This document shows, one piece after another, positions 1 through 64,000 of a stretch of 64,000 nt of DNA. The DNA comes from Candidatus Sulfotelmatobacter sp. (lineage in GTDB: Bacteria > Verrucomicrobiota > Verrucomicrobiia > Limisphaerales > UBA11358). Under the pieces are notes generated by a model, which was given only the letters and a program-made list of their open reading frames with translations, did no database searches and was not told the origin of the DNA. The DNA is taken from NCBI GenBank assembly GCA_035503455.1, contig DATJTK010000174.1:992-64991 (forward strand), given 5' to 3'. Both the position numbers and the translations under genes were made by a program. How positions within the stretch are numbered: the first letter of the stretch is position 1; each line of letters opens with the position of its first letter.

Positions 1-755
1 AAGATACACTGGCCGTGTTCATCCCATTGCTTCTCTACATGTGCCATCGTATTGCGTGGGTGAATAACTTCAACCGGGAAGAGGGTATAAACGGACTTTA
101 ATTCTTTTAGCGCTGCCAATATTTTGGCTTCTTTCTCGGTTCCATTGCCATCTGAAGCTTTTTTGTTTAATTCTTTAATTCTGTCTTTTAAGATCCCCTG
201 CAGTAGCTTGTCCTTTTTGCCAAAATCGAATAGCCCGAATTCAGGGTCAAGCAGTCGATCTCGGAATAAAACGCCCTGATCTCCAAAGCAGTGAACCAAA
301 ACCTCGTTCAGCTTCGCCTCGATATCAATTGTCTCAGCAATCACGAGTCCACGAATGTTATTGATGTCTTGGGTCTTTTTCAGAGTCAGATCAATAACTG
401 CGAGGATTCGCTCCTCGGCGTCCTCCCTGGACGTGAAGTACACACCGTCGGGCGGCGTTTCAAATTTATCCTTTGGGTTTCCTGACTGTGAGTAAAAGAC
501 GATTTCGATTAAGACGTGCTTTTTCCTGATTGTTTCAATTAATTCCTTGCCGGTAACCTTTGGCAACTGAAAATCCACAATGATCAGGTCCAACTCGGGA
601 TTCCTTATGGCCTCGGCGATGTTCGCTCCGTTTCGCTCGAGGGCTATGTTTAGGCGAAAGCCAAGCCCGTCGCAGTGATCTTTAAGGGACCCTTCAATTG
701 ATTGCACCCATTTAGGTGTGTCATCAATCCATAGGATATTATAGTCCAGTTTCAT
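1..755 (-). CDS. Response-regulator receiver (REC) domain protein with C-terminal helical HEPN-like domain; 3' end cut by window edge
   Basis: Absent from the ORF track because it runs off the window. My translation of the minus strand from ATG at 753-755 gives MKLDYNILWIDDTPKWVQSIEGSLKDHCDGLGFRLNIALERNGANIAEAIRNPELDLIIVDFQLPKVTGKELIETIRKK..., open down to nt 3 (about 251 codons). IDD and LIIVD acidic pockets fit a receiver domain. The tail reads ...VEVIHPRNTMAHVEKQW, and RNxxAH (nt 39-56) fits the Rx4-6H HEPN signature. The ATG overlaps the upstream TGA (ATGA). Confidence 0.6.
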   Translation of the reverse strand, partial: MKLDYNILWIDDTPKWVQSIEGSLKDHCDGLGFRLNIALERNGANIAEAIRNPELDLIIVDFQLPKVTGKELIETIRKKHVLIEIVFYSQSGNPKDKFETPPDGVYFTSREDAEERILAVIDLTLKKTQDINNIRGLVIAETIDIEAKLNEVLVHCFGDQGVLFRDRLLDPEFGLFDFGKKDKLLQGILKDRIKELNKKASDGNGTEKEAKILAALKELKSVYTLFPVEVIHPRNTMAHVEKQWDEHGQCI

Positions 756-3127
756 TTTCTGAAGATAAGGACGAACTCTGCTCCATTTTCATTTTTTGTG
801 TTTAACTCGATATCCCCGTTCATGCCCCGAACAATCTCGGCAACGTGGTACAGCCCTAATCCCGAACCGTTCGTTGTCGAAAATCCCATCTCAAATATCC
901 TCTTCGCGTTTTTTTTCGGCACGCCAACACCATCATCCTTGACGCTCAACTTGAGTTCTTTCGCCGTCGCTTCTAATACAGTAACGACGATATCCCTTGC
1001 CTTGTGCTTGCGTGAATTACTGAACAGGTTGTCCATCACGATGCTCATCTCGATAGGAGTAAAGGCCGTTACGAAAGCGGCGGGCTTAGGAGCGACAAAT
1101 CGGACGCTGATTTCATCGTCATCTGGGGTTCGGATTGTACCCGCGCATACATTAAGCACATACTCGCGGATGAATTCAACCATATCAGCGCTGATTTCAA
1201 CAGCATCCATAACGAAGTTGGCCTTTGTCGCAAATCGGACTATGGTTAAGATTTTTTGGGCCTCGTAACTGATGCGCTCAATGGTAACGCCAACAACTTC
1301 TGGCAACAGGGGCTTGCCCTGTTGAATTCGGCGGCTCAAGTCCTTCACGTGGTTTTCAATCGTACCCGCCGAAATTCCAACATAGTGATGTAGGTTGACC
1401 ACTTGAGCGAGATCGCGAGAAAGGACCGATTTCAAAAAAAGGTTTTGGGTCGTCGTTTGGCGGTGCTCTTTCTCAGCCTTCGCTTCGGCTTCCCGCGCAC
1501 GTCGCGCTTCCTCTTCGGCAATCCGGGCCTTCTCTGCAGCTTCCCGTGCCTCCTGTTCAGCAGCCTTTGCCTTTTCTTTAGCCACGCCTGCTTCCTGCTC
1601 TGCCTCTTCCCTGGCTCGGGTGAGAACCTTTAGGTGCTTTTCGGCCTTGGCAGCTTCAATGATCAGAACCCTATTATTTGAATCGGCGGCGATGCGTTTG
1701 AAATTCTTGAGCAGCGATGAAACGCTACTTTCTGAACGGTTCTCCAATATGTTTAAAAGATCTGGGTCGTAAGAGAAATCCAGCACCTGTTCCGACTTCG
1801 TAAGCCGAGCGATTAGGTCAAAAATGTGAGCCTTTGTTTCTTCTGGTGATAGACCTTCTTGATCGAGTAAGTCACCATCGTTTCCGAATCGTATAATTCC
1901 AACGACAAAAGCCTCAAGCCTTTTCAAAGCAAACTCAATAAAAAACTCGCGCAGGTCATCAAACGCTTCATTATCAACGAGCCCGCCATCCCTACTGCTG
2001 GTTTCGCGGAATTCCGAATTATCGCCATTAATTTCGATTCGCCCGGTAAGATCTCGAGTGCCCAAAAAGCGTGCTTGGCCTTGTTGCTTACGTCTATTGA
2101 TACCCAGTTTGTCCTCGTGTACGTCACCAAACGGATGGATGCGAAATCCATTCTTATAGAGAAATACAGAACCGTACTCCACTGGGCGTAGCCCCATGCT
2201 CTTTGAGAAAAGCATTTTGGCGGAATGATTTAACGCGAAAAGATAGATTGAAATATTTTTCAAAGTCTTTTCGTAAGGATTCTTCTCGCGGATTTCATAA
2301 ATCAGTGTTCCTCTGTCTGTCAATTTCGTGCTTAGTTCTTTTCCGTCCGCCGCAACACGCACTTCAATCTGTGTGGTCTTGAGCCGCAAATTTTCAAATA
2401 GAAAATTGCGAATTCGCCCATTAACTATATTCCATGGCTCGGTCTTCGGTGCCTCACTATCAGCTGCCTTTTCCTCCGGAACGTGAAGATAAATCGCGAA
2501 GTCATCGACGTCGTTTTCCTGATTCGGGTTAACGAGCCTTTCTAACGATCGTCTCAACCCCAGGAGCTTGTCGCGCGTCCAGTCGCTGCTTCTCAAGCCG
2601 CCGATTTCGAGAATTGTTCCACGGCGCAGGTGATACGGGATTGAATGCGCGGTTTTATACTCAACCGGCACAGCGATAAATTCTTTTTTGGCATCTACCT
2701 CGAAATCATTCCAGTTAACCGTCAAAATATTGAACGGAGCCCCCGACGCATTCTTTCGGCTATAAACTTTCAAATTGCTTCCGAGTCGATCGCAGGAAAA
2801 GCGGCCAATGCCCTTCGCTCCAGCATAAACCCTGGTAGATTTGATTTTGTCCCGATAGTCTGCGCCTTCTTTCTTGGCGGAGTATGCCACAAAAAGCCAC
2901 TTGTTGAATAAATCCGGCCGATCCATTCCGTTGCCATTATCCTGAACCACGATTCTAGCGCTCTTCGAATTCAGCGACATGAAGGTAATATCAACACGCG
3001 TGGCATTTGCATCGAACGAGTTCTTTACCAATTCGAAAACGGCAATAAAGTCGTTAGTTATAAGCTCCTTTCCGATGATAGTCTTCAGCGCGGAGCTTAC
3101 TCGAAAGGATGGTTTGGTTTCAGGCAT
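752..3127 (-). CDS. Hybrid ATPase: N-terminal MORC/Hsp90-like GHKL (HATPase_c_3-type) module, coiled coil, C-terminal histidine-kinase-type HATPase_c
   Basis: 791-aa ORF. The N-terminus has AVFELVKNSFDANA (N box), VVQDNGNGMD (G1) and YAGAKGIGRFS (G2). An E/A/K-rich coiled coil lies at about nt 1455-1625. The C-terminus has IVMDNLFSNSRKH, VKDDGVGVP and GFSTTNGSGLGLY, typical of sensor kinase catalytic domains. A canonical H-box is not obvious (FLKSVLSRDLAQVVNLHHY). Confidence 0.75.
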   Translation of the reverse strand: MPETKPSFRVSSALKTIIGKELITNDFIAVFELVKNSFDANATRVDITFMSLNSKSARIVVQDNGNGMDRPDLFNKWLFVAYSAKKEGADYRDKIKSTRVYAGAKGIGRFSCDRLGSNLKVYSRKNASGAPFNILTVNWNDFEVDAKKEFIAVPVEYKTAHSIPYHLRRGTILEIGGLRSSDWTRDKLLGLRRSLERLVNPNQENDVDDFAIYLHVPEEKAADSEAPKTEPWNIVNGRIRNFLFENLRLKTTQIEVRVAADGKELSTKLTDRGTLIYEIREKNPYEKTLKNISIYLFALNHSAKMLFSKSMGLRPVEYGSVFLYKNGFRIHPFGDVHEDKLGINRRKQQGQARFLGTRDLTGRIEINGDNSEFRETSSRDGGLVDNEAFDDLREFFIEFALKRLEAFVVGIIRFGNDGDLLDQEGLSPEETKAHIFDLIARLTKSEQVLDFSYDPDLLNILENRSESSVSSLLKNFKRIAADSNNRVLIIEAAKAEKHLKVLTRAREEAEQEAGVAKEKAKAAEQEAREAAEKARIAEEEARRAREAEAKAEKEHRQTTTQNLFLKSVLSRDLAQVVNLHHYVGISAGTIENHVKDLSRRIQQGKPLLPEVVGVTIERISYEAQKILTIVRFATKANFVMDAVEISADMVEFIREYVLNVCAGTIRTPDDDEISVRFVAPKPAAFVTAFTPIEMSIVMDNLFSNSRKHKARDIVVTVLEATAKELKLSVKDDGVGVPKKNAKRIFEMGFSTTNGSGLGLYHVAEIVRGMNGDIELNTKNENGAEFVLIFRK

Positions 3128-4313
3128 CGTGGGCCAATTGTTTTAACACATACCCAGCAAGCTCTGCAAAAAGTGGCGGAATCGCGTTGCCAACCTGCGT
3201 GTAGCGAGGGACCTCTCTGGATCGGCGGTCACCGCCGGATGTATATTTGCCCCGAAACTCAAAGTCATCCGGGAATGATTGAATCCGAGCACACTCGCGA
3301 ACAGTAAGTACCCGTGGCTCGGCGTAATGAATGTAGTCGTCTGGGAGACTGGTAATCGTTGGACAAACTGCGTTTTCGTCGAGCGGGGTAATCGAACGTT
3401 TTTTCAAATCATACTTCGTCCGCAAATCGCCAGAGAGTTGTTTATCGCGGGGGGCGTGCTCCAGGATTTCTTCAAAACGCTCAACAATGTGCGGACGGTG
3501 CCTCGGGAATCGGTGGCTGTCGGGAATTTTCGGCAGGTAATCCAGGCGCATCAATTTCTGATATTTGTTCTTCGCAGGAGCGTATTGTCCAGAACGAAAA
3601 TTCCTCGAATCCGGGCATTCGGCTTCGCCGTGCTGCCGCTCCAAATCAGAAATCGCCTGTGACACGCTTTGAACGATCCCCAAGCCCTTTTTCTTCAGGA
3701 ATTCAGTCCTACGCTCCGTCAGGCACTCGAAAAACTCTTCAGCTTTTCCAATTAGTGTGCCGACGAGAATAAAGCGGAGCCGCCTTTGGGGCACACCGTA
3801 ATTCCCGAAGTTTATAATCTTCCAGCAGACGTCGTAGCCGAGATCCTTCAATCGCCGGACGACTTGGGCCGAGTACACAACCCCTGAGCCGTTTTTCAAA
3901 AATTCCATGCCGAATCCGCGGACATTCTCGAAGAATAAAAGCTTCGGCATGACCAACTCGACGAACGAAACATATGAATCGACCAGCCTGTTCCTGCGGT
4001 CCCGTTGGTTGCGCCGCCCATTGACCGAAAAACCCTGGCACGGAGGTCCGCCGGCAATCAGGTCTACAGATGACGCAAGCTTCCGAACTTGTGTTTTATA
4101 ATTCAAAAGAACCTCGTCGATGTCATGCGGGCCAAGCGGGAACCAACCTGGCCAACGAAAATGTTTTTTCCGATCAATGAGATTGTGCCTAAGCGTCTCG
4201 AAGGCAAACGCATCCTTTTCAATTGCAAAGAGCCCTTGCCAGCCAGATTGCATCAGTCCCCATGATAGGCCGCCACAGCCAGCATAGAGGTCAATGTACT
4301 CGAGAGACGCCAT
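3120..4313 (-). CDS. dcm: DNA (cytosine-5)-methyltransferase
   Basis: 397 aa with motif I DLYAGCGG, motif IV GGPPCQGFS, motif VI ENV, QRR and motif X GNAIPP. Its stop overlaps the downstream ATPase start by 8 nt. Confidence 0.93.
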   Translation of the reverse strand: MASLEYIDLYAGCGGLSWGLMQSGWQGLFAIEKDAFAFETLRHNLIDRKKHFRWPGWFPLGPHDIDEVLLNYKTQVRKLASSVDLIAGGPPCQGFSVNGRRNQRDRRNRLVDSYVSFVELVMPKLLFFENVRGFGMEFLKNGSGVVYSAQVVRRLKDLGYDVCWKIINFGNYGVPQRRLRFILVGTLIGKAEEFFECLTERRTEFLKKKGLGIVQSVSQAISDLERQHGEAECPDSRNFRSGQYAPAKNKYQKLMRLDYLPKIPDSHRFPRHRPHIVERFEEILEHAPRDKQLSGDLRTKYDLKKRSITPLDENAVCPTITSLPDDYIHYAEPRVLTVRECARIQSFPDDFEFRGKYTSGGDRRSREVPRYTQVGNAIPPLFAELAGYVLKQLAHDA

Positions 4314-4327
4314 TTTAAACGCTTTTC

Positions 4328-4341
4328 TTAACAGTTGTTAA
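4328..4341. promoter_or_regulatory. Perfect inverted repeat TTAACA-GT-TGTTAA in the 31-nt spacer between the HNH gene and dcm
   Basis: Read directly at nt 4328-4333 and 4336-4341. It lies 15 nt upstream of the dcm ATG on the minus strand. An operator or hairpin role is only a guess. Confidence 0.3.
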
Positions 4342-4344
4342 CCG

Positions 4345-5151
4345 CTATGTCATGCACTTTTCGGCATGGAGTCTCAGAAATCCCGCATCCGGCGCAAATT
4401 TCTTCGGCAGCAGCAGACGTGCGCCGTCAAAGCTAGTGAGCCAGCGCCTGGTTTCATTGTCCTCTGTGGATTCGCTAAGCCGCCCAGAAAAGCGGATGAG
4501 GTACCCGTCTTCAATCCACATCAAGTGCCGGTCAAACGCACGGTCGTGGAGTGCGTTCAGGCACAGGCCGTTTCGTGGATTCAACCGGTTTTTTTCATCA
4601 TCGGACCACGGGATGATGTGGCTGGCCGTCAGCAGCGGTTGAACGGTCAGACCGGTGACACAGCAGCGGAAATTATAGGCGGAAAGAATACGGTCACGAA
4701 AAAAGCTTTGGTTCACGCGCACGCGAACGGTCGCCTCGCGCTCCAGTCCGGCCGGTGGCAGGTCATCGGTCTCCACGTCCGCCACCTCTTCAATGGGTTT
4801 GTGAAGTCGGGCGGCCAGCAAACGTTCGCTTTCGAAGGCCAGCGTTTCCGGTTGATCGGCAAATTCGCGCCAGATTTCCACCTCGCCTTTGGCGCCATGG
4901 CTCATGCCGCGAATTCCGCGCGCCTGCAGCGCCGGGTCGAGCCGCGCAAAATTGGAAAGCTTCAGCGAGACCGCGCCAGCCCTGCGCCCCAACAATTTTG
5001 CCAATTGGATGACGCGCGGGTTGTGCATGTGGATTTGCCCGAATGGAATTTTGCAATACAAGTTGAACGCCAGGATGTGCTCCTCGCGCGTCCAATCTTT
5101 GTGTTTCCCGGCCATGACCTGATTTCCGCCAAAATTGTGACTGTTTAACAT
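4345..5151 (-). CDS. HNH endonuclease (HNH_2 / restriction-type)
   Basis: The C-terminus has CCVTG...ASHIIPW...NPRNGLCLNALHDRAFD. The N-terminal DWTREEHILAFNLYCKIPFGQIH... region is typical of stand-alone HNH restriction-like proteins. The track start at 5160 is TTG; ATG options are 5151 and 5115. GC content is host-like, unlike the genes downstream. Confidence 0.8.
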   Translation of the reverse strand: MLNSHNFGGNQVMAGKHKDWTREEHILAFNLYCKIPFGQIHMHNPRVIQLAKLLGRRAGAVSLKLSNFARLDPALQARGIRGMSHGAKGEVEIWREFADQPETLAFESERLLAARLHKPIEEVADVETDDLPPAGLEREATVRVRVNQSFFRDRILSAYNFRCCVTGLTVQPLLTASHIIPWSDDEKNRLNPRNGLCLNALHDRAFDRHLMWIEDGYLIRFSGRLSESTEDNETRRWLTSFDGARLLLPKKFAPDAGFLRLHAEKCMT

Positions 5152-5217
5152 GTTTGGCAAGCACGATGTTGCGAATTGAAATCCGTACCGTTACCATGAC
5201 CGTAAATTATCACTGGC

Positions 5218-6117
5218 ATGGTAAATATGGACCTCAAGGGAATTCTGATTCTTCCGATTTATACCGCCTTGTTTATGGCAGTATTTGTAGCGGTCGTTGC
5301 ATGGGACCGGCGCAAACGACGGACTCGAAAGCCGTTTGGTGAAAATGTGAAACTCTTGCGGATGCCGGGCGAACATCTTTGGCGGCAAGTAATCGAGAAG
5401 GACGCGTCCGAGATATATTGGACATTTGGCCTAATGGTTTTGCCGATCTTTGCCGCATGGTTGGCCCTTCAAATTGCGGCTCATTTTTTCAACAAATCGT
5501 ACGTCGGCTTTGTCGTCGCAATCGTTGTTTTCGTATTCGTCATGCTGTTATGCATTCGATGGCTGGTCGCTCGGCTGCAAAGACGCCAAAATGAATACCT
5601 GGGATTTTTCGGCGAGCGGTTCGTTGCAGATTGTCTCGAGCCTCTGAAAGAAAACGGATGGTTCGTTTTCCACGACATTCAATGCGATGGTGCGACCGGG
5701 AAATTCAATCTGGATCACGTGGCCGTTGGCCCAGGCGGAATTTGGGTGGTTGAAACGAAGACTCGGCGCAAGGGCCGCGCGCGCCCTGACATGGACCCTG
5801 GGAAAGTGGTGTTCGATGGCGCGAAAATCATCTGGCCGTGGTGGAATGATTCGACCTCCATCAAACAGGCAGCGAATAATTCGAACTGGCTTCGAGATTG
5901 GTTGGAAAAAATGACTGAGAGGAAGTTTGACGTTTCCGCCGTGATTGCGATTCCGGGATACAAAGTAGAAGCAAAAAGCAGGACAGGAGTCCGGGTAGTA
6001 GCACCAGAAGACCTTCAAGATGTCCTGGTTGGCTATGGAAAAACGATATTGTCTGCCGAAGATATCAGGATGATTCGTCTTCAATTGGCCGCCAAATGCC
6101 GGGACGTGGAGTTCTAA
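5218..6117 (+). CDS. NERD (nuclease-related) domain protein with N-terminal transmembrane segments
   Basis: 299 aa with three hydrophobic helices in the first ~110 aa, followed by WFVFHDIQCDGATGKFNLDHVAVGPGGIWVVETKTRRK, the NERD core pattern. It is divergent from the HNH/dcm operon. Confidence 0.75.
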   Translation: MVNMDLKGILILPIYTALFMAVFVAVVAWDRRKRRTRKPFGENVKLLRMPGEHLWRQVIEKDASEIYWTFGLMVLPIFAAWLALQIAAHFFNKSYVGFVVAIVVFVFVMLLCIRWLVARLQRRQNEYLGFFGERFVADCLEPLKENGWFVFHDIQCDGATGKFNLDHVAVGPGGIWVVETKTRRKGRARPDMDPGKVVFDGAKIIWPWWNDSTSIKQAANNSNWLRDWLEKMTERKFDVSAVIAIPGYKVEAKSRTGVRVVAPEDLQDVLVGYGKTILSAEDIRMIRLQLAAKCRDVEF

Positions 6118-6290
6118 CCGGTTTTTGAACAACAAAGGCCAAAAGCACGAAGACCGGGCATCGAATTATTGGATCACCGGACATCGGATTGTTAGACCCG
6201 GATTCGCTCGGAAGCTTCCGCCTACACTGAATACGCCCCAAAGCTACGGCGGACAAGACGCCGGGCAGGTTGCTGGATAAATGGATTTGC

Positions 6291-6350
6291 GGGATGGGGG
6301 ATCCGATTTGGGCAGAGCGGCAGCTAGTGGCAGCTCTGCCCTACCGTTTT
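6291..6350 (+). repeat. Intergenic hairpin module, copy 1 (gggatgggggatccgatttGGGCAGAGC...GCTCTGCCCtaccgtttt)
   Basis: Near-identical to 6739-6787 except for a longer loop. A GC stem is followed by a T-run, so it may act as a terminator for plus-strand transcripts such as the NERD gene. Confidence 0.6.
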
Positions 6351-6650
6351 TGGATTTGCCGGCCGCGGCGCAGGGCAGGCTATGAGGAATTCACGAATCT
6401 GGGAAGGAAGACCGGATTTTTCGCCCATTTATTCAACTATCCACCGATCCGACCATCCAAAATCCCCACCAGCGATAACGTTAATGTAGCTTTTTGTAGC
6501 TTTTGGTGTTGCCAAAATGTTGCCGACTAAACCATTGGCATTCAACGATGTAGCCGATGTAGCCGATCTTCAGAGCAATCATCATCAAATCATAGCCAAA
6601 ACCGAAAACTTTTTTAACCACGAAACACACAAAACACACGAAAGGTTTTC

Positions 6651-6722
6651 GCGGATTTAAACAATGAGGAAAACAGGAATTCAGGAACTTAAATCTGCGT
6701 CAATCTGTGAAATCTGCGGATC
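6651..6722 (+). repeat. About 70-bp intergenic repeat (gcggatttaaacaatgaggaaaacaggaattcaggaacttaaatctgcgtcaatctgtgaaatctgcggatc), copy 1
   Basis: A direct copy at about 90% identity lies at 7402-7471. Shorter relatives occur at 9261-9299 and 13101-13143, and inverted at 59535-59575, 60171-60207 and 61191-61250. Confidence 0.75.
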
Positions 6723-6738
6723 ATGGTTATGGATTGAC

Positions 6739-6787
6739 GGGATGGGGATCCGATTTGGGCAGAGCGGCAGCTCTGCCCTACCGTTTT
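6739..6787 (+). repeat. Intergenic hairpin module, copy 2
   Basis: gggatggggatccgatttGGGCAGAGCggcaGCTCTGCCCtaccgtttt. It overlaps the 3' end of the 6778-7353 ORF and supplies that ORF's stop codon. Confidence 0.6.
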
Positions 6788-7353
6788 CCGTTTTCCGGTT
6801 GGTAAACGTGTACCATGGCGCCGGTACTGAAAACTTTCGTTTCAATCAGCTTGAGGTACAGAGGCTTGCTGAGCTTTTCAAATAGACCGAAACCGCTGCC
6901 CGCCGCCACAGGATGGATGGCCAGGCAGAATTCATCGATGAGACCTGTTTGAACCAAATTTTGGGCAAATTCAATGCCTCCATGAGCCATCAGGTCTTTG
7001 CCCTTTTGTTTCTTAAGATCTCTGATCCCTTTAGCCAGGTCACCGGTGACGACCTTCGCATCCGCCCAACCTTTTGCGATCGAGGCCTGACTCGGATCAA
7101 AGCCTTTTTTCGAGAAAACGATTTTAGGAATTTCGTTCATGGGCTTCGCAAGGATTCCGCCGGCATTGGGCCAAAAAGAAGCCATCTCGCAGAATGCTTT
7201 TCGGCCCATCAGATGGGCCCCTGCCTGCCCCATTTTTTCCGCGACCCAGGCCGCTCCGTCAGGACTTCTTGATTTGGCAAAATCGAGTTTTCCATCGGAT
7301 GATTCCATAAATCCATCGATCGATACGGATATTCTCAAAATTAATTTTCTCAT
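6778..7353 (-). CDS. Dihydrofolate reductase family protein (RibD C-terminal domain-like)
   Basis: 191 aa. MRKLILRISVSIDGFMESSDGKLDF...HLMGRKAFCEMASFWP...LMAHGGIEFAQNLVQTGLIDEFCLAIHPV fits the family pattern. Confidence 0.8.
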   Translation of the reverse strand: MRKLILRISVSIDGFMESSDGKLDFAKSRSPDGAAWVAEKMGQAGAHLMGRKAFCEMASFWPNAGGILAKPMNEIPKIVFSKKGFDPSQASIAKGWADAKVVTGDLAKGIRDLKKQKGKDLMAHGGIEFAQNLVQTGLIDEFCLAIHPVAAGSGFGLFEKLSKPLYLKLIETKVFSTGAMVHVYQPENGKR

Positions 7354-7401
7354 TGGGCCTCAAGGCTGGTCCCTTTAAGCGGCATGAGCAAGGCCAAAGG
7401 A

Positions 7402-7471
7402 GGATTCGAACAATGATGAAAATAGGAATTCAGGAACTTAAATCTGCGTCAATCTGCGAAATCTGCGGATC
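7402..7471 (+). repeat. About 70-bp intergenic repeat, copy 2
   Basis: ggattcgaacaatgatgaaaataggaattcaggaacttaaatctgcgtcaatctgcgaaatctgcggatc. Together with copy 1 it brackets the DHFR-family gene. Confidence 0.75.
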
Positions 7472-8067
7472 CCATTCCCTGACGGTCGCGGCTCTGCTCC
7501 AATCTGTGCCGACTTTTTCCTTTTTCCTTTTTAATTTTGCCATTCGTTCACACCCCCGTGAACGAACGCAAATCAAAACGCGCCTGGCGTGAACGACAAA
7601 TCTTCGAATTTCCAAATAAAAACCCCGTTTTTTAGCCTCCAAACGTTTCGTTCACGCTTTCAACACCCTACACTTGCGTTTTCGTGAACGAAGCAGTCTG
7701 CACCGCAGAAACAGAGCCCCGGAGTGAGGTGCCGCGAACCACGAACCACTATGCCGCACGCAAAGGGCGCAAAGTCCGCAAAGAATTTTTGGCGTTTCCT
7801 ATCCTTTGCGTCCGTGGCGACCGTTGCGTGAGGCTTTGTTGTTCAAATCCGAGGACGAGGACGAACCCCTTTTACCCGGTTTCGTGTGGTTCGTGTATTT
7901 CGTTGCGCGAGATCAGACGCGCTCGCGCTTATAAATTGCGCTCGCGTTCCGCACTGCGTATTCAGGCGCTTTGAATTATGGACATCCAACCCGGGGCGGC
8001 GCTCAGTGGCAGTGCCACTTCCAAGATTCGCTTGCCCCGGGCTATTATAGTCCGCTCTTTCAGGGCT

Positions 8068-9189
8068 TCAGTTAGCACCTTCTGCCGCAGGGGCGGCGGC
8101 GGGCCGTTTGCGCCAGAGAAACCATAACCCAAGTCCCGCCGCCACTCCGCCAAGATGCGCCAACGATGCCACAGTGCCGTGACCGGACATTTGAATCATT
8201 GCTCCAAACAGTTGCATTACAAACCACAGACCGAAAAGCACCCACGCCGGAAGCCGAACCCAGCCGGAATGTCCCCGCAACCATAACCACCAGAAAAAGA
8301 TCGCAATGCGCGCCCTGGGAAATTGAAACGCATAAAATACCAGCACGCCGGAAATGCCGGCGCTGGCCCCGATGGTTGGCAAATTGGAACGGGGATCTCC
8401 CACTATATCCAATATGTTGCCGACAAAATCGGATCCAAAAATCAGGAGCAAAAATCGCCACCATCCGAGGATCCCCTCCACTTCGCCGCCGAATAACAGG
8501 AAGAAATAAAGATTGCCGAATAGGTGCGCGAAGCCTGCGTGCAGGAAAAACGACGTCAGAAACGTCAGGCCGCCGTACCGCAATGCGTGCGCCGGTACGA
8601 GCCCGAAATTCTCTATCGCTTCGCGCAGATCGGAAAACGCGCAGAAACTCACGATGACGATGAGAAGGGACAAGCCCCATGTCACCCACGGCCGGCTGGC
8701 GACTTCCGCGTTGTAATATTTGACCGGAAAGCCCAGGGAAGCCGGGATCCATTTCCAGGCCTCGTCCGGCGGGTCGGTCAGAACATCTTCCCCAAGCGCC
8801 GCCTGCTGTTGCATCTTGTGTTTCGCCTCGGCTTCTGCCGCGGTCAAAAGAACCGAGTCAGGCGAATCCAGGACGCCTTCGGGCAATACTTCAAATTTTC
8901 CCGCTTCGAACCAAACCACGACGCAGGGCCTGCACGAATTGAGCGTGACGGGCGGGTCCGAGACGTCAAACGATTTCATCGAGCATTGGCAGAAGGGGCA
9001 TTCCAGCCAGGAGACCTGGGTGGCCGTGTTGATTTTCCGGACGAGTCCCGAGGCAAACCGATCGCCGGTGAGCCGGCGAATTTGTGGCACAGTCACGGCG
9101 CGGCCATTGCATTGACCGCAATAGTAATAGAGGCCATCCCGTTGCCGGACGGTTTGCAACGCAATCTTGCACGTTGGACAGGTGGCCAT
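8068..9189 (-). CDS. Rhomboid family intramembrane serine protease with N-terminal zinc-ribbon domains
   Basis: 373 aa. Cys pairs CPTCK...CGQCNG and CPFCQC...CRPC sit at the N-terminus. The protein is polytopic, with catalytic GASAGISG and the downstream HLGG motif. Confidence 0.85.
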   Translation of the reverse strand: MATCPTCKIALQTVRQRDGLYYYCGQCNGRAVTVPQIRRLTGDRFASGLVRKINTATQVSWLECPFCQCSMKSFDVSDPPVTLNSCRPCVVVWFEAGKFEVLPEGVLDSPDSVLLTAAEAEAKHKMQQQAALGEDVLTDPPDEAWKWIPASLGFPVKYYNAEVASRPWVTWGLSLLIVIVSFCAFSDLREAIENFGLVPAHALRYGGLTFLTSFFLHAGFAHLFGNLYFFLLFGGEVEGILGWWRFLLLIFGSDFVGNILDIVGDPRSNLPTIGASAGISGVLVFYAFQFPRARIAIFFWWLWLRGHSGWVRLPAWVLFGLWFVMQLFGAMIQMSGHGTVASLAHLGGVAAGLGLWFLWRKRPAAAPAAEGAN

Positions 9190-9221
9190 CTGAATTTACG
9201 ATTTACGATTTACGAGATGAA

Positions 9222-9255
9222 TTTAGCCACAGATGGGCACAGATGAAACACAGAT
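9222..9255 (+). repeat. 34-bp repeat tttagccacagatgggcacagatgaaacacagat
   Basis: An exact inverted copy (34/34) lies at 35361-35394. It is preceded by three tandem atttacg heptamers (9200-9220). Confidence 0.8.
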
Positions 9256-9355
9256 TTTCAGGGATTTAAACAATAAGGAACGCAGGAAATCGGGAAAGGA
9301 ACTTTTTTAGGCGCCAAAACATCGAACATCGAACATCGAATTATTGTTCCAACGT

Positions 9356-9515
9356 GGCAGGGCGGACGTGCCCGTCCGCCGGGCACGCGCCCCGGCGCGC
9401 GCCAGTCACGGTTGGGGCTCTGTTGGCGATTGAAACATCGAACCTCGGACATGCCGAACGTTTTGAAACGCGAGCGCTACGCGCTCGCCTGGCGGACGGG
9501 CACGTCCGCCCTACC
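9356..9515. repeat. Nested-hairpin element: two 27-nt arms in inverted orientation, each itself a palindrome (GGCGGACG..CGTCCGCC)
   Basis: The left arm is ggcagggcggacgtgcccgtccgccgg (9356-9382). The right arm is ctggcggacgggcacgtccgccctacc (9489-9515), matching 25/27 as an inverted repeat. An internal palindrome gcgagcgc-tac-gcgctcgc lies at about 9470-9488. Confidence 0.65.
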
Positions 9516-9760
9516 TTGTCCTTCGTGGCCTGCCCGGCGTAGGCCTCGCGAAGACGGGTCTTCGCGGGACAACGTTTCGTGTGGTTCGTGTATTTCGTGG
9601 TTCCTTTTTTTCCTGCAAGGTTTCACAACCGTAATCGTATAGATTAGTGAAGATATGAAACACAAATTTCAACCTCTCCATTTGGCATTCGACGAAAAAG
9701 CTGTTATTATGAACATAGGCAAGAGAGGAAGCGTCAATTATAATAGACCGACGATGACGG

Positions 9761-10882
9761 ATGGACCATATCGCAATGAAAACAATCTTTAATCTCACTT
9801 TAATGTTCGTGTTCGGTCTCGCCGTATTTGTATCCATGCCCCGGGCGCAGGCACAGGACCAGGTCCCGCCGCCCATGCCCGCCGGGCAGACCTTTAGCGA
9901 TGCTCAACTGCAACAGTTGCTGGGGCCTATCGCGCTTTATCCCGATCCCTTGATCGCCAACATGCTTCCTGCCGCCACGCTTCCCACCGAAATCGTCATG
10001 GCTGACCGCTATGTCAGCGGCGGCGGCGATCCCAATCAAATTGATCAGCAGCCGTGGGACCCCAACGTTCAGGCGCTTGCCCATTATCCCGCCGTTTTGA
10101 AATGGATGGACGATAACCTCAACTGGACGACTCAACTGGGCGAAGCGTTCCAAAACCAGCAGGACGATGTCATGAACGCGATTCAGGAATTGCGCACTGA
10201 GGCCTATAATCTGGGCAACCTTCAATCCACACCCGAGCAGCAGGTCGTTGACGACAACGGTTACATTGAAATCATCCCGGCCAACCCGGATGACCTCTAT
10301 GTCCCGCAATATCAGCCAGACCAGGTCTATTACGATCAACCCATCGTCGGCGGCACCCCCTATATCACCTTTGGCGTGGGCTTCGTCATTGGGCCGTGGT
10401 TGTGCGGCGATTTTGATTGGCATAATCGGCATCTGATCTACTGGGACCGCGATCATCCGCGCCCGGCCGGCTGGTGGAATCAGACCCCGCAATTTCGCGC
10501 CAACTACTTCGCTGCCGGCCACGCCAACGTTTGGAATCCTGCCAATCGCGCGACCTACAACGCCCCGGCCTGGGGCGATCGCGGCTATGACAATCACCTG
10601 CCCTGGACCGCTCCGGCGGTAAATCGCCCTGCGCCCGCGCCTGTGGAACAACGTCCAAACGCGTTCATCGGCATCCAAAACAGCCAGGATACTCGAGACT
10701 ACAGCGATCGGGGCGAGCACAGCATGGAAACGATGCCTCAATTCCGCAACCTCGGCGCATTTCACGGCGGCGAACCGGCAGGCGGCCAATTTCATGGCGG
10801 CGGCGCTCCGGCGGGCGGCGGTTACCACGGCGGTGGAAGTCCTCCTGCGGGCGGTGGCGGCGGCGGCGGTGGAAGACGTTAA
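9761..10882 (+). CDS. DUF3300 domain-containing secreted protein
   Basis: Signal-like N-terminus, LLGPIALYPDPLIANMLPAATLPTEIVMADRY (DUF3300 signature) and a Gly-rich tail. It is paired with a DUF2950-like gene, as is common. Confidence 0.72.
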   Translation: MDHIAMKTIFNLTLMFVFGLAVFVSMPRAQAQDQVPPPMPAGQTFSDAQLQQLLGPIALYPDPLIANMLPAATLPTEIVMADRYVSGGGDPNQIDQQPWDPNVQALAHYPAVLKWMDDNLNWTTQLGEAFQNQQDDVMNAIQELRTEAYNLGNLQSTPEQQVVDDNGYIEIIPANPDDLYVPQYQPDQVYYDQPIVGGTPYITFGVGFVIGPWLCGDFDWHNRHLIYWDRDHPRPAGWWNQTPQFRANYFAAGHANVWNPANRATYNAPAWGDRGYDNHLPWTAPAVNRPAPAPVEQRPNAFIGIQNSQDTRDYSDRGEHSMETMPQFRNLGAFHGGEPAGGQFHGGGAPAGGGYHGGGSPPAGGGGGGGGRR

Positions 10883-10902
10883 GTGAACCTCGATTTAATC
10901 CT

Positions 10903-11868
10903 ATGACATCCAAAGTGTCCCGGCTCATGAAATTTAAACACGTCTGTGCTGTGGCCCTGGCCATTCAGGCGCTGTGGCCATTGCAATCGGTTCGCGCAAT
11001 GAACCCAAACCAGGAGAGCTTCAATTCGCCTGAGGAGGCCGTCAATGTCATGGTGACAGCCGCCCGAAACCGCGAGACCGAGGAACTCCACGCCGTTTTC
11101 GGCCCGGAGGGCAGAACATTAGTTTCGCCGGATGCCGTCCAGGCCGCCGCATCGTACGACATGTTTATAAAACGGCTGCAGCAGAAAATTGTGTTGGTGA
11201 CCAATTCCGACGACAATATCTCGCTTCTTTTGGGCAATGACAATTGGCCCTTTCCAATTCCGCTCATTAAACGCGACGGACAATGGCTTTTCGACACTGA
11301 CGCCGGCCGGCAGGAAATCATTGCCCGCCGTGTCGGCATGAACGAGTTGGGCGCGATTGCCGTGTGCCATGCCTACGTGCAGGCGCAGCGCGAATACGCC
11401 AGCCAGGACCGCATGACCAATGGCATTCTGGCGTACGCCCAATTCCTTCACAGCGATCCCGGCACGCACGACGGCCTTTACTGGCCCGTCAAAGCGGGCG
11501 AACCGTTAAGCCCGCTGGGACCCCTCGTTGCGGCCGCGCACGGAGAAGGCTATCATCACACCGCGAAAATGTTGAATCAGCAGACCGCGCCGTATCACGG
11601 CTACTATTTCAAAATCCTCACCCGCCAGGGCCGGCACGCTCTTGGGGGAAAATATAATTACATTATCAACGGACACATGATCGCGGGTTTCGCGCTGATT
11701 GCGTGGCCTGCCGAATGGGGCAACACCGGTGTCATGACCTTTATCGTCAATCAACAGGGCAAAATCTATGAAGCTGACCTCGGTCCAAAAACCATCCACC
11801 TCGCTCCCCGTATAGCGGAATTTGATCCCGACCCCCGCTGGTGGAGCCCGGTGGGAGCAGTGCCATGA
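10903..11868 (+). CDS. DUF2950 family secreted protein
   Basis: Signal peptide plus DGLYWPVKAGEPLSPLGPLVA...GYYFKILTRQG...GFALIAWPAEWGNTGVMTFIVN motifs. It lies immediately downstream of the DUF3300 gene. Confidence 0.7.
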   Translation: MTSKVSRLMKFKHVCAVALAIQALWPLQSVRAMNPNQESFNSPEEAVNVMVTAARNRETEELHAVFGPEGRTLVSPDAVQAAASYDMFIKRLQQKIVLVTNSDDNISLLLGNDNWPFPIPLIKRDGQWLFDTDAGRQEIIARRVGMNELGAIAVCHAYVQAQREYASQDRMTNGILAYAQFLHSDPGTHDGLYWPVKAGEPLSPLGPLVAAAHGEGYHHTAKMLNQQTAPYHGYYFKILTRQGRHALGGKYNYIINGHMIAGFALIAWPAEWGNTGVMTFIVNQQGKIYEADLGPKTIHLAPRIAEFDPDPRWWSPVGAVP

Positions 11869-11997
11869 GTGCCAAGGGTGCTGAGGGATGAAGGATGAGT
11901 TATGAAGAATGAGTGGGAGATGGGAGATGGAAGATGGAAGATGGGAGGATGGGTCCCGTTTCGAGGACGAGGACGAGAGTGCCATGAGTGCCAATCG

Positions 11998-12037
11998 TTC
12001 GATGTTCGATGTTGGGCGTTCGATGTTCGATGTTTCC
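11998..12037 (+). repeat. catcgaa/ttcgatg heptamer repeat arm (ttcgatgttcgatgttgggcgttcgatgttcgatgtttcc)
   Basis: Same module as the right arm of the palindrome at 40128-40160. The opposite orientation occurs at 9317-9340. Confidence 0.7.
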
Positions 12038-12260
12038 GGGTGAGTTCGACGCCGTGGGATTCCCAAAGTTCTCACGCTCTCACGCTCCGAGGCCAGGCGC
12101 CGACGCTGACTGACTCGCACGCGCCGGGGGGCGCGCGCCGTCACGGCGGGCACGCCGTGACCCACCAGCACTGGCATCAATCCATCAATCAACAAATCCA
12201 ACCATCGACCGCCGATCTTCCATCCTCCATCCTCCATCCTCGTCCCCCGCTACCTCGTCC

Positions 12261-13037
12261 CTACCCTCGCGCCGGGTCCTGGCGGTAGTACCAGCTCATT
12301 TGCTCATAGAGCGCCGGATGCTGCTCGCGCAGTTCGCGCGGTTTGCCAAAAAAGCTTTCGGTGGCCACGGCGAAAAATTCGGCCGGATTGACAGCGCCGT
12401 AATTGCGCAGGACGTCCGGTTCACCGCGTTGCGCGCGGGCGCGGAGCCGTCCAAATTCCTCCTGCATCACGCGCGACCATTCAGCGTACCGGCGCCGTCG
12501 GGCCGATAACGATTCGCCCTGCCCCAGCAGCGGAGCGCCGTCAGCGGCGCCGTCTTCGTAATCCAATTGGTGAGCAAATTCGTGAAGGACCACGTTGTGC
12601 CCGCTGTCAGGTTCAGCCAGTCCGCCGGCGACGGCGTCCCAGGCCAGCACGACGGCGCCGTGATGCCAGGATTCGCCGATCCTTGTATCCTGCCATTCGT
12701 GCATGACCCCGTCGCCGATGTGGCGCGTGGTGGGAACAACGTATGTGCTCGGATACACCAGGATCGCGCGCAAATCCGGATAATAATCCGTTTCACGATG
12801 CAGCAGAAGCCGGCAGGCCTCGGCGGCGATACAAACCTTGTGCTCCTCTTCAATGACGAACCCGCCGCAGCCTTCAAATTCCTTTTCAGCCAGAAAAACC
12901 TGGATGTGCCCCTGCAATTCACGGCGGTCGTCATCAGACAAACGACGATAAAACGGACAGCGATCATGAATGATCCGAAGCCATTCTTCAGGAAACGGCG
13001 CGGACCGGAGCTTTTTTCTTCGCATTGACTGGAACAT
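12261..13037 (-). CDS. mtfA: Zinc-dependent peptidase, M90 (MtfA-like)
   Basis: HEFAHQLD zinc motif, and the N-terminus PFPEEWLRIIHDRCPFYRRLSDDDRRELQGHIQVFLAEKEFEGCGG is typical of MtfA. The track start at 13085 is probably too far upstream; ATG options are 13037 and 13025. Confidence 0.75.
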   Translation of the reverse strand: MFQSMRRKKLRSAPFPEEWLRIIHDRCPFYRRLSDDDRRELQGHIQVFLAEKEFEGCGGFVIEEEHKVCIAAEACRLLLHRETDYYPDLRAILVYPSTYVVPTTRHIGDGVMHEWQDTRIGESWHHGAVVLAWDAVAGGLAEPDSGHNVVLHEFAHQLDYEDGAADGAPLLGQGESLSARRRRYAEWSRVMQEEFGRLRARAQRGEPDVLRNYGAVNPAEFFAVATESFFGKPRELREQHPALYEQMSWYYRQDPARG

Positions 13038-13463
13038 ACAGTTTTTTATCCGCAGACCCGCCTTCGCGGCGCTTCGGCGCGGCAAGTTTCGCTAATTTTC
13101 GCGGATTTAAAAAATGAGGAAATCAGGAAATCAGGAATTCAGGTTTAACTTGGGTCGTTTTCGCGCTTTTCATGAACCGCCTTTGGAGCGCGGCTGTGTC
13201 GGAGAGCAGCCGCAGCGCGTCACGACGTTCGTGGCTGCTGCGGCTGGCGCCCCTTTACCCACACACAGCCGCGCTCCGTGCGCCAATCGGTTCATGGTCC
13301 CAATGCATGCGAAAGAACTGCAATATTTTCGTTTTGAACGATTCTCCCTCACCCCTGCCCTCTCCCGCTGGGAGAGCGGGAATAGTTCGCCGACGATTGG
13401 TGTGGCGATCAATGATACTGGTTCGTGGCAAGGCGGCGCGGCAGCGCCGCCCTACCAGGATAA

Positions 13464-14741
13464 TCAGGCGCTTACTCGGAAATATCGTTCCGGTAAAAGC
13501 TGCCAAACGAGAAAGACGGCGATGGGATGCAGCAGGCCGGCGCAGATGAAAATGGGGTGGTAGGAAAAGCGGGAAACGATATCGCCGGTGTACCAATTCG
13601 CGAGGGCACCGGCAATCGCGCCGCCCATGCCGGAAACACCCGCCGCCATGGCAACGGCGCCCGGCGGAAACAAATCCGCCGGCAGCGCCATGAGATTCGA
13701 TATCCAAACCGCATGACCAAACACGACCAGGCACATGGCGGCAATCGCCAGTTGCGACGTGGGAAGATATGGCGCGAGAATGGCCGCCGGCAAAAATGCA
13801 GCGCCGATCGTCATCGCCGTCTTGCGAGACCGGCCGATGTCCCATCCCATCCGTATCATCCAACCAGACAGCAATCCGCCAATAATATAACCGGGCATCC
13901 CTCCGTACACGTAGGGCATCCACGTGTTGTTGCCAACCATCGCCAAATCGAAACCGCGCTCTTTTTCCAGATACGCGGGCAGCCAGAAAATGACGAAGTA
14001 AATGACTGGGTCGGTTAGAAAACGCGGCAGAATCACCATTAATCCCGGCCGGCTGAAGACGACATCAAGCCAATTTGTTTTTTGGGCCGGGATTTCGGGC
14101 GTAACCACAGCCGCTGGCGCTTCCCGAAATTCGGCCGCTTCCGCGTCGCTCAACCAGCGATTGCGGCGCGGAGATTCATAGATGGCCAGCCAGGCCAACA
14201 ACCAAATAATGCCGAGCGCGCCGGTAACAATGAATGCCGCGCGCCAGCCGAAATGGAGCGCAATGCGGGCCGCAAGCGGCGCAGCCACCGCCGCGCCCAG
14301 CGACGAGCCAACATTGAATATGCCCACACCGAGCGCCCGTTGCCGCGCCGGAAACCATTCGCCGATTGCCTTGACGGCGGCAGGAAAACTGCCAGGTTCA
14401 GCCAGACCCAGGCCAAATCGGCAGGCCGCGAAGGACCATTTGCCGCCGGCCACGCCGTGGAGCATTTGTGAGATGGACCACAGACAGACAAAGACCGCCA
14501 TGCCGAATTTTGTGCCAATTTTATCAATCACATAGCCCGAACCGGCGTACATGATGGCGTACGCAACCAAAAAAAGGCTGACGATTTGCGAATAATCCGA
14601 GTCGGTCAGATTGAGGCTTTGTTTGATTTCTCCCACCAGCACCGGCATCGCCGTGCGGTCTATGTAATTGATCAACGTGACGCCGAGCAACAGCGCGGCA
14701 ATGACCCATCGCAGTTTTGGAATGGTGAGGCGCGGGTTCAT
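13464..14741 (-). CDS. MFS transporter (hexuronate/anionic sugar ACS-type)
   Basis: 12-TM pattern with LINYIDR, GLGLAEPGSFPA and RQRALGVGIFNVGSSLG motifs. The likely start is MNPRLTIPKLRW at 14741. Confidence 0.85.
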   Translation of the reverse strand: MNPRLTIPKLRWVIAALLLGVTLINYIDRTAMPVLVGEIKQSLNLTDSDYSQIVSLFLVAYAIMYAGSGYVIDKIGTKFGMAVFVCLWSISQMLHGVAGGKWSFAACRFGLGLAEPGSFPAAVKAIGEWFPARQRALGVGIFNVGSSLGAAVAAPLAARIALHFGWRAAFIVTGALGIIWLLAWLAIYESPRRNRWLSDAEAAEFREAPAAVVTPEIPAQKTNWLDVVFSRPGLMVILPRFLTDPVIYFVIFWLPAYLEKERGFDLAMVGNNTWMPYVYGGMPGYIIGGLLSGWMIRMGWDIGRSRKTAMTIGAAFLPAAILAPYLPTSQLAIAAMCLVVFGHAVWISNLMALPADLFPPGAVAMAAGVSGMGGAIAGALANWYTGDIVSRFSYHPIFICAGLLHPIAVFLVWQLLPERYFRVSA

Positions 14742-14836
14742 GTTTCTTCTTACACAGTATTCGAATTTTGGTAGTTTGGTGTCCACGCTTTAGCGTGCTC
14801 CGGAGCAGCCTAAAGGCTGGACACCGAACACAGTCG

Positions 14837-15991
14837 TCAGCGCAATAATTCAAGCGATAAAATCAGAGCGCGCGGCAAATGGAAAGGGTCTTTCACAGGG
14901 AGCGCAACGACGGCGGACATCGGTTTTCCGGCGCGGTCCAAACGCTGGCGCCATTCGCCAACGTCCGGCATCAAAAAATGCCTGAAACTCCATTCGTATA
15001 TTTGGTCGAACCATCCTTCGCACCATGGCTCCTTTGTCAATTCCCGCGCCAGAAGGAGTCCGTACAGAGCCTCGGTGTGCGGCCACCACAGCTTGGTCTC
15101 GGAATTGGGCAGGAATGGCGGATGGCCTTCAACGTCAATGCCCAGGAAAATCCCGCCGTATTCCGAGTCCCATCCGTTTTCCAAATGCCACCGCAACACT
15201 TCCGCCGCTCCCCGGATGGTATTGCGGCCGGCCCGCGCCATCGCGCGCCGCATGACGAACCACATGGACTCGATGGCGTGCCCGGGCATGACGAATGTTC
15301 CTTCCGGCGCCGGGACTTCCTGGTAATTTCGGTCCAAAAATTCCACGAGACACTTTCGCGCCGGACGAACAAAATGATGCATCACGCGGAGGGCGTAATC
15401 GTCCGCCGCCTGGGAAATGGCCGCGTCATTTGTGGTGCGCGCCAGTTCGCCGGCGACTTCGGTGAGAATCATCGGCACACCGTGATTTCGCCGGTTGGGC
15501 GGCAATTTGTAAGGCGCGGTTTCGGCAAACTCCGGCGCTTCGACCCGTTCCTGAATGCTCGAAAACGTTTTGCGGGCCAGTGCCAGCAAATCAGCATCGG
15601 GGACGGCGCGGCAATATTCGCTGAGCCCGTAAACTGCGAAACAATCGGAATAAATGCTGATGGCGCCTTCGACCACGTTTCCTTCCCGGGTCGTGTGGTA
15701 AACCCAGCGGCCGCGTTCGTCGCGCCCGTGCCGGAGCAGAAAATCGATCGCCTCCCGCGCCCATTTCAGGAATTCCGGCCGCTTTTCGATTCGATTGTAA
15801 AGGGCCGAACACGTCCAAACCCATCGCGCCTGCGACCAAATATATTTGTCTCCGCTAACAGGTTTGCCGTCTTCCTCCATGCACGAGAGCACGCCTCCCA
15901 ATTTTTCGTCCACGCCATGCCGGGCCCAAAACGGCACGATGCCGTCCAGCAATAATTCCATGTACGTCCGCCGCAGTTGATTCTTGTTCAT
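14837..15991 (-). CDS. AGE family epimerase/isomerase (N-acylglucosamine 2-epimerase-like)
   Basis: 384 aa. ...FWARHGVDEKLGGVLSCMEEDG...DKYIWSQARWVW...PGHAIESMWF... fits the (alpha/alpha)6 AGE pattern. Confidence 0.85.
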   Translation of the reverse strand: MNKNQLRRTYMELLLDGIVPFWARHGVDEKLGGVLSCMEEDGKPVSGDKYIWSQARWVWTCSALYNRIEKRPEFLKWAREAIDFLLRHGRDERGRWVYHTTREGNVVEGAISIYSDCFAVYGLSEYCRAVPDADLLALARKTFSSIQERVEAPEFAETAPYKLPPNRRNHGVPMILTEVAGELARTTNDAAISQAADDYALRVMHHFVRPARKCLVEFLDRNYQEVPAPEGTFVMPGHAIESMWFVMRRAMARAGRNTIRGAAEVLRWHLENGWDSEYGGIFLGIDVEGHPPFLPNSETKLWWPHTEALYGLLLARELTKEPWCEGWFDQIYEWSFRHFLMPDVGEWRQRLDRAGKPMSAVVALPVKDPFHLPRALILSLELLR

Positions 15992-16056
15992 TTTACGCCT
16001 GTCCGCGCCTGATTCTTATCTCATTTTTGCAACCCTGGGGAAAGCAGAACAAAGAA

Positions 16057-17685
16057 TTATGACTTTCTGCCCTGCGGCTTCTGGACAAAATCCATTCCAA
16101 CCAGGCAGACATCATCTTCGAAATCATGGCTGCAGGAAAAGTTGCGAACGATGGCCAGCAACTCGTCAAAGAGCTGGTTCGTAGGTTTGGCGATGAGGGG
16201 CTTCAAGTCCATCATCAGCCGCTGCTGGGAATAAAGCTCCTCGTTGGCGCCCAGGACTTCGTAAAGGCCGTCGGTAAAAAGCATGATCAGGTCGCCGGGA
16301 ACAATTTGAACTTCCGAAGTTTGATATGGCGGATCACCAAACAGACCCAGCGCGGGCTGGCTGTGACCGGTAGAATTGGCCAGGGCCGTGATCGAATTTG
16401 CCGGACGGCGCACGAGCAAGGGCCGTGGATGACCCGCGTTGGCAAAACGCATCACGCCGGCGCCCCAATTTGCGACGAAATAAAACGCCGTCGTGAGCAT
16501 CGGCGATCCCGTAGTTTTGAGGATGTTGAACAGGTCTGCATTGAGTTTTCGGAGGAAAAATCCGGGATCATGAGCGCAGGGTTTCAATTCTTCCACCAGC
16601 GCCCGTATCATGGCGGTAACCAATGCCGCGCGAATGCCATGGCCCGTGACGTCGCAAATAAACACGCTCACCTCTTCGTCCGAAAGCGCCGATACCGCGA
16701 AAAAATCGCCGCTCACGGCCTCGGCCGAGTGATAACGATGGGCAAATTGAAACGCGCTTTGGTCGGACAGCGCGTCTTTGGGAAAGTTCGGATATTGCTG
16801 GGGGAGCATGGTGAGCTGGATTTCGCGCGCCATGCGCAGGTTTTCCTCCATCACCTGATTTTTTCCCCTCAATTCCTCCCGGCTGCGCGAGAGTTCGGCG
16901 GTCGTCCGCCGGATTTGTTCCTCAGCATACTTGCGTTCAGTGATGTCCTCTACCGTGCCCTCGTAATAGAGGACTTTCCCTTCGGAATCGCGGACCGCCC
17001 GGCAATTTTCCGAAATCCAAATGACCGTCTGGTCCTTCCGAAAAATTTTCGATTCAAAGCCGGTAATCACGTCGTTGCCCTGCATCAGTTCGACAAATTC
17101 CGCGCGGCGACGGGGTTCGACATAAAGGCTGTGCGCGATATCGGTGATGTTGGCAATCAGGTCCGCCGGCGAATCGTAACCGTAGATGCGCGCCAGCGCG
17201 ACATTGGCCATCATGTAGTGCCCGTCCGGTGTCGTGCGAAAAATTCCTTCAATCAAGTGGTCGAAGATTCCGTAGTAATTCTCCTTCTCCGCCACGAGCG
17301 AGACGCGTTCAATTTGCCTTTCTATCGCGCAACGGATGGTGCGCTGCATCAGGTGCGCCTGGAATTCCTCCCTGGCCAGGTAGCCCTGCGCCCCGGCATT
17401 GATGGTTTCCACCGCAAAGGACTCGTCATTCACGGAACCCACCACGATCACCGGCAAGTGCGGGGCCTGAATTGTCAGCGCGGTCACCTGGAACAGGCTT
17501 GCCGTGTTCGGAGTGACTGGTTCGAACAGAATCGCACTGAAGCTGTTGTTCTTGAGAACGGAGGCAGCCCGGTCAAATTCGGCGCGTTCGAGCGTTCCGC
17601 CGGATCCCTGCAAGGCCTCGGCGGCGTTGCGCGCGAATTCCTCATCTTTGCCAATGAACAATATTTTCAATGCCTGCGGGTCCAT
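16057..17685 (-). CDS. Response regulator REC - PAS - PP2C/SpoIIE phosphatase
   Basis: 542 aa with an N-terminal receiver (KILFIGKDE...AILFEP), a PAS segment (IFRTTPDGHYMMANVALARIYGY...EGTVEDITERKYAEE) and a C-terminal SpoIIE-type domain (SGDFFAV...ICDVTGHG...FTDGL). Confidence 0.85.
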   Translation of the reverse strand: MDPQALKILFIGKDEEFARNAAEALQGSGGTLERAEFDRAASVLKNNSFSAILFEPVTPNTASLFQVTALTIQAPHLPVIVVGSVNDESFAVETINAGAQGYLAREEFQAHLMQRTIRCAIERQIERVSLVAEKENYYGIFDHLIEGIFRTTPDGHYMMANVALARIYGYDSPADLIANITDIAHSLYVEPRRRAEFVELMQGNDVITGFESKIFRKDQTVIWISENCRAVRDSEGKVLYYEGTVEDITERKYAEEQIRRTTAELSRSREELRGKNQVMEENLRMAREIQLTMLPQQYPNFPKDALSDQSAFQFAHRYHSAEAVSGDFFAVSALSDEEVSVFICDVTGHGIRAALVTAMIRALVEELKPCAHDPGFFLRKLNADLFNILKTTGSPMLTTAFYFVANWGAGVMRFANAGHPRPLLVRRPANSITALANSTGHSQPALGLFGDPPYQTSEVQIVPGDLIMLFTDGLYEVLGANEELYSQQRLMMDLKPLIAKPTNQLFDELLAIVRNFSCSHDFEDDVCLVGMDFVQKPQGRKS

Positions 17686-17945
17686 AATTTGACCTGGAAG
17701 TCAGCGACCACAACGGGTCGCTTTGACAAAGATACAGTTTTCGCCCCCCGCCGCAAGGGAATGAGTACAAGGATAGTGCCATGAGTGCGCATGAGCGCCG
17801 TGAGTGCCACGAGTGCCATCCGGGGCCCGGTTGCAAGCCGCGGGCTGCATGAATCTAATTTTCAAATGAATGCATCACGGAACATTTAGATATCTAATTC
17901 ATTGCACCAAGCCGCTTAAAAACATTTACTATTAAATATTATTTA

Positions 17946-19427
17946 ATGCGCAACTTTTATTTTTCAATGACAGAGTTGCCCGTTAGTGTCAATTTTGAAG
18001 CGGTTTTCGGTTGCCATTATTGTGCGAAGGGCTTACTCTTGGACTGGTGTGAGGAAAGAAACCAGCCAACAAGGACTGCCATTATGAGAACGAAGCCAAC
18101 GCTGCCGGCGGAGAAAGAAAAGCCCGTCCGCCAGGCGCGAACCACCGCTGAATCTTCTCCCGGGGAAGAATCTCCTGCTCCCCATTCCAAACGCCGTTCT
18201 CCTGCCGCCAAAAAAACTCCTAAAGCCATCGCCTCATCCATTAGCGAACCTGTTCCGACGGTCAAAAAGCGCGTCACCCGTGCCAAAGCTCCGAAGAAAA
18301 AGATTGAAATTCCGCCCATTTTGCTTGAGGGCGACCACCCGGCGCCGCCGCCGGCCAGTGGCCCGGGACAAAAATACGTGCTGGGCGCCTGGCCTGTTTC
18401 TCAAAAAACCGAGCCGGAAGCCGAATTGCCGGAAGCTTATGGCACGCGAAAGCTCTTTCTCACCGCCCGCGATCCGCACTGGCTTTACGCCAATTGGGAC
18501 CTGACCCAGGAACAGCAATCCAATTTAAATGCGCGTTCGGCGGAGGGCCATCTTATCCTCCGCATATACGGCAATAAAATCGAGGGTCATCCGCTTTACG
18601 AAATCCACGTCCACCCGGAATCGCGTCATTGGTTTGCGCACGTCGAAAAGGCGGGAAGCCCGTACACGGCGGAACTGGGCTATTATTCGCCGGTCGGCCG
18701 ATGGATGCGCGTGGCGGCTTCCGGCGCGACAGTCACGCCGCCGGATTCTGTGTCCCAGGACGGCAACGCGGAGTTTGCGACCATACCCTTCGAATTTCCT
18801 TTTTCAAAGCTGCTGGACATCGTCAAAGACGCCGTCCGCGAAAACCGGCCGCTGGCGCAGGCAGTCGAAGAATTGCGCCGGACCGGTCATCCCGCCCTTC
18901 CCCGGATTAACGGCGAGCCGATATCCAGTTGGACCCATGAACAGGAATCCGCCCTGGCGAAAATTATCGCCATAGACGAATCGCGGCGAGTCTGGATGGG
19001 TTCCCTCGAAATTACCGAACTCCTCCGCCGGCGGATGGCCCAGGAGATGTCCTCGTTCGGCTTGATTTCTTCGCTTGGTGTTTCCTCCCTGGGTATTTCC
19101 AGCTTCTCAAGCCCATTCGGAGGCATGCCGGGCAAAGGTTTTTGGTTCAACGTGAATGCTGAATTGATTATCTATGGCGCCACGGAAGCGGATGCCAAAG
19201 TCACCATTGGCGGACACCAAATCAAGTTGCGCCGTGACGGTTCCTTCAGTTTCCGTTTCGCCCTGCCGGACGGAAATTACGGTTTGCCGGCCGTGGCCGT
19301 TTCCGCAGACGGCACAGACGCCCGCGCCGCCGATTTAAAATTCAGCCGCAACACCCAGTACATGGGCGACGTGGGAGCGCATCCGCAGGACCCGACGCTC
19401 AAAGCGCCATCGCCCGAAAATCTCTGA
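17946..19427 (+). CDS. DUF4912 domain-containing protein
   Basis: LFLTARDPHWLYANWDLT...HLILRIY...IHVHPESRHWFAHV is the DUF4912 pattern. The N-terminus is basic and Pro/Lys-rich. The real start is more likely ATG 18084 (MRTKPTLPAEK). Confidence 0.65.
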   Translation: MRNFYFSMTELPVSVNFEAVFGCHYCAKGLLLDWCEERNQPTRTAIMRTKPTLPAEKEKPVRQARTTAESSPGEESPAPHSKRRSPAAKKTPKAIASSISEPVPTVKKRVTRAKAPKKKIEIPPILLEGDHPAPPPASGPGQKYVLGAWPVSQKTEPEAELPEAYGTRKLFLTARDPHWLYANWDLTQEQQSNLNARSAEGHLILRIYGNKIEGHPLYEIHVHPESRHWFAHVEKAGSPYTAELGYYSPVGRWMRVAASGATVTPPDSVSQDGNAEFATIPFEFPFSKLLDIVKDAVRENRPLAQAVEELRRTGHPALPRINGEPISSWTHEQESALAKIIAIDESRRVWMGSLEITELLRRRMAQEMSSFGLISSLGVSSLGISSFSSPFGGMPGKGFWFNVNAELIIYGATEADAKVTIGGHQIKLRRDGSFSFRFALPDGNYGLPAVAVSADGTDARAADLKFSRNTQYMGDVGAHPQDPTLKAPSPENL

Positions 19428-19428
19428 C

Positions 19429-19686
19429 ATGGATTCCTCAGAACGCGGGGCTTTAGGCCTCGTCCGTCTTGTGGCGGCAGCGATCATCCTGATTGGGCTG
19501 CTGGACGGGGGCATTTATTTTACCCAATATCTAATGCCATACGCGACAACGAATCATCCAAACCAGCACCTGCCGCCGGTGAATTTTCTTCGCGTCATAT
19601 TGGATTCAATCCCAATCGTCGCCGGCATCGTAATCCTCATCAAGGCCAGGGCCATCGCCGAATGGCTTTCGGATTGGATTCAATAG
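19429..19686 (+). CDS. Small membrane protein (2 TM), hypothetical
   Basis: 85 aa with two hydrophobic helices. It starts 1 nt after the DUF4912 stop. Confidence 0.45.
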   Translation: MDSSERGALGLVRLVAAAIILIGLLDGGIYFTQYLMPYATTNHPNQHLPPVNFLRVILDSIPIVAGIVILIKARAIAEWLSDWIQ

Positions 19687-19726
19687 ACGAAGAGCACGGA
19701 CGCACACGGACGCACACGGACAGACA

Positions 19727-21076
19727 CTAAAATCGTGAGCCGTCCATCACAATGTCCGTCGCATTGGTGATGTAATTTTTTTCGGCGGCGTGAAGAAAAC
19801 GGCACTTAATGATGGACACATTGGTGATCGGGGCTGATTCCGACCATCCTTCAATGAATATCGGTTGTTTCGTTAACTCCTGGAATGTCGTGTTTCGGAT
19901 GTCAATATTTCGGATCACGGGAACCGCGTCGCCGTCCATCGCTCCGCTGCTGGCGTATCTCAAGGTCATGTCGATGCCGATTTGCGCCTGTTTTATGACG
20001 CAATCGCGCAAATAAACTCCCTCGATATAACCGCCGCGCGCAGGATTTGTCTTCAGGCGAATAGCCATTTCCAAATCAGGACTGTCGAAATGGCAATTTT
20101 CGGCGAACACGTTTCGGATGCCGCCCGAGGTTTCGCTGCCGATCGCGATGCCGCCGTGACCGGCCTTGAAGCGGCAATTTTGAATGACGATGTCGCGGCT
20201 TGGAATGTTGATTTTCTGGCCGTCGCGGTCCCGGCCCGATTTGATGGCGATGCAATCGTCGCCGTCACTGAAATTGCAATTTCTAATGAGCACATCCGCG
20301 GAGGAATCGGGGTCGCAACCGTCGGTGTTTGGGCCCTGGGTATCCACCGTGACATTTCGGATGGTCACGTTGGTGCAATAAACCGGATTGATTACCCACA
20401 TTGGCGAGTTAACAATGTGCATGCCCTCGATAAGGACATTTTGGCAACGAATTGGCGCGACGAAATTCGGGCGCAGATGGCAGCCGTCGCCGAAAACGCG
20501 CTGAGCAACCGGCACACCAAAGCCGGCTATCTCGACCAGCCGTTTGGGATCGCCGCTGGATTTCCACGAATGCCAGTTTGTCCCCTGACCGTCGAGCGTA
20601 CCTTCGCCCGTGACCGCAATATTGGTTTGCTCAAAAGCATAAACGAGCGGCGAATAATTCATCACCTCCGTTCCTTCGTAGCGCGCGAAAACCGGCGGCA
20701 GATATTGTTTTGGGTCCGCGCTGAACCGAATTGTCGCGCCCTTTTTGACATCGAGGTCCACGTTGCTTTTCAGATGTATTGCGCCCGTCAACCAGATACC
20801 GTTGGGAACGACAACGACTCCTCCGCCGGCGGCGCTGCATGCGTCAATAGTCTTTCGAAATGCTTCGGTGCAATCGGTGACGCCATCTCCGATGGCGCCG
20901 TATTTGGCAACGGAAACCTCGCGACGCGGAAACTTTGGGGGTTTGATATGCGCGAGAATGGCGGGAACTTGTGCCCACGCGTTTGCCGCCTGGTCAACCG
21001 GGGCGCCCCGGGCGGCCAAAACGCAGATTAAAATTAGAATAAGCAGCGTTTCCCGCACTGGAATTTTTTGAACCAT
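19727..21076 (-). CDS. Glycoside hydrolase family 28 (polygalacturonase-like)
   Basis: Signal peptide plus GH28 motifs NTDGCDP, GDDCIAIKSG, GHGGIAIGSE and RLKT. Confidence 0.88.
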   Translation of the reverse strand: MVQKIPVRETLLILILICVLAARGAPVDQAANAWAQVPAILAHIKPPKFPRREVSVAKYGAIGDGVTDCTEAFRKTIDACSAAGGGVVVVPNGIWLTGAIHLKSNVDLDVKKGATIRFSADPKQYLPPVFARYEGTEVMNYSPLVYAFEQTNIAVTGEGTLDGQGTNWHSWKSSGDPKRLVEIAGFGVPVAQRVFGDGCHLRPNFVAPIRCQNVLIEGMHIVNSPMWVINPVYCTNVTIRNVTVDTQGPNTDGCDPDSSADVLIRNCNFSDGDDCIAIKSGRDRDGQKINIPSRDIVIQNCRFKAGHGGIAIGSETSGGIRNVFAENCHFDSPDLEMAIRLKTNPARGGYIEGVYLRDCVIKQAQIGIDMTLRYASSGAMDGDAVPVIRNIDIRNTTFQELTKQPIFIEGWSESAPITNVSIIKCRFLHAAEKNYITNATDIVMDGSRF

Positions 21077-21079
21077 TCA

Positions 21080-21108
21080 GAAAAAGCAGGCGCTGAATTC
21101 GCGCCCGC
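21080..21108 (-). terminator. Possible intrinsic terminator after the PEP-CTERM gene
   Basis: The minus strand reads GCGGGCGC-gaattca-GCGCCTGC-TTTTT, an 8-bp stem with 1 mismatch plus a T-run. It ends only 4 nt before the GH28 start codon, so the call is uncertain. Confidence 0.35.
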
Positions 21109-21125
21109 TCCGTCATTTTTCCCAA

Positions 21126-22037
21126 TTAGCGGCGGCGAAAACGCATCATGCCAAACGCTCCGAACGCCGCGCCCACGAGGGCCATGACAGACGGTTCGGG
21201 AGCCGGGGTAATCTCGGTTACAGATTCAGAGAGGATGTTGATATCCACCGCGGCGGCTTTGCCATAGTTGCCAAAGTCGAGTTCATTAAAGGTGTCATAA
21301 AGGCCGCTGGAGTCGGTAGTCGTCCAACTGTCCAGTATTGAGGACCCGTTGCTTATCATAGCCGAGATTTGGTTGCCGCTGGCGCCTTCGTCGGTAATAG
21401 TATAGGTCAAAGTGTAGTTTATATTCAGTTGAAGGTTGGCGTTATTGGCAGCGCCGGAACTGCTTAATTGAGTATAGCTCGATCCGGTCATTTCCGAGTA
21501 ATAGCCTAACTCATTGGCGTCCGTCGCGCCTCCCTGGCGGCTATAGAATTTGGTCGAAGTACCGGCACTGGTATTATATCCCATAATTCCGAAATAGCCC
21601 TGGCTGGCGGCGGTCTCGCCGCCAGTGCCTGTGCTGCCGTTGGAGCTGCCCTGCTCATTTGTCGAGTTGACCGTGGAATTATTGTACAGGCCGACCAATA
21701 GACCGCCCGTGTCTGTGGACATGCCGCTGGGCGAATTGAAGATGGCAGTTAGAGAGAGAGAATCGCCGTCGCTTAATGTAACCGAATTGAATTCTGAGAA
21801 CATCTCGTTGACCTTGCCAGTACTTCCGGAATTGACGGTCAGCGCCAAACCCTGGCCCGCGGTGGGATTCAAGGCATAGCTTGCGGCGCTGGTGTTATTC
21901 AAATTATACCATGATGGCCCCAGACTGCTATCTGAAGCGAAATCGTCGCTAAAGATGGTCGTTTGGGCTGACGCCGATGAGATGAAAGCTAACAGGCCGC
22001 AATTGGCTGCGAGAAGGTAGATAATCGCCTTTTTCAT
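21126..22037 (-). CDS. PEP-CTERM sorting domain-containing secreted protein
   Basis: Signal peptide, a Ser/Thr/Asn/Gly-rich body and the C-terminal PAPEPSVMALVGAAFGAFGMMRFRRR (PEP motif, TM helix, Arg cluster). Confidence 0.85.
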   Translation of the reverse strand: MKKAIIYLLAANCGLLAFISSASAQTTIFSDDFASDSSLGPSWYNLNNTSAASYALNPTAGQGLALTVNSGSTGKVNEMFSEFNSVTLSDGDSLSLTAIFNSPSGMSTDTGGLLVGLYNNSTVNSTNEQGSSNGSTGTGGETAASQGYFGIMGYNTSAGTSTKFYSRQGGATDANELGYYSEMTGSSYTQLSSSGAANNANLQLNINYTLTYTITDEGASGNQISAMISNGSSILDSWTTTDSSGLYDTFNELDFGNYGKAAAVDINILSESVTEITPAPEPSVMALVGAAFGAFGMMRFRRR

Positions 22038-22200
22038 AGGTTTGATTCGTCGGATTTAAAGGCAATTTACCCTCTATTTTAAGCCCTGTCATCAAGGCGC
22101 ACCGTGAATCCCTTGCAATGTACTTTGAAAAATGAGAACAACGGCTGCTGTTCCACTTACAGCAACCGGACAAGCCTAATTTGCGTGTTTTTTTGCCGTT

Positions 22201-23307
22201 TTAGAAGGGGAACTTCTTTATAACATCAACAACGCGAGCGATTTGCGCTTCGGTTAATTCAGGATAAATCGGCAGGCTAAGGCACTGGAGCGCGGCCTTT
22301 TCGGAGACCGGAAAATCGCCTTTTTTGTGTCCCAAATCTGCATACGCTTTTTGCAAGTGCAACGGAATCGGGTAATGAATCGAGCAGCCAACTCCATTGT
22401 CCTCCAGATGTTTCTTCAGTTCGTCCCGTCGCGCATGGCGCACCACATAACAATGCCAGACGCTCTCGGCGAATTCGGCCTGGCGGGGCAATTGCAATGG
22501 AGTTCCTGCCAGCAATTCGTTGTAGCGTTTTGCCACGCGCTGCCGTTCGCGAGTCCATTTGTCCAGATGCCGCAGCTTCACTCCCAGAGTCGCACCCTGA
22601 AAACCTTCCATGCGGTAATTGAAACCCACTTCGTCGTGGTAATAGCGGACCTTCGAACCGTGCTCGCGCAAGGCCCGTCCGCGCGCCTCGAAGTCGCCAT
22701 TGTTCGTCACGAGTGCGCCGCCCTCGCCGCATGCGCCGAGATTTTTACCCGGATAAAAACTGAAGCAGGACATCACGCCTAATGTGCCCACCACACGGCC
22801 CTTATATTTTGCGCCGACCGCCTGGCAGGCGTCTTCGATCAACGGCAACTTGTGCCGTTGGCAAATCTCCAGGATACGATCGACGTCAAAGGGCTGGCCG
22901 TACAAGTGGACCGGCATAACCGCTTTTGTCCGCGGGGTAATTGCTTTTTCAACAAGCGCAGGATCCATGTTGAAGGTCGCGTCGTCAATGTCCGCAAACA
23001 CCGGCTTTGCGCCCACGTAGGAAATGGCCCAACTCGTCGCGACAAAGGTGAACGGCGTGGTAACGACTTCGTCGCCCGCGCCGATGTTGAGCAGCTTCAG
23101 CGCCACATGCAACGCGGACGTCCCGCTGTTGAAGCCCAGCGCATGTTTCGCGCCGCAAAACTGCGCAAAATCTTTTTCAAATTGCGCGACGTCCGGCCCG
23201 AGGCAAAACGAGCAATTGTCCAGCGTGCGCGCGAGCGCGGCGTCGAGTTCCTTCCGCAGCCCGCGAATCTGCGCGGGCAAATCCAAATAAGGCACTTTGT
23301 CAGACAT
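22201..23307 (-). CDS. DegT/DnrJ/EryC1/StrS family sugar aminotransferase
   Basis: 368 aa. VPYLDL...GPDVAQFEKDFAQFCGAKHALGFNSGTSALHVAL...SFYPGKNLGA (PLP Lys) is the typical family pattern. Confidence 0.9.
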   Translation of the reverse strand: MSDKVPYLDLPAQIRGLRKELDAALARTLDNCSFCLGPDVAQFEKDFAQFCGAKHALGFNSGTSALHVALKLLNIGAGDEVVTTPFTFVATSWAISYVGAKPVFADIDDATFNMDPALVEKAITPRTKAVMPVHLYGQPFDVDRILEICQRHKLPLIEDACQAVGAKYKGRVVGTLGVMSCFSFYPGKNLGACGEGGALVTNNGDFEARGRALREHGSKVRYYHDEVGFNYRMEGFQGATLGVKLRHLDKWTRERQRVAKRYNELLAGTPLQLPRQAEFAESVWHCYVVRHARRDELKKHLEDNGVGCSIHYPIPLHLQKAYADLGHKKGDFPVSEKAALQCLSLPIYPELTEAQIARVVDVIKKFPF

Positions 23308-23657
23308 AGGCGGTTACAATAACGCAATTCCGTAAAAATGCGATTTTTTAATACACTGCCCGTCAATATTGGATAAAAACCGATTTCACCGACGCCCTTC
23401 ACGCCGGATTCAAGTCCTACGGAGGTTTTCCGGCGACCCTTCCACTGGAAACAGCGAAGAGTCTGAGGCCATGTTAAAATTGTGTTAATCAAGGCTTTTT
23501 GCCTTGCCACCAGTCCAACCGATTTTTAGTGTCATTCCATTCATCAGACATGCTGAATTAAACCGCTGACAATCAAAGCCATGCCGACGCCTATGCATGC
23601 GCAGCACGAATGTGGCAGGGCGGCGCTCCCGCGCCGCCATTTCAAATGAACTAACCT

Positions 23658-25127
23658 ATGCAAATCGACGAGGCATTTGTGGATTCCCAGGCGACCAATG
23701 CGGCGGCAATCAAAAACGCGCGCCTGGTCGTCATCAAAAAGAAACTCGTCGGCCTGTTCAAATCCTCGGACGGCTCGCTGCTGTTCGGCGACTGCAAAGG
23801 CAGCGGCGCGGAAAACTACCGGCCTTCCGCGGATTTTTCGGACAGCACCAAACCCGTCTATCGCTGCACCTGCCCGAGCCATCAGTTTCCCTGCAAACAT
23901 TCCCTCGCCCTGCTCTACGCTTATGCCCAGGGACAGAAATTTACCGAGAAGGAGGTGCCGGCGGACATCGCTGAAAAGCGCGCCAAGATCGTCCAACGCA
24001 CTGAAAAAAAGAAGGTCGAAGCCGAAAAGCCTGACAAACCCGAAAAGCCTCACAAGGTCAATACCAGCGCGCTAATAAAGAAAATCGAAACACAGATTGG
24101 CGGCCTCGAATTGCTTGAATCGCTGGTGAACGATCTCGTCCGCTCCGGCCTTGGCACGCTCAACTCCAAGTCCGCGCGCCAAATGGAGGATCAGGCGAAG
24201 CAACTCGGCGACGCCTACCTGCCCGGCGCGCAGAATGCCCTCCACGCATTGACCGGACTTTTCTACCGCACGCAAATCAGTTCCCAGGACGAGTTGAAAC
24301 CCTCCGAACGCGAACAGGTTTACAGCGCCGCGCTCGACCAGTTGAATCGCCTGCAATCGCTGTGCAAGCAAGGGCGAAAATATTTGCAGAACCGGCTCGA
24401 TGAACCGGAACTTAAGCCGGAAACGGAGACGGACATTGCCGCATGGCTCGGGCACGCATGGCAATTGCGCGAACTGAAGGATGCAGGCCTCGTGCAGGCC
24501 AATGTCGAACTCCTGCAACTTGCCTTCAACTCGCACGATGACTGGACGCGCGGCGAATTTGTCGAGACCGGCGTTTGGATGAATTTGCAGACCGGGGCGG
24601 TGCAATTGACTCGCAACTATCGCCCGTATCGCGCGGCGAAGTACATTCGCGAAGACGATTCGTGTTTTCAGGTCATGATCTGCCCCGAGCTATGCATTTA
24701 CCCCGGCAACTTGAATCCGCGCATCCGATGGGAAGCGAGCGAGCCGCGGCCAACGGTCGTGGCCGACTTTGCCCGCGCCCGCGAGTTCGCAAAGCCCGAC
24801 CTGAAGGCCGTCATCAAGGACGTGAAGACCCAATTGAAATCGCCCCTGGGCGATCGCCGTCCGGTGGCATTGGTGAAATATCGCGCGCTCGGCAAAGCTG
24901 GTGAAGATGTCATCATAGAAGACGCTGCCGGCGAACGCCTCGTGCTCGCCGACGACGGCTATCCCGGAGATCCAGCCACGCTGCCGCTGCTGCCGATGCT
25001 GTCATCAGACATCCATCACGACCAGGCGATGCTCGTCCGCTTTCATCACAACCTGGACACCCAAAAGCTCCGCGCCAAACCGCTCAGTATCGTCACGGCG
25101 ACGGATGTAGTGAGGTTGACATATTAA
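23658..25127 (+). CDS. SWIM zinc-finger protein (YehQ-like)
   Basis: 489 aa with YRCTCPSHQFPCKHSLALLYAY (CxCxnCxH SWIM motif) near the N-terminus and a long helical C-terminal region. It is the first gene of the MoxR/VWA cluster. Confidence 0.8.
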   Translation: MQIDEAFVDSQATNAAAIKNARLVVIKKKLVGLFKSSDGSLLFGDCKGSGAENYRPSADFSDSTKPVYRCTCPSHQFPCKHSLALLYAYAQGQKFTEKEVPADIAEKRAKIVQRTEKKKVEAEKPDKPEKPHKVNTSALIKKIETQIGGLELLESLVNDLVRSGLGTLNSKSARQMEDQAKQLGDAYLPGAQNALHALTGLFYRTQISSQDELKPSEREQVYSAALDQLNRLQSLCKQGRKYLQNRLDEPELKPETETDIAAWLGHAWQLRELKDAGLVQANVELLQLAFNSHDDWTRGEFVETGVWMNLQTGAVQLTRNYRPYRAAKYIREDDSCFQVMICPELCIYPGNLNPRIRWEASEPRPTVVADFARAREFAKPDLKAVIKDVKTQLKSPLGDRRPVALVKYRALGKAGEDVIIEDAAGERLVLADDGYPGDPATLPLLPMLSSDIHHDQAMLVRFHHNLDTQKLRAKPLSIVTATDVVRLTY

Positions 25128-25245
25128 TATGTTAAAGCTCTCCCATTGTATGGACCGTCCAGAACCGAGAAGACTCTTGAGAACTGACCTGCCGTCTTGG
25201 AGTGTCTCGACGCGTCGGGATGACCCGCTTCCGAGACTCGCACCA

Positions 25246-25335
25246 CTTCGAATCGTCAATCGCCATTTGAAAGTCCAACGACGTCCGAAAGCGGTGTCGC
25301 GCAGACTTGCCACCGCACTCCAAGACGGCAAGCGC
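25246..25335 (+). repeat. About 90-bp dispersed repeat (cttcgaatcgtcaatcgccatttgaaagtccaacgacgtccgaaagcggtgtcgcgcagacttgccaccgcactccaagacggcaagcgc)
   Basis: A second copy lies inverted at 62227-62316 with only a handful of mismatches by eye. This copy sits inside the SWIM-HEAT intergenic gap. Confidence 0.75.
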
Positions 25336-25523
25336 GGAATGGACGGTTCATGGTCCCTCGCGGGTTCATTGCGCGAACGCACGATTCGCGAATTATTTAA
25401 ACTCAGTGTGAACCGTCACGCAGGACAGGCATCCTGCCTGCCGGTTCAGGGCGCATCCTGCGCCCAGTCAAACACGCGGCTGGAAGCCGCCTTAACCGGC
25501 AGGCAAGATGCCTGCCCTGCGCA

Positions 25524-27338
25524 ATGAGCATCGCCTTGATTGAAGAATCCGCGAAAGAAGTTCGCCGACTTGCCATCGCCGGCAGCCCGCTTGCTGTCGG
25601 AGATTTTCGGCTGAAAAAACTCATCCCGCCGCTGGAACAGGCCGGCGCGAAAGTTCCCGTGTTCGCGCAAGTCGCCAAAGCGATCAACGACGTCGTAAAC
25701 GCGACCGAGGCGGAGTCCGCCGCGCGCCTGCTAAACTTAAGCACGCTGCTCAATGCAATCCTCTATACTCAGGGCCAAACCAGCACGACCGGAGATTTCC
25801 AGAAACTCGAAATTTTTCCCTCCAAATGCTCCACCACACGGACCACCGCCCGCGTGCTCAAACCGTTGATCGAAGCGCTGTCATCGTCCGGCGGCGGACG
25901 ACTTGAAATCATTAAATCCGCTGTCGAACGCGGCGCGTTCAACGATCTGCGTCTCATCGATCCCGCGATCCGCGCGCTGGGTGACAATTATCCGGAAATC
26001 GCCGACCTGGTTGCGGAAAAAATTCTTCCCGCCTACGGCCCGGGAATCATTCCGCGCCTCAAGACCGGACTCGATCTCAAAGGCAAGAAACACGATGCGC
26101 GAAAACTGGAAGTGATGCACCGGCTTGATCCCGTCGGGACGCTCGATCTTTGCAAAAATGCGCTGGAGGATGGGTCACCCGAAGTCAAAATCGCCGCTAT
26201 CGCCTGCCTCGGGCAACACGAAGACTGCCTGCCGCTCGTGCTCGAACAGGCCAGCGCGAAGAACAAACAAGTCCGCGCCGCGGCGCTGGAAGCGCTCGCC
26301 GAACATGACCGTCCCGAGATTACGAAGATTTTCAGCGAACTGATCGGAGGCAAAGCGTTCGACATTCTCGTCCGCCCGTTCCGTCGGTTGCGCAACCGGC
26401 AGGTTTTGAATTCCCTATTGGATGAAGGTCGAACGAAGTTTGATCTGATTCTCAAAGGCGATTCACAGCAAATCTTACTCTTTCACGAGATTTTAAACTG
26501 TCTGGCCTCGCGGAGAGATAGCGAAGTAGAAAAATTTTTCCTGGAGATTTTCGCCAAATCAGTCGCACTAACAAAGCTAGCCTTGCACAACCTTTCCGTT
26601 AAAGTTAATGCGGTCCAAAACGCCCCGATACAAGGGGCTGATTTGATGGAGCGTCTGGTCGAGCGGGTTTACGGGATTGGTTCTCGCGCAGCACTGGAGG
26701 CCATTTTGGAAAGACGCGAGGACCTTCCAACGTCGGTATTTCCGTATGTGTTGCGGAGCGCTGTTCGGACATGGCCTCCGGACAAAGTTTATTCCGAATT
26801 TTCGCCTTTGCTCGAAGGAAAAACGGGGGCGGGAAAAGAAAAGCGCGAAATGTTGGAGGGATTTATCAACACGAGCCACGCCAGGTTGGAACAGCCACCA
26901 GACGCAGGCGAAGACGCTGATCGGCAATCGATGCCAGAGAGCCTGACATGGGACCCATGCTGGCTGGACGCTGCCATCAAGGCCGACTCGCGAGTAATAG
27001 TGTGCTGGCTGGCTCGGCCGAATCATATTGGGTCGTTAAACTATTTGTGGAAACTTGGAACGCCCAAGAGCGCCAACCACACGGCGCTGACCGTCCGGGC
27101 CCTCGCTCGATGCCAACATCCAAACGTGACAGACTTTTTCATTGGACAGGTGGCCCGAAAATCAAAAGGCGCGAACTATCTCGATTACGAATTACAAACA
27201 CTTCTCGAATCAGCGAAACACTTACCCGCATCAGATTTGCCGAAACTCGACGCGTTCGCCACGAAACTGGATGAAAAATTCGCAGACGCATACCTCGTCG
27301 CCATCGAGCCGTTACGCCGACCCAATCAACCCGACTGA
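25524..27338 (+). CDS. HEAT/ARM-like repeat protein, hypothetical
   Basis: 604 aa and all-helical in character, with HEAT-like units such as DGSPEVKIAAIACLGQHEDCLPLVLEQASAKNKQVRAAALEALAEHDRPE. It ends 11 nt before the AAA+ gene. Confidence 0.6.
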   Translation: MSIALIEESAKEVRRLAIAGSPLAVGDFRLKKLIPPLEQAGAKVPVFAQVAKAINDVVNATEAESAARLLNLSTLLNAILYTQGQTSTTGDFQKLEIFPSKCSTTRTTARVLKPLIEALSSSGGGRLEIIKSAVERGAFNDLRLIDPAIRALGDNYPEIADLVAEKILPAYGPGIIPRLKTGLDLKGKKHDARKLEVMHRLDPVGTLDLCKNALEDGSPEVKIAAIACLGQHEDCLPLVLEQASAKNKQVRAAALEALAEHDRPEITKIFSELIGGKAFDILVRPFRRLRNRQVLNSLLDEGRTKFDLILKGDSQQILLFHEILNCLASRRDSEVEKFFLEIFAKSVALTKLALHNLSVKVNAVQNAPIQGADLMERLVERVYGIGSRAALEAILERREDLPTSVFPYVLRSAVRTWPPDKVYSEFSPLLEGKTGAGKEKREMLEGFINTSHARLEQPPDAGEDADRQSMPESLTWDPCWLDAAIKADSRVIVCWLARPNHIGSLNYLWKLGTPKSANHTALTVRALARCQHPNVTDFFIGQVARKSKGANYLDYELQTLLESAKHLPASDLPKLDAFATKLDEKFADAYLVAIEPLRRPNQPD

Positions 27339-27349
27339 CCCTATTCATT

Positions 27350-28447
27350 ATGCCCAAGGAAACTCCAAACGACCTCCGCCAACCCGCCGAAACCCTCTAC
27401 GCCGAAGAACTCGACGCGTTGATTAAAGCCGAGAAGAATCCAGTGCCCGCCGGCTGGCGGATGTCGCCGCGCTCGGTGCTCACCTACATTTGCGGAGGCA
27501 AATGCGGCAAGCTCGATATCACGCCCAAATACATCGGCCATCAGCGCCTGGTGGAAATTGCGATCTCGACGCTCGTCACGGACCGCGCATTGCTGCTCAT
27601 CGGCGAACCGGGCACGGCCAAGTCGTGGCTCTCCGAACATCTCGCCGCCGCCATCAACGGCGATTCCACCAAAGTCGTGCAAGGCACGGCGGGCACGACT
27701 GAGGAACAAATTCGTTACACCTGGAATTACGCCATGCTCATCGCGCGCGGCCCGAGCAACGAGTCGCTCATCAAGAGCCCCATCTTCCGCGCCATGGAAT
27801 CGGGCAGCATCGCGCGCTTCGAGGAAGTCACCCGTTGCGCTTCGGAAGTGCAGGACGCATTGATTTCCATTCTATCCGAAAAACGGCTCTCCGTTCCCGA
27901 ACTGGCCACCGAAATCCCCGCTCAACGCGGATTCTCGGTGATCGCCACGGCCAACACGCGTGACCGCGGCGTCAACGACATGTCCGCCGCCTTGAAACGC
28001 CGCTACAATATCGTCGTGCTGCCCGCGCCGGCGGATTTGGAAACCGAAGTATCCATCGTCACCAAACGCGTGAAGGAACTCGCCGGCAATCTGCAATTGC
28101 GCGCCGAAATTCCGCATGAGGACGCCATCATCAAAATTGTGACCATCTTCCGTGAACTGCGCGCCGGCCAGACGCTCGACGGGAAGAACAAGGTCAAGAC
28201 ACCGTCGGGCGTTCTTTCAACCGCCGAAGCGATCTCATTGCTCGCCAACAGCATGGCGCTCTCCGGCAACTTCGGCGACGGCAATGTCAGCGATAACGAC
28301 CTCGCTTCCGGCCTGCAGGGCGCGGTCATCAAGGATGACGACAAGGACCTGATCGTCTGGAAAGATTATCTGGCCAACGTGATGAAGAAGCGCGGCGCAA
28401 CCTGGCGCGGGCTGTACTCGGCATGTACAGAACACGCGGGGGAATAG
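27350..28447 (+). CDS. MoxR-type AAA+ ATPase (AAA_5; YehL-like)
   Basis: Walker A LLLIGEPGTAKSWL, a Walker B-like IARFEEVTRC followed by VQDALISILSEKRLSV, and sensor ATANTRDRG. 365 aa. Confidence 0.88.
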   Translation: MPKETPNDLRQPAETLYAEELDALIKAEKNPVPAGWRMSPRSVLTYICGGKCGKLDITPKYIGHQRLVEIAISTLVTDRALLLIGEPGTAKSWLSEHLAAAINGDSTKVVQGTAGTTEEQIRYTWNYAMLIARGPSNESLIKSPIFRAMESGSIARFEEVTRCASEVQDALISILSEKRLSVPELATEIPAQRGFSVIATANTRDRGVNDMSAALKRRYNIVVLPAPADLETEVSIVTKRVKELAGNLQLRAEIPHEDAIIKIVTIFRELRAGQTLDGKNKVKTPSGVLSTAEAISLLANSMALSGNFGDGNVSDNDLASGLQGAVIKDDDKDLIVWKDYLANVMKKRGATWRGLYSACTEHAGE

Positions 28448-28459
28448 TATCCTCAATTG

Positions 28460-30829
28460 ATGAGTGCCGCGCCCCATATCTTTGGCGTCCGCCATCTTTC
28501 ACCGGCGGCAGCGTGGCATTTGCGGCAGTTGCTGGATCGCGTCCGCCCAAAGCTCGTGTTGATCGAAGGTTCGGACGACGCGGACGAATTGATTCATCAC
28601 ATCGTCAGCCCGCAATCGAAACTGCCGATTGCGATTCTTGCCTATACCGCCGACGCGCCGGTGCGGACGTTTGTTTATCCGCTGGCATCCTATAGCCCGG
28701 AATACCAGGCGCTCGTCTGGTGCCAGCAAAACAAAGCGAAGGCCCGTTTCATCGATTTGCCGTCGTCTGTTTTTCTCGGCCTGATGGACCGGGACGATGG
28801 GACGGCGCCGGTTGAAAAAGATAAACCTGAGGAAGCCGACGAAAAACAAAAAGGAAAGGATAAGCCTACGTTGGCCCAACTCGTTAAGGACGAGGACGAG
28901 GACGAGAAAGTTGTCGAACAAAAACCCAGGCGGGAATCTATTTATGACCGCCTCGCAGAACTGGCCGGCGAACCCGACTACGAAACCTATTGGGAACGTC
29001 ATTTCGAGCAGTTGCACGCCAATGACAGTTACCTGAACGCCGCGCGCAGTTACGGCGCGGAATTGCGAGAGATGGAGGATTTTTCCACGCGTCACGCTGC
29101 CGAAAACCTGGTGCGCGAGGCCTACATGCGACGGAAGATTCAACAAGCAATCGCCGAAGGCTTCAAACCGGAGCAAATCGTGGTAGTGACCGGCGCATTT
29201 CATGCCACTGCCCTTGGCGCCGATTTGCCGCCGATGACCGATGAGGAATTCGCCAAACTCCGCAAGCGCGCGTCCAAAATGACGCTGATGCCGTATTCAT
29301 TTTTCAAATTGTCGTCGCAATCCGGTTACGGCGCGGGGAACCATGCGCCCGCTTACTTCGAACTCGTATGGAATTCCTTCAACGAGAATACAGCGCCCGA
29401 GTTGCCCGAATTATTTCTCACGAGCGTCGCCCGCGAGTTGCGGTCATCCGGCACTTTTCGTTCAACTGCCGAGGTCATTGATGGCGTTCGCCTGGCCGAG
29501 ACGATGGCCGGGATGAAGAGTTCGCGTCCGACCTTGCGTGAACTCCAGGATGCCGCAGTAACGTTGCTCGGCCAGGGTGATCCGGCGGTCGTTCGCGAAT
29601 CATTGTTGCGCGTGGAAGTGGGCACTGCCATCGGCGCGCTGGCCAAGGGCGTCAGTCAAACTTCGATTCAGGACGATTTTTACCGTGAATTGAGCCGGCT
29701 GAAATTGGAGCAATTCAAGACGGGCGTGAAGCGCGATCTCGATCTCGACCTGCGGGAGAATCGCCGGGTCAAGAGCGCGGAAGCTGCGTTCCTCGATTTG
29801 CATCGCTCCAGTTTTCTGCATCGGCTTGCGGTGCTCGAAGTGCCATTCGCGCAAAAGCAGGCGGTGCGACAGGACGGAACAACCTGGGCCGAACGCTGGG
29901 CGCTGCAATGGACGCCGGAGGCCGAAATCGCGATTGTCGAAGCGGTGTTGCTGGGCGAGACGATCGAACTGGCGGTCGCCTTCAAGTTTAAGCAGCAGCT
30001 TGAGAAATGCACGGTGATTGCTGAAGCCGCCCAGGTCATTCGGCGCGCATGCGAATGCGGGATGAGCGGCTCAATTGAACTCGCGCGCCAGACCCTGCAA
30101 CGGCTCGCGAACGATTCTTCGGAATTCACAGCATTGGCCGGCGCGGCCGCTGAACTGGGTCTGGTGATTCGCTACGGCGACGTCCGCCAATTCGACGCCG
30201 AGCCGCTCAAACCGTTGCTCGAACAGTTGTTTCTCGAAGGCGCGCTCGGGCTCGTCGGCGCGTCGAACTGCGATCTTGCCGCCGCAAAGGCGATGCTCAT
30301 AGGCGTCAACGAAATGAACAAAGTCGCGCTGGATTACACGTCGTTGATTGACGAACCGCTCTGGATATCCGAACTCCAAAAGCTCGCCCAGGCCGACCAT
30401 TTGAATCCAATGCTGTCCGGTTACGCCTGCGCCCTGCTCGTCGAGCGTGGATTGATTTCGAACGAAGAACTGGCGAAGGAAGTTTCGCGCCGGCTGTCGC
30501 CGGGCATCGCCGCCGATTTGGGCGCAGGATGGTTTGAGGGCCTGGCGCAGCGAAATCGTTACGCGTTGCTGACGCGCCTCGCGCTCTGGGAACAACTCGA
30601 TAGTTACGTCGGCGCATTGACGGAGGAGGAATTCAAGCGCGCGCTCGTGTTTCTTCGCCGCGCGTTTGGCGATTTTTCGCCGCAGGAAAAACACAGCATC
30701 ACCGAAAACCTCGGCGAAATCTGGGGCGTGAACAAGGATGCGGCGAGCGAAGTGTTGAGCGCGGAACTGAACGAAGACGAAAAGAAAAAGCTCGATGAAC
30801 TGAGTGATTTCAATTTTGAGGAACTGTAA
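28460..30829 (+). CDS. DUF5682 family protein (YehM-like)
   Basis: About 789 aa. The N-terminus HIFGVRHLSPAAAWHLRQLLDRVRPKLVLIEGSDD fits the DUF5682 pattern as I remember it. There is an acidic insert (DEDEDE) and a long helical C-terminus. The track start at 28457 is TTG; ATG is at 28460. Confidence 0.72.
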   Translation: MSAAPHIFGVRHLSPAAAWHLRQLLDRVRPKLVLIEGSDDADELIHHIVSPQSKLPIAILAYTADAPVRTFVYPLASYSPEYQALVWCQQNKAKARFIDLPSSVFLGLMDRDDGTAPVEKDKPEEADEKQKGKDKPTLAQLVKDEDEDEKVVEQKPRRESIYDRLAELAGEPDYETYWERHFEQLHANDSYLNAARSYGAELREMEDFSTRHAAENLVREAYMRRKIQQAIAEGFKPEQIVVVTGAFHATALGADLPPMTDEEFAKLRKRASKMTLMPYSFFKLSSQSGYGAGNHAPAYFELVWNSFNENTAPELPELFLTSVARELRSSGTFRSTAEVIDGVRLAETMAGMKSSRPTLRELQDAAVTLLGQGDPAVVRESLLRVEVGTAIGALAKGVSQTSIQDDFYRELSRLKLEQFKTGVKRDLDLDLRENRRVKSAEAAFLDLHRSSFLHRLAVLEVPFAQKQAVRQDGTTWAERWALQWTPEAEIAIVEAVLLGETIELAVAFKFKQQLEKCTVIAEAAQVIRRACECGMSGSIELARQTLQRLANDSSEFTALAGAAAELGLVIRYGDVRQFDAEPLKPLLEQLFLEGALGLVGASNCDLAAAKAMLIGVNEMNKVALDYTSLIDEPLWISELQKLAQADHLNPMLSGYACALLVERGLISNEELAKEVSRRLSPGIAADLGAGWFEGLAQRNRYALLTRLALWEQLDSYVGALTEEEFKRALVFLRRAFGDFSPQEKHSITENLGEIWGVNKDAASEVLSAELNEDEKKKLDELSDFNFEEL

Positions 30830-32034
30830 TGCCAAACCCGGTGAACCAGGAACAATTGAAGCGCTGGCGGCTGATTCTCGGCCGGCACGCGCAGGATTCC
30901 CTTGCCCAGATGGGCGGCGGCGGACTCGAACTTTCGCCTGACCAAATTGGCATGGACGAAGCGCTCGCGGCCATTTACGACGAATCTTCCGGCGAAGCCG
31001 ACGGACAGCGTGGCCGGCAACGAAGCGCAGGCCTCGGCCCTTCCGCGCCAAATCTGGCAAAGTGGCTGGGGGACATCCGCAATTATTTCAAGGAAGACGT
31101 CGTCACCGTCATCCAAAACGACGCCATCGAGCGCAAAGGACTCACACAACTCCTATTTGAACCGGAATTGCTGAAGAATGTCGATCCGAATCCGCAACTC
31201 GTCGGCACGTTGATGTCGCTGAAAGGCCGCATCCCGGAACGGACGAAGGAAACGGCGCGCATGGTCGTGCGCGCGGTGGTCGAAAAGATCAAACGCCTGC
31301 TCGAACAACGCATCCGCCAGGCCGTGCTGGGCGCGCTCAATCGAAAAGAACATTCGCCCCTGCCCAACTCCGCGAACATCGACTGGAAATGGACCATTGG
31401 CCGCAACTTGAAAAATTACCAGCCGGCGCTTGGAACGATCGTGCCGGAGCGAGTTTACTTTTACTCGCGCGCCCAGCGCTCGAACAATTGGACCGTCATC
31501 GTCTGCATGGACCAAAGCGGTTCGATGGCCGAATCGGTCGTTTACGGCTCCGTGACCGGCTCGATTTTCGCCTCACTGCCCGCGCTCGACACTCGAGTGG
31601 TTGCGTTCGACACCAATATCGTGGACCTGACTGAACAATGCGGCAACGACCCGGTGGATATGATTTTCGGCGTCCAACTCGGCGGCGGGACGGACATCAA
31701 CAAAGCCATGGCATATTGCGAGCAATTCATCACCGACCCCGGCCAGACCATTTTTTTCCTTATCAGCGACCTTATCGAAGGCGGCAATCAGTCCCAACTC
31801 ATCCGCCGCATGCATGAAATGGCGGCCTCGGGCGTGCGTGTCATCACGCTGCTGGCTTTGTCAGACAGCGGCATCCCAATGTTTGACGAACAAGTCGCCA
31901 AAAAACTATCCGCCGGAGGAGTGCCCTGTTTCGGTTGCACTCCCAACAAACTCCCCGAACTCATTGAGGGCGTTCTCAAGAAGCATGATTTGAAAGCCCT
32001 GGCCGCGCGCCTGGCGACGAAGAAGGAGAAGTAA
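30829..32034 (+). CDS. VWA domain protein, CoxE-like (YehP-like)
   Basis: 401 aa with MIDAS VCMDQSGSM, then GGGTDINKAM and FLISDLIEGG. Its start overlaps the previous stop (TAATG). Confidence 0.85.
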   Translation: MPNPVNQEQLKRWRLILGRHAQDSLAQMGGGGLELSPDQIGMDEALAAIYDESSGEADGQRGRQRSAGLGPSAPNLAKWLGDIRNYFKEDVVTVIQNDAIERKGLTQLLFEPELLKNVDPNPQLVGTLMSLKGRIPERTKETARMVVRAVVEKIKRLLEQRIRQAVLGALNRKEHSPLPNSANIDWKWTIGRNLKNYQPALGTIVPERVYFYSRAQRSNNWTVIVCMDQSGSMAESVVYGSVTGSIFASLPALDTRVVAFDTNIVDLTEQCGNDPVDMIFGVQLGGGTDINKAMAYCEQFITDPGQTIFFLISDLIEGGNQSQLIRRMHEMAASGVRVITLLALSDSGIPMFDEQVAKKLSAGGVPCFGCTPNKLPELIEGVLKKHDLKALAARLATKKEK

Positions 32035-32329
32035 GACACGGAAGAAAATCCGCGCAGGTATCAGTCACGATGCTATCAACAATCTCGCCGCCCCGAACCA
32101 AAGAAATACCCGCGCGACCGCAAAGCATCTGCCAACTTTTACCATCGCTGGAAAATGTCCATAGCTCATCTCCGTCCTGCATCATCATAACGATCTTGCG
32201 CCATTGAGCGTTTTGAAATCCAAATGGAATACCGGCCGGGCCGAGCCGCGAATCTTCGAACGTGTTTTCTGCCTCAGCTTGCTCTCGTGTGACCTTATGT
32301 TTGAGCCATTCTTTGTGCATAACAATCAC
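31976..32329 (-). CDS. Hypothetical small protein
   Basis: 117-aa ORF convergent with the VWA gene, overlapping its 3' end by 59 nt. The core ...FGFQNAQWRKIVMMMQDGDELWTFSSDGKSWQMLCGRAGISLVRGGEIVDSIVT looks like a real globular domain, while the tail looks like read-through. Confidence 0.4.
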   Translation of the reverse strand: MIVMHKEWLKHKVTREQAEAENTFEDSRLGPAGIPFGFQNAQWRKIVMMMQDGDELWTFSSDGKSWQMLCGRAGISLVRGGEIVDSIVTDTCADFLPCLTSPSSSPGARPGLSNHAS

Positions 32330-32433
32330 CTCCAGGCATTGACTATAACCGAAAAACGCAGGAACGCAAATTTGGCCGAAATCGAGAAACTTTTCAGGAG
32401 CCCGGGTGTTTTCTGACTAACGGCGCATTCGGT

Positions 32434-34095
32434 TTGACCGAAACAGAAAACAAGATTTTTGATATGGAAACCTCAACAAGTCCGGCGGTCAGGTCTCAAC
32501 CAGCCGCGAATCCATTTTTCGGCTGGCTCCATTCGATGTGCAAACGGATCATGGCGGGCAATCCATTCTATTTGGCGAGCGCCGGACTTCTCCTCTACGG
32601 CATCAACCAATTGACTACGGATTCCAAATTGGTTGGCGCGGAGTTTCCGATGTTGCGGTTCAATTTCTGCGCCCTGTTTCTGTACGAAATCATGCTGGTC
32701 GGCACCGCCATAATGCTGATTCGCCGCAGGATTTGGTATGACGCCCTGTTGTTATTTGGCCTGACCAATCTCTTTGTCATCGTGCCATTCAGCCTGATCA
32801 GTCGGGCAGTGTTTCTCAGTTCGCACCTCGCGCTGGCCATGAGCATTTGCGGCGCTGCGCTGGCGGTCGCCAAATTTTGGGCGTTCAAACGATATGCGCC
32901 CGAGCTTAATTTGCCACGAAGGCTTCTATTCTTCGGCGTGTTATTGCTGCTTGTGAACGCTTCGGCCCCGCTGCTTTTCAAAAGAATCGCACTGGACCTG
33001 GACCATGTTAGCAAGTGGCTTAACTTCATCTGGGAATTTCTCCTCCCGGCATTGGCTGGACTCGGAATATTCCTTCCGCGTCAGGCATGGCGGACCGGGA
33101 GGTCCGCCCTACCGTTTCGCGGTGGCACGCCGGGAGGAGAAAAATGGCTGCCCACTGCGATTTTCTCCGGCTGGACGATCGTTACCGCTTTTCACTTCGG
33201 CGGCATCGGATACTCGAACAGTTACGTTTGGAATTGGCCGCTGCTGGTGCCAATAGCTTGGGTGGTAACATGGACAGCCTATGTTCGAATCACGGATTTC
33301 ATCACCAGGCCAAACCGGCTCATTGAACAAATCGTGTTGTCCGTGCCTCTGTTGCCGCCTTTACTGGCCGTCCAATCGGAAGGGATATTAACGGTATTTG
33401 CGGGGTTAAATCTCGTTATTTACGGGTCACTGTTTATTCGCAAGGATCGAAATTTCCTGGCCCTGACCCGATTGCTTGGCGCCATTGCGATTCTTGCCGG
33501 CACTTTGCCAATGTCCTGGATTAGTCACATCGTGCCGAGCGTTGAGCGCCCGGAATGGGCCATGCTTTCGGTATTTGCGTGTTTCTTCTGGCTCATATTC
33601 TGGTCTCGCGATCCTCGCATAGCGTTGTTCGGCGCGTTGAGTCTAATCGGCCTCTGTTTTTGGTATGCCCCGGAATTCGGGCAGTACGCCTTCCAGGTGG
33701 CGCTGGTGTCATTGCTGGCCCACAGCCTGCGCTGGGAAGAGCAAGTACACAAGGGCGCGACGATACTTTGTTTTGTCGCGAGCATGCTATGGTCGTTGGT
33801 GTCGTGTTCGTGGTTATTTGACTCGGTCCACCCGGAGCGGCTTCTCGTTGACTCGGCTGCAGGGGTACTTCTAGCGGTCTATTTGCTGCACGCGACCATA
33901 TTTCGACGCTGGAAACGCTTGATCGTTCCGATTAGCGCAGCGTCTGTCCTGGCCTCGGAGCCAGCCATGATTGTGGGAAAGTGGCTTAACGGTGATACGC
34001 CTGGAATGCTCGCCGTCATCGGCAGTTTTATATTATTCGCGCTGGGCAGCATCGCTGCGTTCTCCAAACCAAAATGGTGGCCTCCCGGCCCGTAG
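32434..34095 (+). CDS. Polytopic integral membrane protein, hypothetical
   Basis: 553 aa with at least 12 hydrophobic helices and no motif I recognise. The start codon is non-ATG in the track. The stop codon lies inside the terminal repeat of the element at 34092. Confidence 0.6.
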   Translation: MTETENKIFDMETSTSPAVRSQPAANPFFGWLHSMCKRIMAGNPFYLASAGLLLYGINQLTTDSKLVGAEFPMLRFNFCALFLYEIMLVGTAIMLIRRRIWYDALLLFGLTNLFVIVPFSLISRAVFLSSHLALAMSICGAALAVAKFWAFKRYAPELNLPRRLLFFGVLLLLVNASAPLLFKRIALDLDHVSKWLNFIWEFLLPALAGLGIFLPRQAWRTGRSALPFRGGTPGGEKWLPTAIFSGWTIVTAFHFGGIGYSNSYVWNWPLLVPIAWVVTWTAYVRITDFITRPNRLIEQIVLSVPLLPPLLAVQSEGILTVFAGLNLVIYGSLFIRKDRNFLALTRLLGAIAILAGTLPMSWISHIVPSVERPEWAMLSVFACFFWLIFWSRDPRIALFGALSLIGLCFWYAPEFGQYAFQVALVSLLAHSLRWEEQVHKGATILCFVASMLWSLVSCSWLFDSVHPERLLVDSAAGVLLAVYLLHATIFRRWKRLIVPISAASVLASEPAMIVGKWLNGDTPGMLAVIGSFILFALGSIAAFSKPKWWPPGP

Positions 34096-34272
34096 CGCAG
34101 GTTTCCAAACCTGCCGTATCGCCGATTTCTAAATCGGCTAGCCGTCCGAACGCGGACCACCGCAAGCTCCCGGAACACCGTGGCGTGGGTTTCCAAATCG
34201 GCAGTCGAGCGACCACGAACGATCAGCAGGTTTGGAAACCTGCGATACAGCAGACTTGGAAGTCTGCGCTAC
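34092..34272. repeat. MITE/REP-like element with terminal inverted repeats GTAGCGCAG...CTGCGCTAC and internal GCAGGTTTCCAAACCTGC-type hairpins
   Basis: The ends read gtagcgcaggtttccaaacctgccgtatcgccgatttctaaatcggc... and ...cagcaggtttggaaacctgcgatacagcagacttggaagtctgcgctac. Related full copy at 40985-41147, half copy at 55995-56061. Confidence 0.65.
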
Positions 34273-34691
34273 GGTTCATGGCCCAGCTCTGCTTCAAGTT
34301 CGCTTACTCGATACTGTACGTTGTCACCGTAGCCCCACCCGATTCTTTGGGCACTAGAGCCCAATTTTTGAATGCGCTCCCGAAAGCGAGGATATGATTC
34401 GGGACATTCGCGCCAAAGGTGCTGAGCCATTTCGTTCAGCACGGACTCCAGACTGGTATAAAACGGCGCCTCTATATCGCCAAATTGTTTTGTAAACTCG
34501 GTGCCATTTTCCACATAGGTCAGCATTAAATCGATCGTGCCTTCCAAATTGCCAGTAGCTTTGCGGTAATCGCGAATGGCCTTGCGCGCTTCAGCGAGTT
34601 TGAGTTTTCCAAAGCCACGTGACGGGAAGAATTGCTCCACAATCTTGCGACGATATTTTTCCAGACCCGGTCCGGCCTTTTCATCGGCCAT
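34269..34691 (-). CDS. Hypothetical helical protein
   Basis: 140 aa. KLKLAEARKAIRDYRKATGNLEGTIDLMLTYVENGTEFTKQFGDIEAPFYTSLESVLNEM looks like a conserved helical family (possibly DUF6155-like, from memory, unverified). Confidence 0.5.
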   Translation of the reverse strand: MADEKAGPGLEKYRRKIVEQFFPSRGFGKLKLAEARKAIRDYRKATGNLEGTIDLMLTYVENGTEFTKQFGDIEAPFYTSLESVLNEMAQHLWRECPESYPRFRERIQKLGSSAQRIGWGYGDNVQYRVSELEAELGHEP

Positions 34692-34855
34692 GAAACGAGC
34701 TTGTAGAAAATCGCGATTCCCCGCCGAAAGTTCATAGAGGCTTCACCAGCGCAATCAACGCCGGCTTCGACCAACCATTCAGCTGTCGGCGCACACTTTG
34801 CCAGCCTGTAAATTTATTCTCTGCCATGTGAAATTTCAATAATCGTTGGCACGTC

Positions 34856-35311
34856 TCATTTTAGAAAATCCGTCAGCGCCCGCCAGTGGCTTCCCGCGTC
34901 GAATGCTTCTCTATCGATCAACCGAAGCCGTCTGGTTAAATCTTCAAGGTCTTGTTTGGCGGAAGAAAAATATTCGTTCAACAGTCTAAAGCTTGTCGCA
35001 AACCGATCAACACTCGTGTTTAGAACGCTCAGCGGCTGTTCCAATTCCACGTCAATCCGTACAACGGAACCGCCTATCTCGTCGGCGCAAACGAACGCGC
35101 TGCCAGCATTCGGGAATTTCTCCTCACCAAATACTCGGTATCGGAGCCAGTCCGGTGGTAAAGGGGGCCCGCCGACAACAGGTTCTGTGGTCACTGGCCG
35201 CAAATGCCACATGAGTCTTGAGAAATTAAATGAAACCCATGTTTCCCGAAACTGCCACCTTGCCCGATTCGGCAGCGAATCGACCAATTGCTTTTGAAAT
35301 TCGGGATTCAC
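34856..35311 (-). CDS. Hypothetical protein, possibly SUKH/SMI1-KNR4-like immunity-type fold
   Basis: 151 aa. LPPDWLRYRVFGEEKFPNAGSAFVCADEIGGSVVRIDVE...LNEYF vaguely resembles SUKH family patterns. This is a weak call. Confidence 0.4.
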   Translation of the reverse strand: MNPEFQKQLVDSLPNRARWQFRETWVSFNFSRLMWHLRPVTTEPVVGGPPLPPDWLRYRVFGEEKFPNAGSAFVCADEIGGSVVRIDVELEQPLSVLNTSVDRFATSFRLLNEYFSSAKQDLEDLTRRLRLIDREAFDAGSHWRALTDFLK

Positions 35312-35360
35312 ATTTCATCATAAGGTGCTGGCCCAAATCAAATCGTCGTTCGGCTGCAGC

Positions 35361-35394
35361 ATCTGTGTTTCATCTGTGCCCATCTGTGGCTAAA
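35361..35394 (-). repeat. 34-bp repeat, exact inverted copy of 9222-9255
   Basis: atctgtgtttcatctgtgcccatctgtggctaaa. It lies 1 nt from the stop codon of the SWIM-ligase-WGR gene. Confidence 0.8.
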
Positions 35395-35395
35395 A

Positions 35396-36724
35396 TCAAA
35401 CCTGGCCCGGCGTTTTCTCCTCGTAACCTTCATCCGTCTTTTGTTCGATGAGAAGCGCCATCGCATCGGCTGCGGCTTGCTCGTCTGCAAATGTTTTCGT
35501 CTTGGATTGGCCGGCTGAACCAATGCGTCCCCATCGCGTAGTCATGTTGTTGCCCGATTGTGAAACTTCCCAGAATTTGCTGGAGCTGCCTTCGACAAAC
35601 TCGAAGTAGCGGGGTTTGGAATCGCTGCCACCCGAAATCGAAACCGCCGGTGGCGCTTCGGGTTTCGTGGACACCGGCGATTGCACACTTTTAAGGGCGA
35701 CATCATGCCGCACGCCGACCCAACTTGGAAAACGCGGCACGCCCGCGTCAGAAAGCTCCTGGTAGCGAAAGGTCACGGTGGCGCCGATGCCCGGCGGATT
35801 CTCGCGTTCGCCGTCGCTGAAACCCGTGCCAATGGCGAAATCGGCGCCATCCGGCAGGCGCACCAACAACGCGCCCATTCGTCCCTTATGGCGTCCCGCG
35901 CCGGCCTGATGCCCAATGACAATGGCTTCCGCATCATGAAACGTTTTGACCTTCAGCAGCGTGGTTGAGCGGCCGGCAACATACTTCGATCCCGGTTGCC
36001 GGAGCATTAGCCCCTCGCCTCCGAGTGCCTCGACGCGCTTCAGTTCCGCGCGCAGGGCATCCAGGTTTTTGCATCGTTCGTGGACATGCTCCCGGGCGAA
36101 TTTTGCCACGGCCCTTGCAAGCGCATCCTTCAGAAAGGCAAGACGCTCCTCGAAACCGCCATTCGCCGCGGGCGCATCGAAGATGAGAAAGCGCACTTCC
36201 TTCCAAAGCTCGTTCTTGTCCTGGCGCCGGACGATGCTGACGGTGCGTTGAAACTTCTTGCGGTCAATCCAAAGTTCCCCATCAAGCGGCACCGCGGGCA
36301 GACCCTCAATGAACCAATCCGGCGCGTAATAGATGTGGCCCTGGCGCGAAAGAAATTGTTTGCCGTCCCAATAGGCGCGCACACCGTCGAGTTTTTCGCT
36401 CATCCACCAGCCGGACAAATCGGCGGCGTTGTCCCAACTCTCAGCCAGCAACAGCGGCGGGCCGGAATCAGCGTCCGCTTCACCGTCCGCAGTCTGCGCT
36501 GCGCGAACAGGACGTTGCGGCAATGCGCCACCGATGCGCGCTTCCTCCGCCGCATCTCCGCGCAGTTTGCGCAGGTGCTTGCAGGTCCTTTTCTCGATTC
36601 CGATGGATTGGTTGCGCCAGGCCGGGCAAGTGCATGAATAAACGCCACCGGTATTTTTTAAAACGTAAGGCTTCGCTCCCGAGCCCTGCATTTCCGTTGA
36701 TTCTCCGTCTTGTAGGTCGGGCAT
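35396..36724 (-). CDS. ATP-dependent DNA ligase (LigE/minimal type) with N-terminal SWIM zinc finger and C-terminal WGR domain
   Basis: 442 aa. SWIM motif YSCTCPAWRNQSIGIEKRTCKH (C31-x-C33-x14-C48-x-H50, nt about 36575-36634). Adenylation motif MSEKLDGVRAYW (K111, nt 36392-36394), then EGLMLRQ, LLKVKT and an OB region. The C-terminal WGR is YFEFVEGSSSKFWEVSQSGNNMTTRWGRIGSAGQSKTKTFADEQAAADAMALLIEQKTDEGYEE (nt about 35420-35632). Confidence 0.85.
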   Translation of the reverse strand: MPDLQDGESTEMQGSGAKPYVLKNTGGVYSCTCPAWRNQSIGIEKRTCKHLRKLRGDAAEEARIGGALPQRPVRAAQTADGEADADSGPPLLLAESWDNAADLSGWWMSEKLDGVRAYWDGKQFLSRQGHIYYAPDWFIEGLPAVPLDGELWIDRKKFQRTVSIVRRQDKNELWKEVRFLIFDAPAANGGFEERLAFLKDALARAVAKFAREHVHERCKNLDALRAELKRVEALGGEGLMLRQPGSKYVAGRSTTLLKVKTFHDAEAIVIGHQAGAGRHKGRMGALLVRLPDGADFAIGTGFSDGERENPPGIGATVTFRYQELSDAGVPRFPSWVGVRHDVALKSVQSPVSTKPEAPPAVSISGGSDSKPRYFEFVEGSSSKFWEVSQSGNNMTTRWGRIGSAGQSKTKTFADEQAAADAMALLIEQKTDEGYEEKTPGQV

Positions 36725-37098
36725 GGGTGATGGATATTTGAGGGTTGGCGGTTATCTGTGTTGCGTTGTCTTCCAAAAGTATTTGGACGATTTAACTTCT
36801 GTCAATGCCATCGTCCAAATTCATACCTTGAACTCTCCGGCACCGCCAAAGGCGCGCGCCACCATACCAGCCTGGGGCCTCGCCCCAGGATATCGAGCAT
36901 AGAGCACCCCAAGGGCTGAAGGCCCGTCTTATCAATTCGCACCCGGCGAACCAACGTTTGATTCCACGCGTCAAAATCCACAGGTTGATCCATGCTATAA
37001 ATCGCGCCGTTGGCGCTTATCCCATTTCGCCAGGAACATGGGGCGTTGCCCCATGCTGGTATAAAGTGGGCCTTTGGCCCATCATCCCGCCGCTCTAG

Positions 37099-38670
37099 CT
37101 ATTGCTCCGACTCCCTCTTCTTCACCGCTTTCTTCTTCGGTTTGGCCTCCGCACTTTCGGCTTCCGCTGGAACTGGAGCCGCAACCGCAACCGCCTTCGG
37201 TCCGCCGTACAGGTCGAAACCTTTGGTGATATTTTCTTCGATCAACTTTTTCGTCAGCGCCTCGGCCCGAGTCTCAGTGTGGGCGAACAGAGTTGTGACT
37301 TCGAGCGGCGTCTTGCGACCGGCGGAAAAATCCGTCCAAAAGATGACGTAGGGAAATGCCCCAGCCGTCGCGGGCCGCCGTCCGACCACCAGTTTGCGCA
37401 CGGCCAAAGCGCCTTTGACTTCCTTGCTATAAACCTCGCGGCGCACGACTTCGAGGACCGGCAGATTCCGATTGATCAATTCAGGCGCCGCAATCTCGCG
37501 GCCGGAAAGCTGGGCGATCCGCACGGCCTGCGGAGTGAAATCCTTGTCCGCGCGCAGGCGATGAAACGTCGGCAGCAACAACCTCGGACTCGCGGCGAGC
37601 CCGTCAAAACTCCAGCGCTGGTTATTCCAGCCAAAGACCTGCTGTCCGCTGGCTTCCTCGTCGGGCGGCAGAATGTCTTCCGCCTCCACTTCCACGACGA
37701 AACCGGGCTTCACGAAGCGCACGGGACGGCCATCGCTGTCGCTCATCGCCAGCGGCGCATCCACTCGCAGCGTGGACAACCGCCCCAGCCAGTCTACGCG
37801 GTCCTGGTCATTGAAACCCGAGCCGACGCGCGCGATCGATTGCAATTGCAGCCCGCGTTCGCTCGCCGGATAAGCCAAGGCCGTCAGAAGCGACATCATG
37901 CCGTAATTGCCTTCAAACTCGCCTTCCACAAAACCAACTACCGCCGCGTCCACGGTCCGGCGCGGTTTAAGTTTGCAGACTTCAGGCCGATCCAACCGGC
38001 GGATGACGAGACCTTCCAGCCCGCCGGAAGTCTTCTGATCAAACAGTTTCGGCAGGTCCGCGCCGCTCACCTCGCCACCTTCGGCGCGATGTACCAGCTT
38101 GTCCATATTGGTGCCGGCCAATTCGCCGATTAATTTCCAAATCGTGAGAAAATCAGATTGATGCACGCGCAGGTCGCGTCCGTCGTGCATAATTACATCG
38201 AGCACGGCCAGGCGGAAGCGGCCCGCATCGGCCGGGTCATTGGAATAACTGGCGCGCGTGACGTCAGCGCTCGCGCAACGGCGGCCATCCACAGTCTCGC
38301 GAAGATAAAGTTCGGCGCGCAATAGCGCTTTCTTCGTACCGTGCGCCTTGAGATTCGCCGCCAACTCCTTCAAACACGGCAGTCCGACACGAGCCCGACC
38401 CGATGGCGCATTGAATGTGAAGATGTCCGGACTGCGTCCCGCTTCAAAATATACGAACACACCTTCCCCATCGTATTTGGTGGTTTCGAGCACGCGACTG
38501 TCCGGGCCGTAACGCGCGGGCAGGTCCGCGGGTTTGATGGCAATGAAACGATTCGAGACTTCGACGTCGTATTGCTCGGCCACTTCCATGAGCACGCGGT
38601 CGGTCACGGCGGCGCGCGGCCCGAAGGCGTAGTCGCCGCTCTTTTTGGTCAATCTGGCCAGGTCAATCAT
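37099..38670 (-). CDS. ATP-dependent DNA ligase (nucleotidyltransferase + OB) with about 130-aa C-terminal extension and Lys-rich tail
   Basis: 523 aa with motif I ETTKYDGEG (K65, nt 38476-38478), LRAELY, EGLVIRR, CKLKPRR and motif VI-like PTFHRLRADKD. The tail is AEAKPKKKAVKKRESEQ. Its start overlaps the upstream stop (ATGA at 38667-38670). Confidence 0.8.
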   Translation of the reverse strand: MIDLARLTKKSGDYAFGPRAAVTDRVLMEVAEQYDVEVSNRFIAIKPADLPARYGPDSRVLETTKYDGEGVFVYFEAGRSPDIFTFNAPSGRARVGLPCLKELAANLKAHGTKKALLRAELYLRETVDGRRCASADVTRASYSNDPADAGRFRLAVLDVIMHDGRDLRVHQSDFLTIWKLIGELAGTNMDKLVHRAEGGEVSGADLPKLFDQKTSGGLEGLVIRRLDRPEVCKLKPRRTVDAAVVGFVEGEFEGNYGMMSLLTALAYPASERGLQLQSIARVGSGFNDQDRVDWLGRLSTLRVDAPLAMSDSDGRPVRFVKPGFVVEVEAEDILPPDEEASGQQVFGWNNQRWSFDGLAASPRLLLPTFHRLRADKDFTPQAVRIAQLSGREIAAPELINRNLPVLEVVRREVYSKEVKGALAVRKLVVGRRPATAGAFPYVIFWTDFSAGRKTPLEVTTLFAHTETRAEALTKKLIEENITKGFDLYGGPKAVAVAAPVPAEAESAEAKPKKKAVKKRESEQ

Positions 38671-39371
38671 GTTGCGGACGCCGGCGCTGCCGGCCGTTTG
38701 AGTTCCTGATCCGACAACAACAACAGCAGACGATAACGCGCATCGTCGCCCTTACCCTCCACTTCACCATAAAGAAATCCGCGAAACGGCGTGCCTCCGT
38801 CACGCAGCACCAGCGGCCCCGCGCCTTTCGGGCCGGCGCCCACGAGCGCCATGCTTTGGCTTTCCTGCAGCGACTTCGCCAGGCCATGAAGAAAATCAAA
38901 CGTCAAGCCGTCGGTATGGACAAGCTGTTGCATCCCGCGAAAGACAAATTTCGTCAGGCATTCCTTCACCGGCATGCGGCGAACGATTTTCAGCGGCTGC
39001 GTCGTGTCCACGTTCGCCGTGCGGAATACGCGGCTGCGCCGCTCCTTCTCCTGTCCGTCCGGCGCGTAAACCACCTCGACCTCCTTGAATTCAGTCGCGA
39101 TCGCCGGCTGCGCGCTGCGGGTATCGAGGTAAACCGCTGTTGCGTCGCGCATCAATCGACCCGCAAGCTGGAAATCCAACTCCGGATCGCCCTCAATCAA
39201 TTGCGCGGAATTCGCGGACGCCATGAAGTTTTGCCCATTCAACGCCTGCACGCGTTTGACTTTGCCTGCGCTGGTCACCTGCTCCAGCGGCGCGGCGTTC
39301 TTCTCAGCCATGGGCGAACTTAGGCCCACGCGCGCGCTACGGCCTTCGTTTTCGAGATGAAGCGTGAACAT
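38667..39371 (-). CDS. Hypothetical protein (orphan), second gene of the ligase operon
   Basis: 234-aa ORF, translationally coupled to the ligase gene, with no recognisable motif. Its composition looks like a real protein rather than an antisense artefact. Confidence 0.6.
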   Translation of the reverse strand: MFTLHLENEGRSARVGLSSPMAEKNAAPLEQVTSAGKVKRVQALNGQNFMASANSAQLIEGDPELDFQLAGRLMRDATAVYLDTRSAQPAIATEFKEVEVVYAPDGQEKERRSRVFRTANVDTTQPLKIVRRMPVKECLTKFVFRGMQQLVHTDGLTFDFLHGLAKSLQESQSMALVGAGPKGAGPLVLRDGGTPFRGFLYGEVEGKGDDARYRLLLLLSDQELKRPAAPASAT

Positions 39372-39386
39372 GTTTCCTCCGTTACG

Positions 39387-39962
39387 TTACATCATGCTGA
39401 AATCCAGCGGATCAGCCGCTTCCTCGGCGCCGCCCGCCGGGGCATCAAAAAATTGATACGCCACAGTGCGCCCGGCCATCGGGCAGGCTTTGAGCTGGCC
39501 CACGAGAAGAAACGCGCCATCATCGCGCACGAGCAGCAGGACATCGCGCGGGCGCGCCGACTTGCGATAATTGAAAGTTCCTCGATAGAGGCCAGGAGCA
39601 AGCCCGCCCGCGTCAACGGGATAAACATCCGTCGTCAGGAAACGCGCGAGCGTCTCCAGCGGCACGGCTTCGAGCGGTTCGCCGCCATCGAACGAACTTG
39701 GACGCAACTCAAGTTTCTGTCCGGCGCAATGAATCTCCGGCGTTTCCGCGGGCGAACCGTCATTGTCCACCGAAGTCATCGCCACCTGGCTTTTGCGAAG
39801 AGTCGCGCCATCGGGCAACAGCCAGCCGCGCTCAAGCCGCTGTCCGTTTTGCTCGACGACATGGTCCACGCGCCCGTAAAGGTCGTCCTTGCCAATTTTG
39901 GATTCGAGAGTGGCGGCGATTTCCTTGCCACCGACAGAAAGCTTTAATGATTTAGCAGCCAT
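39387..39962 (-). CDS. Hypothetical protein (orphan), first gene of the ligase operon
   Basis: 191-aa ORF lying 15 nt upstream of the next gene, with no recognisable motif and an acidic C-terminus (GGAEEAADPLDFSMM). Confidence 0.6.
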   Translation of the reverse strand: MAAKSLKLSVGGKEIAATLESKIGKDDLYGRVDHVVEQNGQRLERGWLLPDGATLRKSQVAMTSVDNDGSPAETPEIHCAGQKLELRPSSFDGGEPLEAVPLETLARFLTTDVYPVDAGGLAPGLYRGTFNYRKSARPRDVLLLVRDDGAFLLVGQLKACPMAGRTVAYQFFDAPAGGAEEAADPLDFSMM

Positions 39963-40050
39963 AGTGACTGACTCTGATTCAACTGTTTACGATCAACCCG
40001 GAACAATTAGCTTTGGATATCAGGTTTGGCGAAAATCCCGTTAAAGTCAA

Positions 40051-40160
40051 GACCCTCCAAAACATCAGACCCTCCAAAACATCGAACATCGAACATCGAA
40101 CGCTGAACATCGAATTCATTCTGCGCGTTCGATGTTGGGCGTTCGATGTTCGATGTTTCC
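40051..40160. repeat. Heptamer-repeat palindrome in the divergent promoter region
   Basis: gaccctccaaaacatc occurs twice (40051-40083). The left arm aaacatcgaacatcgaacatcgaacgctgaacatcgaa (40077-40114), a 13-nt loop, and the right arm ttcgatgttgggcgttcgatgttcgatgtttcc (40128-40160) form an imperfect inverted repeat of about 33 nt. Confidence 0.75.
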
Positions 40161-40238
40161 CTTCCTCCTTTCCTCATTCCTTTCTCCGAAAAATAATCTG
40201 GCTGACACACTGCCAAACGGCCACATTAAGAAATTTAA

Positions 40239-40976
40239 ATGGTCAACGAATCGCATCCTGAAATCAGTTTCGTCGTTCCTTGTTATAATGAAGAAGGCAA
40301 TTTACGCGAACTTTTCAAGGCCATCCGCGCCGTCATCGAGCCGCTGAATATTTCCTACGAAATCCTGGTCACCGACGATCGCAGCGCCGATAAATCCTGG
40401 GAAATCTTAAAGGAATTCGCGGCGGCGGACAACCGCGTCCGGATCTTTCGGCTGGAGATCAACCGCGGTGAATCCGCCGCGCAATGGGTCGCCATGAAAG
40501 CCGCGAAGGGGAAATACATCGTCACGCTGGACGCCGATTTGCAAAATGATCCCAAGGACCTGCCCAAATTCCTGGAAGCGCTCAAAGGCTACGATTGCGT
40601 TTGCGGTTCCCGCGTGGCCGTGCGCGCGCAATCGGATAGTTTTGTGAAAGTCGCATCTTCGCGCATCGCCAATTGGGTGCGCAATAAACTCTCAGACGAA
40701 AATATTTCCGATGCCGGCTGCTGTTACCGCGCCTTCAAACGCGAGTGCATCGACGATTTGAAGTTTTTCAAAGGAATGCACCGGTTCATGCCCACGCTCA
40801 TAAAAATGGAAGGCTTTACCGTGACTGAGATCCCCATCTCGAGCAATCCACGCTTCGCCGGCCAGAGCAATTACGGCGTCTGGAACCGGTTATTTGCTTC
40901 GTTTTACGATCTGCTGGCCGTGCGCTGGATGAAAAAGCGCATGTTCAAAATTAAGGTGGCGGAGAAAATAAATTAG
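40239..40976 (+). CDS. Glycosyltransferase family 2 (polyprenyl-phosphate sugar transferase-like)
   Basis: 245 aa with ISFVVPCYNEEGNL, TDDRSAD, the DADLQNDP (DxD) motif and a C-terminal amphipathic region, as in DPM1/ArnC-like enzymes. Confidence 0.88.
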   Translation: MVNESHPEISFVVPCYNEEGNLRELFKAIRAVIEPLNISYEILVTDDRSADKSWEILKEFAAADNRVRIFRLEINRGESAAQWVAMKAAKGKYIVTLDADLQNDPKDLPKFLEALKGYDCVCGSRVAVRAQSDSFVKVASSRIANWVRNKLSDENISDAGCCYRAFKRECIDDLKFFKGMHRFMPTLIKMEGFTVTEIPISSNPRFAGQSNYGVWNRLFASFYDLLAVRWMKKRMFKIKVAEKIN

Positions 40977-40984
40977 CTCGAATC

Positions 40985-41147
40985 GTAGCGCAGGTTTCCA
41001 AACCTGCTGTATCGCGGGTTTCTAAACCCGCTGATCGTACGAAGTCGGACGCTCGTCCGATTTAAGAACGATCGAGGGACCGGGCAACGTCGCGCGGCCA
41101 GCCGATTTGGAAATCGGCGATACGGCAGGTTTGGAAACCTGCGCTAC
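40985..41147. repeat. MITE/REP-like element, full copy (same family as 34092-34272)
   Basis: The ends read gtagcgcaggtttccaaacctgctgtatcgcgggtttctaaacccgc... and ...gccgatttggaaatcggcgatacggcaggtttggaaacctgcgctac. It lies between convergent genes, and its right terminus supplies the GH57 stop codon. Confidence 0.7.
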
Positions 41148-42751
41148 AGCCAATAATTCCAATTCGCGTTGGGAAAAATATTATCGCGCGACTCGATCTC
41201 GTGCAGCCAGCGCTCGTCTATGCTTGTGGACGTCAATTGGTCGTGCAGGCCGATAAAATTTAACAAGTGCTGTTTGACGCGGCGACGGGCGTAATCCGGG
41301 CTCGTGCCGGCCCGCAAAATGAACGGCCAATCGCTGGATTGCGCCAGCAATAGTTCGCGCGCAGCCTGGCGCAGGGCCCGGCCTTTCAGGTCGGCCGCTT
41401 TGGACGTTTTTTTGGCGGGACTGCCCACGAGCGTCTTTTGAAATTTTTCCGCCAGGCCGCTCATTCGTTCCTGCGCGATTTGCAAGTGCGGCAGAATCCA
41501 TTCGTTTTTGTCATTCAGCCACGCGCGCATGTAGCCTTCTTCGCCCCATGTCGAGCCGCTGGGCGTCGCGATTTGATTTGTCGGATGGCGTCGCAGATAA
41601 TCTCCCGGTGTGATGAGTTCAACGACTTTTTGGTCATGAACCAGTTTTCGCGCGAAGAAATTCAGAAACTCCACGCCTTCATGCCACCAATGCCCGAATA
41701 ACTCAGCGTCATACGGCGCAACAACGAGCGGCGGCCGGTCCAAAAGCCCGGTCAACCGCTCGATTTGGCCGACCCGTTCGTTCAGGAAATGTTGAGCGTG
41801 TTCGTCAGCCGTCCGCACGGCGTCCTCGCGCTGGTATATCTGTTTTTCGCCGGCGCCGGTGATTTTGTAATATTTGATGCCCGTGAATCCCCGGGTTTCC
41901 GGCGATGGCAGGTGCGGTTTGATATAATCAAAATCCAGGTCGAAGCCGATGTCGCGGTAAAAATCACGGTACCGCGGGTCGCCGGGATACCCCTCGCGCT
42001 GGCTCCAAACCTGGCGCGACGAATCGAAATCGCGTCCAAAAGCGGCGAGGCCGTTGGGCGTGAAAACAGGCGCGAACGTGCCAAACCGTGGACGCGGGTT
42101 TGCGTACAAAATCCCATGCGTGTCCAGGATGAACCATCGGATGTTCGCCTCCTGCAAAAAGGTTTCGACTCCCGGCACATAAGCGCATTCGGGCAGCCAG
42201 ATGCCGCCGGGATCGCGTCCAAAACAATTTCTGTAGTCGTCACGCGCAGTGAGGATTTGCGCGCGGATGGACGGCGGATGGTTCGCCAGCAACGGCAGCA
42301 GCGCATGGGTTGCTGCCGTGGTGATGATTTCGATGCGCCCCTCATCCTGGAGCTGTTTGAACGCATGAATGAGGTTGCCCCCGCAATTGCGCCAGGTATC
42401 GCGGACACCGCTGAAGCGATGGTGATACATCCACGCCAATTCGCGGAACTGGCGGTCCCAATGCGTCCGCCGGATTTCTTTCTCAGCCAGATCGATCAAA
42501 CCGTCCAGGTGCGCTTCGTAACGGCGGCACAGAAGCTGATCCAGCAGCATGGCACAGAGCGGCGGAGACAGGGAAATCGTGACCGGCGCGGTCATCCGGT
42601 CGCGGCGCCAGCCTTCCAGCATTTGAAGCAACGGAATATAGGTTTCCGTCACGGCCTCAAACAGCCAGCTTTCCTCCAGAAATTTTTCGTGTTCCGGATG
42701 GCGCACAAACGGCAGATGCGCGTGCAATACCAGGGCGAAATATCCTCGCAT
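41144..42751 (-). CDS. Glycoside hydrolase family 57 / 1,4-alpha-glucan branching enzyme-like (DUF1957-containing)
   Basis: 535 aa. MRGYFALVLHAHLPFVRHPE...ESWLFEAVTETYIPLL...PYDAELFGHWWHEG is the GH57 branching-enzyme pattern. Confidence 0.88.
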   Translation of the reverse strand: MRGYFALVLHAHLPFVRHPEHEKFLEESWLFEAVTETYIPLLQMLEGWRRDRMTAPVTISLSPPLCAMLLDQLLCRRYEAHLDGLIDLAEKEIRRTHWDRQFRELAWMYHHRFSGVRDTWRNCGGNLIHAFKQLQDEGRIEIITTAATHALLPLLANHPPSIRAQILTARDDYRNCFGRDPGGIWLPECAYVPGVETFLQEANIRWFILDTHGILYANPRPRFGTFAPVFTPNGLAAFGRDFDSSRQVWSQREGYPGDPRYRDFYRDIGFDLDFDYIKPHLPSPETRGFTGIKYYKITGAGEKQIYQREDAVRTADEHAQHFLNERVGQIERLTGLLDRPPLVVAPYDAELFGHWWHEGVEFLNFFARKLVHDQKVVELITPGDYLRRHPTNQIATPSGSTWGEEGYMRAWLNDKNEWILPHLQIAQERMSGLAEKFQKTLVGSPAKKTSKAADLKGRALRQAARELLLAQSSDWPFILRAGTSPDYARRRVKQHLLNFIGLHDQLTSTSIDERWLHEIESRDNIFPNANWNYWL

Positions 42752-42873
42752 CGGTCTATTGAAACAAGTTTGCGCTTAACGTTCAAGGTTTCGCGGGGCC
42801 ATCGGTCGGATCCGTCCGATCCGTCGGATCTTCCCTTGAATCGCCTCCCATTTTTGACTTATTCTCGTCTCGT

Positions 42874-43836
42874 GTGAATGCTGAATCATCCCCTGCTGCC
42901 GCCAGCCCCTGGATCAAAAAATTCCTGGCGCACCTGGCCACAGACCGGGGCGCGTCGCTTTATACGCAAAAAAATTATCGGCAGGCGCTTGAGGAATTTT
43001 CACGGTGGCATGCCCAGGAACGCCAATCGGCGCCGGCCTGGGACAAGCTCCAGCGCGACGACTTTCGCGGTTATTTGCGGTACCTGGGACGGAACAATTT
43101 GAGCCGCGCGGCGACGTCTCTGCGCTTTTCCGCGCTGCGCACATTCTACAAATTCCTCATCCGGCACGGCATGCTGGCCAGTTCGCCTATAAAAAATTTA
43201 TCGCTGCCCAAACCCGAAAAGCGGCTGCCTAAATTTTTAACCATTCAGCAGATGGAAGCTTTGCTGACTGCGCCATTGCAACTGGCACAGTCGCGCCAGG
43301 GCAAAAAAGGAGCGGGACGCCCCGTGTCCATGGCCGTGGGGTTGCGGGACGTAGCGGTCCTGGAAACGATTTATTCCTGCGGCCTGCGCATCAGCGAATT
43401 GTGCGGCCTGCGCGCCGATGACATGGATTGGGCGCAACAAATCGTCCGGGTCCGCGGCAAAGGCAAAAAGGAGCGGCTCGTGCCCATCGGCAAACCGGCG
43501 TTGGATGCCATCGAGCACTATTGGAAAACATTGAAAATGCCGCCCGCGGGAGCATCGCCGGTTTTCTTCAGCGAAACGAGAAGCCACGCGCCGTTGCATC
43601 CGGTCCAATTATCGCGACGGTTAAAGCAATATCTCGCTTTCGCGGGCCTGGACCCAAATTTGACGCCCCACAAGCTGCGTCACAGCTATGCCACGCACAT
43701 GCTCGATGCCGGGGCGGATTTGCGCAGCGTCCAGGAATTGCTCGGCCATGCGCATTTGACGACGACTCAGATTTACACGCACGTCACCACCGAACGGCTT
43801 AAGAAAGCCTATGATGCGGCCCATCCGAGGGCGTGA
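42874..43836 (+). CDS. Tyrosine recombinase, XerC/XerD family
   Basis: 320 aa with the catalytic pattern ...GLRISEL...HKLRHSYATHMLDAGADLRSVQELLGHAHLTTTQIYTHV. GTG start. Confidence 0.88.
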   Translation: MNAESSPAAASPWIKKFLAHLATDRGASLYTQKNYRQALEEFSRWHAQERQSAPAWDKLQRDDFRGYLRYLGRNNLSRAATSLRFSALRTFYKFLIRHGMLASSPIKNLSLPKPEKRLPKFLTIQQMEALLTAPLQLAQSRQGKKGAGRPVSMAVGLRDVAVLETIYSCGLRISELCGLRADDMDWAQQIVRVRGKGKKERLVPIGKPALDAIEHYWKTLKMPPAGASPVFFSETRSHAPLHPVQLSRRLKQYLAFAGLDPNLTPHKLRHSYATHMLDAGADLRSVQELLGHAHLTTTQIYTHVTTERLKKAYDAAHPRA

Positions 43837-43864
43837 CCATGAGTGCGCAGGCGTGTTGCGTATT

Positions 43865-43910
43865 GCGTGGCACGTCAAGTATCACGGTGCACGTACTTGA
43901 CGCACCACGC
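43865..43910 (+). other. Strong interrupted hairpin 29 nt downstream of the recombinase gene
   Basis: gcgtgg-ca-cgtcaagta-[tcacggtgcacg]-tacttgacg-ca-ccacgc gives 6+9 bp stems. There is no T-run, so it is not a canonical intrinsic terminator. Confidence 0.5.
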
Positions 43911-44007
43911 ATTCACATTCAATCAGAGACTCGTTACCTCGTCTCCTACCATTACAAAAGGTTGCTTTTTTTTGAAATAGCCGCCATGCTATAGTGTCTA
44001 ACAGTTT

Positions 44008-44736
44008 ATGAAGAGAATACAGGTTTTCACTATCGCCGCAGCCACGTCCGCGGTCGTTTTGACGGGCTGCACATATCCAAACGGGGACCCAAATAATACG
44101 GGCACGGGCGCGTTGATTGGCGCGGGCAGCGGCGCTGCTTTGGGCGCTGCTTTAGGCGGACGCAACGCCGGCGCAGGCGCGCTCGTAGGCGCCGCTTTTG
44201 GAGCCCTCACAGGCGCCCTTATCGGAAATTCCATCGACCGGGACCAGGCCGCACAATTGCAGGCGAGCGCTCCCGTCACCTATGTTCGCGTGCAGCAAAA
44301 CCAGCCGCTGGCGGTTTCTGACGTCGAGGCGCTGGTGCGGGCCAAAGTCAGCGACGACGTTATCATTGCCCAGATTCAAAATTCACATGCGGTTTATCAC
44401 CTGAGTCCGCAGGACATCATTGACCTGCACACAGCGGGCGTCAGCGACCGCGTAGTCAATTTCATGATTGCCACGGTGAACGGCCCGCCGCCGCCGCCAA
44501 CAACGGTTGTGACCTCTGACCAACCTCCCCCAGTGCCCGATGAGACTGTGGCTGCGGCGCCTGGCCCTGGCTGGGTCTGGATCGGCGGCGAATGGGAGTG
44601 GAACGGCGTTGGATGGGTTTGGGCTGGTGGCCGCTGGGCGTATCCGCCCTACCCGGGCGCGATATGGGTGCATGGCTATTGGTATCGCGGCCCATTTGGC
44701 GGCTGGCGGCATGTGGGCGGCCATTGGCGGTACTAA
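44008..44736 (+). CDS. Lipoprotein with glycine-zipper segment and C-terminal W/G/Y-rich (YXWGXW-like) repeats
   Basis: Lipobox VVLTGC, the Gly zipper GALIGAGSGAALGAALGGRNAGAGALVGAAFGALTGALIG, and the C-terminal GWVWIGGEWEWNGVGWVWAGGRWAY...HGYWYRGPFGGWRHVGGHWRY. Confidence 0.65.
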   Translation: MKRIQVFTIAAATSAVVLTGCTYPNGDPNNTGTGALIGAGSGAALGAALGGRNAGAGALVGAAFGALTGALIGNSIDRDQAAQLQASAPVTYVRVQQNQPLAVSDVEALVRAKVSDDVIIAQIQNSHAVYHLSPQDIIDLHTAGVSDRVVNFMIATVNGPPPPPTTVVTSDQPPPVPDETVAAAPGPGWVWIGGEWEWNGVGWVWAGGRWAYPPYPGAIWVHGYWYRGPFGGWRHVGGHWRY

Positions 44737-44761
44737 TCTTCGTCCTTGATTCGGGCACAGT

Positions 44762-45142
44762 TTAGGAAACAAGTTGCACAGACGAATGGTTAAGCTTGGT
44801 GTCAAATGTGGCCAACCTGAATCCGTGCTTGGCTGCCAAATTTGCTAAATAATGATCTGTTACCTGATCCGAATCCCGCGGATGGCTTTCCAGGGCAGGT
44901 AGATCGTCTGGAATTCTTTCCGCTTTTCGCTCCGACGCAAACCGCTCCAGGACCTTCCTTGCTTCCTGCATGGTCAATCCAATGGCGGATTTGGTGTTGG
45001 TGCTAATGCGCAGGAAACCGAGTTCAACTATGGGGCATAGCACGATTTCCTTGTCCGCCAGCCAGTCATGAGCCCGGACATGCAATGAATGGCTTCGAAC
45101 GATGCCTGCGATCAATAGGTTTACATCCAGCAAATGCTTCAC
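44762..45142 (-). CDS. vapC: PIN-domain toxin, VapC family
   Basis: 126 aa. MKHLLDVNLLIA... supplies the N-terminal acidic residue, with downstream PIVELGF and ...VTDHYLANLAAKHGFRLATFD. It overlaps the upstream antitoxin ORF by 4 nt. Confidence 0.8.
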   Translation of the reverse strand: MKHLLDVNLLIAGIVRSHSLHVRAHDWLADKEIVLCPIVELGFLRISTNTKSAIGLTMQEARKVLERFASERKAERIPDDLPALESHPRDSDQVTDHYLANLAAKHGFRLATFDTKLNHSSVQLVS

Positions 45143-45372
45143 GGAAAGTCTGCCAGAAGTTCTTTGATTGCCGTTTCGTCAATCGGCTGTTCCGGCGCCA
45201 CAACAGTAAAGCCGTCCTCTTTGACGATACGACATTTGGGGTTCGTGGGCGCCCCCGCCTGGATAACAAAAAGCGTGAATCCACCATCCGCATTTTGCTG
45301 AACGGAATACACCTGGCCCGGCTTGGCCGAAGGAAGTCGGACGCGTTTCTGACTGTCTGCCTTTGTTGTCAT
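45139..45372 (-). CDS. vapB: AbrB/MazE/SpoVT-type antitoxin (VapB-like)
   Basis: The small ORF MTTKADSQKRVRLPSAKPGQVYSVQQNADGGFTLFVI... has a looped-hinge-helix-like N-terminus. The track start at 45447 is probably too long, and ATG 45372 is preferred. Confidence 0.6.
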   Translation of the reverse strand: MTTKADSQKRVRLPSAKPGQVYSVQQNADGGFTLFVIQAGAPTNPKCRIVKEDGFTVVAPEQPIDETAIKELLADFP

Positions 45373-45591
45373 CGCAGGACTAATATCGCGCTTAGAGAAG
45401 CCATATTCAATCGCTTTTTGCGGCCTCCTTAGCCGATGCGAGCGCATATCCTTTCGCTCGCAAGCCGTCTATCTTTTTGTTTTGTTTGGTGGACGAAAGG
45501 GCCGGAGCCGGATACGTTTTTACATGCCTTTGGCGCGGATTTTAGTGTATGGCTGTGCCCGGTCTGGCATCCGACTAGCTCTCAGAAGCGC

Positions 45592-46059
45592 ATGAAGACT
45601 GTCTTCTTGAAGCTCGCAGAATGTATTTTTGCGTTGCTCGCAGGTTGGATTGCCGCCGCAGTTCCGATGGCGGTGTCTGCTCATTTACCTGCTCATGCCG
45701 ATATAAGAGATGTGGCATGGTTGTTCTTCCTCCTGGTTACGGGCGCGCTGGTTGTGCCTTGTTGGATATTAATAGCCGTGCCCCTTTTTGTCTTCCTGCG
45801 TTCAAGAGCGGTTTTTTGGCGATATTACGTGTCGATTCCCTTCGGCGCGGTCATCGGGCTCTTGATCAGTTTTGCTTTGGCATTTGCCCTGTACGCCGGG
45901 CCGGTTTCCGGCGCAGGGACAGGCATTTTTTGGCTCACATTATCGGGAGCTGCCTCCGGAGCAATGACGTTTGGCGTGATGTCATGGATGAACGGGAGAG
46001 AACATAAGAACGAGGAAAAGATGGCCCGGCCCGGTCTCACCGTGGAACCGGCAAAATAA
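45592..46059 (+). CDS. Small integral membrane protein, hypothetical
   Basis: Four hydrophobic helices follow MKTVFLKLAECIF. The track start at 45436 overlaps the antitoxin gene and is unlikely. Confidence 0.5.
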   Translation: MKTVFLKLAECIFALLAGWIAAAVPMAVSAHLPAHADIRDVAWLFFLLVTGALVVPCWILIAVPLFVFLRSRAVFWRYYVSIPFGAVIGLLISFALAFALYAGPVSGAGTGIFWLTLSGAASGAMTFGVMSWMNGREHKNEEKMARPGLTVEPAK

Positions 46060-46121
46060 TTACTGGCTCCCCGGTGTTTGGGTTCATTGACGCAAGTGTG
46101 GAGCGCCGATATGCTGCATTT

Positions 46122-46592
46122 ATGGCGCTGGTCCGGATATTAATCGATGGCTACAGCCTCCTGCACAACTGGCCCGAGTTGGCACCCGGCCAGCCACGGC
46201 ATTCGGAGCGGGCGCGGGACGAATTGATTCGGGTTTTGACGCAATATCACGACGCCACTGGCGAGCCCATCACGATCTTTTTCGACGGCGCCGGAGCGCC
46301 GGTGTCGGCCCAAAAAGCCCAATCGAGCCGCGACGTCGAGGTCCTCTTTTCCAAAGCCGGGCAAACGGCTGACGACCTGATTGAGCGCGCGGCCCATCGT
46401 TTCCAGCAATACGGCCAGGTGCTCGTTGTGACCGATGATTTTGCCGAACGCGACACCGTGGAGGCGCTGGGCGCCGTGGCCTCCAGTTGCGCGAATTTCA
46501 TCAATTCGATTGAAAAGGCGCTCACAGAACTGCAGGATGAACTCAGAAGTTATAATCGTATGGAAAAAAACCGTTTTAAACGGCCGCGATAA
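46122..46592 (+). CDS. NYN domain RNase-like protein (YacP/Rae1-like)
   Basis: VRILIDGYSLLHNWPEL...ITIFFDGAGA...VLFSKAGQTADDLIERAAH...VLVVTDDFAERD matches the YacP-like NYN pattern. Confidence 0.75.
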   Translation: MALVRILIDGYSLLHNWPELAPGQPRHSERARDELIRVLTQYHDATGEPITIFFDGAGAPVSAQKAQSSRDVEVLFSKAGQTADDLIERAAHRFQQYGQVLVVTDDFAERDTVEALGAVASSCANFINSIEKALTELQDELRSYNRMEKNRFKRPR

Positions 46593-46595
46593 AAA

Positions 46596-47735
46596 ATGAA
46601 AGTTCGAAAAAATCCGATTCGTCTGTCCATTTATTCGGCGCTGCTGGCCGGACTCGTCCTTGTTCCAACGTTGCGCGCCCAAGTCAGCACTCCGCCGGTT
46701 GCAAATCGCGTGCTGCTGATTTTTGACACGTCGTCCGCGATGAAAAAGCGCCTGCCGGCTGAAGAAAAGGCCATCCGCCAGCTTTTCGCAATAACTTTGA
46801 ACGGGCACTTGCACCAGGGCGACACCGTCGGTGTGTGGACATTCAACCAGGACCTGCACATTGGACAATTCCCGCTTCAGGAATGGACGGATGACAAAAT
46901 TGCGACGCTTCCCGACGAAATCGTCGGATTCCTTAAACAGCAGCATTATACAAAGGAAACCAGCTTTGATGGCTTGCTCCCAACACTGAACCAGGTGGTG
47001 CGCGGTTCCCCGCGATTGACCACCCTCATTTTTTGCGACGGTAATGGAACAGTGAAAGACATTCCGGGCATCGATGCCATTAACACTACTTTCAAACAGC
47101 ACTACCGTCAGATGGAAAAGGCGCGCGTGCCATTCGTGATTGTCCTGCGAAGCCAGTTCGGACCGGCCGGGTTCGGCCGATACGTTGGGTGCACCATTAA
47201 CTCCGCAGACTCCATCAATATCCCGCAATTTCCGCCGATGCCCGTGCCGCCGGCGCCAACTCCGGCTCCGGTTCAAGAGCCGCCGCCGCCACCACCGCCG
47301 CTGCCGCCCCTGGCCCCGATGATTATCGTCGGCACGAATGCCGAAACCAATGCCGCCGCGCCGCCTGCGGCTCCCCAACAACAGCCCGCACCTCCGCCGC
47401 ATGCCCAAAGTGCTCCCCCGGCTTCCGCTTCCGTGCCGCCAGCCGCATCCCCAGCCCCGGCCATCCCGCTCGCTAAAACCAATTCCGCTCCCCCGCCGCC
47501 TCCGCCAACCGCCTCAATCGAACCGACGAATCCAATCGTGCCGCCTGCCCGTCCCGGTCCTCCCGCAACGGCAACGGTCGCACCCCCGGAAAGCTCCGGC
47601 ACAAGCAGAGATGGTTTGGTTGCCGCGGGCGCGGGGCTTCTGGTCGTGGCTGTTGGAGCGCTTTATCTGGTTTTTCGCCGTTCCCGCAGCCGCACTTCGC
47701 CAAGTCTCATCACCGAATCCTTGAAAAAAAGATAA
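46596..47735 (+). CDS. Secreted/anchored protein with vWA-like N-terminal domain, long Pro-rich linker and C-terminal TM helix
   Basis: Signal peptide, then VLLIFDTSSAMKKRL (MIDAS-like DxSxA), PPPPPPPLPPLAP and further P/A-rich tracts, and the C-terminal LVAAGAGLLVVAVGALYLVFRR. Confidence 0.55.
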   Translation: MKVRKNPIRLSIYSALLAGLVLVPTLRAQVSTPPVANRVLLIFDTSSAMKKRLPAEEKAIRQLFAITLNGHLHQGDTVGVWTFNQDLHIGQFPLQEWTDDKIATLPDEIVGFLKQQHYTKETSFDGLLPTLNQVVRGSPRLTTLIFCDGNGTVKDIPGIDAINTTFKQHYRQMEKARVPFVIVLRSQFGPAGFGRYVGCTINSADSINIPQFPPMPVPPAPTPAPVQEPPPPPPPLPPLAPMIIVGTNAETNAAAPPAAPQQQPAPPPHAQSAPPASASVPPAASPAPAIPLAKTNSAPPPPPPTASIEPTNPIVPPARPGPPATATVAPPESSGTSRDGLVAAGAGLLVVAVGALYLVFRRSRSRTSPSLITESLKKR

Positions 47736-47783
47736 AATTTCAGTCGTGACTTTTGCCCGCGCTCGTGGAACATTTTTCGCCCC

Positions 47784-48452
47784 ATGAAAATCATCAATTT
47801 ATTATGCGCACTGGGACTGTTCGCCGGCACGCTGACAGTAAACGCCCAGGACACCAAATCGAGTTCACCGGCCTATGCCGATCCTTCAAAGCTCACTGAA
47901 AAGGCCCCTGACACTTTCAAGACCGTCTTCAACACCACCAAAGGAAACTTCACCATTGAAGTCACGCGCTCGCTCGCGCCCAATGGCGCGGACCGCTTCT
48001 ATAACCTCGCCAAATCCGGCTACTTCACGGACATAGCTTTTTTCCGCGTAGTCCCTGGTTTTATGGTCCAGTTTGGCATTCACGGTGATCCTGCCATTTC
48101 TGCGAAATGGGCCGACGCGAACATTCCCGATGATCCGGTCAAAGGCAGCAACACGCGCGGCACCATAACTTACGCCATGTCTTCCGCTCCCAACTCGCGT
48201 TCAACCCAATTGTTCATCAACTTCGGAGATAACAGCCGCCTTGACGGCATGGGCTTTGCCCCGTTTGGCAAAGTGACAGACGGGATGGACGTCGTGGACA
48301 AAATCTACGGCGGATACGGTGACATGCCCGAGCAGGGCGGGACCGGCCCGGACCCGGGAGGCATCGCGTCGCAAGGCAACGCCTACCTGAAAAAGAACTT
48401 TCCAAAACTTGACTATATCAAATCAGTGACCGTTATTACGGAGAAAAAGTAA
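47784..48452 (+). CDS. ppiA: Peptidylprolyl isomerase, cyclophilin type, with signal peptide
   Basis: Signal MKIINLLCALGLFAGTLTVNAQ plus FFRVVPGFMVQFG...YAMSSAPNSRSTQLFINF cyclophilin motifs. Confidence 0.9.
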   Translation: MKIINLLCALGLFAGTLTVNAQDTKSSSPAYADPSKLTEKAPDTFKTVFNTTKGNFTIEVTRSLAPNGADRFYNLAKSGYFTDIAFFRVVPGFMVQFGIHGDPAISAKWADANIPDDPVKGSNTRGTITYAMSSAPNSRSTQLFINFGDNSRLDGMGFAPFGKVTDGMDVVDKIYGGYGDMPEQGGTGPDPGGIASQGNAYLKKNFPKLDYIKSVTVITEKK

Positions 48453-48474
48453 AACTATAACCAAGGGAGGTTTT

Positions 48475-48987
48475 GTGAACGAAGTCGCTGTTATCAACAC
48501 AAACGCAGGAGACATGGTCATTGAGTTTTTGGACGTCGCTCCAAATACCGCGGCCAATTTTGTAAAACTTGCCAAACAGGGCTTTTACGATGGCACCTGT
48601 TTTCACCGGATCATTAAGGGATTCATGATTCAGGGCGGCGACCCGCTCACCAAAGATCCTTCCAAGGAAAACGTCTGGGGCACAGGCGGTCCCGGTTATA
48701 CCATCAAGGCCGAATTTAACGATCATTCCCACCAATTCGGCGTCATGTCCATGGCGCGCAGTTCGGACCCAAATTCGGCGGGTTCACAGTTCTTTATTTG
48801 CGATGGCGACGCGTCATTTCTGGACCGGCAGTACACAGCGTTCGGCCGATTGATTAAAGGCGATGATGTGCTGAAAAAAATCGCCGGCACCCCGGTCGGC
48901 CAGGGAGGAGGAGGCGAACGCAGCAAACCGATCGAGCGGGTCAGCGTCAATAGCATCAAAATTGTGCCCGCGGATTCGGTGGCGTAG
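48475..48987 (+). CDS. ppiB: Peptidylprolyl isomerase, cyclophilin type, cytoplasmic
   Basis: FHRIIKGFMIQGGDP...MSMARSSDPNSAGSQFFI...AFGRLIKGDDVLKKI. GTG start preceded by a GGGAGG Shine-Dalgarno sequence. Confidence 0.9.
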   Translation: MNEVAVINTNAGDMVIEFLDVAPNTAANFVKLAKQGFYDGTCFHRIIKGFMIQGGDPLTKDPSKENVWGTGGPGYTIKAEFNDHSHQFGVMSMARSSDPNSAGSQFFICDGDASFLDRQYTAFGRLIKGDDVLKKIAGTPVGQGGGGERSKPIERVSVNSIKIVPADSVA

Positions 48988-48993
48988 CCGGCT

Positions 48994-51114
48994 TCAGGCG
49001 TCGGCTCTCAACTTGTTCGTGGCTGCGGCCGGCTTTTTTTCAGGTTCCAATTGGCGGGTGTAGTACCGATAAACGGTTTGTGCGATTGTCACGGGTTTCG
49101 CATCCAGGGAATTTAGCGAAAAGTTGACGGCTTTGGCCTGATATTTAAGCAGGATGAATTTCGGAAAGCGCGACTGTTTTTGCTTCAGGCGGAACATGAG
49201 GGTGAACGTCGAATAGGAGCGTCTCACCAGCATTTTTTCGATGTCCGTAAACTTCAACTGACGGTTCCAGCCGGTGTAGGAAATGCCCTCTGCGGTCAGA
49301 ATAAATTCAGCGTTTCGGTTCCGTTTCCAGGTCATCGCAAAGACAAACCCAACAATAACCGCGAACGCGGCGAAACACAGGGTCCCAATCAGATTATCAA
49401 TAAAAATAACGGCCACCACGCAGCCGGCCAAAATGAGCACCAGGAACACAAGAGCCACCCATAGCTGGGATTGTTTGTAACGCCACCGTTTCTCCGGAAA
49501 ATGTTTATCAAGCAATTCCCTGCCCTCATCCGTTTTGTAATCCGCCTGTGCGACCTGGCTTCTGGCGCGCAATTTGCCAATCTGGGCTTCAGCCTGCTGC
49601 GCAAGACCGGAAAAGAGAGCGTCACGATTCGAAAACCAGGTTGCGTACGCGCTTTGCGATTCCGCCAGGGCAATGGACCGGGCCTTGTCGGCGTCAATCG
49701 TCTGCTGAAGGGCCTCAAGCCGCACGTGCAGTGAAGGATGAGTATCGAGCGGATGCGGCAGCTTTTTCTCAAATAGCTGGGACCAGAAAGTCGCATCAGC
49801 GGCCAATGTGTCCCGCACAATCGCCTGCAAAGGAATATCCAAAAAATTTCCTTCTTTGTTCTTAATCGTTTCGGATAAATTGCGAGTGAACGCCTCGACA
49901 GCCACCTGGAACTTAACGAGCGCCTGCGCGGCGATTTCCGGTGACGTGACCGCCGCGGCTTTTTGGTCGGCAAGCAATTCACGCGCGCGCGAAGTCGCCC
50001 GCTCGGTCTCCCCAAAAGACAATCCAAAGAAATTGAGAAATTGAAAACTCGGCCAGCCCATCCAGCCGGACCGCGCCAGGGCCACCATCGTTCCGTGGAT
50101 TTTGAACCTCAATGGATAGAACTCCCGCGTGAGCCGCGTGTCCTCGCCAATGAAATGCCCCAGTTCGTGGCCGATGATTGCCAGCACTTCATCGCCGGAA
50201 AGCTGTTTTAACAGCGGGTAGCACAGAAACAGCGTTTTGCCCTGGGTGCACCCTGAATCATAGCGCACGGCCAGTTCCGTAACGAAAAAATTAAGCTTCA
50301 TGCCTATCAGGATCCGGTCCGGCGGCGCCGTTTGCAGCTTGTTCGCGGCTTCCCGGATGGCTTGCCACAATTCCGGCGCTTCTTCCGGCGTCACTTCCCT
50401 GCAAAAACGTTCCTTAAACTCCATCGGCACTTTTTTCAACAAGACCTTCGCGCTCATGAATAATGCGAACAAACCGCCGATAATGATGATCGCGAGAATC
50501 TTTATGGAATATGCGGACATCAGCAAAACCATAAGTTCGAATGTCCCGTAGGCCAGCAGCGGAACCAGGAGAAAGACCTTGGCCAGGGCCGCAACCATTG
50601 CAACCGTCCAACCCAGCCGGTAACAGGCAATGAGATCGTTTTGGGATTTTTTGGCCTTTGCATTCAGCGCGAAAATAGCTGCGCTGGCAACCATGAGCCC
50701 CGCCAGTAGCGCAGACGACAATATCAATCCCCACCTCAATCTGCGGAACCGGGCGGCAATGCCGGTTTTCTCAAGCCGGGCATGCAAATCCTCGAAACCC
50801 GGCGGGCAATTCAGCGAGACCTGCCCGAAATCCACTGTGGAATATTTCTCCACTGCCGCTTCTTTTTGAACGGGTGAAAGATTCACTTTCGAATTTATCT
50901 CCGAGGCCAGTTCCGAATGAATTCTGCTGTCCAACCAGCCGGGAGCCATAACGAAGAACGCCCATACCAGCACCGGGATAAGCAAACTTTTGAAAAGCGC
51001 CTTTCGAAGGCTTTTGCGGACGTCAAGAGGCGGTTTATTTTTGGTCATAGACAACAACCCGTTCTTAAGATTTCCCAAATTGTTTCGGCCAATATGTGGT
51101 CTGTCAAGAAACAC
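48994..51114 (-). CDS. M48 family zinc metallopeptidase, polytopic, with C-terminal 2-TM + PH-like (YdbT/bPH-type) module
   Basis: HExxH in LAIIGHELGHFIGED and multiple TM helices. The C-terminal TM pair is followed by EFILTAEGISYTGWNRQLKFTDIEKMLV.... The start is uncertain (51114 or ATG 51048). Confidence 0.72.
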   Translation of the reverse strand: MFLDRPHIGRNNLGNLKNGLLSMTKNKPPLDVRKSLRKALFKSLLIPVLVWAFFVMAPGWLDSRIHSELASEINSKVNLSPVQKEAAVEKYSTVDFGQVSLNCPPGFEDLHARLEKTGIAARFRRLRWGLILSSALLAGLMVASAAIFALNAKAKKSQNDLIACYRLGWTVAMVAALAKVFLLVPLLAYGTFELMVLLMSAYSIKILAIIIIGGLFALFMSAKVLLKKVPMEFKERFCREVTPEEAPELWQAIREAANKLQTAPPDRILIGMKLNFFVTELAVRYDSGCTQGKTLFLCYPLLKQLSGDEVLAIIGHELGHFIGEDTRLTREFYPLRFKIHGTMVALARSGWMGWPSFQFLNFFGLSFGETERATSRARELLADQKAAAVTSPEIAAQALVKFQVAVEAFTRNLSETIKNKEGNFLDIPLQAIVRDTLAADATFWSQLFEKKLPHPLDTHPSLHVRLEALQQTIDADKARSIALAESQSAYATWFSNRDALFSGLAQQAEAQIGKLRARSQVAQADYKTDEGRELLDKHFPEKRWRYKQSQLWVALVFLVLILAGCVVAVIFIDNLIGTLCFAAFAVIVGFVFAMTWKRNRNAEFILTAEGISYTGWNRQLKFTDIEKMLVRRSYSTFTLMFRLKQKQSRFPKFILLKYQAKAVNFSLNSLDAKPVTIAQTVYRYYTRQLEPEKKPAAATNKLRADA

Positions 51115-51198
51115 GTTGCGTGTTGCGTATTGCGTGTTCCGTCATGATTTTCAAGGAATGATTTCCATTTTCAATTTGTAATTGGTAACCTATCAGTT

Positions 51199-52013
<815 letters not shown>

Positions 52014-52017
<4 letters not shown>

Positions 52018-52553
52018 AGCGTTTGCCCCCAAACCTTCACTCGCGCCTCGCAAACGTTAAATTGTTCATTTGCGACGTGGACGGCGTGCTGACCGATGGC
52101 TCGATTTATATCGGCGGACCCGATGAATTCAAACGATATAGCATTCACGACGGCCTGGGTCTCGTGCTGCTCCGGCGCGCCGGCATCAAAATCGCATGGG
52201 TTTCAAGCCGCCCCTCCCCGGCAACCACGATGCGCGCGCGCGAACTTAAAATCACTTTTCTTGTCCAACAAAAGGATCAGTTGAGCAAGGCGGCAGCCAT
52301 CGAGACAATTTTGGCCCGGGAAAAGCTAATTTGGGACGAGGTTTGTTTCGTGGGCGATGACATCGTGGACCTTGCGCCGCTGGAAAAAGCAGGCGTTGGA
52401 GCGGCGGTGGCCGATGCGGTGGATGAGGCGAAGGCCGCGGCGGATTTCGTGACCCGGGCCCGTGGGGGACATGGCGCGGTGCGCGAAATGGCGGAAATGA
52501 TTTTAAAGGCCCAGGGCAAGTGGGATTCTATCATCGCCGCCTATAAAGAATGA
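52014..52553 (+). CDS. kdsC: 3-deoxy-D-manno-octulosonate 8-phosphate phosphatase (HAD, KdsC family)
   Basis: [13 protein letters not shown]...FSIHDGLGL...[11 protein letters not shown]...GGHGAVRE pattern. It overlaps the kdsA stop by 4 nt. Confidence 0.85.
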
Positions 52554-52563
52554 TTTCCGGATC

Positions 52564-53037
52564 GTGATGAATGAAAAGATGACATATGCGCGGCGGGCAA
52601 AGCGCTTCGCACTGCTGTTGACCGCTGCCATGGCATTGGCCGCGATAGCCGGCCGCGCGCAACAACTCCCCATCGCCGGCGGCGCAAGCGATTTTAATTC
52701 CGTGGAATACTTCAAGGCGCCGCACCAACAGGACATCGAAGGCCTGTTTTCCGGGGCCGAAGCAGACCCGCTCCCCGGCGGGCTTTTGCTCATCAAACAG
52801 GCCAAAATTGAGAAGTTCGATTTGACCGGCAAACTGCAACTCGTTGCCGAAGCGCCCGAATGCGTTTACGATCCCGTCAACGCAATCGCCAATTCCGCGG
52901 GGGAAGTACACGTGCGCTCGGGCGACGGGAAAACGAAAATTGATGGAGAAGGTTTTTTATGGCGGCAAAATGATTCCTTATTCACCATCTCGAACCAGGT
53001 GGAAACGGTCATTGAAGAACCCGCGTCTAAACGATGA
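52564..53037 (+). CDS. LptC-like LPS export protein (tentative)
   Basis: 157 aa with a single N-terminal hydrophobic anchor and a beta-rich body. Its position between kdsC and the lptA-like/lptB genes matches the canonical kdsC-lptC-lptA-lptB order. Confidence 0.5.
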   Translation: MMNEKMTYARRAKRFALLLTAAMALAAIAGRAQQLPIAGGASDFNSVEYFKAPHQQDIEGLFSGAEADPLPGGLLLIKQAKIEKFDLTGKLQLVAEAPECVYDPVNAIANSAGEVHVRSGDGKTKIDGEGFLWRQNDSLFTISNQVETVIEEPASKR

Positions 53038-53687
53038 AATTCCCTGCATTTGTCCTTCTATGCCTCGCTTGCGGCATTACGACGCTTTCCGCGCAAACAA
53101 ACACCGCAACGAATGGCGTCGACTCCATCCTGGCGCTCGTCACGACAAACAGGCCTGCCGCGCCGCCGGCCACCAACAAGCCCGATGCGACTCCTCCGCG
53201 CGAGCCGCTCACGATTAAATCAACCGGCCCCCTCATCATTGATATGATAAATCACTGGGCCACTTACAGTGACAATGTGCACGTAACCGATGGACAAACG
53301 AAATTGGCCTGCGAATGGCTCAAGGCAAATTTCGCCGGAAGCGGAGAATCACCCACAAACATTGTGGCCGAAACAAATGTCGTCGTTGACTTTGTAGATC
53401 AAAAGGGCCAGAAAGACCGCGCCCTCGGGGACAAGGCAGTGTACAATTTTCAGGTCCAGGATGGCGTGACGAATGAAACCGTCACGCTGACGGGCGATCT
53501 TCCTGATCATCCTCCCGAAGTTATGCAAGGCCCGAATTACACAAACACCCTGACCGGCAGCAAATTTGTTTATTACCCCATGACGAAAATTTGGCGTGTC
53601 GAGCAGCCGAGCGTTGTCTATTGGACCACGAACAACGCGTCAGGAACCAATTCCAGGGGAAACGATATTTTTTCGTTCCCGAAATAA
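53034..53687 (+). CDS. LptA/OstA N-terminal domain-like periplasmic protein (tentative)
   Basis: Signal peptide plus LTIKSTGPLIIDMINHWATYSDNVHVTDGQTKLACEWL...ALGDKAVYNF...TVTLTGD, which resembles the OstA_N repeat logic. It lies immediately upstream of lptB. Confidence 0.58.
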   Translation: MKFPAFVLLCLACGITTLSAQTNTATNGVDSILALVTTNRPAAPPATNKPDATPPREPLTIKSTGPLIIDMINHWATYSDNVHVTDGQTKLACEWLKANFAGSGESPTNIVAETNVVVDFVDQKGQKDRALGDKAVYNFQVQDGVTNETVTLTGDLPDHPPEVMQGPNYTNTLTGSKFVYYPMTKIWRVEQPSVVYWTTNNASGTNSRGNDIFSFPK

Positions 53688-53700
53688 CCAGGACGTCTGA

Positions 53701-54498
53701 GTGAACGAAACCCAACCCAAATCCGAATTGAAAAAAGTCGTTTTGGCGGCTGGCGACACGGCCGCCACCGGGCAACAACCCCTGCTCCTCACGGATAAAC
53801 TCGTCAAACAATATCGTGGACGGCGCGTGGTCGACGAAGTCTCCGTGGATGTGAGCGCCGGCGAAATCGTGGGATTGCTCGGCCCTAACGGCGCGGGCAA
53901 GACGACGACGTTTAACATGGTGGTCGGCGTCGTAAGGCCGGATGATGGGTTTGTTGCCTTTCAAGGCCGCAAAATCACAAACCTGCCCATGCACAAACGC
54001 GCGCGGCTGGGCATCGGCTATCTCACGCAGGAGCCGTCCGTGTTTCGCAAGTTGACGGTGGAACAAAATATCCTGGCGATCCTGGAAACGTTGAAGTTAT
54101 CGCGCGACGAACGCGCCGTGCGCCTGAAGTATCTCCTCGAAGAACTCGATTTGACGCCCGTCGCAAAAAGCAGGGCGTATCAATTAAGCGGCGGCGAAAA
54201 ACGGCGGCTGGAAATCACCCGCGCGCTGGTCACCAGCCCAAAGCTCCTTCTGCTCGACGAACCCTTTAGCGGCATTGACCCCATTGCCGTTTATGAAGTG
54301 CAAAAGATTGTGCGCCGCCTGCGCGAGCGCGGACTGGGAATCCTGGTCACGGACCATAATGTGCGCGAAACCTTGAAATTAATCGACCGCGGCTACATTA
54401 TTCACAAAGGCCAGGTATTGGTGGCCGGCAGTTCGGAATTTTTGGCCAATGATCCCAAGGCCCGGGAAATTTACCTGGGACCGGAATTTAACATGTGA
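53701..54498 (+). CDS. lptB: LPS export ABC transporter ATP-binding protein
   Basis: Walker [10 protein letters not shown], signature [11 protein letters not shown], Walker B LLLDEP and the typical LptB C-terminus ...[13 protein letters not shown]. Confidence 0.92.
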
Positions 54499-54507
54499 TT
54501 GCTGAAT

Positions 54508-55464
54508 ATGGCGCATCCATCCGTTACCGTTGAACAATTTTTTAAAGAGCACGGGTCAGCCCTGCAAATGCGGCTTATCGCGGACGGCGGCAGCCTCAAA
54601 CGCGCCATTCGCGAACCAACCGTGAATCGGCCCGGCCTGGCCTTGAGCGGCTTTACCCGTTACTTCGCCCATAAACGCATCCAGGCCATCGGCCATGCTG
54701 AATCCTATTTTTTGCAGTCCCTGCCCAGCGCCGACCGCGAAAGGCACCTGGCAGACTTGTTCGCTTTCAAAATTCCCTGCATCGTTTTCAGCCGCGGCCT
54801 CAAACCTGACAAGGAATTTCTCCAGGCCGCCATCGACGCCGGCGTGCCCATTTTTCAGACACCGCTGGTGACGATGAAATTTATCAACGCCGCGACTCTC
54901 GCCCTGGAAATGATGTTCGCCCCGCGCGCAACGGAAATCGGCAGCATGGTGGATATCCTCGGCGTGGGCGTCCTCATCCGCGGTGAAAGCGGCATCGGCA
55001 AGAGCGAAGCAGTCCTGGCCCTCATCGAGCGCGGCTACAGCCTCGTGGCCGACGACGTCACGCGCATGACCCTTGTGGACGGACGCGACATTGTGGGCAC
55101 CAGTTCGGATTTGACCCGCAGCCACATGGAAATCCGCGGCATCGGCATCATAAACGTCGCCGCTATGTTCGGCGTCAAAAGCATTCGCAAGGAAAAAACG
55201 CTCGACCTCGTCGTCATGCTCAAACCATGGGACGACGTTTCCGACGTGGACCGGCTGGGTTTGGAGCAGGAATTCGTTAAAGTCCTGGGCGTGGAAATCC
55301 CGCACATGGTTATTCCCGTCCGTCCCGGACGCGACCTGGCGCGGCTCATCGAGGTGGCCGCGTTTCAAACCAAATTGAAAATGTCCGGCTACAACGCCGC
55401 GCAGGAATTGAACGACCGCCTGATCGCCCACATGAGTACTGGCGAAGCAACGCCCCATTCGTAA
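54508..55464 (+). CDS. hprK: HPr kinase/phosphorylase
   Basis: P-loop GVLIRGESGIGKSE, LIERGYSLVADD and MEIRGIGIINV motifs. The track start is TTG at 54499, directly after the lptB stop; ATG is at 54508. Confidence 0.9.
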   Translation: MAHPSVTVEQFFKEHGSALQMRLIADGGSLKRAIREPTVNRPGLALSGFTRYFAHKRIQAIGHAESYFLQSLPSADRERHLADLFAFKIPCIVFSRGLKPDKEFLQAAIDAGVPIFQTPLVTMKFINAATLALEMMFAPRATEIGSMVDILGVGVLIRGESGIGKSEAVLALIERGYSLVADDVTRMTLVDGRDIVGTSSDLTRSHMEIRGIGIINVAAMFGVKSIRKEKTLDLVVMLKPWDDVSDVDRLGLEQEFVKVLGVEIPHMVIPVRPGRDLARLIEVAAFQTKLKMSGYNAAQELNDRLIAHMSTGEATPHS

Positions 55465-55684
55465 GGCCCAACACGTTGAGGCGTTGAAGAGTTAAAGCGT
55501 TGCGGCATTAAAGAGTGCGATGATTGGTGCCTGCCGTGACGGCACGCGCCGCCGGCGCCTGCGAGTCTTCCACCAATCCACAAATCCAATAATCCAGCCA
55601 TCCAGAATCGTTCCGCATTCCGCATTTCGAAATCCGCATTCGAAAAGGCTTGGCTAGCGCCCCTCCCTTGTTTAACCTCAATCC

Positions 55685-55990
55685 GTGGCCGTCATGAGCG
55701 CTAAGAAATTACCGAACAGCGAGTTTTTAATAAAAGAGTTGACGATTTCCAATAAACTGGGCATTCACGCCCGGCCTGCTGCTCTTTTTGTCAAAACGGC
55801 AAACCGCTTTGCCTGTGAAATCTTCGTCGAAAAGGACGGCGAAAAAATCAACGGCAAAAGCATTATGGGCCTGATGATGCTCGCCGCCGGGCCCGGGAGC
55901 AAAGTCACCCTGCACGTCCGCGGCGCCGATGCCGCGGCGGCCATCGCCGAACTCGAAGCCCTCGTCCAGCGAAAATTCGACGAGGAATAG
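55685..55990 (+). CDS. ptsH: HPr family phosphocarrier protein
   Basis: NKLGIHARPAALF (His15 site) and INGKSIMGLMMLAA (Ser46 site). About 100 aa. Confidence 0.88.
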   Translation: MAVMSAKKLPNSEFLIKELTISNKLGIHARPAALFVKTANRFACEIFVEKDGEKINGKSIMGLMMLAAGPGSKVTLHVRGADAAAAIAELEALVQRKFDEE

Positions 55991-55994
55991 CGCC

Positions 55995-56061
55995 GTAGCG
56001 CAGGTTTCCAAACCCGCCGTATCGCGCCGTATCGCGGGTTTCTAAACCCGCTGGTCGCAGG
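55995..56061 (+). repeat. Half copy of the GTAGCGCAGGTTTCCAAAC... element
   Basis: gtagcgcaggtttccaaacccgccgtatcgcgccgtatcgcgggtttctaaacccgctggtcgcagg. Only one terminus is present. Confidence 0.55.
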
Positions 56062-56184
56062 ACGTCACACGCCTGTCGAACACGGACCATGGCAAATTCC
56101 ACGTTCTTGGATTCTCTGTCCCATTTATCCACTAATCCAACAATCCAATTGTTCTTTGAGCCCGCGAACCCTACCCTTGTCCGT

Positions 56185-56472
56185 ATGGCGTCATCTGATT
56201 TTGACATTAAATATGTCGCACACCTTGCCCGGATCGAACTTTCGCCGGATGAAGAGAAAAAACTGGCCACCCAGTTGGGCAATATCATCGGCTACATCGA
56301 AAAATTGAACGAACTGGACGTTTCGAACGTAGAACCCACGGCCCATGCCGTTCCCCTCATCAATGTGACCCGTCCCGACCAGGTCGGCGAATCGCTGTCG
56401 CAGGAAGAGGCCCTCCGAAACGCTCCCGCCAAAACCAATGGCCTGTTTATTGTGCCCAAGATCGTTGAATAG
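56185..56472 (+). CDS. gatC: Asp-tRNA(Asn)/Glu-tRNA(Gln) amidotransferase subunit C
   Basis: [49 protein letters not shown] is the GatC pattern. ATG 56185 is preferred over the track start at 56089, which lies in repeat DNA. Confidence 0.88.
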
Positions 56473-56480
56473 CACCTCGT

Positions 56481-57950
56481 ATGTCGTTAAACGAATCAAC
56501 CATTTCCGAACTCGCGCCCAGGCTCGCCGCCCGGGAAATTTCCGCCCGCCAAATCATGCAGTCCTGCCTGGACCGCATGGCCCGCGTGGAGGGAAAAATC
56601 CACGCTTTTATCAGTTGGAACGAAAAAGACGCCCTGGCCCAGGCCGACGCTGCCGACCGCGATATATCCCGCGGAATAACTCATTCCGAGAAGCCGCTAC
56701 TTGGTATCCCAGTTGCTATCAAGGACGTTATGGCCGTCAAAGACCAGCCTTTGAATTGCGCTTCAAAGATATTGGGCGACTTTATTTCGCCTTATGATGC
56801 CACCGCGATTAGAAAATTAAAATCAGCGGGGGCCATCGTTTTTGGACGGTGCAACATGGACGAATTTGCCATGGGCAGTTCCACTGAGAATTCGGCCTTT
56901 GGCGTTACCCACAATCCGTGGGACGTGGACCGCATCCCAGGCGGTTCGTCGGGCGGCTCGGCCGCGGCGGTCGCCGCGGATGAAACCATCGCCTCGATTG
57001 GAACGGACACCGGCGGATCCATTCGCCAGCCTGCGGCGTTGTGCGGGGTGGTCGGCCTCAAACCCACGTACGGCCGTGTCTCGCGTTATGGCCTCGTGGC
57101 CTTTGCCAGTTCGCTCGACCAGGTCGGGCCATTCACCAAAAATGTGTCCGATGCCGCCACGTTGCTCGGCGTTTTAGGCGGCCAGGACCCGCACGATTCC
57201 ACCAGCGTGCCCCGTCCCGTGCCCGATTACAGGAAAGCCCTGGATGGGAACATCCGCGGAATCAAAATCGGTTTGCCAAAAGAATACATGGTTGGCGGCC
57301 TGGACCCGGAAGTTAAATTGGCCGTGGACGCCGCCGTAAAACAACTTCAGGAACTCGGCGCGGAAACCGTGGAAATTTCACTGCCTCACACCGATTATGC
57401 CGTGGCGACTTACTACATCGTCGCGACTGCCGAAGCCTCGGCCAACCTGGCGCGGTTCGACGGCGTCCGTTATGGCGCGCGCGCGGAGGCGGGGGATGTC
57501 CGCGAACTTTACAGCCGCACCCGTGGCGCGGGCTTTGGTCATGAGGTCAAACGCAGAATCATCCTGGGCACCTACGTTTTGAGCAGCGGCTATTACGACG
57601 CCTATTACCTGCGCGCCCAAAAAGTGCGCACGCTCATTCGAGAGGATTTTCTCGACGCCTTTGAAAACGTGGACGCCATCGTCACGCCCACGTCTCCCAC
57701 AGCGGCTTTCAAAATCGGCGAAAAAGCCGATGATCCCCTGCAGATGTATTTGTCGGACATCTTCACCATTTCCTGCAATCTTGCGGGAATATGCGGCATT
57801 AGTGTGCCGTGCGGTTTCACGAAAAACCCGAAACTGCCCATTGGCCTGCAATTGCTCGGCAAACCTTTTGGCGAGGAACTGTTGTTGCGCGTCGCTCGCG
57901 CGTACGAACGCAGTACTCAGTGGCACACTCAGAAGCCCGGTATCAACTAA
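56481..57950 (+). CDS. gatA: Glutamyl-tRNA(Gln) amidotransferase subunit A
   Basis: 489 aa with the amidase signature [12 protein letters not shown]...[13 protein letters not shown]. It is adjacent to gatC. Confidence 0.93.
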
Positions 57951-57959
57951 TCGATATGT

Positions 57960-58772
57960 ATGAATGCAGTCAAAACCCCTAATAAAATTTTGTTCTTTCT
58001 CGGATTGTCACTCCCGTTGCTGGCTTTATTGACCATCGGCTGGCTCGTGCGCGAAACCAGCGGCCGGTTCGAGGAATCGTTCTTTCAGGTCGAACACACC
58101 TACAAAGTCGTCAACCTCGTCGAGCAGACGCAATTGCACCTCCTGGACGCGGAAACCGAGCGCCGCGGCTACCTGCTGGCCGGCGGCTCCGGTTACCTGG
58201 ATTCCTACGGCGCCGCGATGGGCGACGTCCAAAAAGACATCGTCCAACTGCAAACTCTTCTCGGCAAAAGCACCACCCAGCAGACAAACATTTCCCAACT
58301 GCAGGACCTGATTAATGTGCGCCTGGGCATCGACCCGGAGAAAATGAAAGTATCGGCAAACCTGCCGGATATGCTCGCTGTTTCGCTCACCGCCGACGGG
58401 AAACAAACGATGGATGAAATCAATCGCGTGCTCTTCCAAGTGCGCCAGGATGAGGAAGACCGGTTGAACGAACGCGAATTGCGGACGGAAAACGACGCCA
58501 TTTCCGGGCGCATCGCCACCGTCATCCTCATCGGCACCGTCGCCATCGCCCTCATCTTTATTATTTTCATTTTGGTGCGCCTCGAAAAACTCCAGCAGTT
58601 TGTCACCATTTGCGCCTGGACCGGCCAGGTTAAAGATGGCGAGGATTGGATTCGCCTGGACCAATATCTTGAACGCCGCTTCGGCCTCTCGGTTTCCCAC
58701 GGCCTTTCCCGCGAAGCCGCCGTCAAAATGATTCACGAAATGGAAGCGCGCCAAAACGCCGTCGCCAAATAG
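57960..58772 (+). CDS. CHASE3 domain-containing membrane protein
   Basis: N-terminal TM helix, then VEHTYKVVNLVEQTQLHLLDAETERRGYLLAGGSGYLDSY (CHASE3 signature) and a second TM helix. There is a short cytoplasmic tail and no kinase or cyclase output. Confidence 0.68.
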   Translation: MNAVKTPNKILFFLGLSLPLLALLTIGWLVRETSGRFEESFFQVEHTYKVVNLVEQTQLHLLDAETERRGYLLAGGSGYLDSYGAAMGDVQKDIVQLQTLLGKSTTQQTNISQLQDLINVRLGIDPEKMKVSANLPDMLAVSLTADGKQTMDEINRVLFQVRQDEEDRLNERELRTENDAISGRIATVILIGTVAIALIFIIFILVRLEKLQQFVTICAWTGQVKDGEDWIRLDQYLERRFGLSVSHGLSREAAVKMIHEMEARQNAVAK

Positions 58773-58888
58773 TCCCGTTTGGTGTCCCCGGCGGAGTCCA
58801 ATAATGTGCCGGTGTTTGAAAGGTTGGCGCTTCAACGTTTCAACAAATCACGCGCCGAAGGCGAAAATAAGCTTGCTCTGAAAGTAAC

Positions 58889-59533
58889 TTGATGGTTACT
58901 TATTTGCGCATGCCCGCCGCCTCAAAAAAGAACCTTCCGCCGCGCAATCCCAGCCGTTCGCGTGAACGCATCCTGGGCGCCGCGCTGAAAGAATTTGCCG
59001 CCAAAGGATTCGCCGGCGCCCGCGTGGACGCCATCGCCCGCCGTGCCAGCATTAATAAGCGCATGCTTTACCATTATTTCGGCGACAAAGAAGAGCTGTT
59101 TAAAGCGGTTCTCCGCCGAAAAATTTCCCAGCGGAGGGCGTGGGCCGAGACATTGTCCGGCGACCCGGAGGAAACGTTGCCATTTTGGTTTGAGGCGGCC
59201 TGCCGGGATCCCGAATGGGTCCGCCTGTTCCAATGGGAGGCTTTGCAGGGCAACTGGCAAAAAGTCATTGATGAAAAAGATCGACTCGAGGGCACCGCTC
59301 GCGGACTCGAGCGCATCCGCCAGCGGCAGGAGCGCGGCCAGATTTCATCCGAGTTTGATCCCCGCCACGTGATGCTGACCATGCGTTCCCTGACCATGTT
59401 TCCAGTCGCGTTCCCTCAATTGACCCGGCTGATTACCGGAAAATCCATATTCGATCCCCAATTTCAAAAGGAACGCGCCGAATTCCTGAAAAAATTCGCC
59501 GCCGCCCTGCGCCCACAAAAAAAACCTGAATAG
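58889..59533 (+). CDS. TetR/AcrR family transcriptional regulator
   Basis: HTH region ILGAALKEFAAKGFAGARVDAIARRASINKRMLYHYFGDKEELF. The probable start is ATG 58910. Confidence 0.88.
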   Translation: MMVTYLRMPAASKKNLPPRNPSRSRERILGAALKEFAAKGFAGARVDAIARRASINKRMLYHYFGDKEELFKAVLRRKISQRRAWAETLSGDPEETLPFWFEAACRDPEWVRLFQWEALQGNWQKVIDEKDRLEGTARGLERIRQRQERGQISSEFDPRHVMLTMRSLTMFPVAFPQLTRLITGKSIFDPQFQKERAEFLKKFAAALRPQKKPE

Positions 59534-59576
59534 AGAATTCCTTCCTGATTTCCCGCATTCCTCATTATCTTGATCT

Positions 59577-60131
59577 CTACTTTTTCCTTTTTCCTTTTTC
59601 CTTTTTAATTTCCAGCTCCTCACTCCTTTCGCTGCGTCCTACGTCGTCCACAACCTGGACCTTATTTGCCTCGGCCCAATCTTTGACAAACTCCTTCATG
59701 GCGTCCTCACGGTACTGATACCAGTCGTCCAACAGGCCCAGGCGATGGGCTGTGTCCTTGTAATAGCGGAATGCGCCCTTGCCTTTAATGGCCCGCCACA
59801 ATTGCTCGGCAGCGTCGTTATCATCAAGCGTCCCGATGAATTGTTCCATGTGACGATATTCATGAAATTCAAATTTGTCCGGCGGATCTACGAATCGCTC
59901 ACCCGAATCTTCCGCAATGGCCCGCGCGAGTTTCAATTCTTCCTTCTGCCATTCTGCTATATCATCCACGGTTTCATCATCCCCTTCTTCCACGGCCCCA
60001 ATCACAGCGTCTTCCACCATCACCAAACGGCCGGTTTGCAAATCAAGTTTCGTCATGTGCTCCGTGGAATCGAATTCAAGCGCATCCATGAGTTCAGATA
60101 TGTTGACAGGCTTCTTTTCCATAATTTTCAA
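59577..60131 (-). CDS. UPF0158 family protein
   Basis: 184 aa. ...HEYRHMEQFIGTLDDNDAAEQLWRAIKGKGAFRYYKDTAHRLGLLDDWYQYRE... matches the UPF0158 pattern as I remember it. Confidence 0.65.
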   Translation of the reverse strand: MKIMEKKPVNISELMDALEFDSTEHMTKLDLQTGRLVMVEDAVIGAVEEGDDETVDDIAEWQKEELKLARAIAEDSGERFVDPPDKFEFHEYRHMEQFIGTLDDNDAAEQLWRAIKGKGAFRYYKDTAHRLGLLDDWYQYREDAMKEFVKDWAEANKVQVVDDVGRSERSEELEIKKEKGKRKK

Positions 60132-60296
60132 TTGAAAGTACGGTCAAGCATAGCGGTGAGCAAGGCTTGTAATTCCCTTCCTGATTTCCTCATTTCCTCA
60201 TGGTTTTAGTTCCCCTTATTCCTTATTCCTTTTTAATTTCTAATCGCGCCTTCGCGGCTTCATTGTTCATTTCCCGCCCCCCCGCCCCAATGACAC

Positions 60297-61001
60297 TCAT
60301 GGCACTGAATTAGTGCCGGTTTCGCGAAGAAAGGCATTGAGAATAGACAGATAAGCGTCCACTTCTTCACCCGCATCAGACCCCATCTGCTTCTTATACT
60401 CCTGCAACTGGTCGGCCGCGGATTGGACTTGCGACCGCAACCCGTTCATATCGATTTGCCCGCTGCTCAATCCATCCAATAACTCGTTGATTTTACCGAC
60501 GGCCTCGGGGCTGGCGCTTGAGCCGAGGACCTGCGCCGTGACTTCCTGAACAAGATTGCTGTGCCCTTGGATTTCACGAGCCATCGCCTCGAGGCCCGTC
60601 TCGACACTGGAATTGGCATCGGCATTGGAATTCGTTTGCGGATTTGCCTGGGCCGTGTAGGCGGCCGCGAGCGCGCTGGCGGCGGCGTCCGAAACGGAAT
60701 TCGCCTCGGTGGCAAGGTTGGGAATTCCAGTGTTCGCGCCCGACGCCACTGCTCCCTGCGCCGACGCTGTCGCTGTCGCTGTCGCCGTGCCGAATGCAAT
60801 GTTGGCGACTTTGACGCGCGGCAGGGTCAAGGTCCCCAGGCTATCGTCCTGGAGCACGAGAGCATCTGTCGTCACGGTCTCGACCTTCCCATTCAATACA
60901 TCCCCATTCCGCAGCGTTATTTGATCGGCGGATGCCGACGATACCGCAACACCAGTGAGAAACGCGGCCAGGAATAATATGAAGCTGATTAACTTTTTCA
61001 C
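60297..61001 (-). CDS. Secreted Ala/Ser/Thr-rich hypothetical protein
   Basis: A GTG at 61001 gives VKKLISFILFLAAFLTGVAVSSASA, a signal peptide. The longer track ORF (to 61115) runs through repeat DNA. Confidence 0.5.
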   Translation of the reverse strand: MKKLISFILFLAAFLTGVAVSSASADQITLRNGDVLNGKVETVTTDALVLQDDSLGTLTLPRVKVANIAFGTATATATASAQGAVASGANTGIPNLATEANSVSDAAASALAAAYTAQANPQTNSNADANSSVETGLEAMAREIQGHSNLVQEVTAQVLGSSASPEAVGKINELLDGLSSGQIDMNGLRSQVQSAADQLQEYKKQMGSDAGEEVDAYLSILNAFLRETGTNSVP

Positions 61002-61212
61002 AATGAAACCATAATCCGCGTAGGCGAATGCTGCAAATCCAAAATGGCCGGGCCAGCAAATAATAAATGAGGAAGGAAGGAACAAAGGAATGAATTGAAA
61101 TGCAACATCGAACATCTAATACCGCATATCCCCGACTGCGGACTGACTTCCATTAATCCATGCATCCAATAATCCACCAATCCACAATCCGTTTCCTGAT
61201 TTCCTGCATTCC

Positions 61213-62148
61213 TCATAGTTTTAATCTGCGCCTATCTGCGAAATCTGCGGATAAAAACTTCGCGCCTTTTTTATTCAATCCCCTTTGTCTGGTCATTCCG
61301 CAATTCGCATTAACAAAGATTCGTATCGTGATCTTATGCGGGATGGCGAATCTCGCCGGCGCGATTCGTTCCAACAAAGCCGCATGTTCGCGGTCAAATG
61401 CCTCCGTTTGTTCCCGGGTCAGGGCAGGGCCAATCCAGCGACACGCGCGAATGCGTCCACGCCACGATTCCCGACTAAACGGCACGTTTATTTGATACTC
61501 ATGAAACGTTTTTAATTTGAGCCAGTCCCGCGACCACTTCGGAACCACGTCCTTATCCCACCTGCGCTGCCTGCGCCGCGCCTCCACATTATACTTTCCG
61601 ATTAATTCAAGCGTCTGACGAAAGATTCCCTCTTCCCACCTGTCCCAAATCAGCGTGCTCACCAAAAGCAATCCGCCCGGACGAAGCAGACGCGGCACCT
61701 CCACCTTCATCTGCTCAACATCAAAATACGTCCAGCACATGCTCGCCGTAATGGCATCAAACGAATGATCCGGCAGACCCGTTTTCTCCGCATGACCCAC
61801 CTTAAATTTAATTTTGACCCCAGCATCGAGCGCCGCCAATTTTTGAGCCCGGATCTGCCCCTCCGACGGGTCCACAGCCGTGACCCGCGCCCCCTGCCCC
61901 GCAAACGGAATCGCCAGCGCACCCGTGCCCGAACCAAGATCAAGAATGTCCTGTCCTGCCGAACCGATGCCCAACTGTCGCAGCAACGTAAAATATTGTT
62001 TCGGGTATCCCGGACGATGCCGCAGATAATCGTGGGAAATTGCGCTCCAATTTAAATTCGGCGTTCCAGCCGTTCCATTTTTTAAATCTGATCTTGCGGC
62101 GTCTCCGACGCTTTCGATATTTGCTTTTGATTTCAAATCAGCCATCAA
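61213..62148 (-). CDS. Class I SAM-dependent methyltransferase
   Basis: Motif I ILDLGSGTGALAIPFA, post-I VTAVDPSEGQI and a Methyltransf_11-like spacing. Confidence 0.8.
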   Translation of the reverse strand: MMADLKSKANIESVGDAARSDLKNGTAGTPNLNWSAISHDYLRHRPGYPKQYFTLLRQLGIGSAGQDILDLGSGTGALAIPFAGQGARVTAVDPSEGQIRAQKLAALDAGVKIKFKVGHAEKTGLPDHSFDAITASMCWTYFDVEQMKVEVPRLLRPGGLLLVSTLIWDRWEEGIFRQTLELIGKYNVEARRRQRRWDKDVVPKWSRDWLKLKTFHEYQINVPFSRESWRGRIRACRWIGPALTREQTEAFDREHAALLERIAPARFAIPHKITIRIFVNANCGMTRQRGLNKKGAKFLSADFADRRRLKL

Positions 62149-62226
62149 TGCATTTTCCCTTTTTTAAGCGCGCGCATCAAGCCGCCAAGGCATCAAGTCC
62201 ATAGGAAGCATAAACCTTTGGACCCG

Positions 62227-62316
62227 GCGCTTGCCGTCCTGGAGTGCGGTGGCAAGTCCGCGCGACACCGCTTTCGGGCGTCGTTGGACTTTCAAATCGC
62301 GATTGACGCTTCGAAG
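62227..62316 (-). repeat. About 90-bp dispersed repeat, inverted copy of 25246-25335
   Basis: gcgcttgccgtcctggagtgcggtggcaagtccgcgcgacaccgctttcgggcgtcgttggactttcaaatcgcgattgacgcttcgaag. Confidence 0.75.
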
Positions 62317-62384
62317 TCGTCCGACTCCCGAAGCGAATCTCCTCGATTTTAACACTTCCAACATCGTCTTCAAATTTGCCCGAT

Positions 62385-64000
62385 TTATTGCGCGATGAGG
62401 CGATAGAATTTCTGGCCGGTCGCCGGCAAATCTGTGACCTGATAGCTTGAACCGTTGGTGGTGACGGGCCAGGGGACGTTTAGCCAGTTGGTCGAAGTAA
62501 GATTCGTGCTTTCCTGAAGGACGAAATTGCCTGCGTTGGTCGTGCTCCAGGAAAGAACCGGATAACCGCCAGAAAGCTTTGCTGTCAATGACGTTGACGG
62601 AGGGGCGCTAAAACCGTAGGTGTAGATGCTCCCATCATCACACGCGGCAAGTTTGGTTCCATCAGACGATGAAGCGATGGAAACAAAATCAGCCTCGGGC
62701 GCTCCGGAATTTATCCAGGTATTCCCTGAATCCATTGAAAGATAAACACCCGGCGGATCGGAACTGCCTGCCGCCAGCCTGCTGCCGTCCCATGAAGATG
62801 CGATAGCTTCCCATTCAATGTGGGGCGCGCCGATCAACGACCACGTGCTTCCAGAATTCGCGGAAACATAAATACCCTCAGTACTGGCTGCGGCGAGTTT
62901 GGTTCCATCAGACGACGCGGCAATACCAATCCAGTCATTGGTCGGAGCGCTTGTCGCCGTCCAGAGGCTTCCTAAATTCGTGGAAACATAAATGCCGCCG
63001 CCATAAACCACCGCCGCCAAAGTGGACCCGTCTGCCGATACAGTGACTCGGCGCCAGGTCTGAGTGGAAGCCGTCGCTGCCCAGGTAATTCCCGAATCCG
63101 CGGAAATGTAAATCTCGCCGCCAGAAACGGCGCCGGCCAAAACTGCGCCATTCGATGAACAAGCGAGAGATTCCCAGGTCTCGTCCGGGCTTGAATAATC
63201 CAAATAGAATATATCGCCGACATTCGTCTCAATTTGGGAACCGCCACTGGGGCCAGCCGCCGCAAATTTAGTGCCGTCAGAGGAGGAGACAACGATCGCG
63301 GTTGAGGCGGCATTCGCGCGGGTCCAGGTTGCGCCCGAGTTCGTCGAAAGCATAACAATCCCGCCAGCGGCCGCCAGCCTGGTTCCATCCGACGAAGAGG
63401 CGATGGAAGTCCAATCTTCGTCAGGCGCGCCGGTTTTTACCCATGCGGCATAAGGCGGCGCGACCAGGCTTAAAGCGTAAAGGCGCAGTTCGCCTATCGT
63501 GTTGACGGCGCCAAAGCCGGCGGAATAAAATAATTCATAAGCGTCGCATGGGATTGAATTGGTTACAAGCCAGACCCGGGTTTCGGCGCCATTTACAAAA
63601 TAACCGGCGCCGATGCCGATTTCAGTCAAGGATTCGCCGCTGTTTGTGCTGCCCTCAAGGGACCACGCGTGTGGTGTCCCGGCAGCGGTTTCACCCGACG
63701 TCAAAGCATACACCAACACAGTGTTTGGCGGGGAAAACGTGGCGCCTACAGTTGACGGCCCCTCACTCTCGTAATAAGTGCTATTGGCGCCGTCAAAAGC
63801 ATTGGTCACCGAATGCCCATCAACCCCTCCGAGGCCGCCCTCGGCAAAATAAGGACCGCTGGGTGGCAATTGCACGAGATTGCCGCCGGTCACGGCGACA
63901 ATGTTGTCCAGTCGCAGTTCCTCGGTATTGGTGTCGCAACGCGCGCCCCAGGCAAAAACATCTCCGCCTTCCGGTACGAAGCCGGTCGTCGCTACGTTGG
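62385..64000 (-). CDS. Large secreted BNR/Asp-box repeat protein with discoidin-like segment; 5' end outside window
   Basis: Repeated S-x-D-x-G-x-T-W boxes (STNSGATWTRA, SADSGITWAAT, STNLGSLWTAT, SANSGSTWSLI, SMDSGNTWINS) and a C-terminal beta-sandwich-like tail. I checked that the frame stays open from 63893 to nt 64000, so the gene is partial. Confidence 0.75.
   Translation of the reverse strand, partial: NVATTGFVPEGGDVFAWGARCDTNTEELRLDNIVAVTGGNLVQLPPSGPYFAEGGLGGVDGHSVTNAFDGANSTYYESEGPSTVGATFSPPNTVLVYALTSGETAAGTPHAWSLEGSTNSGESLTEIGIGAGYFVNGAETRVWLVTNSIPCDAYELFYSAGFGAVNTIGELRLYALSLVAPPYAAWVKTGAPDEDWTSIASSSDGTRLAAAGGIVMLSTNSGATWTRANAASTAIVVSSSDGTKFAAAGPSGGSQIETNVGDIFYLDYSSPDETWESLACSSNGAVLAGAVSGGEIYISADSGITWAATASTQTWRRVTVSADGSTLAAVVYGGGIYVSTNLGSLWTATSAPTNDWIGIAASSDGTKLAAASTEGIYVSANSGSTWSLIGAPHIEWEAIASSWDGSRLAAGSSDPPGVYLSMDSGNTWINSGAPEADFVSIASSSDGTKLAACDDGSIYTYGFSAPPSTSLTAKLSGGYPVLSWSTTNAGNFVLQESTNLTSTNWLNVPWPVTTNGSSYQVTDLPATGQKFYRLIAQ

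Follow-up and report, generated by a model that had tools for sequence, protein, structure and literature searches.

The locus raises the question of what a C5 cytosine DNA methyltransferase (Dcm) does in overlapping genes with a protein that joins a MORC-like ATPase to a histidine kinase, and with a receiver (REC) protein. In the window, the 64,000-nt stretch of DNA that was analysed, we confirmed all four minus-strand genes described in the earlier note, both overlapping junctions and every named domain. The genes encode an HNH_2 endonuclease (4345..5151), Dcm (3120..4313, 397 aa), a soluble 791-aa hybrid of a paraMORC-type GHKL ATPase and a histidine kinase (752..3127), which is the proposed sensor-transmitter, and the REC protein, whose frame (<1-755) is still open at the window start. 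The HNH frame runs further than the earlier note had it, to 5160 (4345-5160, 271 aa from a TTG; with the ATG at 5151, where the public gene call starts, the product has 268 aa), and a gap of 31 nt separates it from Dcm.

Read directly from the sequence, the Dcm stop and the ATPase start overlap by 8 nt (ATGCCTGA), and ATGA at 752-755 forms both the ATPase stop and the REC start. The 4-nt ATPase/REC overlap recurred at 40 of the 80 other loci surveyed, and Dcm and the ATPase overlapped by 4 or 8 nt at 39. Hence, the overlaps are not chance, in keeping with the claim that the last three genes are translationally coupled. Extending the stretch to the full contig recovered the missing C-terminus of the REC protein, which is 290 aa long, and revealed a Vsr gene 19 nt downstream of the REC gene, just beyond the window.

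Distribution and accessory genes

Our locus survey covered 80 species-representative genomes from many phyla. Dcm adjoined the ATPase in the same orientation at 74 loci and was close by at the remaining 6, and the ATPase is followed by a protein with REC plus a C-terminal domain in 66 of the 80. Each of the 13 IMG/VR contigs examined, viral or proviral, carried the trio as well, even with the Dcm position rearranged, and at least 553 relatives of the ATPase were confirmed among the 599 pattern-matching stretches listed from species-representative genomes. The recurrence asked about in the earlier note therefore extends across phyla and onto viral contigs, and the conserved unit is the trio of Dcm, GHKL/histidine-kinase hybrid and REC-X.

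Distribution across phyla is patchy and takes in viral contigs as well as plasmids. No part of the window is lower in GC than the cassette (49.5 vs 55.6%). Nearby genes encode integrases, TnsE and various defence proteins, so the expected defence context was borne out, with defence or mobile-element genes frequently adjacent. PADLOC did not recognise the cassette as a system. The cassette is horizontally mobile, with Dcm tightly coupled to the ATPase/kinase hybrid and the receiver protein.

Dcm matches PF00145 (DNA_methylase, E=7.8e-51) and TIGR00675 (E=2e-39), and its translation shows PCQ, ENV and QRR motifs. It provides the self-marking and accompanies the ATPase invariably. The T:G-repair genes Vsr, DUF559/MTES_1575 and HhH-GPD recurrently flank the cassette, which indicates methylase activity on the host.

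The HNH gene product matches HNH_2 (Pfam, E=1.4e-12), the PADLOC HNH model PDLC04132 (E=4.6e-84) and the type II restriction enzyme model PDLC03546 (E=3.8e-41), and it is probably the restriction partner of Dcm at this locus. The earlier note counted it in the cassette, outside the coupled trio; it is present here, but an HNH gene accompanies the trio at only about 5 of 80 loci: it adjoins the trio in L007, L014, L020 and L029, and in L053 a REC-only gene is followed by HNH. HNH_2 and Vsr are thus occasional extras of the trio, and a recognisable restriction nuclease is absent among the nearest neighbours at most of the 80 loci.

The kinase hybrid and the receiver protein

The earlier reading of a MORC-like fold, a coiled coil and a kinase-type catalytic domain in the 791-aa protein is supported, and both ATP-binding domains have intact catalytic motifs. 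The N-terminal Bergerat-fold GHKL module (aa 28-153; 2669..3046) matches HATPase_c_3 (E=6.6e-26) and resembles MORC, MutL and BbrUII/HgiDII proteins (NCBIfam BbrUII/HgiDII restriction enzyme family, E=9.9e-21; MutL, E=4.5e-13), and E32, N36, D63xGxG and G103-G108 are invariant among 21 ATPases of 50-86% identity. An Ala/Glu/Lys-rich coiled-coil linker (aa ~490-560; 1448..1660), with weak Alanine_zipper and DndD coiled-coil matches, joins the ATPase body to the kinase module. The catalytic (CA) domain (aa 694-789; 761..1048) matches HATPase_c (E=2e-24) and solved histidine-kinase CA domains, e.g. 4i5s (E=2.9e-8), and carries the N, G1 and G2 boxes with invariant D699/N700/N704, D731xGxG and G754xGxGL.

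Between linker and CA domain, in DHp-like helices, L579-H580-H581 (1385..1393) is kept in all 21 of these ATPases, and the DHp plus CA alignments to FixL-type kinases (4gcz, 8a3u) start at this triplet. It is a candidate H-box, with the putative phospho-accepting histidine within it.

The receiver domain of the 290-aa protein (aa 1-129; 369..755) matches Response_reg (PF00072, E=1.2e-9), as do 112 of 128 family members. LIIVD ends at the phospho-acceptor D61 (nt 573-575), which never varies in sets of 53 and 128 homologues; the Lys expected at the end of beta5 shows no clear conservation in either set. The AF2 model (pLDDT 92.8) aligns with many receiver domains by Foldseek (TM 0.7-0.78). Hence, the receiver assignment of the earlier note holds.

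The rest of the protein is the putative effector, a C-terminal output domain annotated as all-helical (aa 130-290; 1..368, where the window covers aa 130-251). It forms 904 clusters in the representative library, occurring only fused to REC; among the best 150 listed, the full-length proteins have its start near residue 125-140. R135, G136, R234 and H239 are invariant and N235, A238 and R273 nearly so. The RNTMAH motif (aa 234-239; nt 39-56) does not end the protein, as had been supposed from the truncated frame: it is followed by a beta-hairpin and then by the final helix, in which R273, H279 and N282 are conserved. R[ND]xxAH is present in 64 of the 66 loci with such a protein.

Since this R-N-x-x-A-H motif (Rx4H, with Asn after the Arg) is invariant, it suggests a HEPN-like RNase, an assignment that is unproven. 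One search gave sub-threshold matches to five HEPN-clan Pfam families, other searches added DUF4145 and RiboL-PSP, and the three HEPN-clan matches whose coordinates were examined all stop at or near the motif. None of the HEPN families was significant in Pfam, a profile search against PDB sequences returned nothing, and Foldseek with the output-domain model (pLDDT 91.3) retrieved only generic helical bundles (vinculin tail, catenin, chemoreceptors) and no HEPN structure, with best E-values of 0.35 (PDB) and 0.25 (BFVD). In the model, the motif closes a helix just ahead of the hairpin, an arrangement that we could not match to a solved HEPN. Hence, of the HEPN signature first noticed, the motif stood, and a HEPN fold was not detected by these searches.

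Output domains differ by lineage on the same kinase scaffold: the RNxxAH domain, REC alone followed by HNH, the AbrC tail and, on Campylobacter and Enterobacter plasmids, a 220-aa domain. This is the pattern expected of swappable effectors.

Relation to known systems

The statement that no such system had been characterised is outdated. In 2021, Bellieny-Rabelo, Pretorius & Moleleki (PMC8011034) described computationally the HEF_HK/Response_reg_2 pairs linked to restriction-modification (R-M) systems. Like the window hybrid, HEF_HK is soluble, with an N-terminal HATPase_c_3, a DHp-like region and a C-terminal HATPase_c, and a response regulator-like gene lies directly downstream. The pairs are enriched beside C5 methylases, their commonest nuclease is HNH_2, and Vsr typically follows the regulator-like gene (PMC8011034), which is exactly the window layout. 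However, PF19191 matches neither the window proteins nor their relatives, PF19192 gave a weak match (E~0.035) in 2 of 128 members, the H-box reads LHH instead of His then Glu/Asp, and the window REC is fused to a conserved 160-aa RNxxAH domain whereas no further domain was reported for the regulator-like proteins (PMC8011034).

Ambrosia (AbrR-AbrA-AbrB-AbrC-AbrD), a five-gene system described in a 2025 preprint, blocks phages, and its REC D60A and GHKL N40A mutants lose defence (bioRxiv 10.1101/2025.09.30.679545). It likewise holds a methyltransferase, an HATPase_c_3...HATPase_c kinase, a REC protein and an HNH protein in one cluster. The GHKL module of AbrB is homologous to that of the window ATPase (32% identity over 206 aa, E=3e-29), with N40 aligned to N36, and AbrC D60 corresponds to D61 by position and alignment. 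In contrast, Ambrosia has an XRE regulator, which the window lacks, an N6-adenine rather than a C5 methylase, a PtuB-like HNH (PF01844/HNH_4) rather than HNH_2 and Vsr, and a REC protein of 209 aa that ends in a short tail, lacks RNxxAH and resembles the window protein only weakly and in the REC core. It is restricted to Gammaproteobacteria (76% of occurrences in Pseudomonadales), whereas the window family spans many phyla. Because PF19191 and PF19192 are missed, the methylase is C5 and not N6 and the receiver output domain is another one, the cassette, judged by sequence, belongs to neither HEF_HK/Response_reg_2 nor Ambrosia.

The paraMORC proteins (BbrUII/HgiDII-type restriction enzymes, VcSduA/paraMORC3 Shedu and paraMORC-Ymh HEPN fusions) also carry an N-terminal MORC/MutL-like GHKL ATPase in an R-M context, coupled to an effector as proposed for the window. 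VcSduA is a validated defence protein of paraMORC3 GHKL plus nuclease, and Anantharaman et al. 2013 described fusions of HEPN to paraMORCs, encoded near R-M genes, as analogues of PrrC (PMC3710099). In these proteins the nuclease or HEPN is fused straight to the ATPase; in the window a full DHp-CA kinase takes that position, and since the candidate effector is part of a REC protein encoded separately, the coupling would be phosphotransfer. The type I R-M-linked anticodon nucleases PrrC and RloC, whose HEPN RNase is a second, suicidal line of defence (PMC3710099), share the idea of an R-M-associated NTPase with a HEPN RNase. That likeness is conceptual: there an ABC-type ATPase is fused to HEPN and protein contact with EcoprrI is the control, whereas a phosphorelay is proposed here.

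Proposed mechanism and rival explanations

We see about an even chance that the cassette is an R-M-like immunity or addiction module whose effector is released by phosphorelay. This model builds on what was observed of the genes and their domains, on the intact catalytic residues, on a linkage that is both tight and widespread, and on mobility; we infer that unmethylated DNA is the trigger, that phosphotransfer takes place and what the effector does. Dcm would methylate a specific cytosine context in the host genome, and the linked Vsr would repair the T:G deamination damage arising from it. The paraMORC GHKL ATPase and middle region, akin to the ATPase half of BbrUII/HgiDII-type enzymes, would engage DNA without the Dcm mark, and the protein would dimerise upon ATP binding. 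The coiled coil would relay this change to the DHp-CA module for autophosphorylation on H580 or H581, and transfer to D61 would release the ~160-aa helical effector domain, a HEPN-like RNase that would halt the infected cell or one that no longer has its methylase. HNH_2 may add a conventional DNA-cutting arm in the window. The loss of defence in Ambrosia N40A and D60A and the validated VcSduA are experimental precedents for this model. Against it count the missing significant HEPN match, the poorly conserved beta5 Lys, the transcriptional role favoured for the Ambrosia REC protein and the PADLOC result.

The kinase and REC protein might instead be a conventional two-component regulator inducing the neighbouring R-M genes (Dcm, HNH) in infection or stress, which we consider unlikely. 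Signalling control of R-M systems is the role proposed for HEF_HK/Response_reg_2 (PMC8011034), and the Ambrosia authors, who saw infection-induced expression with a reporter and annotated a wHTH in AbrC, favoured a transcriptional role for their REC protein (bioRxiv 10.1101/2025.09.30.679545), with which the D60A loss also agrees; the window's HNH nuclease plus Dcm could be the regulated output. However, we detected no HTH, wHTH or other DNA-binding domain in 128 family members (Pfam) or by Foldseek on the confident model, and AbrC, with its weak REC-core similarity, lacks the RNxxAH domain. At most of the 80 loci there is no restriction nuclease to regulate, and coupling a regulator translationally downstream of its own target methylase would be unusual. 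Hence, with most loci lacking a restriction nuclease and the response regulator lacking a detectable DNA-binding domain, the kinase/REC pair is read as an effector arm and not as a regulator.

An improbable account, in our view, makes the output domain a non-enzymatic adaptor, controlled by phosphorylation, that binds and gates either the GHKL ATPase, whose middle region (aa 200-480) might hold nuclease or DNA-clamping activity, or a trans nuclease such as HNH_2. The helical-bundle interaction modules from the structure search, the likeness of the ATPase N-terminus to genuine GHKL restriction enzymes (BbrUII/HgiDII), the GHKL clamp that gates the VcSduA nuclease and the REC-only variants, one with an HNH gene after it, are consistent with an adaptor. 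But the polar residues R234, N235 and H239 are strictly invariant and, together with R135 and R273, resemble a catalytic or ligand-binding set more than a packing interface, Pfam detected no nuclease domain in the 791-aa ATPase, and the output domain is confined to REC fusions. That the cassette is an epigenetic or DNA-maintenance module, its MORC-like ATPase reading cytosine methylation to direct repair, compaction or expression, seems to us very unlikely. Eukaryotic MORCs do work on methylated or silenced chromatin, and genes for repairing deaminated 5mC, not nucleases, are the commonest recurrent neighbours, but any Dcm ordinarily has Vsr-type companions. The patchy phyla, low GC, viral contigs and plasmids, together with the integrases, TnsE and known defence genes nearby, fit a mobile selfish or defence element, and the closest tested relatives are defence systems.

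On sequence comparison, the cassette would thus be a widespread branch of a recently recognised class of phage defence that combines restriction-modification with two-component signalling.

The cassette and its ATPase/kinase hybrid

We found four minus-strand open reading frames in the cassette, as the earlier note had described: an HNH_2 nuclease gene (4345-5151/5160; Pfam HNH_2, E = 1.4e-12), a Dcm C5 methylase gene (3120-4313; Pfam DNA_methylase, PF00145, E = 7.8e-51), a gene for a 791-aa ATPase (752-3127; Pfam HATPase_c_3 and HATPase_c) and a receiver (REC) gene whose open frame leaves the window at base 1 (Pfam Response_reg, E = 1.2e-9). Both overlapping junctions were also confirmed by direct reading of the sequence: Dcm and the ATPase gene overlap by 8 nt at the Dcm stop (ATGCCTGA), and the ATPase TGA and the next ATG have ATGA at 752-755 in common, while 31 nt lie between HNH and Dcm. 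Extending to the public contig that includes the window, as the earlier note had suggested, recovered the missing C-terminus of the REC protein (P0001), which is 290 aa, and revealed a Vsr gene 19 nt downstream; the gene order is HNH_2-Dcm-ATPase-REC-Vsr. The cassette is the GC minimum of the window (49.5% vs 55.6%, about 3 SD under the mean of 5-kb windows). Promoter and terminator scans were at chance level and uninformative on operon structure. PADLOC recognized no named system in the window; the ATPase matched type II REase models in their GHKL part only.

The gene next to the cassette, 57 nt from HNH and divergent (5218-6117, plus strand), encodes a NERD-domain protein (PF08378, E = 5.6e-17) that is membrane-anchored and has hydrophobic segments at its N-terminus. 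We rejected it as a part of the system because it accompanies the cassette only in two same-sequence contigs; it is probably a separate island gene. Beyond it are two pairs of direct repeats, 6297-6357/6744-6794 (about 60 nt, 88-100% identity) and 6653-6722/7402-7471 (70 nt, 93%), which bracket a small RibD_C-like gene (6778-7353, minus strand) and yield near-identical short ORF starts (MxKxGIQELKSASICEICGS); they are possibly a repeated intergenic element or a duplication scar. Ordinary chromosomal genes flank the island, encoding a rhomboid protease that starts with a zinc ribbon (8068-9189, minus strand) and a DUF3300 protein with a Gly-rich tail (9761-10882, plus strand), followed by an unannotated ORF (10903-11868, plus strand), and GC rises to 57-60% over them.

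The ATPase is a soluble protein with HATPase_c_3 at its N-terminus (PF13589, aa 28-153, E = 6.6e-26) and HATPase_c at its C-terminus (PF02518, aa 694-789, E = 2e-24). Its N-terminus resembles the BbrUII/HgiDII restriction enzyme family (NCBIfam, E = 9.9e-21) and also matches MutL (NCBIfam, E = 4.5e-13). A conserved middle region (aa ~200-480) gives no Pfam match, and an Ala/Glu/Lys coiled coil lies at aa ~490-560. The proposed hybrid architecture, with HATPase_c_3, coiled coil and histidine-kinase-type HATPase_c in one protein, is therefore borne out.

Aligning 21 relatives (50-86% identity), we found both nucleotide-binding sites intact: the N-terminal GHKL module conserves E32, N36, D63xGxG and G103-G108, and the kinase CA domain has invariant N, G1 and G2 boxes (D699/N700/N704, D731xGxG and G754xGxGL). 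L579-H580-H581 is likewise invariant, in the helical region between the two ATP sites. The C-terminal 234 aa match many solved histidine-kinase catalytic domains (e.g. 4i5s, E = 2.9e-8), and DHp+CA alignments to FixL-type kinases begin exactly at L579. Hence, the His pair H580/H581 occupies the H-box position. In the YF1/FixL chimera 4gcz, residue 161 is the phospho-accepting His; it would correspond to H581 if the first residues align ungapped.

The receiver protein and its output domain

Conservation in the REC protein was read from 53 homologues (down to 28% identity) and 128 cluster representatives (25-41% identity). In both sets, the phospho-acceptor D61, Y88, R135, G136, R234 and H239 are invariant, and S89, N235, A238 and R273 are at least 90% conserved. 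The acidic pocket (D11-D12) is largely conserved; the β5 Lys shows no clear conservation, and Arg is common nearby. The AlphaFold2 model is confident (pLDDT 92.8, pTM 0.88) and consists of a (βα)5 receiver (aa 1-129), then six helices and one β-hairpin. Foldseek matched the receiver fold to many REC domains (TM 0.7-0.78), so that, together with the Response_reg match, the receiver domain predicted for this protein is upheld.

The same protein had been proposed to end in a HEPN RNase domain. The R-N-x-x-A-H motif (aa 234-239) agrees with the HEPN Rx4-6H signature, including the usual polar residue after Arg, and R[ND]xxAH is found in 64 of the 66 genomic loci encoding the domain. Apart from the β-hairpin, the domain is an all-α helical bundle, modelled confidently both within the full-length protein and alone (pLDDT 92.8 and 91.3). 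Profile searches with family members gave no significant match to a HEPN family. A minority of members had sub-threshold matches (E 0.002-0.8) to HEPN_Swt1, HEPN_Apea, Abi_2, DUF4145, MAE_28990, RES_NTD1 and RiboL-PSP; besides receiver families (Response_reg, cREC_REC) and coiled-coil/low-complexity noise, HEPN families are the sole single clan indicated. The three alignments inspected, those to DUF4145, HEPN_Apea and RiboL-PSP, stop at or near the motif, about three-quarters through each profile.

Since Foldseek with the full-length model retrieved receiver domains only, we modelled the C-terminal domain by itself. Against PDB, the domain-only model gave generic bundles (best E = 0.35), and against BFVD the best E was 0.25; neither search retrieved a winged helix or, in the top 50, a HEPN structure. 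A profile search of PDB sequences was empty. Weighing the motif and weak matches against the lack of a significant profile or structural match, we keep HEPN as a reasonable but unproven hypothesis for what this domain may be, with the chances for and against about equal. Hence, of the proposed REC-HEPN protein, the receiver and the motif stand, and the HEPN fold was not recovered. Hpt-like and HNH-like (ββα) readings of the domain had no structural support from Foldseek, and the AbiJ protein from an Enterobacter mori plasmid (L083), considered as a HEPN reference profile, was dropped for its atypical motif.

The output-domain family is large: clustering at 50% identity gives 904 clusters, of which 459 have E ≤ 1e-10. 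Among the best 150 matches listed, the domain starts at about residue 125-140 in full-length proteins, the shorter ones being fragments. Hence, the output domain comes after a receiver-sized module.

Recurrence and variants of the trio

Scanning one genome per species, we found at least 553 ATPase relatives among the 599 pattern-matching stretches listed, and we analysed the best 80 loci with HMMs built from our own alignments. These loci come from Verrucomicrobiota, Planctomycetota, Chloroflexota, Bacteroidota, Bacillota, Acidobacteriota, Nitrospirota, Proteobacteria, Patescibacteria and others. In 74 loci a C5 methylase gene sits directly upstream of the ATPase gene in the same orientation, and in the other 6 one is nearby. 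In 66 loci the gene directly downstream encodes a REC protein with the RNxxAH domain. Another nine give a receiver match but no RNxxAH domain: eight encode short receiver-only proteins, and L004 is cut by the contig end. The remaining five are truncated or decayed (L025, L034, L061) or have a divergent receiver with a different tail (L049, L052). Dcm and ATPase genes overlap by 4 or 8 nt in 39/80 loci, and ATPase and REC genes by 4 nt in 40/80; from this overlap and the gene adjacency, we infer His-to-Asp phosphotransfer from the kinase to the receiver. The full trio is also present on 13/13 viral or proviral contigs from IMG/VR that encode an ATPase relative, on some of which the Dcm gene is convergent or divergent. 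Recurrence, which the earlier note had left to be checked, is thus very strong across phyla and on viral contigs, and because the linkage survives Dcm rearrangement, there is good evidence that it reflects functional dependence.

HNH_2 is beside the trio in only ~5/80 loci and Vsr in ~10, and among the nearest flanking genes, surveyed with Pfam and PADLOC, no restriction nuclease was common. Hence, the conserved core is the trio; the HNH gene is present in the window but is an infrequent companion elsewhere. In the window, the trio is joined to an apparently ordinary HNH_2/Dcm/Vsr type II R-M set. Genes for repair of deaminated 5-methylcytosine recur in the flanks (Vsr, 9; DUF559/MTES_1575, 6; HhH-GPD, 5 downstream and 3 upstream). 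Mobile-element and defence neighbours are scattered: integrases, TnsE, type I R-M, MADS mad2/mad3, Septu PtuA, Hhe, reverse transcriptase, DpdF and several PDC candidates.

A gene for a ~150-aa HAD phosphatase comes after the REC-RNxxAH gene in six proteobacterial loci, in the same (plus) orientation and with a gap of -13 to +25 nt (L006:10191-10643, L019:10249-10692, L023:10249-10692, L026:10207-10680, L029:10217-10681 and L045:10221-10679). The protein is similar to the polynucleotide kinase-phosphatase phosphatase domain (Pfam HAD_PNKP, best E = 5.9e-37; motif FDIDGTLAD). Its role could be the healing of 3'-phosphate ends in nucleic acids, as would suit an RNase effector, or the resetting of the phospho-receiver.

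The stand-alone receivers (~125-140 aa; L046, L051, L053, L055, L057, L062, L064, L074) are mostly Flavobacteriia-like. Several of these loci have a larger and more distant Dcm-like gene, and in L053 an HNH nuclease gene (9690-10538; PF01844, E = 1.5e-12) follows the receiver gene. In L049 (8248-8919) and L052 (9280-9948), the ATPase gene is followed by one for a 222-223-aa protein with receiver-like motifs (ILIVDD...IIDINL) and a different tail, for which no Pfam match was found; these proteins are another output variant on the same kinase scaffold. Two copies are decaying: in L097 (5999-7686) ~1.7 kb interrupts the ATPase gene, and L061 (8536-10189) has a truncated ATPase and a receiver gene split into two ORFs.

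A related kinase with an LHEGR H-box is carried by Campylobacter coli plasmid pCC21NB01-51K (L084, 4980-9433) and the E. mori plasmid (L083, 4947-8169); the Campylobacter carriers are conjugative pTet-like plasmids, and 41 records matched. Overlapping the kinase gene is one for a receiver protein of 340-357 aa, whose conserved C-terminal domain is unrelated (220-aa tail, ending ...PFLKDI[IV]A[KR]FS.YYARQG.P), and in the Campylobacter plasmids a convergent dcm follows the pair. These plasmid pairs represent one more lineage.

Known relatives and proposed mechanism

The earlier note knew of no such system, and two reports contradict this. In 2021, Bellieny-Rabelo et al. (PMC8011034) reported proteins of the form HATPase_c_3 + HEF_HK + HATPase_c and related them to paraMORCs; 91.6% are linked to Response_reg_2 proteins, and they are enriched beside C5 methylases, where HNH_2 was the most frequent nuclease and Vsr usually came directly behind the RR-like gene. 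The window has the same layout, with its C5 methylase, HNH_2 and Vsr neighbourhood and its single soluble protein joining HATPase_c_3 and HATPase_c. However, HEF_HK (PF19191) was absent from the window protein at E ≤ 1 and from five distant members at E ≤ 0.1, and its core His is followed by Glu/Asp, whereas the window lineage has an invariant LHH. Similarly, 112/128 window-family REC proteins match PF00072 and only 2/128 touch Response_reg_2 (PF19192; E ~ 0.035), so the latter model is present in the library. We therefore rejected PF19191/PF19192 membership for the window proteins, the five distant members, the 128 representatives and the Enterobacter/Campylobacter plasmid relatives.

The second report is the September 2025 preprint on Ambrosia, validated in Pseudomonas (bioRxiv 10.1101/2025.09.30.679545), which comprises an XRE regulator (AbrR), an N6-adenine methylase (AbrA), a HATPase_c_3/HATPase_c kinase (AbrB), a REC protein (AbrC) and an HNH protein (AbrD). 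Defence needs all five proteins and is abolished by AbrB N40A and AbrC D60A. AbrB has the same architecture as the window ATPase and, with its first ~400 aa compared, a homologous GHKL module (32% identity over 206 aa, E = 3e-29). In contrast, the window cassette has a C5 methylase (PF00145) and no XRE ORF, and its nuclease is PF13391 rather than the PtuB-like PF01844/HNH_4 of AbrD. AbrC (209 aa) lacks the RNxxAH domain and has weak similarity to the window REC in the receiver core, to which the hhalign match of the 53-homologue alignment was confined (probability 0.7%).

The window lineage shares its MutL/MORC-like Bergerat ATPase and R-M neighbourhood with the paraMORC GHKL ATPases (Iyer, Abhiman & Aravind 2008). 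Among these relatives, VcSduA, which joins a paraMORC3 GHKL to a nuclease, has been validated in defence, and paraMORC-HEPN (Ymh) fusions in R-M contexts are recorded as PrrC analogues by Anantharaman et al. 2013, who record no REC-HEPN protein. A ParaMORC3 gene in the 32-kb record of Escherichia phage PhiR44_1 (PV340563.1, 8566-9024; GHKL match, 30% identity, E = 1e-10) is of the Shedu-type GHKL-nuclease kind and not a kinase hybrid. A MADS lead, raised by neighbouring PADLOC model numbers and the NERD protein's weak MAD6 match, was dropped, as the MADS paper has no kinase/REC pair; the DefensePredictor paper mentions HATPase + REC in a figure legend only and gave nothing usable. The cassette is a distinct, widespread lineage of R-M-linked GHKL-kinase/receiver modules outside HEF_HK/Response_reg_2 and Ambrosia, and its characteristic output domain is previously undescribed. 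Architecture, coupling and recurrence hold from the earlier interpretation, and its claim of novelty is outdated.

Building on the parts list, intact residues and linkage shown here, we propose that Dcm would mark self DNA and that the paraMORC module would sense DNA lacking this mark. ATP-driven dimerization would be relayed via the coiled coil to the DHp-CA module, with phosphorylation on H580 or H581; the phosphoryl group would be handed to D61, and the RNxxAH domain would be switched on, possibly as an RNase. The full reading, in which signalling replaces the restriction enzyme and a MORC-like ATPase, a histidine kinase and a His-Asp phosphorelay fire a new HEPN-like RNase with an abortive-infection output, widespread in phyla and prophages, is tentative, and we think it rather more doubtful than probable.

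A main rival is that the kinase/REC pair controls transcription of the R-M genes, as the Ambrosia authors hold in reading AbrC as a transcription factor. We favour a phosphorylation-gated effector over a transcription factor for the receiver's C-terminal domain because the kinase scaffold is common to lineages with different or no receiver tails, a nuclease that could be regulated is missing from most loci of this lineage, and no DNA-binding domain is detectable in the receiver. The other main rivals are that the RNxxAH domain is a non-catalytic adaptor and that the cassette has a non-immune epigenetic role.

Two-component phosphorelay is the main signalling logic of bacteria, and to our knowledge it has barely been linked to immunity so far, with the Ambrosia preprint the sole tested example. 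The window lineage is larger and more widely distributed than Ambrosia, as judged by its relatives among the stretches listed and its output-domain clusters. Since it usually has no nuclease gene and its conserved output domain is apparently not DNA-binding, this lineage is the one best suited to testing for an effector fired directly by phosphotransfer. These results also fill an annotation gap for proteins that now carry the labels "signal transduction histidine kinase" or "CheY-like protein" and are passed over by PADLOC. If the RNxxAH domain is an RNase, the lineage would tie DNA-methylation sensing to RNA-level abortive infection and would provide a compact, switchable (Asp-phosphorylation-gated) nuclease module.

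Follow-up and report, generated by a model that had tools for sequence, protein, structure and literature searches.

Positions 23658–32034 of the window, the whole 64,000-nucleotide stretch analyzed here, are a tightly packed operon of five genes that is predicted to encode an ATP-driven protein machine related to E. coli yehLMP(Q). The products almost certainly constitute an autonomous machine of five subunits, built around a YehL-type MoxR ATPase, a CoxE-type VWA/MIDAS adaptor and a DUF5682 protein, with a SWIM/OB-like protein and a HEAT-repeat protein as accessories. The best reading of its function, with a probability of about 0.35, is a DNA-associated, ATP-driven complex that would remodel and cleave proteins and would be linked to DNA damage.

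Organization and conservation of the cassette

The cassette is sequentially composed of the following elements.

23658–25127, plus strand: gene 1, SWIM protein, 489 aa (Pfam SWIM PF04434, 2.9e-5, above the cut-off)
25128–25523, no strand: SWIM–HEAT spacer, 396 nt, abnormally long, containing a small dispersed repeat with nested inverted repeats
25524–27338, plus strand: gene 2, HEAT-repeat protein, 604 aa (Pfam HEAT_2/HEAT, 2.9e-9)
27350–28447, plus strand: gene 3, MoxR AAA+ ATPase assigned to the YehL subfamily, 365 aa (Pfam AAA_5, 3.4e-39)
28460–30829, plus strand: gene 4, DUF5682/YehM-family protein, 789 aa (DUF5682, 5.7e-149, profile positions 1–712 of 727)
30829–32034, plus strand: gene 5, CoxE-type VWA protein, 401 aa (Pfam VWA_CoxE, 3.3e-45)

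The ORF list and Pfam searches agree with the first-pass annotation on the five same-strand genes and their domains, and the motifs that it quoted are present in the proteins: CTCPSHQFPCKH in the SWIM protein, GEPGTAKS in the MoxR protein and DQSGS in the VWA protein. Its spacings can also be read from the letters. The HEAT and MoxR genes are 11 nt apart, the MoxR and DUF5682 genes are 12 nt apart when counted to the ATG at 28460, and the DUF5682 and VWA genes share a TAATG overlap at 30827–30831. An alternative TTG start at 28457 would extend the DUF5682 protein from 789 to 790 aa.

The spacer between the SWIM and HEAT genes, which mostly measures ~5–130 nt in 60+ related loci, is a repeat-DNA insertion specific to this genome and is probably not part of the system. 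Its segment 25226–25335 is 91% identical to positions 62227–62335 of the window on the opposite strand, and this repeat copy is flanked by long inverted repeats at 25150–25351 and 25419–25521. The spacer has no Rfam match. It holds a 132-codon ORF whose Arg-rich, junk-like translation matches no family.

The complete five-gene set occurs in 61 of the 80 related loci, with identical order and strand in 60 of those, an arrangement far beyond chance. The loci come from at least four phyla, including Verrucomicrobiota, Planctomycetota, Bacillota and Bacteroidota. The earlier expectations that the cluster is widely conserved and that its five genes stay together are both borne out by these loci. 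Neighboring cassette genes in relatives frequently share 4 nt (ATGA) or lie 0–60 nt apart, implying co-translation and a fixed stoichiometry. The distribution is patchy, with ~600 or more matches among 185,579 species genomes.

The subunits evolve at different rates. Median cross-phylum identity falls from 74% for MoxR through 62% for VWA, 53% for DUF5682 and 46% for SWIM to 32% for HEAT, a gradient consistent with an engine that stays constant and a recognition arm that varies. The MoxR products of the 80 related loci are 69–94% identical to the window MoxR, across phyla.

The genes around the cassette vary, and flank clusters are common only to close relatives. No client gene recurs among 43 adjacent same-strand genes, in which 93 Pfam families were found and none in more than two loci; nor does the consistently adjacent housekeeping partner that the first-pass annotation had considered. 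Several divergent cassettes reside on plasmids, next to IS elements and toxin-antitoxin (VapC/Phd), type I R-M and Imm26 genes. A SUKH-4 immunity-type gene lies in the neighborhood of the window cassette, and near the cassette of a Verrucomicrobia locus, L004, are genes for a reverse transcriptase and a further SWIM protein as well as a WGR cluster.

Architecture of the five subunits

By sequence, the MoxR AAA+ protein is a member of the YehL subfamily, whose named type is YehL itself (PMC3893208), as the first-pass annotation stated. Over 83 sequences, 37% of the residues are invariant; among them are Walker A (GEPGTAKS), the Walker-B position RFEE, ATAN and the block RDRGVNxMSAALKRR. Matches to other NCBIfam models of MoxR type (MadB and GvpN) are weak, and bpMoxR gives a weak partial match (6e-7 over 50 residues).

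In the VWA protein, a conserved helical segment at the N terminus (RWRLILG) precedes the VWA domain, whose MIDAS motif is complete. The blocks DQSGSM, GGxTD and DL..gg are conserved in 68 sequences.

The HEAT protein contains a conserved N-terminal region of ~160 residues and PBS-lyase-type HEAT repeats at ~198–300; the rest is helical and divergent. No other subunit evolves as fast. HEAT_2 is found in 24 of 26 family members and HEAT_PBS in 9 of 26, and a PDB profile search retrieves alphaRep/HEAT proteins (2e-30). Two of the 26 members match DUF5691 at 1.8e-5; the corresponding hhalign match is weak (probability 12.5%).

The SWIM protein starts with an α/β module that carries the CxCx(n)CxH SWIM finger at residues 70–81. 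A Lys-rich linker (~100–135), a helical region (136–275) and a C-terminal pair of β-barrels (279–489) follow. Pfam SWIM is present in 26 of 26 family members, one of which also matches VMAP-M18 at chance level. In a Foldseek search with the AF2 model (pLDDT 79.8), the best matches to the C-terminal half are the HIN domains of AIM2/IFI16/p202 (E 2.4e-3, probability 0.97), weak matches of a predicted model with TM scores of 0.2–0.37. Further matches include Teb1-AB, D. radiodurans SSB and EF-P/eIF5A. The model hints at two OB-like barrels at the C terminus, similar to those of HIN, RPA and SSB proteins, a feature newly seen here. Since the best fold matches are tandem OB proteins that bind dsDNA or ssDNA, the SWIM protein is probably the DNA-binding subunit.

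Further down the list of fold matches, the OB-like half resembles EF-P/eIF5A and ribosomal proteins, which bears on a different role. The complex may be an RNA- or ribosome-directed remodeling machine analogous to midasin/Rea1, which combines a dynein-type AAA with MIDAS, and its SWIM/OB subunit would then bind RNA. The pairing of AAA_5 and MIDAS follows the midasin logic (PMC7159879), and the very high conservation of the engine is housekeeping-like. However, the top fold matches are DNA binders, no ribosomal, tRNA or RNA-processing gene is linked to the cassette in 80 loci, and the patchy distribution also speaks against such a role, which we regard as very improbable.

The DUF5682 protein is composed of an N-terminal α/β domain (~1–280), which resembles TIKI/TraB proteins and has a disordered acidic insert at 114–158, and an all-helical repeat arm (~300–789). 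Strands and helices alternate in residues 6–278 of the AF2 model (pLDDT 79.5). The N-terminal domain probably falls in the TIKI/TraB/PrgY hydrolase superfamily, an assignment absent from the first-pass annotation and newly proposed here. Among 43 N-terminal domains, 22 match PF01963 TraB_PrgY_gumN (best 1.8e-5) and five match PF04187 ChaN/Tiki, all with sub-threshold per-sequence scores; the window protein itself matches PF04187 at only E 0.02. An hhalign comparison with a single TraB protein, E. coli YbaP, is not significant, and the top 50 Foldseek matches of the whole 789-residue model are helical-repeat proteins with no TIKI-fold match.

The (near-)invariant residues of the domain are R11, H12, E36, D99, E183, R219, E220, G245 and H248 in 134 representatives, with the motif order GxRH ... 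E ... RE ... GxxH. Seven of them (H12, E36, D99, E183, R219, E220, and H248) are kept in 131–134 of the 134, E. coli YehM included. The TIKI/TraB/PrgY/erythromycin-esterase superfamily comprises Tiki, RRSP, PrgY/TraB, EreB and ChaN, and DUF5682 resembles it in the family-level matches and the His/Glu motifs. Tiki is a Wnt protease and RRSP is a Ras/Rap1 endopeptidase, whereas ChaN and PMT are non-enzymes. DUF5682 differs from the superfamily in its cytoplasmic location, its 500-residue helical-repeat arm, its acidic insert and its place in a MoxR–VWA operon. TIKI enzymes use a His-Glu or 2His-2Glu catalytic centre on GxxH motifs, and the invariant His and Glu residues of DUF5682 match this description (PMC6254334). 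The invariant His/Glu/Arg/Asp set suggests catalysis rather than passive binding, and DUF5682 is probably the hydrolase or protease subunit.

The ChaN matches and the CoxE-type VWA protein would also fit an assembly or cofactor-insertion chaperone of the CoxD–CoxE/NorQD/CbbQO/CobST kind. The MoxR–VWA pair would mature an unlinked client enzyme, and the ChaN/TIKI-like DUF5682 protein would act on a metal or tetrapyrrole cofactor by binding or processing it. All characterized MoxR–VWA pairs are maturation or remodeling devices (PMC3893208, PMC7159879), and CoxD–CoxE, NorQ–NorD, CbbQ–CbbO, RavA–ViaA and CobS–CobT share with the cassette the pairing of a MoxR-clade ATPase with a VWA/MIDAS adaptor; the VWA protein of the window falls in the CoxE Pfam family. 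Five DUF5682 N-terminal domains match the haem-binding ChaN family, and the high conservation of the cassette and the core status of its E. coli relative fit housekeeping. In contrast to these couples, the cassette has three extra subunits (DUF5682, SWIM, and HEAT) and no linked client; no metalloenzyme gene recurs among the adjacent same-strand genes, and the sharing of flank clusters is limited to close relatives. The SWIM/OB-like domains and the ligase and LexA links described below are hard to accommodate in a cofactor pathway, and the invariant residue set of DUF5682 favors catalysis. A chaperone of this kind is unlikely.

Relation to yehLMPQ and to conflict systems

The first-pass annotation equated the cassette with the E. 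coli yehLMPQ gene set. This holds for three of the subunits. MoxR is 40% identical to YehL over 357 of its 365 residues (E 3e-83), DUF5682 is 24% identical to YehM over its full length (4e-32), and VWA is 35% identical to YehP (8e-72), so that significant similarity to the YehLMPQ families is present. In both clusters, the YehL-subfamily MoxR, DUF5682 and CoxE-type VWA genes are tightly coupled in the order L-M-P. This core trio is also common to all other examined DUF5682 loci. The engines of the window type, at 69–94% identity to one another, are set apart from YehL, to which they are only 40% identical.

The equivalence does not extend to the SWIM and HEAT genes or to the gene order. The E. 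coli operon likewise includes a SWIM-finger protein, with the finger at about residues 67–90, but its gene is the last, whereas the SWIM gene is the first in the window. The window SWIM protein has no BLASTP match to YehQ; hhalign (probability 0.3–0.6%) aligns only the finger of ~20 residues, which occupies the same N-terminal position in both. Neither YehQ nor YehI/DUF4132 is matched by the HEAT protein, for which no E. coli counterpart was detected. Instead of this 604-aa protein, E. coli has the upstream DUF4132/WGR genes YehI, MolR and YehF; neither the window cassette nor the 80 related loci yielded a DUF4132 gene. Because the SWIM and HEAT genes are not detectably homologous to the E. 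coli genes (beyond the SWIM finger) and the order differs, the cassette is a sister variant of yehLMPQ rather than the same gene set.

A further variant is represented by DUF5691-type cassettes, with examples from Deinococcus taeanensis, Methylosinus trichosporium OB3b and Rhizobium plasmids. They share the order SWIM, large helical protein, AAA, DUF5682 and VWA, and the N-terminal ~220 residues of their SWIM protein are homologous to those of the window protein (hhalign probability 99.7). The second gene of these cassettes encodes a DUF5691 protein of ~480 aa in place of the 604-aa HEAT protein, and their DUF5682 is only 28–30% identical to that of the window.

A literature search found no paper that assigns a function to the cluster, in line with the earlier statement that none is established. 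The E. coli yehLMPQ cluster is present in 5353 of 5426 genomes (98.7%) and is core, which fits cellular maintenance better than a defence island. E. coli yehL and yehM are bound by H-NS and silent (PMC3686432). Such silencing is more typical of acquired DNA.

MoxR–vWA conflict systems from the Aravind group had been offered as a frame for the cassette. The cassette is not among the ternary systems described (VMAP, iSTAND, FtsH, and β-propeller; Kaur et al. 2020, PMC7159879), and that paper includes no SWIM, YehL or TraB. The likeness lies in a MoxR–vWA couple with further conserved components. However, the cassette is far more conserved and lacks the defining third component and the variable effector domains; a VMAP, iSTAND, FtsH or β-propeller component was not found in any of the five proteins.

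A conflict or defence system would use the MoxR–VWA pair as an ATP-dependent threshold switch. The SWIM/OB and HEAT subunits would detect incoming foreign nucleic acid or protein, the TIKI-like domain would be the effector or an activating protease, and the outcome would be abortive infection or plasmid restriction. MoxR–vWA couples are switches in four described conflict systems (PMC7159879). The strong divergence of the HEAT subunit, the plasmid-borne cassettes beside R-M, IS, VapC/Phd and Imm26 genes, the SUKH-4 gene, the neighbors of L004, the differing flanks and the H-NS silencing in E. coli all agree with such a role. On the other hand, matches in PADLOC-DB 2.0 are at noise only (E 0.004 and 0.001; 14 bits), with none for MoxR, DUF5682 or VWA, and no hypervariable or swappable effector is present. 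In 50,697 phage records the cassette is all but missing, the sole match being an unannotated faecal contig. With the cross-phylum identity of the engine, the core status in E. coli and the place of the cassette outside the ternary systems also against it, a defence role is possible but somewhat unlikely.

Possible DNA-damage context and proposed mechanism

Two ligase loci lie downstream of the cassette in the window.

35396–36724, minus strand: LigE-type ATP-dependent DNA ligase with a C-terminal WGR domain, a possible associate (PRK09125, 3.8e-101; PDB 4d05, 5.4e-63)
37099–39371, minus strand: two-gene module of a 234-aa protein and a divergent LigD-like ATP-dependent ligase of 523 aa, likewise a possible associate (weak ligase-family matches)

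The first gene contains Pfam DNA_ligase_OB_2 and WGR and is 3.4 kb from the cassette; WGR occurs in the window only as this ligase fusion. LigE-WGR is found beside the cassette in three Verrucomicrobia loci, namely the window, L004, where it is adjacent to the VWA gene, and L005, where it follows the VWA gene co-directionally after 46 nt. The ligase pair of the second locus recurs in a Bacillota MAG (L044), where it immediately precedes the SWIM gene in the same orientation, with gaps of 2 and 65 nt. Ligase linkage is thus seen in 4 of 84 cassette loci, from two phyla.

A perfect Cheo/LexA box is located between the −35 and −10 elements upstream of the SWIM gene in a Bacillus sp., Priestia iocasae and Saccharibacillus. 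These are 3 of 33 Bacillota loci (L061, L063, and L074), against a background of 0.56%; the box is absent from the other 30. A scan of the upstream region of the window (23308–23657) found no GAAC-N4-GTTC, GTTC-N4-GAAC or CTGT-N8-ACAG site. In E. coli, WGR/DUF4132 genes precede the cluster and a box-like site was seen; molR is known to carry an SOS box (PMC6590174). In Deinococcus, the DNA-damage regulon of DdrO includes WGR and DUF4132 genes (PMC8533742). The first-pass annotation had leaned towards a nucleic-acid-related role, and this lean gains independent support from the OB-like SWIM C terminus, the ligase linkage in two phyla and the LexA boxes.

In the favored reading of a DNA-associated remodeling and cleaving complex, the task of the SWIM/OB subunit would be nucleic-acid binding, with DNA of abnormal structure or with bound protein as the most likely ligand, and the HEAT solenoid would serve as a scaffold and specificity arm. 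The MIDAS site of the VWA protein may capture an acidic peptide of the target protein, which the MoxR hexamer would remodel or extract using ATP. The TIKI/TraB-like domain of DUF5682 would then cleave the target, or an ester or peptide link on it, via the invariant His-Glu centre. Overall, the complex would remove or process DNA-bound proteins under genotoxic stress, and in some lineages the ligase neighbors may seal the DNA afterwards.

This scheme follows the logic of p97/Cdc48 with SPRTN/Wss1, in which an AAA+ unfoldase works with a DNA-dependent protease and a DNA-binding module and the machinery is induced by DNA damage or acts after it. The analogy is functional only and implies no homology, as the ATPase clade, the protease fold and the adaptor are all different. 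A bolder proposal, which we consider quite unlikely, is that the cassette and YehLMPQ together represent an overlooked genome-maintenance machine, with a MoxR/VWA engine, a TIKI-fold protease and SWIM–tandem-OB DNA targeting, that cleaves or extracts DNA-trapped proteins. Its candidate targets would include DNA–protein crosslinks and trapped topoisomerases or ligases. If true, it would be a bacterial functional analog of p97–SPRTN and would provide the first function for the YehL MoxR subfamily and for DUF5682. A Streptomyces variant of the cassette includes a 1639-aa protein that is annotated as DNA-binding.

Organization of the cassette

The cassette is sequentially composed of five genes on the forward strand, and the system as a whole is securely identified. 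The genes encode a five-subunit machine built on a YehL-type MoxR ATPase, a CoxE-type VWA protein and a DUF5682 protein.

Genes of the cassette in the window
23658-25127 (+), SWIM gene; Pfam SWIM, above its cut-off
25524-27338 (+), HEAT gene; Pfam HEAT_2/HEAT
27350-28447 (+), MoxR gene; Pfam AAA_5, 3.4e-39
28457/28460-30829 (+), DUF5682 gene; Pfam DUF5682, 5.7e-149, with the model covered nearly end to end
30829-32034 (+), VWA gene; Pfam VWA_CoxE, 3.3e-45

The five-gene feature is real. The open reading frames lie exactly where the first-pass annotation placed them, and all motifs that it cited are found in the translated products. The spacings of 11 nt, 12 nt and a TAATG overlap are read directly from the window sequence. 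The repeats of the HEAT protein are of the PBS-lyase type and the MIDAS motif of the VWA protein is complete. An NCBIfam scan gave no specific name for any of the five proteins.

The first-pass annotation passed over a gap of 396 nt between the SWIM and HEAT genes. An open reading frame of 132 codons (25129-25527) bridges the two genes with tight junctions on either side, but its product is Arg-rich, nonsense-like and matches no family. The gap also contains a 110-nt repeat (25226-25335), which is 91% identical to 62227-62335 in the opposite orientation and is set within nested inverted repeats (25150-25351 and 25419-25521). Both copies are intergenic. The spacer is absent in relatives, where the SWIM-HEAT junction mostly measures ~5-130 nt. 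We therefore rejected a missed sixth gene and take the gap to be an inserted small repeat. The dispersed repeat looks like a MITE/REP-type element that interrupts an otherwise tight junction.

An Rfam scan of window 20-40 kb found no match in the spacer or the operon. A promoter and terminator consensus scan scored not above shuffles and identified no promoter, as expected for a verrucomicrobial genome. A 117-aa open reading frame (31976-32329, reverse strand) is convergent with the operon and shares, at its 3′ end, the final 59 nt of the VWA gene. Its ribosome-binding site, GGAGGTG, is good, and it matches no family.

Conservation and variant architectures

Relatives were collected with YehL-specific peptide patterns, using one genome per GTDB species, and at least 594 were confirmed. 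The window proteins were searched against all open reading frames of the best 80 of these loci, which come from Bacillota (34 loci; Paenibacillus, Bacillaceae and Clostridia), Planctomycetota (26), Bacteroidota (9), Verrucomicrobiota (5) and, with a few loci, Myxococcota/"delta" and unclassified bins. The five genes are conserved together, as the first-pass annotation had supposed: 61 of these best 80 loci hold the complete set, which in 60 is colinear on a single strand. The MoxR/DUF5682 junction is usually a 4-nt overlap, and the DUF5682/VWA junction a gap of 0-3 nt.

Median identity to the window protein is 74% for MoxR, 62% for VWA, 53% for DUF5682, 46% for SWIM and 32% for HEAT. Among the best 80 relatives, MoxR is 69-94% identical to that of the window, and 37% of its residues are invariant across 83 sequences. 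Such identity of the engine across four phyla, in a putative five-protein complex, implies strong shared selection on the cassette's activity. Among named homologues, those nearest to the SWIM protein are from Verrucomicrobiae MAGs (79-93% identity, 120 clusters). Clustered at 50% identity, the DUF5682 family amounts to 3890 clusters (1.84 billion representatives searched), of which only the top ~55 are of the window type; scores fall beyond these.

Contig ends account for most incomplete cassettes. Three Pirellulaceae loci (L015, L018 and L020) keep MoxR-DUF5682-VWA, but neither a SWIM nor a HEAT gene lies within 10 kb, and MoxR stands by itself in two Bacteroidota loci. In Capnocytophaga sputigena NCTC11653 (L080) and in locus L083, a MoxR ~70% identical to that of the window lacks the other four genes in its flanks (10 kb either way for L080, and 6.0 kb and 3.5 kb for L083). 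The cassette also tolerates insertions. A 213-aa gene lies between MoxR and DUF5682 in L002/L003 (L002 14407-15048), and an Abhydrolase_2 gene occupies the same position in the verrucomicrobial locus L004 (14386-15105). The DUF5682 and VWA genes of L059 (14416-17133) are 2.7 kb apart. Tandem duplicates of the HEAT gene occur in L061 (6199-9924) and L062 (6242-10010).

The first-pass annotation equated the cassette with E. coli yehLMPQ. This assignment is correct for the core, that is, for three of the five window components: MoxR is 40% identical to YehL (3e-83), DUF5682 24% identical to YehM end to end (4e-32) and VWA 35% identical to YehP (8e-72). The remainder does not carry over. BLASTP and profile comparison gave no match between the SWIM protein and YehQ; alignment is confined to the finger, which occupies the same N-terminal position in both. 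The HEAT protein matched none of YehQ, YehI/DUF4132 or single DUF5691 sequences significantly and has no detectable E. coli counterpart, and the E. coli gene order with its DUF4132 partner is not found in the window. Judged by sequence, the cassette is thus a sister variant of yehLMPQ. Comparison of annotated plasmid and chromid records reveals three architectures with a common AAA-DUF5682-VWA core.

Architectures sharing the core
Type A (window): SWIM-HEAT-AAA-DUF5682-VWA
Type B (Deinococcus, Methylosinus, Rhizobium): SWIM-DUF5691-AAA-DUF5682-VWA
Type C (E. coli, Iodobacter): DUF4132-AAA-DUF5682-VWA-SWIM
Streptomyces, layout related to type C: DUF4132, 1639-aa "DNA-binding protein", AAA, 1257-aa DUF5682, 625-aa hypothetical; separate VWA or SWIM gene not annotated

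The SWIM proteins of types A and B are homologous over their first ~220 residues (probability 99.7). A relation between HEAT and DUF5691 is no more than suggestive, with 2 of 26 members matching at 1.8e-5 and an hhalign probability of 12.5%.

The YehL subfamily is one of seven MoxR subfamilies and is the sole MoxR system of E. coli besides RavA-ViaA. The available literature reports no function for it, and searches on DUF5682, DUF5691, yehLMPQ and SWIM+MoxR+VWA found no functional study, in agreement with the earlier statement that no function is established for the cluster. In the accessible text of a crosslinking study yehQ serves as a decoy protein, and in that of a butanol-tolerance study it is among the listed mutated genes that were cloned and deleted, with no yehQ function given.

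Predicted activities of the DUF5682 and SWIM subunits

The AF2 model of the DUF5682 protein (pLDDT 79.5) consists of an α/β N-domain (~1-280), with an acidic, disordered insert at 114-158, followed by an all-helical arm. When 43 diverse N-domains were scanned singly, 22 matched TraB_PrgY_gumN (best 1.8e-5) and five matched the ChaN "Tiki superfamily" model; the window protein itself reached only E 0.02 against ChaN. Ten residues, R11, H12, E36, D99, E183, R219, E220, M223, G245 and H248, are conserved in 131-134 of 134 full-length representatives that include types B and C. Active TIKI-superfamily hydrolases (Tiki, RRSP and erythromycin esterases) are defined by a GxxH...E...GxxH pattern with a His-Glu pair (PMC6254334), and the conserved DUF5682 residues match it. 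The N-domain is thus predicted to carry a TIKI/TraB-type centre with invariant residues. Foldseek matches of the whole model are dominated by the helical arm and are uninformative for the N-domain. Alignment of the N-domain profile by hhalign to YbaP, one TraB protein from E. coli, was not significant, with the second GxxH motif alone aligned. PDB sequence and profile searches with the DUF5682 and SWIM proteins returned chance matches only.

In the SWIM protein model (pLDDT 79.8), the SWIM module at the N-terminus is followed by a Lys-rich linker, by helices and by two β-barrels (279-489). Its best Foldseek matches are the HIN domains of AIM2/IFI16/p202 (E 2.4e-3, probability 0.97), followed by Teb1-AB, Deinococcus SSB and EF-P/eIF5A. 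Every one of these is a tandem OB fold, and most bind nucleic acid. The OB-like likeness of the C-terminal barrels is weak but coherent, and the modelled subunit probably binds nucleic acid. Matches to iHD-CE and VHL are weak and were treated as noise.

We infer complex formation, DNA binding and catalysis, and propose, at a probability of about 0.35, that the cassette encodes a DNA-associated protein-remodelling and cleaving complex. The SWIM/OB subunit would bind DNA and the HEAT subunit would provide scaffold and specificity. The MIDAS site of the VWA protein would capture a target peptide, MoxR would supply force and the TIKI-like centre of DUF5682 would cut. The cassette would work like other MoxR-VWA couples. 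A remodeller of RNA or the ribosome is very improbable. The predicted DUF5682 centre and nucleic-acid binding of SWIM provide testable hypotheses for an uncharacterised operon. The system is a long-standing orphan whose E. coli homologue eases genetics, and it merits attention because the tests are concrete and cheap.

Genomic context and alternative functions

The flanking genes of related loci are not conserved beyond close relatives. The 43 directly adjacent same-strand genes contain 93 Pfam families, none in more than two loci, and no housekeeping partner recurs; the first-pass annotation had named a consistent partner of that kind as damaging to its reading. The cassette is therefore an autonomous module, with no client linked to it, and differs in this from client-linked maturation couples, of which it is not a member. 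A role as a maturation or cofactor chaperone, serving an unlinked client, is unlikely. A gene for a XerC/D-type tyrosine recombinase (42874-43836, forward strand) lies 11 kb downstream of the cassette.

The cassette might instead be a conflict switch with a protease effector, a rather doubtful reading. It would fit the restriction-modification, toxin-antitoxin and IS genes surrounding some plasmid copies, the binding of yehL/yehM by H-NS (PMC3686432), the SUKH-4 gene near the window cassette and a reverse transcriptase/SWIM/WGR cluster near that of L004. However, a PADLOC scan of the cassette gave nothing usable, the cassette contains no variable effector and is essentially absent from phages, and yehLMPQ is present in 5353 of 5426 complete E. 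coli genomes (98.7%). Nor does the suggested link to the conflict systems of the Aravind group hold: the third components that define those ternary systems are absent from the cassette, and their paper does not mention the SWIM-HEAT-MoxR-DUF5682-VWA system. The L004 cluster (1-6169), 4 kb upstream of its cassette, has a conflict-system look and encodes WGR+MTES_1575, DUF5984, a 623-aa protein, a 503-aa SWIM-like protein, a 65-aa open reading frame and an RVT_1 reverse transcriptase.

Ligase genes and neighbours downstream of the window cassette
34856-35311 (-), SUKH-4 immunity-type gene; follows the LigE-WGR gene
35396-36724 (-), LigE-type ATP-dependent DNA ligase with C-terminal WGR; 3.4 kb downstream of the cassette
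37099-39371 (-), 234-aa protein and divergent 523-aa LigD-like ligase with a 4-nt overlap; conserved two-gene module

LigE ligases are normally small and periplasmic. The window LigE-WGR ligase is of this minimal type and has an N-terminal extension of ~80 residues. Its orthologue adjoins the VWA gene in L004, where an R2K_3 ATP-grasp gene comes next, and in another verrucomicrobial locus (L005) it lies on the same strand as the VWA gene and 46 nt downstream of it. In a Bacillota MAG (L044, 4303-6437) the 234-aa/LigD-like pair recurs, placed immediately before the SWIM gene; Pfam, NCBIfam and PDB gave no match to the 234-aa protein. Between the window ligase genes (37037-37081, forward strand), an Acido-Lenti-1 sRNA match stays below threshold, at 24 bits (E 0.078) where the gathering score is 37.

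Upstream of the SWIM gene, 3 of 33 Bacillota loci (Bacillus sp., Priestia iocasae and Saccharibacillus) have a perfect Cheo box set between the -35 and -10 elements, against a background of 0.56% per 250 nt. Two Bacillaceae loci, L063 (~6700-6766) and L074 (~6705-6769), contain TTTACA / AGAAC(A/G)T(T/A)TGTTCG / TATAAT, a textbook SOS-type promoter, and the Saccharibacillus box (L061, ~4620-4640) is similar. The box is not present in ~20 Paenibacillus loci, and no LexA motif was found upstream of the operon in the window or in most relatives. The Bacillaceae promoters and the ligase linkage are pointers to relevant stresses. These ligase and LexA links, together with the assignment of DUF5682 to the TIKI superfamily, the OB-like terminus of SWIM and the three architectures, appear to be new, and all are prediction-based.

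In E. coli K-12, a LexA-box-like site, CTGGATAAAATTACAG, is located 10 nt upstream of yehF (3450-3465 of the yeh locus, L001). This agrees with the literature listing of molR, the WGR/DUF4132 gene heading the yeh cluster, as being under LexA control and having a known SOS box (PMC6590174). In Deinococcus, WGR and DUF4132 genes are controlled by DdrO (PMC8533742).

Follow-up and report, generated by a model that had tools for sequence, protein, structure and literature searches.

A DNA-ligase gene set recurs beside yehLMPQ-type MoxR/VWA cassettes: a link that looks real but optional

The window, by which we mean the whole stretch of 64,000 nucleotides that was analysed, contains a plus-strand cassette of five genes that converges on a minus-strand set of ligase genes. 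The features are as follows.

23658..25127, plus strand: SWIM zinc-finger protein, cassette gene 1, 489 aa (Pfam SWIM PF04434, 23.9 bits against a cutoff of 19.6)
25129..25527, plus strand: "orf132", probably no gene but a repeat element inserted between SWIM and HEAT
25524..27338, plus strand: HEAT-repeat alpha-solenoid protein, cassette gene 2, 604 aa (Pfam HEAT_2, E 3e-9)
27350..28447, plus strand: MoxR-type AAA+ ATPase, cassette gene 3, 365 aa (Pfam AAA_5, E 3e-39; YehL homologue)
28457..30829, plus strand: DUF5682 protein, cassette gene 4, 790 aa (Pfam DUF5682, E 6e-149; YehM homologue)
30829..32034, plus strand: VWA (CoxE-type) protein, cassette gene 5, 401 aa (Pfam VWA_CoxE, E 3e-45; YehP homologue)
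32434..34095, plus strand: orf553, lineage-specific filler in a variable slot between cassette and ligase
34269..34691, minus strand: orf140, present on this contig only
34856..35311, minus strand: SUKH-4-like immunity-protein ORF, 151 aa (Pfam SUKH-4, E 1e-6), on this contig only
35396..36724, minus strand: SWIM-like finger, LigE-type ATP-dependent DNA ligase (NTase + OB_2), and C-terminal WGR, 442 aa (Pfam, NCBIfam)
37099..38670, minus strand: second ATP-dependent DNA ligase, 523 aa (Pfam DNA_ligase_A_C, NCBIfam NHEJ-ligase)
38667..39371, minus strand: orf234, middle gene of a trio and partner of the second ligase (gene neighbourhood)
39387..39962, minus strand: orf191, first gene of the trio (co-occurrence)

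The initial annotation had placed SWIM, MoxR, DUF5682, VWA, ligase, and WGR domains at these positions, and Pfam or NCBIfam matches bore out each of them. The SWIM protein is the conserved opening gene of the cassette in at least 60 related loci. The HEAT protein in second position had no match to DUF5691 or DUF4132 even at E ≤ 10; in other cassettes this slot is taken by DUF5691 or DUF4132 proteins, and NCBI annotates it as DUF5691 in Deinococcus, Rhizobium, and Methylosinus. In the MoxR protein, the bpMoxR match was restricted to the Walker A region. The AF2 model of the DUF5682 protein (mean pLDDT 65.8), in which residues 500-720 form a confident helical repeat, suggests an N-terminal alpha/beta domain followed by a C-terminal alpha-solenoid. 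The alpha/beta domain is possibly Tiki/TraB-like; matches to the Tiki superfamily were below threshold. The candidate gene orf132 had no match in a Pfam search and is probably a repeat-element insertion instead: an inverted copy of positions 25226-25335, 91% identical, lies at 62227-62335, and the segment is missing between the SWIM and HEAT genes in related loci L019, L008, and L073.

We also checked the E. coli K-12 locus that the initial annotation had named as a counterpart, and its description was right: yehF (PF05406, the WGR family), the pseudogene yehH, yehI (DUF4132), and yehK adjoin yehL (MoxR), yehM, yehP (VWA), and yehQ (SWIM). By BLASTP, the window MoxR is 40% identical to YehL (E 4e-82), the DUF5682 protein 24% identical to YehM (E 2e-31), the VWA protein 35% identical to YehP (E 1e-70), and the ligase WGR 42% identical to the YehF WGR (E 5e-11); the SWIM and HEAT proteins showed no BLASTP similarity to YehQ or YehI. 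The window cassette thus shares its core with the E. coli yehLMPQ and molR(yehF/yehH)-yehI genes, which belong with the YehL subfamily of MoxR AAA+ ATPases: AAA_5, DUF5682, a CoxE-type VWA, SWIM, and a large alpha-solenoid, with WGR also common to both loci. However, the gene order differs, being SWIM, solenoid, AAA, DUF5682, VWA in the window (type II, DUF5691-like) and DUF4132, AAA, DUF5682, VWA, SWIM in E. coli. WGR is carried by MolR/YehF in E. coli, where the locus has no ligase, and by the ligase in the window. In the Allorhizobium (A. vitis) cassette operon, the cassette's own DUF4132 solenoid protein is fused to WGR. Our literature search found no functional paper on the E. coli yehLMPQ genes.

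The first ligase gene matches Pfam DNA_ligase_A_M, OB_2, and WGR (WGR E 1e-18), scores 338 bits against NCBIfam PRK09125 (cutoff 200), and is ~40% identical in its core to the Lig E enzymes of Neisseria and Alteromonas. A local WGR HMM gave a single match, so that the only WGR of the window is fused to this ligase, as the initial annotation had proposed. The second SWIM finger that it assigned to the ligase is a SWIM-like CxC-x14-CxH motif (CTCPAWRNQSIGIEKRTCKH), sub-threshold in Pfam (E 0.57, 10.2 bits). The motif is invariant among the full-length homologues (71 of 71, 57-100% identical), only one other such motif occurs across the window ORFs, and the flank of the finger matches the cassette SWIM region (40% over 30 aa, E 1e-4). 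Homologues of the whole protein number more than 7,700, the best 120 of them at 78-100% identity. WGR domains are known on delta-proteobacterial and Planctomycetia ligases, as an NT-OB_2-WGR cluster (Williamson and Leiros, 2020; PMC7470946). The window ligase resembles this cluster and Lig E in its minimal NTase + OB_2 core, and the cluster in its C-terminal WGR. It differs from Lig E in its invariant N-terminal SWIM-like zinc finger; since it has this finger as its N terminus and no signal peptide, it is predicted to be cytoplasmic rather than a periplasmic Lig E. The passages on WGR in that paper mention neither a SWIM finger nor a MoxR/VWA neighbourhood. As WGR has been lost from 13 of 84 relatives of the ligase, including those of the cassette-linked loci L104 and L068, it is not an obligatory coupling device.

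The second ligase is complete, with motifs I (KYDG), III, IIIa, IV, V, and VI legible, followed by a conserved C-terminal domain of ~80 aa and an acidic/lysine-rich tail. Its homologues in L145 and L068 match DNA_ligase_A_M. Neither orf191 nor orf234 matched Pfam or the PDB. The homologues of orf234 number 419, with identities of ≥79% among the top 120, and its association with the second ligase extends to Bacillota (35-37% identity). All three genes occur together in L003, L008, L021, L023, L024, L048, L068, L145, L146, and L178.

From the VWA stop codon (32034) to the 3′ end of the first ligase gene (35396) is 3.4 kb, the distance given by the initial annotation. Since the two operons are convergent and this far apart, those of the window are not co-transcribed. 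The genes in between had been suggested to be accessory or immunity factors, but they proved to be lineage-specific insertions rather than conserved components. orf553 matched nothing in Pfam, NCBIfam, or PADLOC, and its homologues are confined to L003 and L004. orf140 matched no family; its local HMM had no matches beyond the window and the duplicate of this locus, L002. The gene calls of the ENA contig do not include the SUKH-4-like ORF, which had no homologues in related loci. Elsewhere the slot holds a WD40 gene (L179) or a HEAT-like gene (L180) or is empty (L008, L073). Toxin-antitoxin (TA) modules with PIN/DUF433 genes, an integrase, and repeat elements lie near the locus.

The cassette is an autonomous, horizontally mobile module spread over phyla. 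The same gene order occurs in Verrucomicrobiota, Planctomycetota, and Bacillota (DUF5682 identity 51-86%), and the cassette is also found on plasmids of Deinococcus, Hymenobacter, Rhizobium, and Methylosinus. No recurrent gene family was seen flanking it among related loci. Seen from the cassette, the ligase is a rare neighbor: it lay within 10 kb in 3 of 84 cassette-anchored loci (two independent lineages; three phyla sampled), which is not significant alone (P ~0.07). No other WGR gene lay within 10 kb in these 84 loci or by any type-II cassette. Three close relatives, whose DUF5682 is 80-88% identical, encode the cassette but no ligase within 10 kb; the close relatives with the cassette alone are L175, L176, L177, and L093. 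In one close relative, on a 3.5-Mb contig, the trio lies ~75 kb from the cassette and has no WGR ligase beside it.

Seen from the ligase, the cassette genes are the commonest neighbors. Unbiased clustering of 84 related metagenomic loci placed VWA genes near the SWIM-Lig-WGR gene in 12 loci, the second ligase in 11, DUF5682 in 11, and MoxR in nine; each other genuine flanking family was found in at most six. A cassette was within reach in 13 of 82 independent ligase loci (626 kb of flank), compared to 0.56 expected if cassettes have a density of two per 5 Mb. The Poisson probability is ~5e-14, or ~3e-5 when only six independent events are counted; the loci sampled are the 80 best matches, a set neither random nor phylogenetically corrected. 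Cassette-linked ligases occupy at least six scattered positions in the ligase tree, and a cassette is missing from nine ligase loci whose flanks reach 5 kb or more on both sides.

The layouts number at least six, over at least three divergent cassette lineages (DUF5682 25-40% identical to that of the window). The convergent layout is found in the window, L003, L008, L010, L073, L179, and L180. The ligase gene comes after the VWA gene on the same strand in L019 (145 bp apart), L082 (~10-18 bp), L070 (75 bp), and L104, which is from Planctomycetota; the L082 cassette is just 49/25/37% identical. In L023 and L013, a type-I cassette like that of B. mycoides is followed by the trio and then the WGR ligase. 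The trio lies directly upstream of the cassette and co-directional with it in L145/L146 (Bacillota, gaps of 38-80 bp) and in L068, which additionally encodes a BRCT-pentapeptide protein, and L024 is divergent. With VWA-to-ligase gaps of ~10-145 bp in some, several of these layouts look operonic or co-transcribed.

Thus, ligase genes adjoin cassettes far above chance, in several independently derived layouts. Since the pairing recurs in differing layouts in other bacteria, the link between cassette and ligase looks real but optional. This recurrent proximity lends partial support to the functional link that the initial annotation had proposed, as do the domains that recur on both sides: the WGR-DUF4132 fusion within the Allorhizobium cassette, the WGR of YehF, and the likeness of the ligase finger to the cassette SWIM region. 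The close relatives described above, the 81 of 84 cassette loci that have no ligase, and the nine ligase loci without a cassette contradict the idea of an obligate 16-kb super-module. We found no paper describing such a pairing.

Ligases also have dedicated neighbors in other systems. Accessory ligases are encoded in the Ku-LigD, LigC-PrimPolC, and Lhr-LigB operons, and the rsr-rtcB RNA-repair operon combines a ligase with Ro, a vWA-domain protein. The window locus resembles the former in encoding an accessory ATP-dependent ligase with dedicated partners and the latter in pairing a ligase with a vWA-domain protein. However, Pfam and NCBIfam detected no Ku, primase-polymerase, Lhr helicase, RtcB, or TROVE at the window locus, and its partners, orf191 and orf234, match no recognisable family. 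DNA ligase III has an N-terminal zinc finger and a BRCT domain, and PARP1 has zinc fingers, BRCT, and WGR. The window ligase likewise has a core flanked by a zinc finger and a putative break-reading domain, the WGR that it has in common with PARPs, and a BRCT protein occurs in L068. As the finger is SWIM-type rather than PARP-type and there is no PARP catalytic domain, this analogy is one of architecture only.

The cassette itself recalls the MoxR-VWA pairs CoxD/CoxE, NorQ/NorD, CbbQ/CbbO, and RavA/ViaA and the ternary conflict systems (Kaur et al., 2020; PMC7159879), in which an AAA_5 MoxR adjoins a CoxE-type VWA. The expected mechanism of such pairs is ATP-driven remodelling via a MIDAS adaptor (PMC7159879). 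Unlike the chaperone pairs, the window cassette has no metalloenzyme client gene nearby. The third components of the ternary systems are VMAP, iSTAND, FtsH, or beta-propeller proteins, whereas the extra partners in cassettes of this kind are SWIM, DUF5682, and HEAT/DUF5691/DUF4132 proteins; SWIM, WGR, and YehL are absent from Kaur et al. (2020; PMC7159879).

The explanation we prefer, and hold with middling confidence, is that two separable modules are juxtaposed and that the ligase set serves the cassette as an optional accessory, acting at nucleic-acid lesions. One module would be the five-gene yehLMPQ-type cassette and the other a cytoplasmic DNA-ligase set, made up of the SWIM-Lig-WGR ligase and the trio of orf191, orf234, and second ligase. 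The MoxR ATPase and VWA adaptor would remodel or assemble a large scaffold of solenoids, SWIM, and DUF5682 at the lesion. WGR, which in PARP enzymes reads the nick/5′-phosphate, would target or dock the ligase together with the SWIM finger, and the ligase would then seal the nick or break. Where the cassette is of type I, as in E. coli (MolR) and Allorhizobium, the WGR would come from its DUF4132 solenoid instead of from a ligase. The link hints that the cassette works on broken DNA, and we infer nick or break handling as the mechanism.

Possibly, there is no functional link, and the proximity reflects inherited synteny in one Verrucomicrobial lineage plus accessory genes that share variable regions. 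Most cassettes have no ligase nearby, as do about half of the informative ligase loci no cassette; the window operons are separately transcribed, and the convergent junction is a variable slot with unrelated genes (orf553, orf140, and SUKH-4; WD40 in L179; HEAT-like in L180) close to TA modules, an integrase, and repeat elements. We nonetheless consider this reading rather doubtful. It leaves unexplained the adjacency to at least three non-orthologous cassette lineages, the co-directional gaps of ~10-145 bp (L082, L070, L019), the Bacillota trio-cassette operon, the rank of cassette genes as the single most frequent ligase neighbors, and the WGR-DUF4132 fusion within a cassette.

It is unlikely that the cassette is a MoxR/VWA-switched conflict system (anti-mobile-element or stress-suicide), with ligases added to repair nicks made by the system itself or by an attacker, or to act on the ends of invading DNA. 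None of 5,027 PADLOC defence models matched above noise, no toxin-like effector domain was identified, and viral contigs yielded no relatives. The high conservation of cassette and ligase proteins over many contigs (78-95%) points to purifying selection of a housekeeping kind more than to arms-race turnover. On the other hand, cassettes are patchy and horizontally transferred over phyla, with 51-61% identity between those of Verrucomicrobiota, Planctomycetota, and Paenibacillus. Plasmid-borne cassettes lie beside IS elements, TA modules, recombinases, a type I R-M system, and Rhs/immunity genes; the SUKH-4 ORF and PIN/DUF433 TA genes are inserted at the window locus; and MoxR-vWA pairs have been proposed as threshold switches in conflict systems (PMC7159879). 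Less probable still is that the module acts on RNA, or on nucleic-acid ends that carry ADP-ribose, instead of on plain DNA nicks, in the manner of RtcB/Ro (vWA) RNA-repair operons or by reversing an NAD-dependent end modification. The L179 and L180 pairs lie amid NAD kinase, NADAR, NUDIX (NrtR-like), Macro, ADP-ribosylglycohydrolase, and Tpt1/KptA genes, a Tpt1 gene lies beside the L094 cassette, and the Pfam RNA_ligase model also matches the L068 second-ligase homologue (E 8e-6). In other settings WGR is a domain of PARPs, and Ro60, which has a vWA domain, adjoins RtcB in bacterial RNA-repair operons. However, the NAD/ADP-ribose genes are limited to one sub-lineage (two to three loci) and are missing from the window, the first ligase is strongly of the LigE DNA-ligase type, and the second has a DNA-ligase OB domain and motif VI.

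Pfam searches revealed a tight operon of cassette genes on the plus strand of the window, at 23658-32034. We use "cassette" for the five-gene set that encodes a SWIM zinc-finger protein, a HEAT solenoid, a MoxR ATPase, a DUF5682 protein and a VWA protein. With its MoxR, DUF5682, CoxE-type VWA and SWIM components, the operon is of the yehLMPQ type.

Features of the window, in order of position
23658-32034, plus strand: cassette operon, comprising the next six entries
first position, plus: SWIM zinc-finger protein, 489 aa (PF04434, 23.9 bits against a cutoff of 19.6)
25129-25527, plus: "orf132", a segment of ~400 bp after the SWIM gene
plus: HEAT-repeat protein, 604 aa (only HEAT_2/HEAT matches in Pfam)
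plus: MoxR-type AAA_5 ATPase, 365 aa (AAA_5, E = 3e-39; 40% identity to YehL, E = 4e-82)
plus, adjoining the ATPase gene: DUF5682 (PF18934) protein, 790 aa (498 bits against a cutoff of 26, E = 6e-149; YehM homology, E = 2e-31)
plus: CoxE-type VWA protein, 401 aa (VWA_CoxE, E = 3e-45; 35% identity to YehP)
32434-34095, plus, after the VWA gene: orf553, a 553-aa ORF without family
34269-34691, minus: orf140, a small ORF
34856-35311, minus: SUKH-4-like ORF
35396-36724, minus: first ligase, 442 aa (NTase and OB_2, E = 3e-26; NCBIfam PRK09125, 338 bits against a cutoff of 200; C-terminal WGR)
37099-38670, minus: second ligase, 523 aa
38667-39371, minus: orf234, an unknown protein of 234 aa
39387-39962, minus: orf191, an unknown protein of 191 aa

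The initial annotation had likened this region to an E. coli locus, and its account of that locus is correct: yehF (WGR), the yehH pseudogene, yehI (DUF4132), yehK, yehL (MoxR), yehM, yehP (VWA) and yehQ (SWIM). The shared core also holds, as the window MoxR, DUF5682 and VWA proteins are homologous to YehL, YehM and YehP. The window SWIM gene is the first in its operon, whereas that of the E. coli type is the last, and its product had no BLASTP similarity to YehQ. The HEAT protein, which gave no DUF5691 or DUF4132 match at E ≤ 10, occupies the position of the DUF5691 genes found elsewhere.

"orf132" is an arginine-rich pseudo-ORF between the SWIM and HEAT genes. Bases 25226-25335 have an inverted copy, 91% identical, at 62227-62335, and bases 25419-25521 form an imperfect palindrome. 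The segment, which resembles a small repeat of the MITE or REP kind that has inserted into the operon, is missing from the SWIM-HEAT junction of L019, L008 and L073 (L-numbers denote related loci from other genomes and metagenomes). In relatives, the MoxR and DUF5682 genes are often separated by a short, variable ORF (78-213 aa) without family (L175, 9348-9989; L179, 15993-16427; L180, 16174-16569; L087, 11759-11995; L088, 11362-11973). The corresponding gap in the window is 9 bp, with no inserted ORF.

Beyond two small minus-strand ORFs that follow orf553, one of them SUKH-4-like, lies a minus-strand set consisting of the WGR-bearing first ligase, the second ligase, orf234 and orf191; we refer to the last three as the trio. 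The WGR domain of the first ligase (residues 372-439, E = 1e-18) is 42% identical to that of YehF. The protein begins CTCPAWRNQSIGIEKRTCKH, a CxC-x14-CxH signature conserved in all 71 of 71 full-length homologs. Only two such motifs occur in the window, and the flank of the one in the ligase aligns with the SWIM region of the cassette SWIM protein. The proposal that the ligase carries a SWIM finger is thus backed by an invariant motif and an alignable flank, but the Pfam SWIM model (PF04434) scored the ligase N terminus below threshold (10.2 bits against a cutoff of 19.6, E = 0.57). The SWIM-like finger is the appendage that the first ligase always carries, and every cassette encodes a SWIM protein of its own. 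Cassette proteins contain both accessory domains of the ligase: the SWIM subunit has SWIM, and the DUF4132 solenoid has a fused WGR. Since WGR is missing in 13 of 84 ligase relatives, including the cassette-linked L104 and L068, it cannot be an obligatory connector.

The first ligase has an NTase and OB_2 core in common with Lig E. Periplasmic Lig E has an N-terminal signal peptide and no appended domains, whereas WGR is appended to the C terminus of the first ligase, whose N terminus (MPDLQDGESTEMQGSGAKPY...) is, on inspection, hydrophilic with a zinc-finger motif. By its OB_2 domain and annotated WGR, the protein falls in the NT-OB_2-WGR ligase cluster outlined in PMC7470946. Both this cluster and the YehL MoxR subfamily have been recorded as uncharacterised families (PMC7470946). 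Approximately 15% of SWIM-ligase relatives stop directly after the OB domain (L040, L042, L047-L049, L052, L054-L056, L068, L074-L076 and L104). As the L049 ligase has a vestigial WGR tail (…IEERTGEGYVERKP), these sequences suggest that WGR was lost repeatedly.

The second ligase has readable motifs I (KYDG), III, IIIa, IV, V and VI. Its C-terminal domain of ~80 aa (37099-37500; REVY.KE.KG…FS..R..PL…N..KGW/F) is kept from Verrucomicrobia to Bacillota, with homologs in L145, L146 and L068; in the window an Ala/Glu/Lys-rich tail follows it. A degenerate WGR at this C terminus was not supported: hhalign gave a probability of 11%, aligning only a 22-column terminal helix, and a local WGR HMM found no match in the second ligase at E ≤ 1. 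Sequence searches of the PDB with orf191, orf234 and the second ligase returned no match, and the AF2 model of orf234, built from 36 homologs of at least 79% identity, was uninformative (mean pLDDT 38.5). A scan for promoter and terminator consensus sequences over 31.9-40.3 kb found no more matches than in shuffled sequence.

To sample the ligase side, we scanned metagenomes, kept the best 80 matches (ligases 57-84% identical to that of the window) and counted neighbors by all-against-all clustering of the ORFs in the ligase loci.

Neighbor families of the ligase loci
VWA: 12 loci
second ligase: 11 loci
DUF5682: 11 loci
MoxR: 9 loci
orf234: 7 loci
HEAT protein: 7 loci
orf191: 6 loci

All other families occurred at six loci or fewer, with shadow ORFs overlapping the listed genes set aside. 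Cassette genes were present in 13 of 82 non-redundant ligase loci (626 kb of total flank), compared to ~0.56 expected at an assumed density of two randomly placed cassettes per 5 Mb. The excess has P ~5e-14 by a statistic that ignores the phylogeny of the sampled loci, and P ~3e-5 when only six independent events are counted. On a neighbor-joining tree, cassette-linked ligases occupied at least six separate positions among unlinked ones. The cassette accompanies the ligases in roughly half of the informative ligase loci. A plasmid collection contained Lig E and phage-type ligases only, and no SWIM-ligase-WGR protein.

The arrangement of the two units differs between loci. The window has a convergent layout, as do L003, L008, L073, L179 and L180, and the slot between ligase and VWA gene is variable.

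Layouts of ligase and cassette
L008, L073: ligase-VWA slot empty
L003: slot holds orf553
L179: slot holds a WD40 gene
L180: slot holds a HEAT-like gene
L019: VWA then ligase, co-directional, 145-bp gap
L070: VWA then ligase, co-directional, 75-bp gap; VWA 43% identical to that of the window
L082: VWA then ligase, co-directional, gap of ~10-18 bp; cassette 49/25/37% identical
L024: divergent orientation
L068, all on one strand: SWIM-ligase, trio, BRCT-pentapeptide protein, 369-aa protein, MoxR, DUF5682

In L023 and L013, a cassette of the second known gene order (type I, B. mycoides-like; VWA 50% identical to the B. mycoides type) precedes the ligases. L023 carries VWA, a YehQ-like SWIM gene, orf191, orf234, the second ligase and the WGR ligase on one strand; L013 has a partial cassette and the WGR ligase only. 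Given the varied layouts and the divergence of the cassettes, orthologous ligase genes adjoin at least three non-orthologous cassette lineages. In L068, the protein between the trio and MoxR (15698-17755, same strand) is 685 aa long, combines a BRCT domain at the N terminus with pentapeptide repeats, and is possibly a DNA mimic.

Annotated plasmid records contain two cassette gene orders. Type II, to which the window belongs, runs SWIM, DUF5691, AAA, DUF5682, VWA and is carried by Deinococcus, Hymenobacter, Rhizobium and Methylosinus. Hymenobacter encodes a single long DUF5691-annotated protein whose N terminus aligns to the window SWIM protein, and the Methylosinus VWA gene, which is not in the plasmid gene table, was detected by tblastn. 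Type I, found in E. coli, Iodobacter and B. mycoides, runs DUF4132, AAA, DUF5682, VWA, SWIM; the Allorhizobium and Streptomyces cassettes are variants of this order, and in Allorhizobium the DUF4132 protein within the operon starts with a WGR domain (E = 8e-19).

An ENA metagenome contig matches the window, and the closest named relatives are Verrucomicrobiae. We scanned one genome per species with a 13-sequence DUF5682 alignment. In the 80 loci returned, the order of the five genes was unchanged across Verrucomicrobiota (DUF5682 79-86% identical), Planctomycetota (53-61%) and Paenibacillus/Clostridia (51-56%). Across these three groups (L091-L170), identity was 51-61% for DUF5682 and 70-81% for MoxR. 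Identical gene order at these identities across phyla therefore implies inter-phylum horizontal transfer of the whole cassette. Unbiased clustering of the flanking ORFs of the 80 loci found no recurrent neighbor family, and the few shared Paenibacillus flanks were unrelated housekeeping genes. The cassette is best described as an autonomous, mobile five-gene unit. A scan of viral contigs for DUF5682 and the second ligase yielded no relatives.

From the cassette side, we searched 84 loci for ligases with local profile HMMs and tblastn. Ligases were near the cassette in only three: in L104, from a Planctomycetota MAG, a SWIM-ligase lies 350-700 bp past VWA on the same strand, and in L145 and L146, from Clostridia/Bacillota MAGs, the SWIM gene is immediately preceded by trio homologs of the same orientation, with gaps of 38-80 bp. 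We also considered a general association of WGR proteins with type II cassettes. The local HMM found no WGR at the 84 type II loci besides that of the first ligase, and we rejected the idea for this cassette type. In three close relatives with long contigs (DUF5682 80-88% identical), the cassette was present with no ligase within 10 kb; on one of these contigs, of 3.5 Mb, ~75 kb separates the trio from the cassette, and the trio has no adjacent WGR ligase.

The small genes between the operons had been proposed as possible accessory or immunity factors. They are non-conserved fillers: orf140 and the SUKH-4 ORF are restricted to the window contig, and orf553 has a homolog in one close relative only. 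Conflict-type small genes are inserted at the locus in individual genomes, among them the SUKH-4 immunity-like ORF of the window (34856-35311) and, between the two ligase genes of L003, a DUF433/PIN toxin-antitoxin pair (9265-9856).

The DUF5682 protein gave a moderate AF2 model (pLDDT 65.8) with an N-terminal α/β domain and a confident C-terminal α-solenoid. The N-terminal domain (28457-29250) has invariant GxxH motifs, GIRH near residue 10 and GAxH at 246-249, and E37 and H249 are invariant. Subthreshold Pfam matches were to Cofac_haem_bdg (E = 0.018) and, in two of 33 diverse members, TraB_PrgY_gumN (E = 0.058); across the 33, the only recurrent secondary matches, all below threshold, were to the Tiki/TraB/ChaN superfamily. 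These hint at a Tiki-like hydrolase fold. Foldseek against the PDB with the full-length model returned nothing significant, only generic α-solenoids at E > 0.05, and the possible Tiki/TraB relationship therefore draws on motifs and subthreshold Pfam matches only. A PDB sequence search with the DUF5682 profile found no match.

What does the pairing of cassette and ligases mean? One explanation is neutral synteny or co-residence on an island. The claim that their proximity is no coincidence gains from the ligase-side excess and the several layouts, but from the cassette side the ligases are optional and rare. The link is real in the sense that the juxtaposition recurs, arose independently and is sometimes operonic. 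It is also asymmetric and optional, and the cassette is usually alone. We consider it probable that the linkage is non-random, and we regard the window system as a MoxR-VWA system to which a DNA-ligase module has been added as an accessory.

Another explanation is a conflict system with repair add-ons. MoxR-vWA ternary conflict systems have a VMAP, iSTAND, FtsH or β-propeller third component with effector domains (Kaur 2020), whereas Pfam detected none of these in the window operon, and the bpMoxR match covers only profile positions 10-59 of 205. PADLOC-DB v2 defence models gave just two marginal matches (E = 0.004 and 0.001, at 14 bits) among ten proteins, namely all cassette proteins, orf132, orf553, both ligases and orf234. 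A role in repairing RNA or ADP-ribosylated ends is prompted by L179 (1-9775) and L180 (1-9879), where the ligase-cassette pair lies inside a cluster of NAD/ADP-ribose genes: NAD kinase, NADAR, NUDIX (NrtR-like), Macro, ADP-ribosylglycohydrolase, Tpt1/KptA and an NMN transporter; NAD synthase is encoded on the far side. Among all loci checked, this cluster is restricted to the L179/L180 sub-lineage.

The recurrent elements at cassette loci are WGR, a BRCT protein and two complete DNA ligases. WGR is the nick and 5′-phosphate reader of PARPs. Because these elements recur, broken or nicked DNA is the most economical common theme, and a shared DNA-nick or break pathway for cassette and ligases is a serious possibility that we place slightly short of even. 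MoxR ATPases paired with VWA proteins are ATP-driven remodellers that act via a MIDAS adaptor, as established for CoxD/E, NorQ/D, CbbQ/O and RavA/ViaA (PMC7159879). In the cassette, the ATPase is accompanied by three scaffold-like proteins. On the reading that we favor, the cassette would assemble or remodel a complex at DNA lesions, and ligases, where present, would seal the product. The full version is doubtful: the yehLMPQ/MolR-type MoxR-VWA-DUF5682-SWIM cassette would be a machine that processes DNA lesions, in which a scaffold driven by AAA+ and VWA, perhaps including a Tiki-like DUF5682 hydrolase, acts at nicks, breaks or protein-blocked DNA ends, with WGR reading lesions and dedicated zinc-finger/WGR ligases recruited in some lineages for sealing, a bacterial counterpart to eukaryotic PARP/Lig3-style nick-sensor logic.

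The DUF5682 family comprises ~3,100 clusters at 50% identity from many phyla, E. coli K-12 included, yet the widespread YehL-type cassette has had no assigned function since that genome was sequenced. WGR-bearing OB_2 ligases are likewise a large uncharacterised ligase class. Our literature searches on DUF5682, yehLMPQ and WGR+MoxR+SWIM+DUF4132 found no functional study, and no paper linking the YehL-type cassette to NT-OB_2-WGR ligases. The recurrent coupling provides a first concrete, testable functional hypothesis for both, and a way into an E. coli gene cluster that has long lacked an explanation. If the shared-pathway reading is true, MoxR-VWA chaperone systems would serve nucleic-acid repair as well as the maturation of metalloenzymes. 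If the link is merely positional, the cassette is still delimited as an autonomous five-gene mobile unit and the intervening small genes as fillers.

Some further neighbors were seen at individual cassettes. A Tpt1 gene lies by the cassette in L094, and the cassettes of Hymenobacter (L088) and Allorhizobium (L173) are closely preceded by NUDIX genes; these NAD/ADP-ribose neighborhoods, at few loci, are suggestive since WGR is a PARP domain. Two unrelated cassettes have R2K-clade ATP-grasp genes within a few kb on their upstream side (L082, 2200-3504; L176, 1895-2632), and the L176 upstream region also contains HNH and Band_7 genes.
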